In this document: positions 1-24,000 of the stretch, one piece after another
Layout of the letters: every line of letters begins with the position of its first letter
How positions within the stretch are numbered: the first letter of the stretch is position 1
DNA from: Pontibacter oryzae
GTDB lineage: Bacteria > Bacteroidota > Bacteroidia > Cytophagales > Hymenobacteraceae
NCBI RefSeq assembly: GCF_003576375.1
Contig: NZ_QWGE01000006.1
Coordinates: 67,704-91,703, forward strand
Reading direction: 5' to 3'
DNA length: 24,000 nucleotides
Position numbers and translations under genes: made by a program
Notes under the pieces: generated by a model
Told to the model about the DNA's origin: nothing
Seen by the model: the letters and a program-made list of their open reading frames with translations, nothing else
Databases searched by the model: none

Positions 1-19
1 AACCCTCTAACTCAAACCG

Positions 20-2098
20 TTGTTCTCATTCCGCCTCATAACTACTGCCTCTCCTTGGCTTATACTTGCCTGCCTAGCAGCTGGCGCGCTATACGCCTGG
101 TTATTGTACAGTAAGAAAACTCCCTGGCCCAAAGCCCTGAACTATGGACTGGCGGGCTTGCGCTTTATGGTGGTAAGTATACTTTGCTTTTTGCTGATGG
201 GGCCATTGGTGCGCTATGTCGCCAATACCACGGTGCCGCCTACCATTGTTTTTGCGCTGGATAACTCACAATCCGTTAAGCTGTTCTCCGACTCCACTGC
301 CTTGCAGGCTACGCAACAGGAACTGCAACTGGTGCGCGATCAACTTGAGGCCCAGGGCTACCAAACAGCGGTGCAAACCCTTGGCGGTAACCAAACGGAA
401 AGTATAAATACAATAACCTATACCTCTGAAACATCTAACCTGAGCCAGTTGCTGGAGCAGGTGCAGAATGGCTATTCGGATCAAAACCTGGCTGGCGTAG
501 TGCTGCTCTCGGATGGCATTGTTAACCAGGGCCTCTCCCCTACTTACAGCAATTTTGGCTTTACAATTTACCCCGTGGCCGTTGGCGATACCGTTCCGAA
601 GAAAGATATAATGATTGCCTCGCTGCGCTACAACAAGGTAAACTACAGCGGCAACCGCTTCCCGATGGAAGTGGAGGTGCAGCATGAGGGCTTTGGGGGG
701 AGAACCGTGAATGTCATACTTCAGGAAAACGGCAAAACCCTTGCCAGCAAACGCGTCCTGCTGAAAGAGGGCCAACCGGTGCAGCAGGTTCCGTTTCAGG
801 TGCTGGCAAGCGGCTTGGGCAAACGGCATTATGTGGTGCGCATAGAGCCCCTGCAAGGCGAGTTTACCACGCTCAACAATACCAAGCATGCCTACATCGA
901 TGTGGTGAAGGGCAAGATAAAAGTACTGCTTGCCGCCGCGGCTCCGCACCCCGACATCAAAGCCATCCGCACGGCCATAGAATCTAACGAGAACTACGAA
1001 ACCGCACTTTTTATACCGGGCGTGAACGAATTTCAGGTACAGGATTACGATGTGGCTGTGCTGCACCAGTTGCCAGGGCGCATGGCCGGCGCAGAGTCCG
1101 CCCTAAATCTAGTGCGCCAGAAAAACCTGCCCGCCCTTTACATACTTGGGCCGCAAAGCGACTTAGCAAACTTTAACCGCCTAAACATTGGCCTGAACGT
1201 CATTAGCAGCGGACAAACCGACGAGGTATCGGCGGTGCCTAACTCCAACTTTAGCAATTTCCATTTACCGGAACAAGCAGCGGAGCGCATGCAAGAGTAC
1301 CCGCCGGCCCGCGTGCCGTTCGGGGAGATCAGGTTGGCTGCCAACACCGAAACCATACTTTACCAGCAGGTTGGCCGCGTGCGCACCACCAAGCCTTTAC
1401 TAACCCTACAAACCTCCGGCGACAAGCGCAACGCCGTACTGCTTGCCTCCGGCACCTGGCAGTGGCGCCTGCACGAAGCTGCCAACCACGAGCAGCCGCA
1501 GGTATACAACCAGCTCATCACCAACCTGGTGCAGCTACTGAGTGCGCCGCGCAACAAAAAGCGCCTCAACGTGTACCCTAGCCAGACAGAATACACCACT
1601 TCAGACGAGATACGCTTTAACGCGGAAGCCTACAACGAAGCCCTGGAGCCCATCTATGGCCAGAACATTACGTTAACCATCACCGACGAAGACGAGCAGC
1701 CCAGAAACTTTACCTTTGCCAACGGCGAGAACCAGACTGGCGTGAACATAGGCACGCTGCCCGGCGGCCGCTACACTTACACGGCTACTGCCACCATTAC
1801 CGGCAAACAGCAAAAAGACCAGGGCGAGTTTGTGGTGGAAGAGCTGCAACTGGAGGCCCTGAACGCCGTGGCCGACCATAACCTGCTTTTCCAGTTGGCA
1901 AACAACTCAGGCGCCAGTTTATACTTCCCGGGTGAGATGCGGCAGTTAGAGCAGGACATCTTGCAGGCTGACCACAAAAGCATCATCTACAGTCAGGAAG
2001 AACAGAACGAGGTCATTGACCTGAAATGGCTGTTTTTCCTATTGCTTGGCCTGATAAGCATCGAGTGGTTTGTGCGGAAGTATAACGGCAGTTATTAG
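20..2098 (+). CDS. Large membrane protein with an N-terminal double-transmembrane (BatA-like) region, a vWA/aerotolerance-like body and a C-terminal TM anchor
   Basis: 692-aa uninterrupted ORF. Two hydrophobic helices lie near the N-terminus (PWLILACLAAGALYAWLL, FMVVSILCFLLMGPL), followed by IVFALDNSQS (vWA-like strand). The C-terminal helix is WLFFLLLGLISIEWF. Only a TTG start is available, because an in-frame TAA sits at 8-10. The function call is family-level only. Confidence 0.6.
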   Translation: MFSFRLITTASPWLILACLAAGALYAWLLYSKKTPWPKALNYGLAGLRFMVVSILCFLLMGPLVRYVANTTVPPTIVFALDNSQSVKLFSDSTALQATQQELQLVRDQLEAQGYQTAVQTLGGNQTESINTITYTSETSNLSQLLEQVQNGYSDQNLAGVVLLSDGIVNQGLSPTYSNFGFTIYPVAVGDTVPKKDIMIASLRYNKVNYSGNRFPMEVEVQHEGFGGRTVNVILQENGKTLASKRVLLKEGQPVQQVPFQVLASGLGKRHYVVRIEPLQGEFTTLNNTKHAYIDVVKGKIKVLLAAAAPHPDIKAIRTAIESNENYETALFIPGVNEFQVQDYDVAVLHQLPGRMAGAESALNLVRQKNLPALYILGPQSDLANFNRLNIGLNVISSGQTDEVSAVPNSNFSNFHLPEQAAERMQEYPPARVPFGEIRLAANTETILYQQVGRVRTTKPLLTLQTSGDKRNAVLLASGTWQWRLHEAANHEQPQVYNQLITNLVQLLSAPRNKKRLNVYPSQTEYTTSDEIRFNAEAYNEALEPIYGQNITLTITDEDEQPRNFTFANGENQTGVNIGTLPGGRYTYTATATITGKQQKDQGEFVVEELQLEALNAVADHNLLFQLANNSGASLYFPGEMRQLEQDILQADHKSIIYSQEEQNEVIDLKWLFFLLLGLISIEWFVRKYNGSY

Positions 2099-2109
2099 GC
2101 CATGGGCGC

Positions 2110-2147
2110 GGCAAAGTATAAGATCATGCGCAGCGCCATACTTTGCC
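2110..2147. terminator. Hairpin just downstream of the 20-2098 CDS, built from an inverted pair of the AAGTAT motif
   Basis: GGCAAAGTAT (2110-2119) is perfectly complementary to ATACTTTGCC (2138-2147), with an 18-nt loop. There is no T-run, so terminator function is only suggested by its position 12 nt after the stop. Confidence 0.35.
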
Positions 2148-2403
2148 GGCCTGTAGTATAATTACGCACCGCTAATGCCCGAAGCGCAGGAAAGTATCCG
2201 TACCTTTGGCATTTAGAATGCTGGCTTTATTTAGTGTTAAGCTTTTTTTGCGGAGTGATGTTTCTCAACATAAATAAGTATTAACTCGCATATTTTAAGG
2301 TGATGCCGTAGCAGCTAAAGTATAAAGCTGACTTATTACCTATCAGAAACCGTAAACCAAAGCCCAGCAAGTATAATTCATCATCCCTTTTACCATCCAG
2401 ACA

Positions 2404-3078
2404 TTGAAATACATCATCATCAATAAACCGTTTGAAGTACTTACCCAGTTTACCGACGAGGCTGGCCGCGCCACGCTGAAAGACTATGTGCCTGTACCGG
2501 ACATTTACCCGGTTGGCCGCCTCGACTACGACAGCGAAGGCCTGGTGCTGCTAACCGATGACAAGCAGCTACAGCACCGCCTCTCCGATCCGAAGTTTAA
2601 AATAGAGAAAACGTATTTGGTACAGGTTGATGATGTTCCATCAGATGAGGCTTTGACACGTTTGCGCCTGGGCGTACAGGTGAAAGGCACTAAAACGGCT
2701 CCGGCTAAGGTAAAACTATTGGAGCAGGCGCCGCAAATATGGGAACGCTCCAAGCCAATCCGTTTCCGGAAAGAAATACCGACATCCTGGATGGAGATAA
2801 AAATATCGCAGGGCATGAACCGCCAGGTACGCCGCATGACGGCCGCCGTGGGGTACCCTACGCTTCGCCTCATCAGGCCAAGCATAGGCCCAATAAACTT
2901 AGGCGAGCTGCAACCCGGAGAGTACCGTGAACTAAGCACAGAAGAAGTGCAGGAATTAAAATCCTTAATCAGTAAAGCTCCTAAAACGAGCAGCGCTACC
3001 AGAAACAGCGGGTTTAAAGGCGCAAGCACAAACAAAAGAAGCGGCGGCAAAGGCGGTTTCCGGAAGCAGATAAACTAG
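2404..3078 (+). CDS. rluE: 23S rRNA pseudouridine synthase, RsuA/RluE family
   Basis: Collinear with E. coli RluE in my recollection: NKPFEVLTQFTDEAGRATLKDY, catalytic GRLDYDSEGLVLLT, and IPTSWMEIKISQGMNRQVRRMTAAVGYPTLRLIR. It uses a TTG start and has a basic Lys/Gly-rich C-terminal tail. Confidence 0.8.
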   Translation: MKYIIINKPFEVLTQFTDEAGRATLKDYVPVPDIYPVGRLDYDSEGLVLLTDDKQLQHRLSDPKFKIEKTYLVQVDDVPSDEALTRLRLGVQVKGTKTAPAKVKLLEQAPQIWERSKPIRFRKEIPTSWMEIKISQGMNRQVRRMTAAVGYPTLRLIRPSIGPINLGELQPGEYRELSTEEVQELKSLISKAPKTSSATRNSGFKGASTNKRSGGKGGFRKQIN

Positions 3079-3084
3079 CCTGAT

Positions 3085-3627
3085 CTATGAGTTACCGGTA
3101 AGTCCTTTTAAAAGCTCCAAACCTTCGTCCCAGCGGCCATAGCCTGATGTGGCGTTTATGTGCCCAGCCATCCCGATGTTCACATAGCGGCTCCCCCAGG
3201 CCTCGGCCAACTGTTGCGCGCGCTTCGCGGATAGGTAAGGGTCGTTCATGCTGCTAACCACAACACTCCGGAAAGGCAGCGGCTCCATCGGAATCGGGGC
3301 AAAGCCCTGCACGGCATCCGTCAGGGATGGGTATTCGGTATCGGCGGGGGCAACCAGCAGGGCACCCTTCAGGCGGAGCTTAAACTTTTGCGCCCAAAAC
3401 ACAACCGCCATGCAGCCCAAGCTGTGCGCCACTAGCACCACCTGCTCTAACTGATGCTTCCGGATAGTTTTATCCAAGTTCTCCACCCAGTCTTCTAAAG
3501 CCGGGGCCTCCCAGTTCTTTTGCTGCACGCGCTCAAAAGTAGCAAACTGTTTTTGCCATAGCGTTTGCCAATGCTGCTCGCCCGAATCGCCGAGGCCAGG
3601 TACAAGTATAACTGTGCTACGTTGCAT
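3085..3627 (-). CDS. Alpha/beta serine hydrolase, YdeN/RBBP9-like
   Basis: 180 aa. It has an N-terminal ILVPGLGDS motif, the nucleophile elbow LVAHSLGC, and a C-terminal GHIN histidine. Size and motif order match the small YdeN-type esterases. Confidence 0.7.
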   Translation of the reverse strand: MQRSTVILVPGLGDSGEQHWQTLWQKQFATFERVQQKNWEAPALEDWVENLDKTIRKHQLEQVVLVAHSLGCMAVVFWAQKFKLRLKGALLVAPADTEYPSLTDAVQGFAPIPMEPLPFRSVVVSSMNDPYLSAKRAQQLAEAWGSRYVNIGMAGHINATSGYGRWDEGLELLKGLTGNS

Positions 3628-3731
3628 AAGTATGGTTTATGGTTTATAGGCGACATTCTTTTACGTGGAACTCGTGCGGAGCACTAAAAGCACGGGCAAG
3701 TTTAACAACTCTTAAAGTATAAATCTCAGCC

Positions 3732-4325
3732 TTAAAAGTTAATACCTGCAGCTACTGAAAACGCCCGGCCCTTCCCTTCGGACCTGCCATCGTTCAGCAG
3801 CGAGGTGATGTAATGATGATAAAGCAGGTCAAGGTGCAGCACCCATACTTCGAAAGCAAGGCCACCGTTTAGCGCAAACTGCGAATTATGGATGTCCTTC
3901 CGTTCAATGTCGATGTTATTGTCTGCCACCGAGAGTGCAAACGAATAAGACGGCCCCGCCATAAACCGAACCCGCGAGATAATCGGGCCATCGTAGCCGG
4001 TTTGGTAGCCCAGGTATACAGGCACGCGCAGGTAACGCACCAGCAAGGCGTCGCGCTCGTTGGGTGTGGTTTGGTTCCTGGTGATCAGGTGGGTTTTATG
4101 GTTCACAAAGTTAAGCTCGGGCTGCACAAAAAAGGTTTCCCCAATTCGCCCGTACACGCTGTATTCCGAGCTAAGGCCGGTGTCGTCGTCCATGACCAGG
4201 TCATCGCTGCTAAGTTGGTAGAAATTGATGCCTACTTTGGCTCCAATCCTCAGATGGGGTTCATCCTGCCCAAAAACAGGGACTGCAAAGGCTAGCAGGA
4301 AACAGGCAAGTATAAGGTGCTTCAT
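3732..4325 (-). CDS. Outer-membrane beta-barrel (porin-family/PorT-like) protein
   Basis: Signal peptide MKHLILACFLLAFAVPVFGQ, alternating amphipathic beta-strand pattern, and a terminal aromatic residue (AAGINF). Confidence 0.7.
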   Translation of the reverse strand: MKHLILACFLLAFAVPVFGQDEPHLRIGAKVGINFYQLSSDDLVMDDDTGLSSEYSVYGRIGETFFVQPELNFVNHKTHLITRNQTTPNERDALLVRYLRVPVYLGYQTGYDGPIISRVRFMAGPSYSFALSVADNNIDIERKDIHNSQFALNGGLAFEVWVLHLDLLYHHYITSLLNDGRSEGKGRAFSVAAGINF

Positions 4326-4487
4326 ATAAGTATGATTTTTTTAAGTGATTGAAAGTACAGGACTACCGACTCCATACTTTAGCTTTAACTACAACCACCT
4401 GGCTTAAGTTTGCCTGTACAAGGCTTAAAATCGTTGGAAGTATGTTTGGGAGCCACTATCTTGCCTTTACACTTACTATCACTGCCT

Positions 4488-5045
4488 ATGAAACTTACTT
4501 ATTCCTCGCTCCAGTTACGCATAAGCCCGGATCTTTACCTGCAAAAGGCCTCCTTACCCGATGCTCCTGCCCTTTTCCAGATCATTAACCGCGATCGTGA
4601 GTACCTGCGCCAATGGCTTCCCTTCGTGGATTTTAGCGTATCTATAGCCGACACTTCTAATTACCTTAAATTTGTAACGGCACCTGGCAACACCAGCGAC
4701 ATGGTTTTTGTGATTGTGTACAACCACGAAGTATGCGGTCTGATCGGGTTTAAAGGGATAGATAGGCTCAACAAGAAAATCGAGATTGGCTATTGGTTGG
4801 CCGAGGACAAACAGGGGCTTGGCATCATGCGTCGGTCTTGTCACAGGTTGCTAAAGTATGGGTTTGAAAAACTGCACATGAATCGCGCAGAAATCAAAGT
4901 AGGTGTAGGCAACATCCGCAGCAGCAACATCCCCAAAAAACTAGGGTTTACACGAGAGGGCGTGCAGCGGCAAGGCGAGTACCTGAACGGCAGGTTTCAC
5001 GATTTAGAAGTATACAGCTTGCTTCGCGTTGAGTTTAAAGGCTAA
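4488..5045 (+). CDS. GNAT family N-acetyltransferase (RimJ/RimL-like)
   Basis: The ORF is open from 4410, but the ATG at 4488 (MKLTYSSLQLR...) gives the usual RimJ-like N-terminus. The acetyl-CoA-binding region is YWLAEDKQGLGIMRRS and a conserved NIRSSNIPKKLGF motif is present. Confidence 0.75.
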   Translation: MKLTYSSLQLRISPDLYLQKASLPDAPALFQIINRDREYLRQWLPFVDFSVSIADTSNYLKFVTAPGNTSDMVFVIVYNHEVCGLIGFKGIDRLNKKIEIGYWLAEDKQGLGIMRRSCHRLLKYGFEKLHMNRAEIKVGVGNIRSSNIPKKLGFTREGVQRQGEYLNGRFHDLEVYSLLRVEFKG

Positions 5046-5115
5046 GGTATATTTTGCAACGCTTATGCTACTTAATCAGTACTTTTATCTTATTATTTAA
5101 AACGACACTGAAACT

Positions 5116-5742
5116 ATGAGTAACGCAGCCTTCATTCAGATTCACCCCGAGACCCCGCAGGAGCGAAAAATACGGGAGGTGGCAGACATTCTGCGCAATG
5201 GCGGAGTGATTATTTATCCTACAGACACTATCTATGGGCTCGGCTGCGACATTCATAATGCCCGCGCCATTGAGCGTGTGTGCCAGATAAAAGGTGTGAA
5301 GCCAGAAAAAGTAAACTTGTCCTTTATCTGCTCTGACCTGACGCACATCTCTGACTATGCCAAGATAGACACGCCCACGTATAAAGTGATGAAAAAGGCG
5401 CTTCCGGGGCCGTTTACGTTTATTTTGGATGCCACCAGCAATGTCCCCAAGTATGCCAGCGCCAAGAAAAAGACGGTTGGTATACGAGTGCCCGATAATA
5501 AGATTGCGCTGGAACTGGTGAAAGAGCTTGGCAACCCCATCCTATCCACCTCTATCCGTGACGAAGATGAGGTGATAGAATATAGCACCGACCCTGAGTT
5601 GATCTACGAAAAGTATAGAAATCTTGTAGATGCCGTGATAGACGGAGGCTACGGCAATAATATCGCCTCCACGGTAGTAGACGCCTCCAACAACTTCGAA
5701 GTCCTCCGCGAAGGCGCCGGAGACATTGAGGAGTTTTTGTAG
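5116..5742 (+). CDS. tsaC: L-threonylcarbamoyladenylate synthase (YrdC/TsaC type, no Sua5 C-domain)
   Basis: 208 aa with IYPTDTIYGLGCD, KKKTVGIRVPD and GNPILSTSIRDEDE, the hallmarks of the YrdC domain. Confidence 0.85.
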   Translation: MSNAAFIQIHPETPQERKIREVADILRNGGVIIYPTDTIYGLGCDIHNARAIERVCQIKGVKPEKVNLSFICSDLTHISDYAKIDTPTYKVMKKALPGPFTFILDATSNVPKYASAKKKTVGIRVPDNKIALELVKELGNPILSTSIRDEDEVIEYSTDPELIYEKYRNLVDAVIDGGYGNNIASTVVDASNNFEVLREGAGDIEEFL

Positions 5743-5908
5743 TTAGAAAGTTGGGAAGTTAGAAGGTTAGAAAGTTTGGGAGGTAGAGAGTTTTGATTGT
5801 AGCTTGAGCTTATTTTCATTTATACTTCACAAGTATACCCAGCCCTTCTGAATCCCTGAGTACGTCACCTCTCCCTTTCTAACTTTCTAACTTCCTAACT
5901 TTCTAACT
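5742..5908. repeat. Composite inverted repeat: two opposed arrays of the 8-mer GTTAGAAA flanking a ~75-bp spacer
   Basis: The left arm (5742-5790) reads GTTAGAAA GTTGGGAA GTTAGAAG GTTAGAAA GTTTGGGAGGTAGAGAG. The right arm (5866-5908), reverse-complemented, reads GTTAGAAA GTTAGGAA GTTAGAAA GTTAGAAA GGGAGAGGTG. The spacer contains TATACTT-CAC-AAGTATA (5821-5837). The arms abut or overlap the stops of both convergent genes. Confidence 0.8.
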
Positions 5909-6803
5909 CCGCGGCCTCCGGCCGCGTATGTTTCCAGCGTTTGTGGGTCCAGAGATAGTCGGCGGGGTGGCGGCGGATGGCAGCTTCCAGCTTTCTGGCA
6001 AAGGTTTCTGTTATTGATGCTTCCGTGCTGGCATCTGGCTTTCCGTTAGAGATAAGTTCGAACGTTAGGGTATAGTGGCCGCGGCTTGTGCGGTGCGTAT
6101 CCAGGAAGAGCACAGGATAGCCAAACTTGTTAGCCAGCTTTTCAGCACCTTCATAAAAAGGCGTATCCTGGTGCAGGAAAGTGGTCCAAAATGTGATTTC
6201 GCTTTTTAAAGGCGTTTGATCCGAGAGCATAGCTACCACGCGCGGCATGTTGCGGTTAGCGGCAAAATCGCGCAGCGTGTCTTTCATCTTGATCAGCTTT
6301 GCCCCCAACTTGCTGCGTGTGCGCAACATAAAGGTTTCAAAGAAAGCGTTGTTCAGGGGTTTGTAAACGCCATAAGCCGGAAAGCCAAACTGTACTGCCC
6401 CCGCAGATAGCACCCATTCCCAGTTAGCGGCATGGGAGCCCATGGTAATTACTGTTTTGCCTTGTTTTACAAAATCGTCAAGCAGATCTTGGTTCGTAAA
6501 CACAATGCGCCGCTCCATCTCCGCAGCATCCATCGACAGCAGCTTAAGCGTTTCCACGATCACATCGGCAAACTGCCTGTAAAAACCCTTGGCGATCTGA
6601 TGTATTTCCTCCAGGCTCTTTTCGGGGAAGGCACGCTGCAGGTTGCTTAGCACAACCTCCTTGCGGTACCCAACCACATAGTATACTACAAAGTATAAAA
6701 AGTCGGCCAGCAGGTAAAGCACAGAGAGCGGCAACAGCGACAAGCCCTTCAGCAGCAGCCAGAGCGGATAATAAAGTGGCGGTATAGATGTCTTTTTATT
6801 CAT
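5895..6803 (-). CDS. Lipid A biosynthesis (Kdo2-lipid IVA) lauroyl/late acyltransferase family protein, LpxL/HtrB-like
   Basis: After an N-terminal TM helix (PLSVLYLLADFLYFVVYYVVGYR) come a HAANWEW-type motif (GSHAANWEW) and the family-typical C-terminus HPADYLWTHKRWKH. The ATG at 6803 (MNKKTSIPP...) is preferred over the ORF-track start at 6887. Confidence 0.8.
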   Translation of the reverse strand: MNKKTSIPPLYYPLWLLLKGLSLLPLSVLYLLADFLYFVVYYVVGYRKEVVLSNLQRAFPEKSLEEIHQIAKGFYRQFADVIVETLKLLSMDAAEMERRIVFTNQDLLDDFVKQGKTVITMGSHAANWEWVLSAGAVQFGFPAYGVYKPLNNAFFETFMLRTRSKLGAKLIKMKDTLRDFAANRNMPRVVAMLSDQTPLKSEITFWTTFLHQDTPFYEGAEKLANKFGYPVLFLDTHRTSRGHYTLTFELISNGKPDASTEASITETFARKLEAAIRRHPADYLWTHKRWKHTRPEAAELES

Positions 6804-6966
6804 AGGCCAAAGCGCGACCACAAAGGTACAACCCTCCTCCGGATTATGAAATTCCAAAACTTCTGCTACTTTAGCGGGTAGCCACAAGATGTGGTTTAGT
6901 TCGCCATATCATCTAACCCGGAACGCCAAACCAGATACTTTTAACTTTAAAAACTTAACTACACCT

Positions 6967-7572
6967 GTGCTTCTGCTTACCGAAATAATGTATAACCCGC
7001 CTGTGTCATACTTCTGGCATGCCCTGCAAGCTGAGCGCCTGCAGCTAGAGGCACACGAAAATTATATTAAACAAAGTTACCGCAACCGCTGCCATGTGCT
7101 TACCGCCCAAGGTGTGCAGCCGCTCAGCGTACCGGTTGTTAAGGGCAACAGCCAGGTTAAAACACTCATCACCCAGATCGAAATTGACTATAGCCAGAAG
7201 TGGCAGCAAGTGCACTGGCGAACCATACAGGCTGCCTATGGGCGGGCACCATACTTCGAGTTTTACAGCGACTACCTGAAGGCTGTCTATGACCAGCAGC
7301 ACAAATTTTTATTTGAGCTAAACGTTGATCTTTTGAAGCTTTATCTTAAATTACTAAAACTAAACAGAAACGTAGATTTTACGGCGTTTTATCAGGTTGA
7401 GGCCCCAAGTAGCGTGCACGATATGAGAAATAGGATACATCCAAAAATCTATCCTGACAATTTGCACGTAAAACCCTATATGCAAGTATTTGGCAAACAA
7501 TTTGTACCAGAGCTTAGTATAATTGACTTGTTGTTCACGCAGGGGCCAGCATCACTTTCATACCTTCAGTAA
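6967..7572 (+). CDS. WbqC family protein
   Basis: PPVSYFWHALQAERLQLEAHENYIKQSYRNRCHVLTAQGVQPLSVPV is the canonical WbqC-like N-terminal signature. The start is uncertain. The ORF is open from ATG 6889, but GTG 6967 (V/M-LLLTEIMYNPPVSYF) gives the family-typical short N-terminus, and ATG 6991 is also possible. Confidence 0.7.
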   Translation: MLLLTEIMYNPPVSYFWHALQAERLQLEAHENYIKQSYRNRCHVLTAQGVQPLSVPVVKGNSQVKTLITQIEIDYSQKWQQVHWRTIQAAYGRAPYFEFYSDYLKAVYDQQHKFLFELNVDLLKLYLKLLKLNRNVDFTAFYQVEAPSSVHDMRNRIHPKIYPDNLHVKPYMQVFGKQFVPELSIIDLLFTQGPASLSYLQ

Positions 7573-7698
7573 CGGCGCTAATTCAGCTAAACAATTGTAC
7601 TGGCCAGCTTGTTCTTTTAAGAGTGCTTACTGGTTTAGCCTCAATCAATTATAATTTTTATATTTTTTTAAGAATACACGGAGTATAGTATAAATTAA

Positions 7699-10296
7699 AT
7701 GGAAGCAAAATTCTCAAACCGAGTAAAAGAGGTCATCTCGCTTAGCCGGGAGGAAGCTATCCGGCTCGGTCACGATTACATCGGCACTGAACACTTGGTG
7801 CTGGGTATGATTCGGGAAGGAGAAGGTACGGCCATTGCTCTGCTTAAGAAGCTTGGCGTTTCGATAGATGAATTAAAGTACGCTTTAGAACAGGCTACAC
7901 GAAATACCGCTACGCAAAGCAGCAATATTACGGGCAGTATCCCTCTCACGAAGCAGACCGAGAAGGTGCTGAAAATCACGTATCTGGAGGCTAAAATCTT
8001 CAAGAGCGATATTATCGGCACAGAGCACCTCTTGTTATCCATCCTTCGGGATGAAGACAACATTTCTTCACAAATTTTAGGGAAATTTAACGTGAACTAC
8101 GAAGCAATAAGAGACTCGCTGGATTATCATAGCAATAATCCACTGGCGTCGTCAGACACAGATGATTCTGACGATTCTGACAAATTGTTTGGCAGCTCCT
8201 CCTCGCGCTCTGGCAGCAGTTCCAGTAAGAAAGCTGGCGAAAAATCACGCACACCAGTGCTGGATAACTTTGGCCGCGACCTTACCAAGTTAGCCGAGGA
8301 CGACAAGCTGGACCCAATAGTTGGCCGTGAAAAAGAAATTGAGCGCGTAGCTCAGGTTCTAAGCCGCCGCAAGAAAAATAACCCAATCCTGATCGGTGAG
8401 CCGGGCGTTGGTAAAACAGCAATTGCCGAAGGCCTTGCCCTGCGTATTGTTCAGAAAAAGGTAAGCCGCGTGCTGTTTAACAAGCGTGTGGTAACCCTGG
8501 ACCTTGCCTCTTTGGTAGCCGGTACAAAATACCGTGGCCAGTTTGAGGAGCGTATGAAAGCCGTGATGAACGAGCTCGAGAAGTCTCCGGATGTGATCCT
8601 GTTCATTGATGAGCTGCATACCATTGTGGGTGCTGGTGGCGCTTCTGGTTCTCTAGATGCCTCTAACATGTTTAAGCCAGCGCTTGCCCGCGGCGAGATC
8701 CAATGCATCGGGGCCACTACCCTGGATGAGTACCGCCAGTACATTGAGAAAGATGGCGCATTAGCCCGTCGTTTCCAGATTGTGATGGTAGACCCTACTA
8801 CGCCAGAGGAGACTATCGAGATCCTGAATAACATTAAGGATAAGTACCAGGATCACCACCACGTTAATTATACCGATAAAGCCATTGAGGCCTGCGTGAA
8901 GCTATCAGACCGCTACATGAGCGACCGCTTCCTGCCAGACAAGGCTATCGATATTCTGGACGAGGCAGGTGCCCGCGTGCACATCAACAACATTGTGGTA
9001 CCAGATGATATCCTGAAGCTGGAAGAGCAGATCGAGAACATCAAGGTGGAGAAAAACCGCGTGGTGAAAAGCCAGAAGTATGAAGAGGCTGCCCAACTGC
9101 GTGATAAGGAGAAAAAACTCATCGACCAGCTCGAAACTGCTAAAAAGAACTGGGAAGAAGAGACCAAGAAGAAGCGCTACCAAGTAAAAGAGGAAAATGT
9201 GGCAGAAGTTATTGCCATGATGACAGGTATACCGGTTAAGCGTATCGCACAGAAAGAAGGTGTGAAACTTCTGAATATGGGCGAAGAGCTGAAAGGCAAA
9301 GTAATCGGCCAGGACAAAGCGATCGGGCAGTTAGTAAAAGCTATCCAGCGTACGCGTGTGGGCCTGAAGGACCCGAAGAAGCCGATTGGTTCCTTTGTAT
9401 TCCTTGGCCCAACGGGTGTAGGTAAAACGGAGCTTGCCAAGGTGCTTGCCACTTACCTCTTCGATAAGGAAGATTCTTTGGTGCGTATCGATATGAGTGA
9501 GTACATGGAGAAATTCAGCGTGTCTCGCTTGGTGGGAGCGCCTCCGGGGTATGTTGGTTACGAAGAAGGTGGTCAGCTTACCGAGAAAATCCGCCGCAAG
9601 CCATACTCTGTGGTATTGCTGGATGAGATTGAGAAAGCGCACCCGGATGTGTATAACCTGCTCTTGCAAGTGCTGGATGACGGTATCCTTACAGACGGAC
9701 TTGGCCGCAAGGTTGATTTCCGTAACACCATCATCATCATGACTTCCAACATCGGAGCGAGAGATCTACAGGATTTTGGTGCCGGTATCGGTTTCATGTC
9801 GAAGAGCAAGCAGGAGAACGTGGACGATATCATGAAAGGCACTATTGCAAGCGCCCTGAAGAAAACGTTCTCGCCTGAGTTCCTTAACCGTTTGGATGAT
9901 GTAATTGTGTTTAACTCGCTTAACCGTGAGGACATGCATAAGATCATCGAGCTGTCGCTTAAGAAATTGTTTACTCGCGTAGAAAGCCTTGGCTATACTA
10001 TCGAGCTGACAAAAGAAGCGAAAGACTTTGTAGCTGAAAAAGGCTATGATCCGAAGTATGGTGCACGCCCGCTTAACAGGGCCATCCAGAAGTATATCGA
10101 AGACCCGATTGCTGAGGAAATTCTTAAAGCCGAGGTGAACCAGGGAGACGTTATCCAGGTGAGCCATAAGGAAGGTGAAGAAACGCTGACTTTTGTTTCT
10201 AAGAAATCAGGAAGCAAAAAGGTAAAAGGAGCTTCTGATGAGGCCGAAGAGACAGAGCCAACCAAGTCATCTGATTCTGATAAGACGAAAGAATAA
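7699..10296 (+). CDS. clpC: ATP-dependent Clp protease ATP-binding subunit ClpC (class I AAA+)
   Basis: It has two Clp_N repeats (IGTEHLVLG / IGTEHLLLS) and two Walker A sites ([16 protein letters not shown]). A UVR-like motif ([15 protein letters not shown]) sits between D1 and D2, and the sensor/ClpB_D2-small C-terminal region is present. Confidence 0.92.
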
Positions 10297-10313
10297 CCCA
10301 TTGAAGCATATTG

Positions 10314-10345
10314 AAAAAGGCTACCTAATTAGGTAGCCTTTTTTC
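10314..10345. terminator. Bidirectional rho-independent terminator between clpC and the AI-2E permease
   Basis: AAAAA-GGCTACCT-AATT-AGGTAGCC-TTTTTT. The stem is perfect (8-9 bp) with a 4-nt loop, an A-run upstream and a T-run downstream, and it lies between convergent genes. Confidence 0.85.
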
Positions 10346-10500
10346 GTTGTGGCTGGCTTTTATACTTTCTTAGGCTTTTAGTAAGCAAATGTATCACTTG
10401 TTCACTCAAACAGAAAGCTTGCTATCATGGTAATCCACGACTTGAAGATTCACGGAAGGTTATAGTATCCTTAAGATTTGTATTTTGCCCCAAGTATAAA

Positions 10501-11547
10501 TTACCTATCGTTTCCATTGCCCAGCAGCAGCGACAGCGGGCGCATGCTTAGGTGCTTATCAGCGATTAGTTTAAGTATAGCCAGGAAAGGTATAAAGAGG
10601 ACCATACCGGCGGCTCCCCAAAGTATACCGCCGGCTACTATGGCCAGCAATGTAAAGAGCATGTTCACCTGAAGCCGCGCGCTAACGGCCCACGGAAAAA
10701 TGAGGTTGGCCTCCAGGTATTGCACCGCGCCAAACACCAGCACCACGCCCATCGGGTACCATAGCGAGTCATAGGTTATCCAGGCAACTGCCATCGGGAG
10801 TATAGCTCCAATCGAAATGCCCACATAAGGTATAAACGTAAGTATGGATGCCACCACGCCAAAGAAGAGCGCATGCGGCACCCCGATCATGTATAGCCCC
10901 AAACTGTTTAGAATGCCCACAATAACATATACAATCAGCATCCCTTTGATAAAATTATAATACGTGGTAATAGTTTCGTGGAGGATTTGCCGGATTTTAT
11001 GATGCTCGTTTTGTGGGAATAAAGAATTTAAGGCTCTGGCGAGTTGCTCCCGGTTGTAAAGTATGAGCGCTACGTAAATAGGGATAAGTATAAACAACAC
11101 CACCGATACGGCTGAAGTGTACACCACATCCTGCACCGTGGCAAATGCTGAAGACGCGACATTTCCGGCTATACTTTCTACCCAGGCTACTTGCCGCGCC
11201 GCATCAATGCCGTAGTGCTGTTCAAGGTATGCACTTAGGTTTTGCCAACTCAGAAGCAGTTTTTTTTGAAGTGCAGGCCATTCCTCCCCGAAGCGCAGCA
11301 TCTGTTTGAACAGTATGAACGCAAGTCCGCCAACTAAAACCATAAGCAGCAAAAGGCAAAGCGAGATAGCAAGCCAGCGCGGCCACTTTTTTAGCTCCAG
11401 CCAGCGGCAAATAGGATACAGTACAAAACTTATGAGCAGCGCAAAGCTTAGCGGAATAAAAAGCGAGCGGCCCACATACAACACTATGCCAACAAGCACG
11501 GTGTATTGCAGCCATTTCAGCCAGTTAATTGCTGAGCTATTGTTCAT
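10501..11547 (-). CDS. AI-2E family transporter (PerM/YhhT-like permease)
   Basis: Polytopic membrane protein of about 348 aa with family-typical helices and a C-terminal GLYMIGVPHALFFGVVASILTFIPYVG...GAAGMVLFIPFLAILK region. ATG 11547 (MNNSSAINW...) is preferred over the upstream TTG at 11577. Confidence 0.8.
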   Translation of the reverse strand: MNNSSAINWLKWLQYTVLVGIVLYVGRSLFIPLSFALLISFVLYPICRWLELKKWPRWLAISLCLLLLMVLVGGLAFILFKQMLRFGEEWPALQKKLLLSWQNLSAYLEQHYGIDAARQVAWVESIAGNVASSAFATVQDVVYTSAVSVVLFILIPIYVALILYNREQLARALNSLFPQNEHHKIRQILHETITTYYNFIKGMLIVYVIVGILNSLGLYMIGVPHALFFGVVASILTFIPYVGISIGAILPMAVAWITYDSLWYPMGVVLVFGAVQYLEANLIFPWAVSARLQVNMLFTLLAIVAGGILWGAAGMVLFIPFLAILKLIADKHLSMRPLSLLLGNGNDR

Positions 11548-11640
11548 AGAAATGCTATATTTGTTTAGCAAAGGCAAAACCTGCTTCTGCCTGTTTCCAT
11601 CTATACTTCACCTAAAAACAAATCTTTATACCTGTATACC

Positions 11641-12939
11641 ATGACGTATAAATTCGCCGCCCTTGCCCTGGCCTGTGGCTTCGCCACTACCCTATCCGCT
11701 CAAAATATCAACAGCATTACACAGGAGCAAACTACAAGAATCGTATCTACGCTTAGTTCCGACGACATGCAGGGCCGTGCTTCGTTTACGCCTGGCATAG
11801 ACAAAGCGGCTAAATTTATTCAAAATGAGTTTCAGCGCGTAGGCTTACAGCCCTTGCCAGGCAAAAACAGCCTAATGCAAACTTTTGAAGTATACCGCGT
11901 GGCCCCAGTTGCTTATAAGGCAAAGCTGGATGGCCAGGACGTTGCCCCGGAAAACATCTTCGCTACCACAGAAAAAACAAAAATCAGCTGGAAGCAGAAA
12001 AATAAGAAGGCGTTAGTGCGTATCAGTGAGGCCGATGATTTTAGAGCTGCCCTGCGTAATTTAAAACCTGATGAAGACGCGCTAGTGTTAGTGCACCCCA
12101 AGCACACTGAGATCTTTAAACGCTACCAGCATTATCTAGGCGAAGGAAGCGTAAAGCAAAAGCTGGGAGAAAACACCAGCCGCGTGTTTATACTTACAGA
12201 CCAGCAAACGGAGCCATCCAAGTATAAAATTGAGGTGAAGAATACTATCGAGAAGCTGCCGTTAACCAATGTGGCCGGCATGATTGAGGGCAAGCGCAAA
12301 GATGAGTTTGTGGTGTTTTCGGGCCACTACGACCACATTGGCATTCAGGAAGCCGTAGAAGGCGACAGCATTGCCAACGGCGCCGACGACGATGCAGCGG
12401 GCACCACTGCCATGATGATGCTGGCCGAGTACTACAAAAAGCAGCCACAGCCGGAGCGCACACTTCTTTTTGTGGCCTTTGCCGCAGAAGAGATCGGTGG
12501 TTTTGGATCTAAATACTTCTCGGAGCAGCTGAACCCAGACCAGATCGTGGCTATGTTTAATATTGAGATGGTGGGCAAACCTTCCAAATTCGGCCCAAAT
12601 AGCGCCTACCTCACCGGCTTTGAAAAGTCTGATTTGGGCAAACTGATGCAGAAACGACTAGAAGGCACGGCATACAGCATCCACCCCGACCCATACCCGG
12701 AGCAGAACCTGTTCTACCGCTCCGACAACGCCACATTGGCCCGCCTCGGTGTACCGGCCCATACTATTTCCTCGGTGCAGATCGATCAGGACAAAACGTA
12801 CCACACCGTAAACGACGAACTGGAGCAGCTAAACATGGAGCACCTCACCAACATGATCCGCGCGGTTGCCCTGGCTTCTGAAGGTGTAGTTAACGGCGAG
12901 GATACACCAACGCGAGTGGATAAATCGCAAGTGAGGTAA
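11641..12939 (+). CDS. Secreted M28 family zinc aminopeptidase
   Basis: Signal peptide (ALALACGFATTLSAQ) and M28 metal-ligand blocks: SGHYDHIG, GADDDAAGT, AAEEIGGFGS and a late H (YHTVND). Confidence 0.85.
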   Translation: MTYKFAALALACGFATTLSAQNINSITQEQTTRIVSTLSSDDMQGRASFTPGIDKAAKFIQNEFQRVGLQPLPGKNSLMQTFEVYRVAPVAYKAKLDGQDVAPENIFATTEKTKISWKQKNKKALVRISEADDFRAALRNLKPDEDALVLVHPKHTEIFKRYQHYLGEGSVKQKLGENTSRVFILTDQQTEPSKYKIEVKNTIEKLPLTNVAGMIEGKRKDEFVVFSGHYDHIGIQEAVEGDSIANGADDDAAGTTAMMMLAEYYKKQPQPERTLLFVAFAAEEIGGFGSKYFSEQLNPDQIVAMFNIEMVGKPSKFGPNSAYLTGFEKSDLGKLMQKRLEGTAYSIHPDPYPEQNLFYRSDNATLARLGVPAHTISSVQIDQDKTYHTVNDELEQLNMEHLTNMIRAVALASEGVVNGEDTPTRVDKSQVR

Positions 12940-12954
12940 ATTTAGTATGTGAAC

Positions 12955-12991
12955 ATCCGGTTATCAGCTGTATTTAGCTAATAACCGGAAT
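12955..12991. other. Imperfect hairpin at the left edge of the cassette array (possible terminator, degenerate attC, or attachment-site remnant)
   Basis: ATCCGGTTAT (12955-12964) pairs with ATAACCGG(A)AT (12981-12991), leaving one bulged A. It lies 16 nt after the peptidase stop and 19 nt before the first cassette junction, GTTGTAT (13010). Confidence 0.4.
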
Positions 12992-13037
12992 AACTCCTTA
13001 TATACAGTAGTTGTATGGTATAGCAAGTCATTAAAGA

Positions 13038-13418
13038 ATGAAAAAAATTTTACTACTCTTCATATGCTTACATCTATACTTTGTAGCCTCTGCACAAGAT
13101 GGAACTGACAGAACAAAGCTTGGGGTAGAGTATGCTAAGCGGGAATTAGCTGACGCACTAAAAAATAATTCACAGAAGCAGATACTTGTAGAGAAGGTTA
13201 TCAAGGATAAACCGACAGCTATTAGTGTGGCAGAAGAAATGCTGTTCAGTATTTATGGAAAAGAGAACATCGTTAGGCAGCGACCTTACGAAAGCCATTT
13301 GATTGACGGTTACTGGGTGCTTAATGGAACATTGCCGAAAGATTGGGTAGGAGGAACATTTCTTATAATAATTAACTCAACTGACGGCAAAGTAATCAAG
13401 TTGACGCACGGAAAATAA
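13038..13418 (+). CDS. NTF2-fold immunity protein (Imm-NTF2 / YbbC-YhhH-like), with signal peptide
   Basis: The motif series AISVAEEMLFSIYGKENIVRQRPYESHLIDGYWVLNGTLPKDWVGGTFLIIINSTDGKVIKLTHGK matches my recollection of the polymorphic-toxin Imm-NTF2 family. The N-terminal leader is MKKILLLFICLHLYFVASAQ. Confidence 0.7.
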   Translation: MKKILLLFICLHLYFVASAQDGTDRTKLGVEYAKRELADALKNNSQKQILVEKVIKDKPTAISVAEEMLFSIYGKENIVRQRPYESHLIDGYWVLNGTLPKDWVGGTFLIIINSTDGKVIKLTHGK

Positions 13419-13428
13419 GAACAACACC

Positions 13429-13495
13429 ATACAACAAAGTGCAGCACTTAGCCTCGGCTTTGCCTCGCCTATTGGCTGCACAAGTAACGTTGGTG
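13429..13495 (+). repeat. attC-like site 1 (67 bp)
   Basis: ATACAAC-AAA-GTGCAGC-[ACTTAGCCTCGGCTTTGCCTCGCCTATTG]-GCTGCAC-AAGTAAC-GTTGGTG. The inner stem is a perfect 7 bp, with outer AAC...GTT. Confidence 0.7.
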
Positions 13496-13515
13496 GTAAC
13501 TGAAATTATAGAAAA

Positions 13516-13947
13516 ATGTACGCAGACGACTATAAATCATGTGAAGAAACCTTTGTCACTCTACGAATTTTCTATGATGCTCAACCGCCAGACTATGTAT
13601 CTGATTTCTTGAAAATAACCCCTTCAAGGACACAAGTAAAAGGAGAAGAGCTGAGTAATAGAAGTAAGTATACTTCTAACGGTTGGTTTTTAAGTTCAGA
13701 AAGAGCAATAACTTCAAAGGATGCAAGAAGGCATATTGATTATCTTTTAGACCAGATTTTACCACTAAAAGAGAAGATTGACGAACTACAGAAAGGCAGC
13801 GCTCAAATTGACATCACTTGCTATTGGGTATCAAAAACCTGCAATGGCGGACCTACTTTATCGAATCAGCAGTTGAAAAAGTTAGCAGATTTAGGTGTGG
13901 ATTTCTGGTTCGACTTTTATTGCAGCGATGAGTTAGACGAAGTATAG
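13516..13947 (+). CDS. DUF4279 domain protein
   Basis: 143 aa. The pattern F.TLRIF...P..V...L.I.P....KGE......NGW.L.S......D....ID.LL..I.....I..L......IDI.CYW....NGGP.L......L...GV.FWFD.Y fits my recollection of the DUF4279 layout. Confidence 0.55.
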   Translation: MYADDYKSCEETFVTLRIFYDAQPPDYVSDFLKITPSRTQVKGEELSNRSKYTSNGWFLSSERAITSKDARRHIDYLLDQILPLKEKIDELQKGSAQIDITCYWVSKTCNGGPTLSNQQLKKLADLGVDFWFDFYCSDELDEV

Positions 13948-13967
13948 AAAAAGAAGAAAACAGCAGC

Positions 13968-14036
13968 CACCAACAAGGTGCATAATTTAGGCTTCGGCTT
14001 ACGCCTCACCCACATTATAGCACGAGACCGTTAGGT
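13968..14036 (+). repeat. attC-like site 2 (69 bp)
   Basis: CACCAAC-AAG-GTGCATAAT-[TTAGGCTTCGGCTTACGCCTCACCCAC]-ATTAT(A)GCAC-GAGACC-GTTAGGT. The inner stem is 9 bp with one bulged A, and the core fits GTTRRRY. Confidence 0.7.
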
Positions 14037-14055
14037 GCAACCGTAAGAAAGAAAA

Positions 14056-14511
14056 ATGACCTTTGATAAAATTTTTTCTGATTCATTTGACACGTTTAAA
14101 GTATTTGACAACATGGATGTGGCAAAAGCCAGTCATCAAGCTGGTAATACTCCAAAAAGCCTTTGGCAAATCTTAAATCATATAACAGTCTGGCAAGAAT
14201 TCCAATTGAACAAATTAAAAGGGTTAGACTCTACGGACATTGAAGAATTGGATACTTGGGAAAATGACCCTGTTGTTCGTGACCAAAGATTATTACAGCA
14301 AACTATCAATACTTTCAATAATCAGATTGAACAGATAAAAAATGAAATCCAAACATTATCTACTGAAAGTAACGATATAGAGAAGAAGTTAAAGATAGTA
14401 CAAGACCTATCAGTCCATCTATCATTTCACCTAGGAGAGATGGTTTTGCAAATGCGGCAAAACGGACATTATCCGATGCCGAGTGAAATGAAGGAATATT
14501 TAGCCAGCTAA
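14056..14511 (+). CDS. Small cytoplasmic protein, possibly DinB-superfamily four-helix bundle
   Basis: 151 aa. SLWQILNHITVWQEF and the C-terminal LSVHLSFHLGEMVLQMRQNG resemble the DinB His-containing helices (H...H.GQ-like). Similarity was judged by eye only. Confidence 0.4.
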   Translation: MTFDKIFSDSFDTFKVFDNMDVAKASHQAGNTPKSLWQILNHITVWQEFQLNKLKGLDSTDIEELDTWENDPVVRDQRLLQQTINTFNNQIEQIKNEIQTLSTESNDIEKKLKIVQDLSVHLSFHLGEMVLQMRQNGHYPMPSEMKEYLAS

Positions 14512-14521
14512 AAACGGCTGT

Positions 14522-14590
14522 ACCTAACCACGCATATACTCCACGCTTCGGCCGACGGCCTCGCGCACCGCCTATACTAGTCCGTTGAGC
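14522..14590 (+). repeat. attC-like site 3 (69 bp)
   Basis: ACCTAAC (fits RYYYAAC) ...CGCTTCGGCCGACGGCCTCGCGC... GTTGAGC (fits GTTRRRY). The inner pairing is weaker than in the other sites (TATA/TATA plus flanking pairs), but it shares the GCTTCGGC...GCCTCGC core with sites 1-2. Confidence 0.6.
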
Positions 14591-14646
14591 TTAATAAGAA
14601 TTTATAGACCTTCGTTGCCTGAAGGCAGAGGTGAACCATAGCACTA

Positions 14647-15048
14647 ATGCAAAAGCTTAGCAAAAAATCAAGGACTCTAATTGTAGCTGGTGCAGTTATA
14701 TTATTGCTGTTACTATACTTTCGAAGTATAAAATTAGAAAAGGGAAATAAAAAAGAACAAGCACAAGCAGTAGCAACAATAGCAGAATTGAAGGCAGGTT
14801 ATCGAGGTGGCATAACCATGACTTATAGATTCTTCTACAAAAACAAGAGGTACTCAGGAACAAGAAAAGTATTTATCAGCAGTTCATATATTAAAAGGTT
14901 CAAGGACAAACACTTTACAGTCGTCTTTAATAAACTTGAGCCAAGTAAAAACCGGCTGTTACTATTGGCTAAAGATTTCGAAGAGTTTGACGTGGCCTAT
15001 CCAGATAGTTTGGAATGGATAGAAGTTTTGAAAAGAAAGTCTCTATGA
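14647..15048 (+). CDS. Small N-terminally membrane-anchored hypothetical protein
   Basis: 133 aa. A single TM helix (TLIVAGAVILLLLLYF) is followed by a Lys/Tyr/Phe-rich beta-type domain. No family was recognised. Confidence 0.5.
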   Translation: MQKLSKKSRTLIVAGAVILLLLLYFRSIKLEKGNKKEQAQAVATIAELKAGYRGGITMTYRFFYKNKRYSGTRKVFISSSYIKRFKDKHFTVVFNKLEPSKNRLLLLAKDFEEFDVAYPDSLEWIEVLKRKSL

Positions 15049-15075
15049 CACCTATAAAACCTGAAGAATTACTGA

Positions 15076-15129
15076 GCTCAACAAAAACTATAGGTTAGCG
15101 TTGCCACCCTATAGCCCAGACCGTTAAAT
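15076..15129 (+). repeat. attC-like site 4 (54 bp)
   Basis: GCTCAAC-AAAAA-CTATAGG-[TTAGCGTTGCCAC]-CCTATAG-CCCAGACC-GTTAAAT. The inner stem is a perfect 7 bp, and both outer 7-mers fit RYYYAAC/GTTRRRY. Confidence 0.7.
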
Positions 15130-15158
15130 TATGCACGAGATGTTAAGCACAAAGTAAC
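15128..15158 (+). repeat. Partial attC 3'-half fragments at the array end
   Basis: ATTATGCACGAGATGTTAAGC (15128-15148) parallels the 3' half of site 2, ATTATAGCACGAGACCGTTAGGT. The following GCACAAAGTAAC (15147-15158) parallels the 3' half of site 1, GCACAAGTAAC. Confidence 0.55.
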
Positions 15159-15160
15159 TG

Positions 15161-15192
15161 AAAAGCGGCTCCCACTCAGGAGCCGCTTTTTT
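15161..15192. terminator. Bidirectional rho-independent terminator
   Basis: AAAA-GCGGCTCC-CACTCA-GGAGCCGC-TTTTTT. The stem is a perfect 8 bp. It lies 3 nt from the stop of the minus-strand EEP gene and closes the plus-strand cassette array. Confidence 0.85.
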
Positions 15193-15194
15193 AT

Positions 15195-16058
15195 TTACTT
15201 CTTCTTCACCTCATACATTACCTCGGCCATCACCGGGAAATGATCCGAAGGGAAAAGGCCATTGGCGTAGGTGTCCGTCAGGATGCCATACTTGCTGACG
15301 CTAAAATCCGGGCTGAGCCAGATGTGGTCGATGCGTTCGTCGGTTTGGCGGGTGGCCTCAAAGGCATTGAAAGTGCCGCGCGGTGCATAGCGGAATTTAG
15401 CCAGTTGGTAAGCTGCCTTCAGGTTGCTACCGTCGCTCATGGCTTTATACTTTTCGTCGTGCTGGCTAAAATTAAAGTCGCCGGTAAGTATAACAGGCGC
15501 TTTTCCGGCAATCTCTTTTATCTTTCGCTGCACCAGCTTTACGCTTTCCTTGCGGGCCTGCTCGCCACGGTGATCGAAATGCACATTGAACAGGTAAAAA
15601 GTATAACCCGTGCCAAGTTCCCGAAACTGCCCCCACGAACACACGCGCGGGTAATCAGCATCCCAACCCTTGCCTGGCTTATCAGGCGTTTCTGAGAGCC
15701 AAAAGTTGCCTTGCTTCAGCAGTTTATACTTATCCTTTTTATAAAATACGGCCGCATACTCGCCTTTTTCCTTGCCATCGTCGCGGCCCACGCCAATATA
15801 ATTGTACCCCGTAAGTTCTTTAGCCATGCCTTGCAGCTGGTGGTGCATTACCTCCTGCGTCCCAAACATATCAAAATCATTAAACTGCACCAGCCCGGAT
15901 ATAATAGGCAAACGATTGTTCCAGGCATTCACGGTATCGTTTACATTATCGTAGCGGATGTTGTAGGTGGCCACGCGCATGGTTTGAGCCTGTGTAAGTA
16001 CAGAGGCACTGCAGAACAGCAACACCAGGCTGGCAAAGTATAAGGCTTTACTTATCAT
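15195..16058 (-). CDS. Secreted endonuclease/exonuclease/phosphatase (EEP) family protein
   Basis: Signal peptide (ASLVLLFCSASVLTQAQ). EEP blocks: RVATYNIRYDN, FGTQEV, NVHFDHRG, TGDFN, IDHIW and SDHFPV. Confidence 0.85.
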   Translation of the reverse strand: MISKALYFASLVLLFCSASVLTQAQTMRVATYNIRYDNVNDTVNAWNNRLPIISGLVQFNDFDMFGTQEVMHHQLQGMAKELTGYNYIGVGRDDGKEKGEYAAVFYKKDKYKLLKQGNFWLSETPDKPGKGWDADYPRVCSWGQFRELGTGYTFYLFNVHFDHRGEQARKESVKLVQRKIKEIAGKAPVILTGDFNFSQHDEKYKAMSDGSNLKAAYQLAKFRYAPRGTFNAFEATRQTDERIDHIWLSPDFSVSKYGILTDTYANGLFPSDHFPVMAEVMYEVKKK

Positions 16059-16117
16059 GGGTATTGGTTTAAGTATAATTTGAGCCTACAAAAAGGCATT
16101 CTAAGGCTTAAGGTAGC

Positions 16118-16357
16118 ACTTTTGCCTCACCTGCCAAAGTATAACTGCTCTCGCTGGTGCGAGCTTGCAGCTCGTACCTTAAAACGCAATGCATTATGCT
16201 GCTTTTCATCTGACTTAAGAAGAGTACGAGCTATAAGCTCGCACCAGCCTACAAATTTTACAGATTTGTCTACTTACTTAATCAAGGGCATGGCAATCAT
16301 TTCCGAAAGTCTCTCATAGCTTTAAGCCAACTTTTCCCCGTACCTGCCAAAGTATAA
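16118..16357. repeat. Direct repeat pair ACTTTT-N6/7-CCTGCCAAAGTATAA in the EEP/priA intergenic region
   Basis: The exact 16-mer ACCTGCCAAAGTATAA occurs at 16129-16144 and 16342-16357. Each copy is preceded by ACTTTT 6-7 nt upstream, and the copies are about 213 bp apart. Confidence 0.8.
16154..16247. repeat. Pair of REP-like palindromic elements in inverted orientation
   Basis: CTGGTGCGAGCTTGCAGCTCGTAC (16154-16177) matches the reverse complement of GTACGAGCTATAAGCTCGCACCAG (16224-16247) at 22/24. Each arm is itself a hairpin (CGAGCT-NNN-AGCTCG). Confidence 0.75.
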
Positions 16358-16444
16358 ATCAGCACTGCGCACTTCGGGGGCTGCCCGCTAAGAACAATCA
16401 TCATTTTTTACGACCTTTGCAAAGAGCTAAAAGTATAATCACCC

Positions 16445-18976
16445 TTGTCTGAGTTACTGAACTTTAATTACCCGCCAGAGCCAAGCACAGATCGCGTTAC
16501 GCTGTTTGCCGACGTGATACTTCCGCTGCCTTTGCCCAAGCTTTACACCTACCGCATCCCTTACGAGATGAACGACGAGGTGCTGGTGGGCGTGCGGGTA
16601 ATTGTACAGTTCGGGGCCAAAAAGGTACTAAGCTGCATCGTAGCCGACATCCACGAAAATGCCCCCGCCGATTACCAAGCCAAGTATATCCTGGATGTGC
16701 TGGATGATAAACCTATCATCACGAAACCGCAGCTGCGCCTTTTTAAATGGATCGCCGATTACTACATGTGCACGCTTGGCGAGGTGATCAATGCCGCACT
16801 GCCATCTGCACTTAAACTCAGCAGTGAGTCTCGGATACAGCTGCACCCGCATTACAACCCCGAGGAAGACGAGCTTATACTTGCCCCGCAGGAGGAAAAA
16901 ATCATTTTTGCGCTGAACAACAACCAAGCGCTAACGTTTACAGAGGTAGGCAACTTGCTGCAGCTCAAGAGCTACCATAAGTTTATCAAGTCGCTGATCC
17001 AGAAGGAGGCGATCATTATTTATGAGCAGGTAAGCGATAAGTTCTCGCCTAAAGTGGTAAAGAAAATTCGCCTTACAGAGCATTTTGTGCAGGAAGAAGG
17101 CTTACTGGAAGAGCTCTTTAACCAGCTCACGCCGCAGCCCAAGCAACTAGACGTGCTCCTGAATTACCTGCAACTCGTGCCTGTGCACCAGGACATTAAC
17201 CTGAACTACCGCGGCACCGAGAAAAGCGCCCTGACCAATAACCCGCACCTCTCCGCCTCCTCCATCAACACGCTCATTAAAAAAGGCGTGCTGGAGCAGT
17301 TCGACCAGATCGTGTCGCGGTTTCCGATGGAGCATGGCAACCAGCAGCTCCCTATGGCGCTGTCGGAGCACCAGTTGCAAGCCAAGGATGAGATCCTGGG
17401 CTTGTTTAAGGAGAAAGATACGGTGCTGCTGCATGGCGTAACCGGCAGTGGCAAAACCGAAGTATACATCGACCTGATAAAGCACGCCCTTGACAGCGGC
17501 GGCCAGGTGTTATACTTGCTGCCCGAGATTGCCCTCACAGCCCAAATCGTAACGCGCCTGATGAAGGTCTTCGGCGACAAACTGGGCATATACCACTCCA
17601 AGTTCTCCGACAACGAGCGCGCCGAAGTATGGCAAGGTATACTTTCGGGCCGTTTTCAGGTGATTGTCGGGGTGCGCTCGTCCATCTTTCTGCCTTTTCA
17701 TGATTTATCGTTGGTGATAATTGATGAGGAGCACGAGCCAAGCTACAAACAATACGACCCGGCGCCGCGCTACAATGCCCGCGAAACCGGTCTGATGATG
17801 GCGCACCTGCAAGGCGCTAAAACGCTGCTGGGCTCGGCCACGCCATCCATAGAAAGCTATTACAACTGCAAAACCGGCCGCTGGGGTTTGGTAAGTATGA
17901 CCAAGCGTTTCGGGGAGGCCAAACTGCCGGAAATTGAACTGGTGGATACGCGCCGCGAGCAGCAGCGCAAGAATATGCACAGTCACTTTTCGGCCAAACT
18001 ACTCACCGAGATCGAGGAGCGCCTCAAGCGCCAGGAGCAGGTAATCCTGTTCCAGAACCGCCGTGGCTACGCCCCGTTCATCAGCTGCGACGAGTGCTCA
18101 TGGATTCCGAAGTGTAAATTCTGTGCCGTAAGCCTGTCGTACCACAAGTATAACAATGAGCTGCGCTGCCACTATTGTGGCTACCACGAGCGCATGCCCC
18201 ACGACTGCCCCGCCTGCGGTGCCACCACGCTTAAAAGTATGGGTTTCGGTACGGAGAAGGTAGAAGACGAGCTGAAACTGATGCTGCCCAGCGCCGAGGT
18301 GCAGCGCATGGACCTGGACACGACCAAGAAGAAAAACAGTTACCAGCAGATCATTTCTGATTTTGAGAGCGGCCGCACCAACGTGCTGGTGGGTACCCAA
18401 ATGGTTACCAAAGGCCTCGATTTTGAGAATGTAAGTTTGGTGGGCATACTTAATGCCGATACCATCATCAACTTCCCGGATTTCCGGGCGCATGAGCGGG
18501 CGTACCAACTGTTTGTGCAGGTTAGCGGGCGTGCAGGCCGAAAGGGCAAGCCGGGTTCGGTTATCATCCAAACCCGCGACCCGCTGCAGCCAATTTTCAA
18601 TAAAGTACGCAGCAACGATTATTCTACTCTTTACGAGCATGAGATTGAGGAGCGCATGCGTTTCGGCTACCCGCCCTTTACCCGCATGATCCGGATTACG
18701 GTAAAGCATGCCGATGATAAAGCAGCCGAGAACGCCGCTATTGTGCTCACCAAAGACCTCTCTGATCGCTTAGGCAAGCAGCAGGTACTGGGGCCGGAGG
18801 TGCCCTATATCTTCAAGATCCGTAATCTGTTTCTGCAGGAAATCCATATAAAACTGCCCCGCGATTCCACAAACCTAAAAGCAGCCAAAAGCCAAATCGC
18901 GCAGGCCATCTTCAACCTGAAGCTGCTCGCTGATTTTAAGGGTATTCGGGTTGTGGCGGATGTGGACCCGGTGTAG
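16445..18976 (+). CDS. priA: Primosomal protein N' (replication restart helicase PriA)
   Basis: 843 aa. It has an N-terminal 3'-DNA-binding region (FADVILPLPLPKLYTYRIP), Walker A LHGVTGSGKTEVY, DEEH (IIDEEHEPSYKQ) and the Cys-rich zinc region (CDECSWIPKCKFC...CHYCG...CPACG). It uses a TTG start at 16445. Confidence 0.92.
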   Translation: MSELLNFNYPPEPSTDRVTLFADVILPLPLPKLYTYRIPYEMNDEVLVGVRVIVQFGAKKVLSCIVADIHENAPADYQAKYILDVLDDKPIITKPQLRLFKWIADYYMCTLGEVINAALPSALKLSSESRIQLHPHYNPEEDELILAPQEEKIIFALNNNQALTFTEVGNLLQLKSYHKFIKSLIQKEAIIIYEQVSDKFSPKVVKKIRLTEHFVQEEGLLEELFNQLTPQPKQLDVLLNYLQLVPVHQDINLNYRGTEKSALTNNPHLSASSINTLIKKGVLEQFDQIVSRFPMEHGNQQLPMALSEHQLQAKDEILGLFKEKDTVLLHGVTGSGKTEVYIDLIKHALDSGGQVLYLLPEIALTAQIVTRLMKVFGDKLGIYHSKFSDNERAEVWQGILSGRFQVIVGVRSSIFLPFHDLSLVIIDEEHEPSYKQYDPAPRYNARETGLMMAHLQGAKTLLGSATPSIESYYNCKTGRWGLVSMTKRFGEAKLPEIELVDTRREQQRKNMHSHFSAKLLTEIEERLKRQEQVILFQNRRGYAPFISCDECSWIPKCKFCAVSLSYHKYNNELRCHYCGYHERMPHDCPACGATTLKSMGFGTEKVEDELKLMLPSAEVQRMDLDTTKKKNSYQQIISDFESGRTNVLVGTQMVTKGLDFENVSLVGILNADTIINFPDFRAHERAYQLFVQVSGRAGRKGKPGSVIIQTRDPLQPIFNKVRSNDYSTLYEHEIEERMRFGYPPFTRMIRITVKHADDKAAENAAIVLTKDLSDRLGKQQVLGPEVPYIFKIRNLFLQEIHIKLPRDSTNLKAAKSQIAQAIFNLKLLADFKGIRVVADVDPV

Positions 18977-19010
18977 TAGCTTAAAACCATCAATTTTAAA
19001 TTACGCAATT

Positions 19011-19844
19011 ATGCCAGCCGATATATATCCTGCTAGTATAAAACCAAGGTTTGACTTCTGTGTCCTAATCCCGTGTTACAATAACTTCGATGGGTTAGTT
19101 CGATCCATCAACAGTATTGTTTATAGCACACACAGGTTTTGTGTAGTGATTGTAGATGATGGCAGCCAAATGCCTGTAACTGCAGCTGCCATTCATCAGT
19201 ATTGCGATCCCAAAATTGAAATATACACATTACGTCTGCCTTCAAATAGCGGGATAACTCATGCACTGAATATAGGCCTAGAATGGATCTCTGCTCACAT
19301 AGCAGTTAATTACATAGCTAGGCTGGATTGTGGGGATATCTGCTTAAAGGATAGATTTATTCTGCAAATTAAGTTACTCCAAGCAAACCCAAGTATAGGC
19401 TTAGTGGGCAGTTGGTGCACTTTTCAATCTAAGGATAAATCGGTAAGCTATCTATATACTACCCCAACGTATCATTCAGAAATATCCCGCGCTATGCACT
19501 ACAGAAACGTGTTTATACATCCTACGGTAATGTTTCGGGCAAATCTTTTAAAAGTTACGGGCTACTATCCACAGAACTATGATTATGTTGAAGATTATGC
19601 ACTATTTTGGGATATGCTAAAAAATTCAGACACTCAGATTATTAGTAAGCCCCTAGTAATTTGCGAAATTAACCCTGCTGGAATTTCTATGAGTAACCGC
19701 AGAGGCCAGCTTTTGGGTAGGATTCGTGTAGTATCACAGTATGGAACTAGATGGTCGCATAAAATGCTAGGCACGCTAAAGCTATGGATGCTCATGCTGC
19801 TGCCCTATAAGTTTTTGATAAAGCTTAAAGCAAATCTGAAATAA
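19011..19844 (+). CDS. Glycosyltransferase family 2
   Basis: VLIPCYNNFDGLVRSINSI...VVIVDDGS is the GT2 N-terminal signature, with ARLDCGD as the DXD-like motif. ATG 19011 is preferred over the ORF-track start at 18951, which would overlap priA. Confidence 0.8.
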   Translation: MPADIYPASIKPRFDFCVLIPCYNNFDGLVRSINSIVYSTHRFCVVIVDDGSQMPVTAAAIHQYCDPKIEIYTLRLPSNSGITHALNIGLEWISAHIAVNYIARLDCGDICLKDRFILQIKLLQANPSIGLVGSWCTFQSKDKSVSYLYTTPTYHSEISRAMHYRNVFIHPTVMFRANLLKVTGYYPQNYDYVEDYALFWDMLKNSDTQIISKPLVICEINPAGISMSNRRGQLLGRIRVVSQYGTRWSHKMLGTLKLWMLMLLPYKFLIKLKANLK

Positions 19845-20011
19845 AATTAACTGTCAGTTCCAAAACTATGTCGAAACACTAAAATTCTGATAAGAACAAA
19901 AAAAGTTAAGATTACCTACTTTATCTCATTAGAAAATTGCTACTTTTGTGTAAGTAAGGATTTCAGACTAAACAGAGCCTATTCTAAAATCTTTACTTTA
20001 TAAACAAACTT

Positions 20012-21118
20012 ATGATCATAGTACACGTTGTTGAGCCCTTTGCTGCGGGGGTCGCAGTTTTCGTAAAATCCCTTACGGAAACAATGCCTGAAGAGTTACA
20101 TATAGTAATTCACGGTGAGAGAAAGCATGTCATGTCGGCAAAAGAGGTCAAACTTACCTTCCCTAAAAATAACGTTCGCTTCATACACTGGAAATCTGCC
20201 CAGCGATCAGTTAATCCCAAAAAAGATTTACTGGCCTTAGGGGAACTATACAAAATTTTAAGAAGGCTTAAACAAAAAAAACTTGTAGATGCAGTTCATC
20301 TACACTCTTCTAAGAGTGGTCTTTTAGGGCGTGTTGCCTGCCGTATGGCTGGAATAAAGCAAGTAATTTACACCCCTAATGGTGCTCCATTTTTGTCTGG
20401 AGGGAATATGTTAAGCAACTTCGTTTACATGCAACTAGAAAGGTTCGGCAGTAAGGTAGCTGGGTCAGTAGTTTGTTGCTCTGTTTCAGAGCTCCAGGAA
20501 TATGAAAAAAGAGGAATCAAAGCATCCTATATAAGTAACGGTATTTCTTTGCCTAATGCATTAGAAGTAACCAAGCCCCAGAATGCTAAAAGTAAATTCC
20601 AGATTATTACAACCGGAAGAATCGAGGGACAAAAAAACCCACAGCTTTTCAACGAGATAGCCTCATATTTTGAAGAGTTTGATCAGTTTGAGTTTATCTG
20701 GGCCGGTGACGGAGTTGAGCGTTCTGTACTTACAGCAAGTAATATTAAAGTTACAGGGTGGGTTCCTTCTCAACAAATAAAGAAACTCGTCACGCAAGCC
20801 GATATCTACCTTTCTACATCTGTTTTCGAAGGGCTTTCATTTGGAGTGCTTGAAGCTTTAGCATTTAAAAAACCTGTATTACTAAGCCAATGTGTCGGTA
20901 ATAAAGATGTTGTAAAAAGAGGCATCAACGGCGACATATTTAAAAATCAAACCGAGGCTGTTGTCAAAATATTAAGCTATTTTAATAACCGCGACATGGT
21001 CAATGTGATGGGCCAGCACTCATACGATATTTGCAAATCGGAATTTGACATGTTCCGAAACTTCAGATTGTATAAAAATATTTATCAAGGCCTTCCTATT
21101 TTCTCTCTAGCCTCCTAG
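20012..21118 (+). CDS. Glycosyltransferase family 4/1 (GT-B fold)
   Basis: 368 aa. The start is N-terminal IIVHVVEPFAAGV. The C-terminal half carries EGQKNP, a Glycos_transf_1 pattern with the EX7E-like FEGLSFGVLEALA, and KPVL...G. Confidence 0.8.
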   Translation: MIIVHVVEPFAAGVAVFVKSLTETMPEELHIVIHGERKHVMSAKEVKLTFPKNNVRFIHWKSAQRSVNPKKDLLALGELYKILRRLKQKKLVDAVHLHSSKSGLLGRVACRMAGIKQVIYTPNGAPFLSGGNMLSNFVYMQLERFGSKVAGSVVCCSVSELQEYEKRGIKASYISNGISLPNALEVTKPQNAKSKFQIITTGRIEGQKNPQLFNEIASYFEEFDQFEFIWAGDGVERSVLTASNIKVTGWVPSQQIKKLVTQADIYLSTSVFEGLSFGVLEALAFKKPVLLSQCVGNKDVVKRGINGDIFKNQTEAVVKILSYFNNRDMVNVMGQHSYDICKSEFDMFRNFRLYKNIYQGLPIFSLAS

Positions 21119-21139
21119 GCGATTTATATTATTTACTTT

Positions 21140-21508
21140 ATGAGTACATTACTTTTTCAAGAATTCAGCTCTCCCACTGATTCTTCAATGGAGAATATCC
21201 ACAATACTTTAGAGTTGATTCAGCAAAAGCTGCTACAAGAGATCGAAGCAAAACAATTCACAATTAAAACCCTCGAAAATAAGTTAGGGAGGCTCGAATC
21301 TATCATAGACGGCAACCAACAACTAATTAGTACGCTTTACGCAGAACTGAATCAAAACCAAAGATCAACGGAAGGTAACAGGCAGTTAGTAAACAAGTTG
21401 CTCAATGACATTGATCGCTTACAACAGGATATAGAGTGGTATAAGCGAACTTATGAGAACAGAAGTATGATAGGGATTTTAAGAGAGAAGATATTTGGAA
21501 GAAAGTAA
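21140..21508 (+). CDS. Small coiled-coil protein with a WY(K/R)RTYE-type C-terminal tail
   Basis: 122 aa with a heptad-rich, Q/L/E-rich sequence. The last ~30 aa (DIEWYKRTYENRSMIGILREKIFGRK) are paralogous to the C-terminus of the next gene. Confidence 0.6.
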   Translation: MSTLLFQEFSSPTDSSMENIHNTLELIQQKLLQEIEAKQFTIKTLENKLGRLESIIDGNQQLISTLYAELNQNQRSTEGNRQLVNKLLNDIDRLQQDIEWYKRTYENRSMIGILREKIFGRK

Positions 21509-21511
21509 AGC

Positions 21512-22846
21512 ATGATACCTAAAATTATACACTACTGCTGGTTTGGAGGGGCTGAAATACCCTTAGAGTATCAAAAGTATATTGCAGAATGGCAAGAGCT
21601 TCACCCTGAATGGGAGATAAAGAGATGGGATGAGCTTAACTTTCCATTAGATAACACTTATATAAAAAACGCAATTGAATCAAGCCATTGGGCTAATGCA
21701 AGTAACTATGCTAGGCTAAGAGTACTGGAATTATATGGCGGAGTTTACTTAGATACCGATGTTAAACTCTTGAAACCAATTGATGCACTGTTAAACGACA
21801 AGTGCTTTATTGGTTTTGAAGAGGGGGATGCGGATAACAACACATTTTGGGTGAACAATGCTGTGATGGGCTCTGTAGCATCTCACTCTTTAATTTCTAG
21901 ATGCGCTGCGAAAATAGTTTCCGATTTTGATGGCACAGAACGAGCAAATGAATCTGCACCTAAACTTGTTACAAAGCTACTGATTGAAGAATATGGCTTA
22001 AAAAATTATGGCCGTCAGCAGTTATCTGATGGAATCAAGTTATACAATAAAGAAGTCTTTTACCCTATTCCTTGGAACTACGCTAAGAACGTGCGGAATT
22101 ATGAGCAGTTCCTATATTCCGATACCCTTGCAGTGCACATGTGGGGAAGGACATGGTTTAGCAGAGAAATGATGCTAGATATGATCGATAATTTGCAAGA
22201 GTGGTCAGGTGAACAGCAGCAACTTATCACAGACCTCAAAGCCAAGCTAGAGCAAGGACAGATAGTTGAGGCAGCTATAAATCAGCTCCAGAATAACCTT
22301 AGTGCTGATAACAACAAAGTATTTACTACACTTCAAGAGCAACATACATTAGTATGTGCTAGTCTTCAAAAGTTTAATGAGGTATACACTTCACAAAACG
22401 AGGAGGCATCTTTGCTGCGCCAAACACTCCATGACAGACAAGAAGAGATATCTCTGCTGCACCAAAAACTACACGATAGACAGGAGGAGATATCTCTGCT
22501 ACACCAAAAACTACACAGCAGACTAGAAGAGATATCTCTGCTGCACCAAAAACTACACAGCAGACAAGATGAAATATCTTTATTGAGCCAGAAACTTCAT
22601 GGCCAACAGGGGGAAATATCTCTGCTACACCAAAAATTACATGACAAACAGAAGGAGATATCACTTCAAGATCAAAAACTGCATGACAGGCAGGAGGAAA
22701 TGGATACTTGCCAGTCTCATTTAAGCCAAGCGTTATCTGCAATAGATAGCAAGGAAAATGACATACAGTGGTATAGAAGAACTTATGAGCAGAGAAGCTT
22801 GATAGGCATTCTAAAGCAAAGAATCACTAGCTATTTCAGAGGATAA
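21512..22846 (+). CDS. GT32-type (Gly_transf_sug, DXD) glycosyltransferase fused to a long repeat-built coiled coil and a conserved tail
   Basis: The N-terminus IPKIIHYCWFGG...W..LHPEWEIKRWDE...NYARLRVLELYGGVYLDTDV is the sugar-binding DXD glycosyltransferase signature. Residues ~297-394 are 14-aa tandem repeats. The C-terminus is DIQWYRRTYEQRSLIGILKQRITSYFRG. Confidence 0.8.
   Translation: MIPKIIHYCWFGGAEIPLEYQKYIAEWQELHPEWEIKRWDELNFPLDNTYIKNAIESSHWANASNYARLRVLELYGGVYLDTDVKLLKPIDALLNDKCFIGFEEGDADNNTFWVNNAVMGSVASHSLISRCAAKIVSDFDGTERANESAPKLVTKLLIEEYGLKNYGRQQLSDGIKLYNKEVFYPIPWNYAKNVRNYEQFLYSDTLAVHMWGRTWFSREMMLDMIDNLQEWSGEQQQLITDLKAKLEQGQIVEAAINQLQNNLSADNNKVFTTLQEQHTLVCASLQKFNEVYTSQNEEASLLRQTLHDRQEEISLLHQKLHDRQEEISLLHQKLHSRLEEISLLHQKLHSRQDEISLLSQKLHGQQGEISLLHQKLHDKQKEISLQDQKLHDRQEEMDTCQSHLSQALSAIDSKENDIQWYRRTYEQRSLIGILKQRITSYFRG
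22400..22693 (+). repeat. Seven in-frame 42-bp tandem repeats (14-aa unit, consensus EEISLLHQKLHDRQ), followed by a degenerate eighth
   Basis: Units start at 22400, 22442, 22484, 22526, 22568, 22610 and 22652. Units 2-4 are nearly identical at the DNA level (gaagagatatctctgctgcaccaaaaactacac...). Confidence 0.9.
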
Positions 22847-22878
22847 AGTCAAAAAGCAAAATAGTAAATATTACATAC

Positions 22879-24000
22879 GTGGATAATTTTTTAAGTAATC
22901 GAATCGCTAAAACCAATTATTACTATAGCGAAGAGGCACACCACCTATTTCAGGTTCAAAAACTAAATAAAAGTAATTTTGCTGAGAATGGTAAAAACTT
23001 AACCATTAGTCTGCTCAGTTTAAATAGAGTTAAACTCACTATTAAACTATTGCTTTCAATTGAGTATTACTTTCCAAACTATCAAGGAGAAGTACTCATT
23101 ATAGACAATGGATCTGCGGTTGATCAAATTACTCAACTAATAGAATTCTCTAAAACTTCTTCTTTAAAAATTAATATTAAAGAGTTGGGAGAAAACCACG
23201 GAGTTGGGAGAGCTAGAAACATTGCAGCTCAAGAAATAAGTACCGACTGGATTATGTTTATTGATAACGACATGTATTTCATAAACAATCCTTTACCTGC
23301 TATCAAAAGTGCAATTGAACTTTTAGGCTGTAATTTTTTAAATCTTCCTTTAATCAATTATGATAATAAAACGGTATTTGCCTTAGGCGGAGCTTTATTT
23401 CCAACATCTCTTGCTGATGGATATTTTATAGGTGGAGGTAGTAGCTTTAATTTTAGGCAAGAAAAAGAAGCTGACCAAATAAATCTTCAGGCCCCATTTT
23501 TATCTGATTTCTTATTTGGGGGGGCTAGTGTAGTTAATAGGCATGCATTCAACCAAATGGGTGGGTTTGACTATGATATGTTTGTGGGGTTTGAAGACAT
23601 TGACTTTTCCCTAAGATTATATAACAGCGGAATCAAGATCGGCAATATTCACAAGTTTACATTAATTCATAACCATAAGCCGCCAGTAAACGAAAATGAC
23701 CTAATAGCTGAAAAGAAACGATTTAGTAATAGCGTAATTAAACAATCAGCTAATGCATTCAAACAAAAAAATGGACTTATAGTTTACGACTCCAATACAG
23801 AAGAATGGTTGCGTGAAAGGGAAAATGAATTGAATATTACTTCCTCCCAACTCATCCAAAACAGAGAGGAAAAGCCTAAAGTTGCACTAGTTGTTGATGC
23901 ACAAAATTGGGCATTTCATAATATTGCAAAAAATATAGTTAAAGAACTTTCAGCTAAATATGATTTTGAAATTTTATTTCAATCCAGTTATCTCGGTGAG
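22879..24000 (+). CDS. Glycosyltransferase family 2, multi-domain, 3'-truncated by the window end
   Basis: This ORF is not in the supplied ORF track because it has no stop in the window. I translated the frame from 22879 (GTG; the preceding in-frame stop is at 22828) to 24000 with no stop. It reads LTISLLSLNR...VLIIDNGSAVD...GENHGVGRARN...FIDNDM...GGFDYDMFVGFEDIDFSLRL, then a second region begins (KVALVVDAQNWAFHNIAKNIVKEL). Confidence 0.75.
   Translation, partial: MDNFLSNRIAKTNYYYSEEAHHLFQVQKLNKSNFAENGKNLTISLLSLNRVKLTIKLLLSIEYYFPNYQGEVLIIDNGSAVDQITQLIEFSKTSSLKINIKELGENHGVGRARNIAAQEISTDWIMFIDNDMYFINNPLPAIKSAIELLGCNFLNLPLINYDNKTVFALGGALFPTSLADGYFIGGGSSFNFRQEKEADQINLQAPFLSDFLFGGASVVNRHAFNQMGGFDYDMFVGFEDIDFSLRLYNSGIKIGNIHKFTLIHNHKPPVNENDLIAEKKRFSNSVIKQSANAFKQKNGLIVYDSNTEEWLRERENELNITSSQLIQNREEKPKVALVVDAQNWAFHNIAKNIVKELSAKYDFEILFQSSYLGE

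Follow-up and report, generated by a model that had tools for sequence, protein, structure and literature searches.

A hyper-abundant, clade-specific octamer in Pontibacter genomes as a candidate self-tag

A stretch of 24,000 nucleotides from a Pontibacter genome (Hymenobacteraceae, Bacteroidota), analysed at its full length and called the window below, contains the octamer AAGTATAA so often that one has to ask what writes this word there and what may read it. To our knowledge, hyper-abundant self-words occur in very few lineages, namely Neisseriaceae (DUS), Pasteurellaceae (USS) and cyanobacteria (HIP1). Their origin is disputed (selection for sex or repair versus molecular drive), the function of HIP1 is debated, and the USS receptor has been predicted only recently. 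In the literature we found no earlier description of the words reported here, and no uptake tag reported in Bacteroidota.

Abundance and placement of the octamer in the window

An exact search found 30 copies of AAGTATAA in the window, 21 on the plus strand and 9 on the minus strand. The original prediction had listed 29 copies, split 21:8; all 29 positions were right, and a minus-strand copy at 5820-5827 had been overlooked. The copies, and the two variable islands, are as follows.

60-67, minus: within ORF 20-2098 (plus), antisense
400-407, plus: within ORF 20-2098, sense
1919-1926, minus: within ORF 20-2098, antisense
2078-2085, plus: 3' end of ORF 20-2098, sense
2114-2121, plus: intergenic region 2099-2403
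2318-2325, plus: intergenic
2369-2376, plus: intergenic; site kept in P. actiniarum
3604-3611, plus: 5' end of serine hydrolase gene (3085-3627, minus), antisense; site kept in P. actiniarum
3715-3722, plus: intergenic
4308-4315, plus: 5' end of outer-membrane beta-barrel gene (3732-4325, minus), antisense
5820-5827, minus: intergenic, between convergent genes
6691-6698, plus: lipid A acyltransferase gene (5895-6887, minus), antisense
10360-10367, minus: intergenic, between convergent clpC and AI-2E transporter genes
10492-10499, plus: intergenic, between convergent clpC and AI-2E transporter genes
11086-11093, plus: AI-2E transporter gene (minus), antisense
12188-12195, minus: M28 peptidase gene (plus), antisense; site kept in L001
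12220-12227, plus: M28 peptidase gene, sense; site kept in L001 and P. actiniarum
14724-14731, plus: ORF 14647-15048; sole copy of the octamer in a variable island
15445-15452, minus: Exo_endo_phos nuclease-family gene (15195-16058, minus), sense
15486-15493, plus: Exo_endo_phos gene, antisense
15599-15606, plus: Exo_endo_phos gene, antisense
15724-15731, minus: Exo_endo_phos gene, sense
16036-16043, plus: 5' end of Exo_endo_phos gene, antisense
16071-16078, plus: divergent intergenic region, upstream of priA
16137-16144, plus: end of 25-nt direct repeat 16120-16144
16350-16357, plus: end of 25-nt direct repeat 16333-16357
16431-16438, plus: just upstream of priA; site kept in L001 and P. actiniarum
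16875-16882, minus: priA, alignment site 430
17510-17517, minus: priA, alignment site 1077 (VLYLLP)
18146-18153, plus: priA, alignment site 1713 (K-Y-K), sense
13013-15154, no strand: variable island 1, GC 0.38; Imm-NTF2-2, DUF4279 and DinB genes; one 8-mer, six 7-mers
18976-24000, no strand: variable island 2, GC 0.37; glycosyltransferase genes; no 8-mer, two 7-mers

The 30 copies compare with 1.26 expected from 100 dinucleotide-preserving shuffles (largest 4) and with 3.7 and 8.8 expected from Markov models of order 3 and order 4, respectively. In the conserved part of the genome, AAGTATAA was about 25-fold over chance. Its shorter parts were also in excess: the 7-mer AAGTATA occurred 51 times (3.9 expected), AAGTAT was the most enriched 6-mer of the window (89 copies), and AGTATA/TATACT, previously put at about 58 copies against about 12, was indeed enriched, its exact count being 63 (11-16 expected). 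Shuffling synonymous codons within genes, which preserves the proteins and the codon usage of each gene, gave 2.28 ± 1.40 coding copies in 1000 rounds (largest 7), while 19 were observed; the excess thus persisted after this shuffling. Intergenic DNA, 2,327 bp in total, contained 11 copies (0.21 expected). This confirmed that the excess of AAGTATAA is real and not due to chance.

All reading frames free of stops contained the word, as did both strands and intergenic DNA; the force thus acts on DNA rather than on protein, as the original prediction had inferred. It was 3-7 times denser in non-coding than in coding DNA; most copies nonetheless lay inside genes, on either strand. We found no preferred orientation or distance with respect to flanking gene starts or ends, and the density was equal in tandem, convergent and divergent spacers. 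The strand bias noted earlier was marginal (21:9, p = 0.04); in relatives the totals were 258:321 over 20 loci, most 22-kb loci being close to 50:50. The flanks of the copies were random beyond the word, which ruled out an origin in local repeats, and a search of Rfam matched no family.

Both variable islands were without counterpart in any relative. They contained 1 copy in 7.2 kb, versus 29 copies in 16.8 kb of core (P = 6e-5), and low-GC windows were depleted in the word as well. The absence of the octamer from 18,976-24,000, the glycosyltransferase island, was therefore as described in the original prediction. Thus the word is under-represented in recently acquired DNA, as uptake sequences are. 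Its absence from clpC, which had also been pointed out, is correct and unremarkable, because only one peptide site of this protein could encode the word. By tblastn, the DinB-like protein of island 1 had matches only in Hymenobacter, Persicobacter and Bacillus plasmids. No hyper-abundant word was present in 50 kb of a Hymenobacter volaticus plasmid, a result that would be informative only next to the chromosome.

Dialects and specificity of the word

Enrichment was not confined to the window. Non-syntenic neighbourhoods in other species had the same density, and so did a second, independent locus in P. cellulosilyticus. The density, previously given as about 1.5 per kb, was 1.25 per kb in the window, 1.7 per kb in its core and 1.33 per kb across 384 kb of relatives; hyper-abundance of one short word, at about 1 copy per kb and far over what composition predicts, was thus found at independent loci. 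When dialect words were pooled by clade, we counted 510, 285 and 192 copies versus 14, 4.5 and 5 expected. An order-5 Markov model predicted 341 copies for the pool of 510; most of the excess is thereby taken up, for the sole reason that the word is already part of the 6-mer counts of the model.

Among 80 relatives, the word was a clade-specific dialect that tracked the PriA tree, as the variants of DNA uptake sequences track phylogeny. The Pontibacter clades used AAGTATAA, AAGTATA[AG], AA[GC]TATA[AG], AACTATAG, AGGTATAG and ATATATAA, so that AAGTATAA is the local dialect of a word family with the general form A-N-N-T-A-T-A-R. Intermediate dialects were present in L034 and L036. Other Pontibacter had no such word, or only remnants of it (L017, L019, L012 and P. 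actiniarum), and closely related genomes of similar composition lacked AAGTATAA. The words of Hymenobacter, e.g. CCCTACCC, CCCTAGGG and GGCTAGCC, were unrelated.

Positions 1-7 of the word were sharply specific (39-fold enrichment versus 1- to 8-fold for single-base variants) and position 8 was looser, a profile that would be expected of a protein-binding site. One-off variants were moderately enriched and concentrated at the outer positions. AAGTATAA is AT-rich, with a single G:C pair, and none of AAGTATAA, AGGTATAG and AACTATAG is a palindrome, in which they differ from the palindromic octamers of the HIP type. Palindromic 10-mers were present, namely AAGTATACTT and AACTATAGTT (27 sites in clade C), and the Hymenobacter relatives carried the palindromic CCCTAGGG, GGCTAGCC and GGGGCCCC. 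The palindromic Hymenobacter words resemble HIP1 more than DUS or USS, an observation that counts against reading the word as a self-tag.

Among close pairs, direct ones outnumbered inverted ones in clades A and B; in clade C they were mainly inverted, an effect of the palindromic AACTATAGTT sites. Inverted pairs were not frequent in terminators, and convergent spacers were not richer in the word. No regular spacing was detected at the available scale (gap CV 1.1-1.5), and the spacings that recurred in clade A corresponded to orthologous pairs counted across several species.

Gain and retention of sites

Further evidence for a force acting on DNA was obtained by comparing peptides that the word could encode. 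In clade A, 29-93% of word-compatible peptides were spelled with the word, versus 0-22% in Pontibacter without it, and the mirror-image result was obtained in clade B for AGGTATAG. In the Exo_endo_phos nuclease-family gene of the window, all five compatible peptide sites were spelled with AAGTATAA.

Sites were also retained. Those of the window were conserved in 58-79% of same-dialect comparisons, versus 24-26% for control octamers; in L006, L008, L013 and L042, none of 44 cases was conserved. Conservation between genomes therefore exceeds that of control octamers and goes beyond codon usage, as described for HIP1. This result bears on the conservation of positions that had been proposed as a check. 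Overall, the core inferences of the original prediction, which named no definite function, are supported.

New sites arose by point substitution, clade-specifically, in coding and in non-coding DNA. The conserved peptide VLYLLP (priA site 1077) was spelled with each clade's own dialect. At priA site 430, the word was present at the orthologous position in every aligned priA of the AAGTATAA clade, where ...ATT CCG CTG... (DIPL) had become ...CTT ATA CTT... (ELIL), showing that some gains of the word cost amino-acid changes. Several kinds of substitution produced new sites; in the change from cagcggaa to AAGTATAA, transversions occurred at four positions at once. Overall, the word is shown to be a free-standing unit of 7-8 bp, insensitive to orientation and position.

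Possible origins of the word

We tentatively favour the view, suggested by these sequence patterns, that the word is a self-tag similar to an uptake sequence or to HIP1, which biased DNA exchange would spread and a putative, fast-evolving DNA-binding protein would read. The tag would be recognised by a sequence-specific DNA-binding part of a DNA-exchange pathway, for which natural transformation is the most probable candidate. Tagged fragments would preferentially be taken up and recombined, near-matches would be converted, and perfect sites would be maintained across the exchanged core genome through molecular drive, a mechanism also put forward for USS and DUS. Fresh islands would begin without the tag, an altered specificity of the reader would give rise to a new dialect, and the tag would decay once the reader or competence was lost. 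All of the sequence evidence fits equally well any other directional force at the DNA level, including one linked to repair or methylation, and this counts against the self-tag reading.

DUS have a density of about 1 copy per kb, similar to that of the Pontibacter word, which falls in the range of DUS, USS and HIP1. They are 10-12 nt long, versus 8 nt here, and, like USS, often form inverted pairs acting as terminators, while inverted pairs are not favoured here, a point against the self-tag reading. DUS and the Pontibacter word resemble each other in being short and non-palindromic, in occurring in coding as well as non-coding DNA on either strand, and in having lineage-conserved dialects. 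DUS are present in thousands of copies per genome, and their dialects, which share an invariant CTG core, are phylogenetically distributed (PMC3630211). In the Pontibacter words the invariant core is TATA, few positions varying in either case. Unlike the Pontibacter word, DUS are found in a different phylum and have an unrelated sequence (GCCGTCTGAA-type versus AAGTATAA); a ComP-type receptor and uptake belong to DUS, whereas any reader of the Pontibacter word is putative. Turnover is faster here, with at least six dialects plus losses in one genus. AAGTATAA did not match GCCGTCTGAA-type or AAGTGCGGT/ACAAGCGGT-type cores, and no extended consensus was found.

The USS of Pasteurellaceae (Hin and Apl types) are hyper-abundant and build up through point substitutions in spacers and at codons that tolerate them, with enriched one-off variants and subtype switching between clades, as here; their proposed origin is molecular drive, resulting from uptake bias and recombination. 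Their GC-containing core (AAGTGCGGT) is 9 nt long and is flanked by AT-rich segments, whereas there was no flank signal around AAGTATAA.

Among the papers listed by our literature searches, none dealt with DNA uptake, competence or a receptor in Pontibacter or Hymenobacter, which also counts against the self-tag reading. Within Bacteroidota, a precedent is Riemerella columbina, which shows a preference for self DNA in transformation (PMC7965970). More broadly, the Hymenobacteraceae may possess previously unrecognised, rapidly evolving octamer self-tags. A sequence-specific machinery for DNA exchange or maintenance would have placed them in the core genome, and the specificity of this machinery would have switched at least six times in Pontibacter and been lost in several congeners; we consider this proposal plausible rather than probable. 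If true, this would be the third or fourth independent case of the DUS/USS/HIP1 phenomenon and would imply self-specific natural transformation, or its equivalent, in a phylum without a known uptake sequence. With tag-bearing, tag-switched and tag-free sister species, the reader could be found by simple phylogenetic profiling. Because Pontibacter combines dialects, intermediates, decaying remnants and tag-free species in one culturable genus, the question of how self-words originate becomes directly testable: comparative genomics could seek a gene that covaries with the word, and uptake or methylome experiments could separate the models. The word is also of practical use: for these genomes it is a sensitive marker of DNA acquired recently, and it might help to improve the genetic transformation of Hymenobacteraceae.

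Among the alternatives, one that we consider rather unlikely is a HIP1-like system, in which a putative DNA methyltransferase, lineage-specific and probably orphan, has its target within the word or overlapping it. The word would be created and kept within the cell by methylation-linked, sequence-directed mismatch correction (the model of Elhai 2015) or be selected for a methylation-dependent function, and dialects would switch with methyltransferase specificity. The palindromic relatives AACTATAGTT and AAGTATACTT, and CCCTAGGG, GGCTAGCC and GGGGCCCC of Hymenobacter, point in this direction, and we take the inner hexamers of the last three to be classical type II sites. HIP1 (GCGATCGC) is likewise an octamer, the enrichment observed here lies inside its 15- to 300-fold range, and, in coding as in non-coding DNA, both exceed control octamers in conservation, regardless of codon usage (PMC5861425). 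One-off variants at outer positions are reported for HIP1 (PMC4390886), and certain lineages have alternate HIPs or no word at all (PMC4390886, PMC5861425), as in Pontibacter. Unlike HIP1, a GC-rich palindrome with embedded methyltransferase sites, the main words here are non-palindromic; AAGTATAA offers just one G:C pair, and transversions at four positions go beyond what deamination-type T:G repair alone would produce. The methylation-linked reading is compatible with a self-tag, as recent proposals give HIP1 a role in enhancing transformation (bioRxiv 10.1101/2024.09.10.611283; 10.64898/2026.06.24.733823).

An improbable alternative is a chromosomal protein that binds densely at the word, thereby marking self DNA or organising the nucleoid. 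The word would then be a non-polar analogue of Chi that restrains a nuclease or defence system on self DNA, and it would be selected within the cell. A short non-palindromic octamer with sharp specificity, rich in the core genome, poor in foreign islands and lineage-dependent as Chi is, would suit such a role, and Chi and KOPS share these features. Both, however, have a strong co-orientation with replication and a much lower density, whereas the strands were balanced in 22-kb loci, and both density and fold-enrichment far exceeded those of E. coli Chi. The complete loss of the word in several congeners also speaks against an essential chromosomal role. An oriented word of the Chi/KOPS kind was rejected, as strand polarity was not seen (258:321).

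We doubt that a lineage-specific, context-dependent bias of mutation or repair produced the word as a by-product without function, in which case it would represent an absorbing state. Such a bias would account for sites that come from substitution and for moderately enriched one-off variants; an absorbing state would also give apparent conservation, and the islands would merely not yet be ameliorated. Discrimination of 7-8 contiguous positions (39- to 63-fold) is nevertheless sharper than expected of known context-dependent biases, and the fixation of multi-step, amino-acid-changing conversions and the clean switch of words between sister clades argue against it.

A signal for gene expression (promoter, terminator or RNA motif) or a mobile-repeat component (REP or MITE) is very improbable: intergenic enrichment and the few copies that read TATAAT would fit, while promoters and terminators were excluded by the lack of fixed orientation or distance to genes and by equal densities in convergent and divergent spacers, and REP, MITE or other dispersed repeats by random flanks, no Rfam family and nothing conserved beyond the word. 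The chance that the excess is an artefact of composition, codon usage, oligonucleotide bias or local duplication is close to nil: the order-5 model takes up most of it (510 versus 341), but closely related genomes of similar composition lack the word, and codon bias was ruled out by synonymous shuffling and the compatible-peptide comparison.

Finally, we scanned viral and metagenomic sequences for three closely spaced copies of the word. The matches listed were mainly AT-rich tandem repeats, L246 and L300 being the only Pontibacter-like ones among them.

Abundance of the octamer in the window

An exact search found 30 copies of AAGTATAA in the window (plus strand, 21; minus strand, 9). All the positions listed in the original prediction were correct, but one minus-strand copy (5820-5827) had been overlooked. 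Dinucleotide-preserving shuffles gave an expectation of 1.26 copies (largest value, 4), and Markov models of order 3 and order 4 gave 3.7 and 8.8. The 7-mer AAGTATA occurred 51 times (3.9 expected) and the commonest hexamer was AAGTAT (89 copies). Synonymous codons were also shuffled 1000 times within each gene (genes called by a simple longest-ORF rule), keeping the proteins and the per-gene codon usage. The coding copies numbered 19, compared with 2.28 ± 1.40 (largest value, 7) after this shuffling, which excludes a compositional or codon-bias artefact. The predicted excess thus held against all these expectations. Intergenic DNA (2,327 bp) contained 11 copies, compared with 0.21 expected. 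The word is indeed absent from clpC, as pointed out initially, but this is unremarkable because only one peptide site in that gene could encode it. When the copies were aligned together with their flanks (20 nt to either side), no base was conserved outside AAGTATAA, indicating that they do not derive from a longer repeat and excluding a mobile element.

The window carries genes of housekeeping type (pseudouridine synthase, serine hydrolase, GNAT acetyltransferase, Sua5/YciO, lipid A acyltransferase, WbqC, ClpC, AI-2E transporter, M28 peptidase, Exo_endo_phos nuclease-family protein and PriA), with glycosyltransferases after them. An uncultured Pontibacter (locus L001) shares 99% identity in PriA, and P. 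actiniarum 99% in ClpC, which assigns the window to a Pontibacter (Hymenobacteraceae, Cytophagales, Bacteroidota). Two segments aligned to no relative, although the relatives' loci cover these positions:

13,013-15,154: island 1, GC 0.38
18,976-24,000: island 2, glycosyltransferases, GC 0.37

GC outside them was 0.49-0.51. The glycosyltransferase island had been noted to lack the word, and the two islands together held 1 copy in 7.2 kb, whereas the 16.8 kb of core contained 29 (Poisson P = 6e-5). Six copies of AAGTATA lay in island 1 and two in the glycosyltransferase island.

Island 1 occupies a site, between the M28 peptidase gene and priA, where gene content differs between the window and P. 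actiniarum. The window has Imm-NTF2-2 and DUF4279 genes, which we take to encode immunity-type proteins, DinB-like genes and the nuclease-family gene; P. actiniarum (locus L322, 15213-18818) has a Mrr_cat-domain gene, two family-less genes and a luciferase-like gene. In island 2, a 42-bp tandem repeat (22400-22689, ~6 copies, 76% matches), with the palindrome GAGATATCTC in every unit, lies within a glycosyltransferase gene (21512-22846) and thus predicts a 14-residue repeat in the protein. The ORF at 20-2098 (692 residues) matched neither Pfam nor NCBIfam; it is kept in many Pontibacter (72-80% nucleotide identity), and a 692-residue gene is called in P. actiniarum.

Repeats were also seen around some copies. 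Short arrays, one built on the octamer AGTTAGAA (4.5 copies) and one on CTTTCTAA (4.2 copies), border a convergent-gene spacer (5741-5787 and 5875-5908). By eye, the latter may be nearly the reverse complement of the former, and the arrays may then form a long imperfect inverted repeat enclosing two copies of the AAGTATA word. Upstream of priA (16120-16357), a pair of 25-nt direct repeats, 84% identical and both with AAGTATAA at their end, encloses a segment with an inverted repeat (25-nt arms 16153-16177 and 16224-16248, 92% complementary). Since most of this segment did not align to three relatives' loci (L002, L003, L005), it may have arisen by a small insertion or by duplication.

Dialects in the Hymenobacteraceae

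For 80 Hymenobacteraceae species, we retrieved the DNA surrounding priA (about 22 kb) and counted its octamers locus by locus. AAGTATAA was the top octamer in one Pontibacter set (clade A, 20-42 copies per locus), while a second clade (B) had AGGTATAG (16-41) and a third (C) AACTATAG (30-46). Pooled counts, which are not fully independent, the loci being partly orthologous, were 510 versus 14 expected (384 kb), 285 versus 4.5 (225 kb), and 192 versus 5 (118 kb), respectively. Two loci (L034, L036) had a mixed word, AA[GC]TATA[AG], P. akesuensis had AAGTATA[AG], and P. saemangeumensis and P. russatus had dispersed ATATATAA (14-15 copies). Several Pontibacter retained only remnants (7 copies in L017 and L019, 5 in L012, 10 in P. 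actiniarum), and octamer counts revealed no such word in some other Pontibacter priA loci. Pontibacter sp. E15-1 (L008) had its own word, CCATACCC. Other words were found at lower density in Hymenobacter (CCCTACCC(C), ACCTAGGG/CCCTAGGG, GGCTAGCC, GGGGCCCC) and Adhaeribacter rhizoryzae (AAAATATT). CCATACCC and these Hymenobacter and Adhaeribacter words were each counted 12-32 times (0.5-6 expected), and several are palindromic, centred on TA or CTAG. The loci, taken whole, were:

L050, L051, L074, L076
L058, L060, L068, L079
L064, L065
L071-L073
L008
L047

The distribution of dialects agreed with a UPGMA tree of PriA distances, built on this one protein. The enrichment was not confined to the window: it extended to the flanks of several loci that have only priA in common with the window, and to the DNA around clpC in P. 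cellulosilyticus (22.6 kb with 29 copies), which lies outside the priA locus of this species but shares its contig. In all clades, unusually low-GC 1-kb windows were poorer in the word, despite its AT-richness.

Positions 1-7 of the word are sharply specified (39-fold enrichment of the perfect word, 1-8-fold for single-base variants), and position 8 is looser (A 39-fold, C and G 13-fold, T 6-fold). The clade C word extends to AACTATAG[CT]T, often forming the palindrome AACTATAGTT. Density was 0.8-1.2 per kb in coding and 3.4-7 per kb in non-coding DNA, with near-random spacing (CV 1.1-1.5). Intergenic copies favoured neither an orientation nor a distance with respect to the start or end of genes, and densities were alike in tandem, convergent and divergent spacers, excluding a promoter or terminator role. 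The strand bias noted in the window (21:9) proved a marginal outlier and not a general feature: the split was 258:321 across 20 loci, most being near 50:50, which argues against polarity of the Chi or KOPS type.

Words containing ACCTGAA (ACCTGAAA, TAACCTGA, TACCTGAA, AACCTGAA; 8-9 counts, 1-2 expected) recurred among the top octamers of Pontibacter devoid of an A-N-N-TATA-R word (L010, L012, L014, L017, L044). In clade B, a (CTATAC)n hexamer microsatellite of 2 to 14 units, its length differing between species, forms self-overlapping copies at an orthologous intergenic site and supplies 45 of the 285 pooled AGGTATAG counts:

L023, 6617-6684
L029, 6604-6689
L032, 6613-6680
L040, 6534-6553
L045, 6042-6055
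L022, 6755-6768
L026, 6683-6696

Creation, retention and decay of sites

Peptides for which AAGTATAA or its complement is a possible spelling were so spelled in 29-93% of cases in clade A, compared with 0-22% in word-less Pontibacter, and clade B gave the mirror result for AGGTATAG. Together with the occupation of all stop-free frames on both strands, this supports the earlier proposal that the force acts on DNA and not on protein. Word-compatible peptides were themselves somewhat commoner. In a codon alignment of priA, the invariant peptide VLYLLP is encoded with TTA TAC TTG in clade A sequences, CTA TAC CTG in those of clade B and CTG TAC CTG in those that lack a word. At other places in this gene, several amino-acid-changing substitutions made the word (DIPL to ELIL in every clade A sequence aligned, DYQSL to DYTSL in clade B).

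Window sites were kept exactly in 58-79% of same-dialect comparisons (about 81% nucleotide identity), whereas the figure for all other octamers was 24-26%. In four other relatives' loci (L006, L008, L013, L042), no site was kept out of 44 aligned, compared with 12-16% for controls. P. actiniarum, whose genome has a higher GC content, retained 6 of 14 sites, the others being mostly altered by A/T to G/C substitutions. Thus, sites of the word undergo creation, maintenance, switching and decay.

The P. actiniarum locus has a GC of 0.55 (versus 0.46-0.49) and one third of the motif density. Its ClpC protein is 99% identical, yet the syntenic DNA is just 80% identical to the window, which indicates that synonymous sites have diverged strongly and that GC has shifted.

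Possible role of the words

At the level of sequence, these data show a directional, lineage-specific force on DNA, with a specificity profile like that of a protein-DNA interaction. We tentatively favour a self-tag for DNA exchange as the candidate role, because uptake sequences (DUS dialects, USS drive) are the closest functional analogues. The accumulation of USS has been attributed to a drive combining biased uptake with recombination. A self-tag would spread through the recombining core genome, and new islands would lack it. DUS dialects follow phylogeny, as the Pontibacter words do, and form barriers to transformation between species (PMC3630211). In transformation, another member of the Bacteroidota, Riemerella columbina, shows a preference for self DNA (PMC7965970).

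The main rival, to which we give a distinctly smaller chance, is a HIP1-like system in which a methyltransferase or sequence-directed repair is involved (PMC4390886; PMC5861425). The palindromic Hymenobacter words and the palindromic 10-mers in Pontibacter speak for it, though in its pure T:G-repair form it fits poorly with sites created by transversions at several positions simultaneously. Since HIP1 has lately been proposed to enhance transformation (bioRxiv 10.1101/2024.09.10.611283; 10.64898/2026.06.24.733823), the self-tag and HIP1-like readings may converge. A non-polar chromosomal binding site or self-marker is improbable, and a functionless mutational attractor about equally so, if slightly less probable. 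Regulatory, mobile-element and artefact readings are all excluded.

Among the matches listed from the full-text literature, none described these words or dealt with competence in Pontibacter or Hymenobacter, and no article combined 'Pontibacter' with 'DNA uptake'. Genomic words that are hyper-abundant and lineage-specific are a known kind of phenomenon, and this one belongs among them. The Pontibacter word is set apart by its new phylum, its unrelated AT-rich sequence, its non-palindromic form and its unusually fast turnover inside one genus.

Follow-up and report, generated by a model that had tools for sequence, protein, structure and literature searches.

Integrons have two linked hallmarks: folded attC sites with extrahelical bases, and an integrase that recognizes these bases through an extra domain. 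This IntI-specific additional domain (the ALER region), reportedly described by Messier and Roy in 2001, is thought to be indispensable for the recombination of folded attC sites. Surveys have found very few integrons in Bacteroidota and many integrase-less arrays that are unexplained.

The array described here, from the chromosome of the soil member of Bacteroidota Pontibacter oryzae, most resembles such an integrase-less array, or CALIN, for which the criterion is at least two attC sites within 4 kb and the absence of an integron-integrase within 4 kb. As in known CALINs, attC-type sites separate same-strand promoterless ORFs, the integrase is absent for several kb, the cassettes look foreign and are of unknown function, and the small size (four cassettes) is typical (PMC4889954; Néron et al., 2022, PMC9024848). 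Unlike in those, the sites are missed by a model derived from class 1 and deviate in the length of the spacers and in the extrahelical bases, and one chromosomal junction holds different cassettes in related species. With classical integrons (class 1, the Vibrio superintegron) the array shares circle-derived modules cut at G|TT with a hybrid R′, paired R and L boxes, a variable loop and ORFs in one direction; moreover, the homogeneous site families of its complete relatives (loci L214/L217; fetched loci are given by L numbers) recall the VCRs. In these complete relatives, however, the recombinase gene is upstream and co-oriented, not divergent, the enzyme lacks the ALER-motif additional domain and has an extra N-terminal domain, and the attC spacers are 1/5 instead of 5/6, without the L″ extrahelical base.

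Co-directional integrase and cassettes, with attI just after the integrase stop codon, are found both in the complete relatives and in the reverse-orientation integrons of Treponema and other Spirochaetota and the archaeal integrons. The IntI-specific domain is reportedly present in the integrases of the latter groups (Ghaly et al., 2022, 10.1101/2022.02.06.479319), whereas the recombinase of the window-related arrays lacks it. In attG/SALIN insertion, studied by Loot et al. using IntI1 and VchIntIA with classical attCs, cassettes likewise have no integron platform around them: they occupy a chromosomal GTT that follows a resident promoter, and an integrase, when supplied, can excise them again (10.1101/2022.09.11.507474). 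The junction in P. oryzae differs in being common to three species and in having similar boxes at other loci, and this speaks for something beyond a random GWT. Among solved structures, archaeal XerA is closest to the recombinase of the related arrays; unlike the XerA/XerC/XerD resolvases, this enzyme is encoded beside cassette arrays and not used at dif, and long structured palindromes take the place of the 28-bp dif cores of the resolvases and pdif modules.

The array and its surroundings

The window, that is, the whole 24-kb stretch of DNA analysed, comes from P. oryzae, and the "Bacteroidota-like chromosome" of a preliminary description made from the letters only was therefore right. Between an M28 peptidase gene on the left and an EEP-family gene on the right (Table 1), positions 13010–15129 hold four same-strand ORFs, each followed by a 54–69 nt imperfect palindrome (…AAC…GTT…). 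This region is probably an integrase-less array of four mobile integron-type cassettes (CALIN). Its GC content is 38% (ORFs 35–39%) against 43–49% in the flanks, in agreement with the AT-rich composition noted earlier. Pfam searches of all large ORFs and tblastn with IntI1 and the recombinase of the related arrays found no tyrosine recombinase in the 24 kb, as had been supposed. Thus four sites, called with model R1 and manually, are clustered in 2.1 kb with a recombinase absent out to the edges of the window 13 kb and 9 kb away, and the label "CALIN-type orphan array" is apt; an integron sensu stricto, which has an adjacent intI with the IntI-specific additional domain, would need the tyrosine recombinase that the window lacks.

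No tRNA or tmRNA genes were found in the window, and an Rfam scan at gathering thresholds gave no match, Rfam apparently having no attC family. Internal promoters or terminators of the array did not rise above chance. Exact-sequence look-ups matched no record for the peptidase and cassette 2, and a PADLOC search with the four cassette proteins returned nothing credible; the only database match of the cassette 4 protein is an identical P. oryzae protein. A literature search found no description of the Xer-like-recombinase array lineage or of integrons in Pontibacter.

Table 1. Features of the array and its flanks (window coordinates).
Feature	Position	Strand	Remarks
M28 peptidase gene, left flank	11641–12939	+	Pfam PF04389, E 1.7e-38; co-oriented with cassettes
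Perfect-stem hairpin (CCGGTTATCAG…CTAATAACCGG), then AATAAC	12956–12989	.	DNA fold z-scores −4 to −5
First crossover triplet GTT, left array boundary	13010–13012	+	Homology to L002 runs to 13012, then stops
Cassette 1 (TT…G)	13011–13489	+	Pair GTTGTATGGT/ACCATACAAC, 10 nt
Cassette 1 ORF, secreted NTF2-fold immunity-type protein	13038–13418	+	Pfam Imm-NTF2-2, E 5.9e-24
attC-like site 1, 68 nt	13428–13495	+	R″ CATACAAC; L stem GTGCAGC/GCTGCAC; R′ GTTGGTG; spacers 3 and 7 nt
Cassette 2	13490–14030	+	Recurs in other arrays
Cassette 2 ORF, DUF4279	13516–13947	+	Pfam PF14106
attC-like site 2, 69 nt	13968–14036	+	L stem GTGCATAAT/ATTAT(A)GCAC, bulged A in L′
Cassette 3	14031–14584	+	Pair GTTAGGT/ACCTAAC, 7 nt
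Cassette 3 ORF, DinB superfamily	14056–14511	+	Pfam DinB_2 and DinB
attC-like site 3, 69 nt	14522–14590	+	GC-rich central hairpin, 4–5 bp L stem; weakest of the four sites
Cassette 4	14585–15123	+	Pair GTTGAGCT/AGCTCAAC, 8 nt
Cassette 4 ORF, membrane-anchored orphan protein	14647–15048	+	Pfam: no match
attC-like site 4, 54 nt	15076–15129	+	L stem CTATAGG/CCTATAG; R′ GTTAAAT
Orphan 3′ half-site (AATTATGCACGAGATGTTAAGC)	15127–15148	+	Read from sequence; resembles L′–R′ half of site 2
Bidirectional intrinsic terminator, common to array and EEP gene	15160–15191	.	
Endonuclease/exonuclease/phosphatase-family gene, right flank	15195–16058	−	Pfam PF03372

Offset pairing and fold of the sites

In the preliminary description, the left end of each unit was paired with its own downstream palindrome and not with the adjacent one, and this offset is upheld for all four units. 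The four pairs are exact reverse complements, each found in one copy and in its proper place, and their contiguous complementarity, counted from GTT/AAC outward, is 10, 8, 7, and 8 nt, compared with 4, 3, 3, and 3 nt for the adjacent (same-site) pairing. Single pairs of at least 7 nt at distances of 300–900 nt are frequent by chance (34 of 3871 pairs in the window), but none of 300 simulations under a first-order Markov model reached a chain of four pairs linked by 40–140 nt sites. The AAC and GTT triplets do not vary across the sites, as had been claimed, while the RYYYAAC/GTTRRRY consensus is fitted by four of the eight paired 7-mers and not by five; the terminal GTTAAAT and GTTAAGC, read from the sequence, fit in addition. 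The core-site organization of attC (R″/R′, crossover at G|TT, hybrid R′) is present, with about half of the 7-mers fitting the full consensus. The array had been given a range ending at 15148, but site 4 most likely ends with GTTAAAT at 15123–15129 (54 nt). The outer GTTAAGC (15142) was rejected as its R′ because the spacer would then be 27 nt, and the inner GTTAAAT agrees with …ACCGTT, the consensus of the family. The orphan 3′ half-site in the overlapping stretch 15127–15148 probably represents what is left of a former terminal site.

Inner stems of 7–9 bp, one with a bulged A, had been described for the sites. They are present in sites 1 (7 bp), 2 (9 bp with the bulged A), and 4 (7 bp), but site 3 has only a 4–5 bp TATA stem and folds no better than shuffles. 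Folding of both strands, a check proposed in the preliminary description, favored the bottom strand at all four sites (for example, −13.0 against −8.1 kcal/mol at site 1). The fold z-scores of individual sites are modest, −1.7 to −2.1. In an alignment of the site family, five pairs of the L stem are changed on both sides, one of 500 shuffles attained the covariation score, and the paired fraction falls from 64% to 22–39% when the register of the stem is slid. The L″/L′ pairing is thus kept by structure and not by sequence, site 3 being the exception. Site length ranges from 54 to about 130 nt, and the variation goes through the loop only.

The spacers of sites 1–4 are 3/7, 3/6 plus an L′ bulge, about 6/7, and 5/8 nt without an L″ bulge, while class-1 attC controls have 5/6 spacers and the L″ bulge. 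The window sites therefore do not have the classical extrahelical base and 5/6-nt spacers; they do follow the architecture of the proposed lineage of Xer-like-recombinase cassette arrays, AAC-(1–3 nt)-stem…stem-(5–8 nt)-GTT, in which the R′ side has the longer spacer, by 1–4 nt in the window and by 4 nt in L189, L213, L219, L221, and L223. The attC covariance-model check that had been proposed gave a weak negative result: model R2, a makeshift, small and sequence-biased covariance model of seven class-1 attCs, gave no match to the four window sites at E ≤ 10 with filters off. R2 recovers class-1 sites on which it was not trained and misses every site of the window family and of L214/L217; one site in L189 is class-1-like. 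Model R3, a trimmed-arm model from 10 attCs of recombinase-linked arrays that is also small and sequence-biased, gave no significant match in the window, with E 9.7 for site 4, E 5.2 for part of site 2 and nothing at sites 1 and 3. Because both models are small and sequence-biased, their failures are not counted against mobility. Judged by the miss of the class-1 model and the differing spacing and extrahelical bases, the window sites are not classical attCs.

Recurrence of cassette 2 and the left junction

Cassette 2 is 82–85% identical at the nucleotide level to cassettes in two unrelated metagenome arrays (L090 and L091) and 65–67% identical to one in a third array (L092), while its flanks share 42–55% with the same arrays. 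GTT triplets delimit the homology exactly at either end, and site 2 and the site behind the L090 homologue are nearly identical. In the window and these three arrays the DUF4279 cassette has differing neighbors, and more distant versions occur in L214–L217. One DUF4279 homologue among the matches is from Vibrio parahaemolyticus and may be cassette-borne. Comparison of the locus across relatives, which the preliminary description had called for, showed that the orthologous locus of the closest relative (L002) has the left junction in identical form but another cassette after it: homology to the window ends at 13012 and resumes at 15155, and the contents between are unrelated. Peptidase orthologues flank variable inserts in other Pontibacter species too. 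Because the homology of cassette 2 breaks at the GTTs and the relative holds a different cassette, the units are mobile modules. They are independent and bounded at GTT triplets, the R-box complementarity belonging to the circular form; behavior as an independent mobile unit is shown for one of the four, cassette 2. The integron cassette model of the preliminary description is borne out by the recurrence of cassette 2 in three other arrays with breaks at GTT. By these comparisons, bona fide mobility of cassettes is seen at this locus of a Cytophagales chromosome, and the array would functionally equal an integron cassette array without integrase (CALIN).

Further copies of the sites, also sought on an earlier suggestion, do exist. 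Over about 2.4 Mb, the family sites that R1 detects beyond those it was trained on all lie in arrays (L015, L092, L168, and L189). A metagenome scan with the pattern GCTTCGGCTNNNCCTTGCYC returned 120 stretches, where R1 recognizes real family sites only in L168 and L189; the remaining stretches proved to be chance matches to the GC-rich core. The L168 array sits downstream of an hflX-like gene, and terminal sites ending with GCT, GTA, or ATT are seen in L001, L090, L009, and L219.

A gap of 70 nt without an intI pseudogene separates the peptidase stop codon from the first GTT. This left junction is kept in three relatives that have an array at this locus with differing cassettes. An ATARCCG box is located 31–32 nt before the first GTT in the window, L001, L015, and L090, and a similar motif at the same offset occurs in two arrays at other loci. 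The left hairpin aligns weakly to the L stem of R3. It has no T-run and was not called as a terminator, and because of the missing T-run it is not a typical one; its reading solely as the peptidase terminator was rejected, the box being common to other arrays as well. As the junction is kept in three relatives and a similar motif occurs elsewhere, the hairpin and junction may be the remnant of an attI-like or degenerate attC-like site. Intact attI sites of L189, L219, and L221 have the layout GGATATCCGAA-N5-TTCGGATAT-N6-GTT, whereas the box of the left junction is 21 nt from GTT instead of 6 and the repeat order is reversed. Hence, the earlier statement that no attI is recognizable holds for the intact layout but may not extend to a remnant.

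The recombinase of related arrays and competing explanations

All six sampled elements with this site architecture (L215, L213, L219, L221, L223, and L189) have a XerA-like tyrosine recombinase directly upstream and co-oriented. In L215, 127 nt separate the full-length recombinase gene from a downstream DUF4279 cassette, which shares 55% identity with cassette 2 and has a homologous 5′ end; the other five all have co-oriented arrays with exact staggered pairs. In all six, the distance of the array from the recombinase is fixed, and a conserved inverted-repeat site lies between them and ends at the first GTT. The enzyme lacks the IntI additional domain (residues ~197–227 and 233–242 of IntI1 are missing), has an N-terminal extension of ~90 aa, and scores 205–225 bits against TIGR02249, below the cutoff of 265. 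Its closest solved structure is archaeal XerA, and it passes or nearly passes NCBIfam NF040815. Conversely, R1 applied to the recombinase-linked arrays gives only weak scores, at the correct positions: E 7e-5 to 2e-3 in L189 and 0.06–0.1 in L221 and L219. Upstream of the window array there is neither a family recombinase nor a remnant, while in L015 (Pontibacter sp. 13R65) a decayed 92-aa recombinase remnant (E 7e-9) lies beside window-family sites. These observations link the recombinase lineage to the window array with moderate strength, and with moderate confidence the cognate enzyme is a XerA-like tyrosine recombinase with a ~90-aa N-terminal extension and not a classical IntI. More tentatively, and somewhat short of an even chance, the array may belong to a widespread and hitherto undescribed branch, found in Bacteroidota and, by the source names of homologues, in many other phyla, in which structured attC-type sites are handled by a XerA-like enzyme that has no IntI additional domain and is encoded in the direction of the array.

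Each cassette begins with the TT of one GTT, ends with the G of the following one and consists of one promoterless ORF with its own downstream imperfect palindrome (R″…AAC – L″ – variable loop – L′ – spacer – GTT). Working in trans, or in cis at an earlier time, a tyrosine recombinase would excise a cassette as a circle through recombination between two consecutive folded sites at G|TT, and circles would re-insert at the GTT that comes first after the conserved left junction; in complete relatives, the order is recombinase gene, conserved inverted-repeat attI, first GTT. The cassettes are expected to be transcribed by read-through that enters from the peptidase gene and ends at the terminator downstream of the array.

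The array could instead be an ordinary classical CALIN, with a canonical IntI elsewhere in the genome or in the donor and the Xer-like enzymes as bystanders or integrators of whole elements. Its AAC…GTT cores and staggered hybrid R′ match classical cassettes exactly, the class-1-like site of L189 and the possibly cassette-borne Vibrio homologue point the same way, and CALINs are common and mostly without a nearby intI (PMC4889954). This explanation is nevertheless unlikely, as the class-1-derived model misses all sites of the window family and of L214/L217, spacers and extrahelical bases differ, and six of the six Xer-like members have the co-oriented array at a fixed distance with the conserved site at the first GTT. 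None of the fetched loci showed a classical IntI; L171, picked by tblastn as an IntI1 relative, proved to be an ordinary XerC. Double-strand recombination of the Xer/dif type, like that of the pdif modules of Acinetobacter plasmids, in place of folded single strands would suit a XerA-like recombinase lacking the domain through which classical IntI acts on folded attC. It is highly improbable in view of the long imperfect palindromes with compensatory L″/L′ changes, where pairing and not sequence is conserved, the complementarity of R″ to the R′ of the circular form, and a length that varies through the loop only, all of which marks a folded substrate and not a dif-like core of 28 bp. A further alternative, namely chance or plain intergenic hairpins or terminators separating four small genes without relation to each other, could draw on the frequency of single 7–8 nt GTT/AAC pairs and the modest fold z-scores; it can practically be set aside, since the simulations never produced the chain, the boundaries of cassette 2 are exact where it recurs, all family sites found lie in arrays, and no T-runs follow the hairpins.

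As for the origin only, the array may not be the leftover of a resident integron: circular cassettes may have been inserted off-target at a chromosomal GTT (attG-type) behind the peptidase gene, with attC × attC additions afterwards. Insertion at genomic GWT sites giving small CALINs or SALINs is documented (10.1101/2022.09.11.507474), the peptidase-to-GTT gap has no intI pseudogene, related arrays are downstream of other housekeeping genes such as the hflX-like gene of L168, and the terminal GCT, GTA, or ATT sites would fit hybrid junctions. Such an origin is possible yet rather doubtful, because one junction is used in three species with differing cassettes, a similar ATARCCG box is at an equal offset from GTT in arrays at other loci, and L015 documents the decay of a resident recombinase within Pontibacter.

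Under the preferred reading as a CALIN of mobile cassettes, the cassettes are mobile in a Cytophagales chromosome, and their sites lack the classical extrahelical-base layout. If the link to the XerA-like lineage is true, the definition used for finding integrons misses a whole branch, and part of the CALIN puzzle is explained, some surveyed "CALINs" being complete elements with an unrecognized integrase; integrase-less copies like the P. oryzae array may then be serviced in trans. How a Xer-type enzyme came to use folded single-stranded sites would also become directly testable, with a natural intermediate available. The cargo of the complete relatives includes defense cassettes, namely a Gabija-like pair and restriction-modification.

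Cassette organization and site anatomy

The preliminary description had proposed an integron-type array in which the left end of each unit pairs with the unit's own downstream palindrome, and the four pairs listed there each occur once, at the coordinates given, and are exact reverse complements. Counted contiguously outward from GTT/AAC, this own-site complementarity extends over 10, 8, 7, and 8 nt, versus just 4, 3, 3, and 3 nt between the two ends of one same palindrome. Lone pairs are common (34 of 3871 GTT/AAC pairs lying 300–900 nt apart in the window reach 7 nt); when the window was simulated 300 times with a first-order Markov model, no run produced four pairs chained through sites of 40–140 nt, and the longest chain was three pairs (22 runs).

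Folding of both strands as single-stranded DNA, a check proposed together with the array, favors the bottom strand at every one of the four sites (−13.0 vs −8.1 kcal/mol at site 1, −9.3 vs −6.8 at site 2, −8.2 vs −5.1 at site 3, and −6.7 vs −3.8 at site 4), though fold z-scores are modest. Inner stems of 7–9 bp had been claimed, which fails for site 3: its L stem is merely 4–5 bp and the expected hairpin is not adopted. Nor does the last site seem to reach 15148, since site 4 most plausibly ends with GTTAAAT; the remainder is an orphan L′–R′ half-site (AATTATGCACGAGATGTTAAGC), directly following site 4 and similar to the 3′ half of site 2, that is possibly left over from an earlier terminal site or a deleted cassette. 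The AT-rich composition is borne out, with 38% GC in the array (35–39% in its ORFs) vs 43–49% in the flanks.

Coordinates and contents of the array, its surroundings, and comparison loci
Feature	Location	Description
Left-flank housekeeping genes		ClpB, AI-2E transporter, M28 peptidase
Peptidase gene mosaic	window 11641–13012; L002 10001–11377	
Hairpin	window 12956–12989	no T-run
Cassette 1 ORF		NTF2-fold immunity-type protein with signal peptide
Cassette 2 ORF		DUF4279 protein
Cassette 3 ORF		DinB-superfamily protein
Cassette 4 ORF		membrane-anchored orphan protein
End of site 4 (most plausible)	window 15123–15129	GTTAAAT
Orphan half-site	window 15127–15148	
Terminator	window 15160–15191	strong, bidirectional
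Right-flank housekeeping genes		EEP-family gene, PriA, glycosyltransferases
Glycosyltransferase cluster	window 19000–24000	GC 32–41%
R1 matches	L015 (Pontibacter sp. 13R65)	two sites, E 5e-9 and 5e-6
R1 match	after L092 homologue	one site, E 1e-8
R1 match	L168	one site, E 7e-11
R1 match	L189	one site, E 7e-5
R2 match	L189 3948–4021 (minus strand)	42 bits, E 6e-9
Post-peptidase segment	L007 11297–12450	Pontibacter mucosus
DDE transposase gene	L092 4484–5245	
Last sites ending GCT, GTA, or ATT	L001 ~8200–8290; L090 2393–2480; L009 ~190–128 (minus strand); L219 12351–12616	
tRNA-like 3′ end	L213 1–60	
Array	L221 1699–8663	

Orthologous loci assign the window to Pontibacter. The cassette 4 protein is 100% identical to one P. 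oryzae protein and has no other relatives in an index of 5.8 billion proteins. The reported absence of an integrase from the 24 kb is confirmed: no tyrosine recombinase was found among large ORFs or by tblastn with IntI1 and with a Xer-like recombinase of the lineage described below. Within the array, sites resembling promoters or terminators show no excess over shuffles, and the hairpin preceding it lacks a T-run; the cassettes are therefore most likely transcribed by read-through from the peptidase gene.

Turnover at the peptidase–EEP locus and recurrence elsewhere

The units are mobile by three lines of evidence: turnover at the locus, recurrence of cassette 2, and the matches of a site model. 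The peptidase–EEP interval varies between 1.7 and 3.6 kb among Pontibacter species (in L006, 4.6 kb separate the peptidase from PriA and no EEP homologue was found), and homologues of the four window ORFs are found in none of the compared Pontibacter intervals. Comparison of this locus with relatives had been named as a check, and its contents indeed differ. In the closest relative, L002 (ClpB 98% and PriA 99% identical), nucleotide homology reaches window position 13012 (…CAGTAGTT), breaks off, and returns at 15155; between the breakpoints L002 carries another cassette, whose site is ~125 nt long.

The peptidase gene is mosaic relative to L002: nucleotide identity is 59–68% in its 5′ half and 82–94% in its 3′ half and the intergenic junction, with 85–90% in flanks farther out. 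Such a pattern points to recombination with a breakpoint within the gene, beside the array. In P. mucosus, GTTGTACAT directly follows the peptidase stop codon and precedes a ~370-aa AT-rich ORF; the covariance model R1, described below, detects no attC in this interval. The peptidase–EEP interval is a general insertion hot spot, and cassettes are not its sole cargo.

Homologues of cassette 2 with 80–84% amino-acid identity occur on metagenome contigs. The segment TT…G shares 82–85% nucleotide identity with the window in L090 and L091 (527–541 bp) and 65–67% in L092, and the 80 nt on each side share 42–55%, which is background. All four copies start with GTTGGTGGTAACTGAAAT, their own downstream sites start with CCACCAAC, and their neighbours differ on both sides. 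These boundaries fix the orientation: the ORF travels with its downstream site, as in classical cassettes.

R1 was built from nine sites of the window, L090, and L091 with 10 base pairs, and was searched against ~2.4 Mb of fetched DNA. In the window it matches the four sites only, and outside its training set solely places inside arrays. Five L-stem pairs carry compensatory changes in the family alignment; the covariation score was equalled in 1 of 500 shuffles, and pairing is lost in shifted registers.

In L092, a DDE transposase gene lies immediately upstream of the short array with the DUF4279 cassette, and arrays without an integrase might be moved in this way. The last sites of several arrays do not end with GTT; decay of the terminal site could explain this, as could insertion at non-GTT targets that left hybrid junctions.

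Relation to classical attC sites and to a Xer-like recombinase

In class-1 attCs, R″ is separated from L″ by 5 nt and L′ from R′ by 6 nt, and L″ contains a bulged base. In the window, the corresponding spacers are 3/7 at site 1, 3/6 with a bulge in L′ at site 2, about 6/7 at site 3, and 5/8 at site 4, and unlike in class-1 attCs the L″ bulge is absent. The covariance-model search for attC that had been called for was carried out with a makeshift model, R2, made of seven aligned canonical class-1 attCs; these came from class-1 integrons on plasmids, where IntI1 matched at 100%. R2 finds class-1 sites outside its training set and one site in L189; at sites 1–4 it gives no match even in an unfiltered search allowing E values up to 10, and it misses the sites of L090, L091, L168, L214, and L217. 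These misses are weak evidence because R2 is small, sequence-biased, and different from the model of IntegronFinder. The L189 match lies ~2 kb upstream of a truncated recombinase, so that this contig holds both classical-looking and lineage-type sites.

That L189 recombinase, internally deleted, stands directly upstream of a cassette in the same orientation, and it belongs to a very large family (PF13495, PF00589, and weak PF22823; about 360–380 aa). Every member with fetched surroundings was inspected: L213, L219/L220, L221/L222, L223, and L215. The last, found through a DUF4279 homologue that shares 55% identity with cassette 2, has a full-length 360-aa recombinase (Int215); 127 nt separate the end of its gene from the cassette ORF, and about 110 nt from the first GTT. 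In all six such elements (L189, L213, L215, L219, L221, L223), a co-oriented array with exact staggered pairs begins about 110 nt past the recombinase stop codon; the pairs are, for example, GTTATATGA/TCATATAAC in L213, and GTTGTCCGA/TCGGACAAC, GTTAGGCGA/TCGCCTAAC, and GTTAGCCGAA/TTCGGCTAAC in L221. An inverted repeat, GGATATCCGAA-N5-TTCGGATAT-N6-GTT, is conserved ahead of the first GTT in L189, L219, and L221, with a looser version in L213 and L223. Sites of these five arrays have spacers of 1 and 5 nt around stems of 7–11 bp, a one-sided excess as in the window. L214, L216, and L217 have the same first cassette but vary in the order of those behind it; their homogeneous, ~125-nt sites resemble those of sedentary chromosomal integrons, and the L214 recombinase is reduced to 70 aa by an insertion.

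The L221 cargo includes an OLD-family nuclease with a UvrD helicase (Gabija-like), an AccI-type restriction-modification pair, and a NUDIX protein; the first two pairs are each a single cassette between exact staggered pairs. The L213 contig opens with a tRNA-like 3′ end just upstream of the recombinase gene, so some of these elements may adjoin tRNA genes.

Full-length members of the family score at or near the cutoff of the XerA-type model NF040815 (215–244 bits, cutoff 220) and below that of the integron-integrase model TIGR02249 (205–225 bits in two stretches, cutoff 265). Among solved structures, archaeal XerA comes closest (140 bits), followed by VchIntIA (116 bits in two stretches). In pairwise and multiple alignments with IntI1, residues ~197–227 of that enzyme, including the ALER motif, and 233–242 have no counterpart in the family; the catalytic R, K, HxxR, H, and Y are retained, and there is an extra conserved N-terminal extension of ~90 aa. 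The additional domain is considered to define integron integrases and to be necessary to them (Messier and Roy, 2001, via PMC4889954; see also PMC4792948). In archaeal integrons attI directly follows intI, yet the integrases reportedly possess the additional domain (10.1101/2022.02.06.479319), which the Xer-like family lacks. The literature searched yielded no description of cassette arrays served by a domain-less enzyme or of integrons in Pontibacter; for Bacteroidetes, the IntegronFinder 2 survey contained In0 elements only, with one Salinibacter integron later (PMC9024848).

The window array is linked to this lineage with moderate confidence. Within the genus, two window-family sites in L015 stand behind a 92-aa C-terminal recombinase remnant, 37% identical to Int215 residues 269–360 (E 7e-9), in the same orientation and about 135 nt before the first GTT. 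R1 scores the L189 site, the one-sided spacer excess is common to both groups, the 5′ end of the L215 DUF4279 cassette is homologous to that of cassette 2 (GTTAGCGGTAACTG… vs GTTGGTGGTAACTG…), and the loop motif …TTCGGC…GCCTCACCCA(A/C)AT is common to site 2, L219, L221, and L223. Against the link, R1 places sites of L221 and L219 correctly but at E 0.06–0.1, and R3, a model of the trimmed arms of ten recombinase-linked sites, finds nothing significant in the window (E 9.7 at site 4 and 5.2 at part of site 2). The left junction of the window is also unlike an intact attI layout; an ATAACCG box lies 31–32 nt before its GTT, likewise in L001, L015, and L090.

Origin and mode of movement

The array consists of modular cassettes bounded at GTT, with pairing constraints on the R and L boxes and turnover at an orthologous junction. 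Cassettes would be excised as circles by recombination between two successive folded sites and inserted at the first GTT, by a recombinase that works in trans or used to work in cis. Recombination probably uses the bottom strand, because boundaries lie at R′, not R″, assuming classical cleavage geometry. The array may be what is left of a resident element after loss of the recombinase, a view favored by the junction common to three species and the L015 precedent. Or the cassettes may have arrived by off-target (attG-type) insertion (10.1101/2022.09.11.507474), which is favored by the gap of just 70 nt to the peptidase stop codon, free of any pseudogene.

The array is real, and its first interpretation, as integron-type and integrase-less in a Bacteroidota chromosome, is supported; taken alone, it would be a further CALIN. 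Because its site anatomy is non-classical and related arrays are consistently linked with a domain-less, co-oriented Xer-like recombinase, it more likely represents a variant branch, worth direct testing. Elsewhere in the window, the glycosyltransferase cluster, markedly lower in GC than the rest, is probably a horizontally acquired polysaccharide locus unrelated to the array.

Follow-up and report, generated by a model that had tools for sequence, protein, structure and literature searches.

A GT32-type glycosyltransferase with a repeat-built coiled-coil stalk and a conserved tail tag in Pontibacter oryzae: a candidate chain-length ruler for an O-antigen-like polysaccharide

The window, i.e., the whole stretch of 24,000 nt of Pontibacter oryzae DNA that was analysed, contains the beginning of a glycan gene cluster, in which a gene for a GT32-type glycosyltransferase carrying a long coiled coil follows that for a small helical protein (Table 1). 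Five related loci (L002, L003/L004, L005, L006 and L169, the last from Rufibacter soli) were found to have a common gene order, consisting of a GT2, a GT4, a small coil-tail protein, a GT32-coil(-tail) protein, two bidomain GTs, Wzm, Wzt and a Wzy_C ligase-like gene; L003/L004 has neither the GT4 gene nor the gene for the small protein. The window, which ends at position 24000, shows the first five genes of this order, and wzm and wzt were seen in the relatives only. The bidomain polymerase-type GTs of the relatives are about 720-810 aa in length, and the gene cut by the window end probably encodes an 800-aa protein of this type (GT2+GT4), as in R. soli. The Wzt proteins of L002, L005 and L006 (244 aa each) and of L003 (248 aa) matched PF00005 only, and that of L169 was 197 aa long. 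Since proteins of these sizes correspond to the nucleotide-binding domain only, the Wzt of the relatives is without a carbohydrate-binding module (CBM). In all characterised terminated systems, a CBM on Wzt checks the cap (PMC11231755); this feature of the WbdD / WbbB class was not found in the relatives. An antisense ORF at 22374..22742 was rejected as a gene, as no evidence supported it, and it probably stays open because of its overlap with the repeat array, which is encoded by the other strand.

Table 1. Positions of the genes, domains and motifs of the glycan cluster, numbered from the first nucleotide of the window.
Feature	Position	Strand	Basis
GT2 glycosyltransferase opening the low-GC glycan cluster; its gene overlaps the end of priA	18951..19844	+	PF00535; same place in relatives
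GT4 glycosyltransferase, probable adaptor-stage enzyme	20012..21118	+	PF00534, PF13439; syntenic in relatives
Small partner protein, 122 aa, long helix and tail tag (WYKRTYENRSMIGILREKIFGRK)	21140..21508	+	ORF, AlphaFold2
GT32-coiled-coil-tail protein, 444 aa, ATG start	21512..22846	+	ORF list, Pfam, AlphaFold2, homologue family
GT-A catalytic domain, aa 1-215, GT32-type, retaining	21512..22156	+	PF04488, PF04572, AlphaFold2, Foldseek
DXD motif D81-T82-D83, GAT ACC GAT	21752..21760	+	Alignment of 40 sequences
Coiled-coil stalk, aa 218-426, ~209 residues, ~31 nm if fully extended	22163..22789	+	AlphaFold2, 3.5-residue periodicity
Seven tandem 42-bp / 14-aa (two-heptad) units, aa 297-394	22400..22693	+	Tandem Repeats Finder, unit table, identity matrix, heptad map
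Tail tag, aa 418-444: IQWYRRTYEQRS, kink, then LIGILKQRITSYFRG	22763..22843	+	Tail profile, AlphaFold2, heptad map
Large GT2-first glycosyltransferase, start only, cut by the window end	22879..24000	+	Frame translation, PF00535, PF10111

The first-pass annotation of this DNA had placed a catalytic DXD domain at the N-terminus of the GT32 protein, and this was borne out by our analysis, in which the ORF coordinates were exact and AlphaFold2 predicted a GT-A domain for aa 1-215, with pLDDT values mostly > 90. Pfam searches matched PF04488 (Gly_transf_sug) to aa 19-99 (E 3e-13, 50.8 bits, cut-off 23) and PF04572 (Gb3_synth) to aa 124-215 (E 6e-8, 33.4 bits, cut-off 22.3), and both D81 and D83 were invariant in an alignment of 40 homologues. 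The solved structures closest to this domain in a Foldseek search were the retaining GT-A enzymes YeGT, PaTox, SetA and Och1 (9n3s). The catalytic domain therefore shows the features that define family GT32 in CAZy, namely, Gly_transf_sug with the DXD motif, a Gb3_synth region and the GT-A fold.

A coiled coil of about 200 aa had also been claimed for this protein. AlphaFold2 predicted helices at 218-361, 369-426 and 430-443, and the hydrophobic periodicity of the stalk had its maximum at 3.5 residues, with a power over aa 218-426 that was matched by 0 of 5000 shuffles (p<2e-4), in agreement with the claim. The non-repeat part (218-296) alone showed the same 3.5-residue periodicity (p = 0.009), and a single heptad register could be followed from ~260 to 430, running on into the tail. 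An extended coiled coil, regarded in the literature as the marker of chain-terminator rulers (PMC11231755), is thus found between the catalytic domain and the proximal end, as in the WbdD / WbbB class. The heptad map showed Arg, Gln or Lys at every fourth core position within the array, which weakens the case for a canonical coil. Moreover, in the AlphaFold2 monomer the helix was broken at 362-368 (GQQGE, pLDDT 44) and then folded back, so that in this model the protein may form an antiparallel intramolecular hairpin instead of an extended stalk.

Tandem Repeats Finder reported a repeat with a 42-bp period at 22408-22662 (6.1 copies, 76% match, score 249), and the core positions of each 14-aa unit are I-L-L-R, with His at e and b positions. 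The array had been described as seven near-perfect 14-aa repeats; seven in-frame units are indeed present, but only three of them are near-perfect (35-39/42 nt), the outer ones matching at 24-34/42 nt. The length of ~2 nm suggested for one unit agreed with our calculation (14 x 0.1485 = 2.08 nm). As for the histidines, the array holds 11 rather than the ~14 regularly spaced residues counted previously. The His content of the P. oryzae protein is 5.7%, against a family median of 2.1%; at two of its His positions the closest relative has Tyr, and the array histidines are lineage-specific. Since His residues are not conserved across the family, the suggested metal or pH sensitivity finds no comparative support.

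The idea that the copy number changes in exact two-heptad steps is consistent with one related sequence, L001, which is 96% identical in DNA and is shorter by exactly one 42-bp unit (6 vs 7 units, a clean in-frame indel), but this sole copy-number variant comes from a single short-read contig of 2736 bp (Logan), in which repeats may have collapsed during assembly. We regard it as doubtful that the polymorphism is non-functional, i.e., that the difference between 6 and 7 units reflects assembly collapse or a neutral indel and that the array is an evolutionary relic. Such an explanation would be in line with the presence of exact direct repeats in the array, of which the longest measure 34 bp at lag 84 and 22 bp at lag 42 and which can mislead assemblers based on k-mers, and with the scarcity of close relatives, as a protein search of 5.8e9 protein clusters returned only one (P0001), from the same Logan contig. 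Exact look-ups of the GT32, small and GT4 proteins in a contig index gave no match and hence no further copy-number variants. Scans of genome contigs with the family alignment and of metagenome contigs with the single protein showed no relative of >47% identity among the 600 matches listed for each, which were taken up by generic GT32 motifs. On the other hand, the units of L001 have substitutions of their own, with no long identical k-mers across the junction, and the contig spans the array in frame, the indel being exactly one unit in register. In addition, recent internal repeats recur in other members of the family (10 of 53, with periods of 7, 14, 18, 28 or 35 aa), which shows changes of this kind to be common.

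The stalk continues into a tail that carries a short tag with the consensus W-Y-x-x-T-Y-E-x-R-S-h-h-G-h-h-K. A profile was built from 29 tails and used in an exhaustive search of 1.84e9 proteins, which gave 172 matches at E<=1e-3; this search was used in place of a word-indexed one, by which 56 candidates were gathered and 7 small proteins obtained. The tag marks the base of the coil in these 172 proteins, and 'Bacteroidia bacterium' was the only taxon name recovered among the tag-bearing protein clusters. A profile search of PDB chain sequences gave no match to the tag. In the P. oryzae protein, Y421 and Y425 lie on core positions d and a of the heptad map, and AlphaFold2 predicted a kink at 427-429, followed by the terminal helix at 430-443. 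The tail had been described as conserved and probably amphipathic. Its conservation is evident from the profile search, but an amphipathic helix was rejected, as the mean hydrophobic moment of the 29 terminal helices (0.29, z = -0.27) was no higher than that of shuffled sequences. The terminal helix is instead hydrophobic and basic, with a mean net charge of +2.3. Since it is not amphipathic, membrane binding by the tail is only putative.

The small partner protein ends in the same type of tag, and its stop codon lies 3 nt before the start codon of the GT32 gene. AlphaFold2 predicted a helix at 14-108, with pLDDT > 96 over most of its length, and, after a kink, a second helix at 110-119. The protein matched RIJ34021.1, which is annotated as 'hypothetical protein'. 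A homologue is encoded directly upstream of the GT32 gene in L001, L002, L005, L007 and L169, and in L006 it is found upstream with two genes between. We consider the shared tail tag and the small coil-plus-tail partner to be new features, while an earlier description of the tag or of GT32-type terminators may exist.

The domains at the coil's distal end among the 172 tag proteins are methyltransferases, sulfotransferases, GT31 or GT32. We found giant fusions, in which a methyltransferase, a sulfotransferase or GT32 is followed by coil, tail and GT2, and in several by GT4 as well, the tail forming the junction between coil and polymerase in these fused relatives. The length of the spacer varied 4.5-fold, from 109 to 493 aa, with both ends conserved. 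In some pairs, the coil lengths were equal despite divergence (413 = 413 aa at 36% coil identity; 192 = 192 aa at 39%), and 4 of 23 diverged pairs differed by <=5 aa, as compared with 1.1 expected by permutation (p about 0.02). A constraint on heptad phase was also considered and rejected, since spacer length modulo 7 or 3.5 showed no preference (Rayleigh p about 0.9). The R. soli orthologue has only ~80 aa of coil and no tail.

Coiled-coil rulers are the accepted way for ABC-transporter pathways to fix polysaccharide length, and methyl groups are the classic cap chemistry. To our knowledge, experimental examples of such rulers are few and come from Enterobacteriaceae (WbdD, WbbB, Klebsiella O4 and O7), where the caps are methyl, phosphomethyl or Kdo groups. 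We propose, with a probability of roughly 0.55 and on the basis of sequence comparisons, that the GT32 protein is a candidate enzyme for capping the chains in an O-antigen-like polysaccharide pathway of the ABC-transporter-dependent type, in which the length of the stalk may set that of the chain. In this proposal, the retaining GT32 domain would be carried on the far tip of a heptad coiled coil that runs without interruption for ~31 nm, and the near end would join directly to the tag. The tag would hold the base of the stalk at the complex for chain extension, which the two bidomain GTs of the downstream genes would form at the membrane. A chain being extended there on its lipid carrier would then reach the GT32 active site only when long enough to span the stalk, and its growth would stop on receipt of an alpha-linked sugar to which the polymerase can add nothing further, so that stalk length would determine the modal chain length. 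Part of the stalk would have arisen by tandem duplication of the 42-bp two-heptad unit, and the gain or loss of one unit would change the ruler by 2.1 nm. We infer capping, docking of the tag to the membrane or the complex, a parallel oligomeric coil and the read-out of coil length as glycan length; the putative role of the distal domain in capping the non-reducing end is suggested by its position, a slot that holds methyltransferases, sulfotransferases or GT31 in relatives. The likeness to WbdD and WbbB put forward in the first-pass annotation is upheld by the domain-coil-tail layout and by synteny with wzm/wzt in five relatives, but does not extend to homology or to a CBM on Wzt. PDB sequence searches with the protein, the tail profile and a methyltransferase-coil-tail relative showed no homology to WbdD or WbbB, which points to analogy and not common descent.

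An alternative explanation, which we consider unlikely, is that the protein acts as a scaffold and not as a ruler, GT32 adding an in-chain, branch or adaptor sugar, while the coil and tag serve only to oligomerise the enzyme and to join it with the polymerase modules and the small partner in a single complex at the membrane. Under this explanation, the length of the coil would not be read out and would drift by neutral gain and loss of repeats, which fits its 4.5-fold variation and the lack of a heptad-phase preference, as well as the R. soli orthologue, which, if functional, manages with a very short coil. Several components of one locus bear the tag, among them polymerase-type proteins that have it at the N-terminus (an 809-aa GT in L003 and a 316-aa protein in L007), as would be expected of an assembly tag, and a Wzt without CBM is found in the non-terminated K. 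pneumoniae O2a type (PMC11231755). Against this, if the coil is parallel and rigid, an enzyme held ~30 nm from the membrane could not act on a chain end that grows close to the membrane, and the methyltransferases and sulfotransferases that take the place of GT32 modify ends rather than polymerise. Furthermore, exact coil length has been kept in some pairs despite 60-80% sequence turnover.

A more speculative idea, to which we give rather little credence, is that the tag serves, in ABC-transporter glycan loci of Bacteroidota, as a previously undescribed address common to cap enzymes (at the C-terminus), polymerase modules (at the N-terminus) and the small protein, by which the chain-extension complex is assembled, and that the 42-bp repeats of the stalk allow the O-antigen modal length to be altered heritably by 2 nm at a time, in the manner of a contingency locus. 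The small protein might then anchor in trans or titrate docking sites, thereby setting the stoichiometry of terminator to polymerase. We also observed that the Rufibacter orthologue has no tag of its own and that P0006 has two, the locus of the latter being without the small gene.

It is very improbable that the enzyme acts on a protein or lipid acceptor with the coil as a generic spacer or oligomeriser, as its toxin-like best fold and sequence matches (TcdA/B, YeGT, PaTox, SetA) might suggest, since the gene is apparently translationally coupled within a polysaccharide locus that is conserved in five relatives and there includes Wzm/Wzt and a ligase-like gene, the protein has no secretion or toxin-delivery domains, and stand-alone bacterial GT32s are, by the names of the matches, frequent in capsule and O-antigen loci.

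If the interpretation of the GT32 protein as a chain-length ruler is true, the set of rulers would gain a hexosyl-type cap added by GT32 and a large family from Bacteroidota, the tag would allow the membrane-proximal end of rulers to be located in genomes by sequence, and doubt would be cast on the rule by which terminators occur together with a CBM-bearing transporter. The small partner protein is without counterpart in existing models, and a stalk of countable 14-aa units, together with a natural one-unit variant, offers material for testing the ruler idea.

Among the known systems, WbdD of E. coli O9a and K. pneumoniae O3 and O5 resembles the P. oryzae protein in being a polypeptide separate from a multi-module polymerase in an ABC-transporter pathway. 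The coil of WbdD, about 20 nm in length, is a ruler (PMC3482155, PMC5082667, PMC11231755), and insertions and truncations in WbdD move the modal chain length (PMC5082667). WbdD is a methyltransferase/kinase, whereas the P. oryzae protein is a GT32 glycosyltransferase, with a different proximal element, i.e., a short conserved tag, a coil built partly from recent tandem repeats, a dedicated gene for a small coil-plus-tag partner and, in relatives of the locus, a Wzt without CBM. In WbbB of K. pneumoniae O12 and Raoultella terrigena, the terminator is a GT99 beta-Kdo transferase that sits at the coiled coil's distal end; the present enzyme differs in belonging to GT32, a retaining GT-A family, and in the lack of a CBM-bearing Wzt. 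The terminator-coil-polymerase layout of WbbB and K. pneumoniae O7 ORF6 (PMC11231755) is found in a single chain in P0244, P0254, P0128, P0129 and P0236, whereas in the window separate genes encode the polymerase modules and the candidate terminator. K. pneumoniae O4 ORF7, a GT137 alpha-Kdo terminator, differs from the GT32 protein in fold and donor, and its system has a Wzt with a predicted CBM; its description mentions neither a coil built from repeats nor a tail tag or small partner. Finally, the catalytic domain is homologous to those of stand-alone bacterial GT32s and fungal Och1 (PF04488, PF04572, the DXD motif and the GT-A fold), and many of the former (245-270 aa) likewise have a basic/hydrophobic C-terminus. 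Unlike these enzymes, which have no coiled coil, the present family carries a coil of ~100-490 aa that separates the catalytic domain from the C-terminal end.

The candidate glycan-length ruler of Pontibacter oryzae consists of a glycosyltransferase domain, a long stalk and a C-terminal tail. Its ORF had been placed exactly by the first-pass annotation, and the catalytic DXD domain proposed there corresponds to a GT32-type GT-A domain at residues 1-215 (Pfam PF04488, E 3e-13; PF04572, E 6e-8), modelled by AlphaFold2 with pLDDT mostly >90. D81-x-D83 is invariant in 40 homologues, and the closest solved folds are YeGT, PaTox, SetA and Och1, all retaining GT-A enzymes. The coiled coil claimed downstream was likewise borne out: AlphaFold2 predicts helix at 218-361 and again at 369-426, interrupted at 362-368 where confidence is low, and the 3.5-position spacing of hydrophobic residues over 218-426 has a power matched by 0/5000 shuffles. 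This periodicity was also found in the non-repeat segment 218-296 alone (p = 0.009), and one heptad register is kept from around residue 260 into the tail. The modelled stalk would be about 31 nm long, if fully extended.

Positions and matches of features in the window and of the Rufibacter soli orthologue
Feature	Position (nt)	Strand	Details
692-aa ORF	20-2098		TTG start at window edge
Two inverted arrays of an 8-bp unit	5741-5908		
Low-GC patch with small genes	13038-15048		GC 0.375
ClpB			exact protein match RIJ34011.1
PriA			exact protein match RIJ34018.1
Glycan cluster	18951-24000		GC 0.34-0.39; flanking genes 0.47-0.53
GT4			exact protein match RIJ34020.1
Small upstream protein	21140-21508		122 aa; exact match RIJ34021.1, annotated 'hypothetical protein'
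GT32-coil protein	21512-22846	+	444 aa
Antisense ORF	22374-22742	-	122 aa
Seven in-frame 14-aa units	22400-22693	+	aa 297-394
42-bp period	22408-22662		6.1 copies, 76% match (Tandem Repeats Finder)
R. soli GT32 orthologue (contig L169)	10001-10891		296 aa

The stalk had been described as containing seven near-perfect repeats. Seven 14-aa units are indeed present, of which only units 1-3 are close to one another (35-39/42 nt shared), the outer units sharing 24-34/42 nt; the longest exact direct repeats in the array measure 34 bp and 22 bp. Each unit contributes I(a), L(d), L(a) and R(d) to the core, with its His residues on the e and b positions. The His count along the array is 11 rather than about 14, and two His residues are replaced by Tyr in the closest relative, P0001. 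Since His makes up 5.7% of the P. oryzae coil versus a family median of 2.1%, this richness is a peculiarity of the lineage. The antisense ORF spans the array and is held open by the repeats; we found no evidence for its being a gene.

P0001, encoded on a Logan contig (L001; SRR14875200), is the sole close relative among 5.8e9 protein clusters, no further one being found among the matches listed in two large collection scans. Over the residues that align it shares 97% identity with the window protein, and its length is smaller by exactly 14 aa. At the DNA level the two genes are about 96% identical apart from one clean, in-register gap of 42 bp within the array, and all 112 residues of the small upstream protein visible in L001 are identical to the window. 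This single variant (n=1), from a short-read assembly, supports a change of stalk length unit by unit.

For the tail (WYxxTYExRS..G..K), 29 sequences were combined into a profile of 48 positions and compared with 1.84e9 representative proteins. The claim of a conserved tail was upheld by matches to 172 proteins at E<=1e-3, 69 of them at E<=1e-10. Many are proteins of 70-150 aa resembling the small upstream protein. Other, terminator-like carriers have this tag behind a coiled coil, with a class-I methyltransferase, sulfotransferase, GT31, GT2, GT4 or GT32 at the far end; giant fusions run from a methyltransferase, sulfotransferase or GT32 through coil and tag to a GT2 and, in several, also a GT4. 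P0128 and P0129 contain three tandem tags each, and both an 809-aa bidomain GT (locus L003) and a 316-aa protein (L007) begin with a short helix and tag. In the AlphaFold2 model and heptad map, WYxxTYE ends the long helix, with Y421 on core d and Y425 on core a, followed by a kink at R-S and a short terminal helix. The tail had been considered probably amphipathic; the terminal helix, hydrophobic and basic in character with a net charge of +2.3 on average, proved no more so than its own shuffles. The tag was unmatched in Pfam, NCBIfam and PDB chain sequences. Two Sel1/TPR-like repeat proteins, P0206 and P0260, scored through a recurring AIEWYKKAYE segment and were rejected as false positives, their likeness to the Sel1 repeat start being striking. 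Between sulfotransferase and coil, P0128 and P0253 share a conserved domain (…VQVFWSKED…RFDIGNQIGFVNIHHILVQ…) without a Pfam match, and a similar domain follows the methyltransferase of P0129; this might be the module resembling a carbohydrate-binding module (CBM) that was noted in K. pneumoniae O7 ORF6 (PMC11231755).

The gene for the small protein ends 3 nt ahead of the GT32 start codon, and its product is predicted by AlphaFold2 to have the geometry of the GT32 tail (helix 14-108, kink, helix 110-119). Six related loci have a homologue ahead of the GT32 gene: in L001, L002, L005, L007 and L169 the two are immediate neighbours, and in L006 two other genes intervene. P0006 bears two tags on a single chain, no small gene being present at its locus, and in R. 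soli a tag-less GT32 protein is preceded immediately, with a 4-nt overlap, by a tag-bearing small protein. These variants suggest that the small partner may provide a second tag or anchor.

One gene order is common to five related loci: GT2, GT4, the small protein (87-129 aa), the GT32-coil protein, two bidomain GTs (~790-810 and ~714-723 aa), Wzm (ABC2_membrane, ~265 aa), Wzt (ABC_tran, 244-248 aa) and, on the opposite strand, a Wzy_C ligase-like gene. The L003/L004 locus has no GT4 and small-protein genes. This order is the hallmark of an O-antigen-type, ligase-linked pathway that depends on an ABC transporter, in which Wzt, judged by its length, is too short for a CBM, unlike every characterised terminated system (PMC11231755). 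The window ends after the first five genes, which directly follow priA as a low-GC island starting within its last codons. In two Logan contigs (L167, L168), whose PriA falls in the same 90%-identity cluster as that of the window (named members all Pontibacter), priA is followed instead by genes for a Na/sulfate symporter, a DinB protein and a peptidase M14. Therefore, the locus is an island varying between strains or species.

Elsewhere in the window, the inverted arrays lie between convergent Sua5 and lipid-A acyltransferase genes and contain about 4.5 copies of GTTAGAAA and about 4.2 of its complement. The predicted hairpin (~45-bp arms, ~80-nt spacer; -69 kcal/mol, z = -7.5 versus shuffles) may act as a terminator in both directions or represent a small repeat element. 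The low-GC patch encodes an NTF2-fold immunity protein (PF15631), a DUF4279 protein, a DinB_2 protein and a 133-aa ORF without a match; in related Pontibacter contigs other genes occupy this place, and the patch resembles an islet of orphan immunity genes. The 692-aa ORF matched no Pfam family at E<=1e-5.

GT32-coil-tail homologues of 341-723 aa are common in Bacteroidota (among them Chitinophagaceae, Flavihumibacter, Niastella, Bacteroidia MAGs). Their spacers span 109-493 aa between conserved ends, and some pairs are equal in spacer length despite 60-80% coil-sequence turnover (difference <=5 aa in 4/23 pairs versus 1.1 expected, p ~0.02). Of 53 members, 10 show recent duplication within the sequence, the period being 7, 14, 18, 28 or 35 aa. 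P0023 and P0031, with 74% identity between their GT cores, have spacers of 446 and 223 aa, exactly twofold; together with 35-aa internal repeats in P0023, this suggests whole-stalk duplication. The orthologue of R. soli, from the same bacterial family, has a coil of only ~80 aa. Six proteins of ~465 aa from Saprospiraceae and other metagenomes (P0051, P0054, P0055, P0058, P0059, P0061) have no coiled coil; their GT32 domain is joined to a ~220-aa C-terminal domain that resembles a SAM-dependent methyltransferase in its GxGxG-like motif (GAGEGYYV), a possible pairing of the GT with a cap-modifying enzyme.

In terminator systems, an extended coiled coil serves as the marker and the terminating enzyme is always at its distal end (PMC11231755); insertions into or truncations of the trimeric, ~200 Å coil of WbdD raise or lower modal chain length (PMC5082667). 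By analogy, we prefer a model, at a probability of roughly 55%, in which the GT32 domain would add an alpha-linked cap once the growing chain has reached the length of the stalk, and the tag would hold the base of the stalk at the complex of polymerase and membrane. This model is favoured because the order of parts is that of WbdD, the fused arrangement of WbbB and O7 ORF6 recurs in relatives that bear the tag, and cap-type enzymes otherwise occupy the distal slot. The wide range of spacers between conserved ends, the lengths kept through coil turnover and the recent duplications support it further. The main rival, rather improbable in our estimate, is that coil and tag only scaffold the complex and coil length is not read out. 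In accordance with such a scaffold are the CBM-less Wzt, the presence of the tag on polymerase components as well, and the short-coiled, tag-less R. soli orthologue. The coiled-coil terminator principle to which the capping model appeals is already known; within the literature searched, the placement of a GT32 domain at the terminator position, the tag common to these proteins, the small partner, a Wzt without CBM, and a stalk whose repeats can be counted and of which a variant differing by one unit occurs in nature appear to be new.
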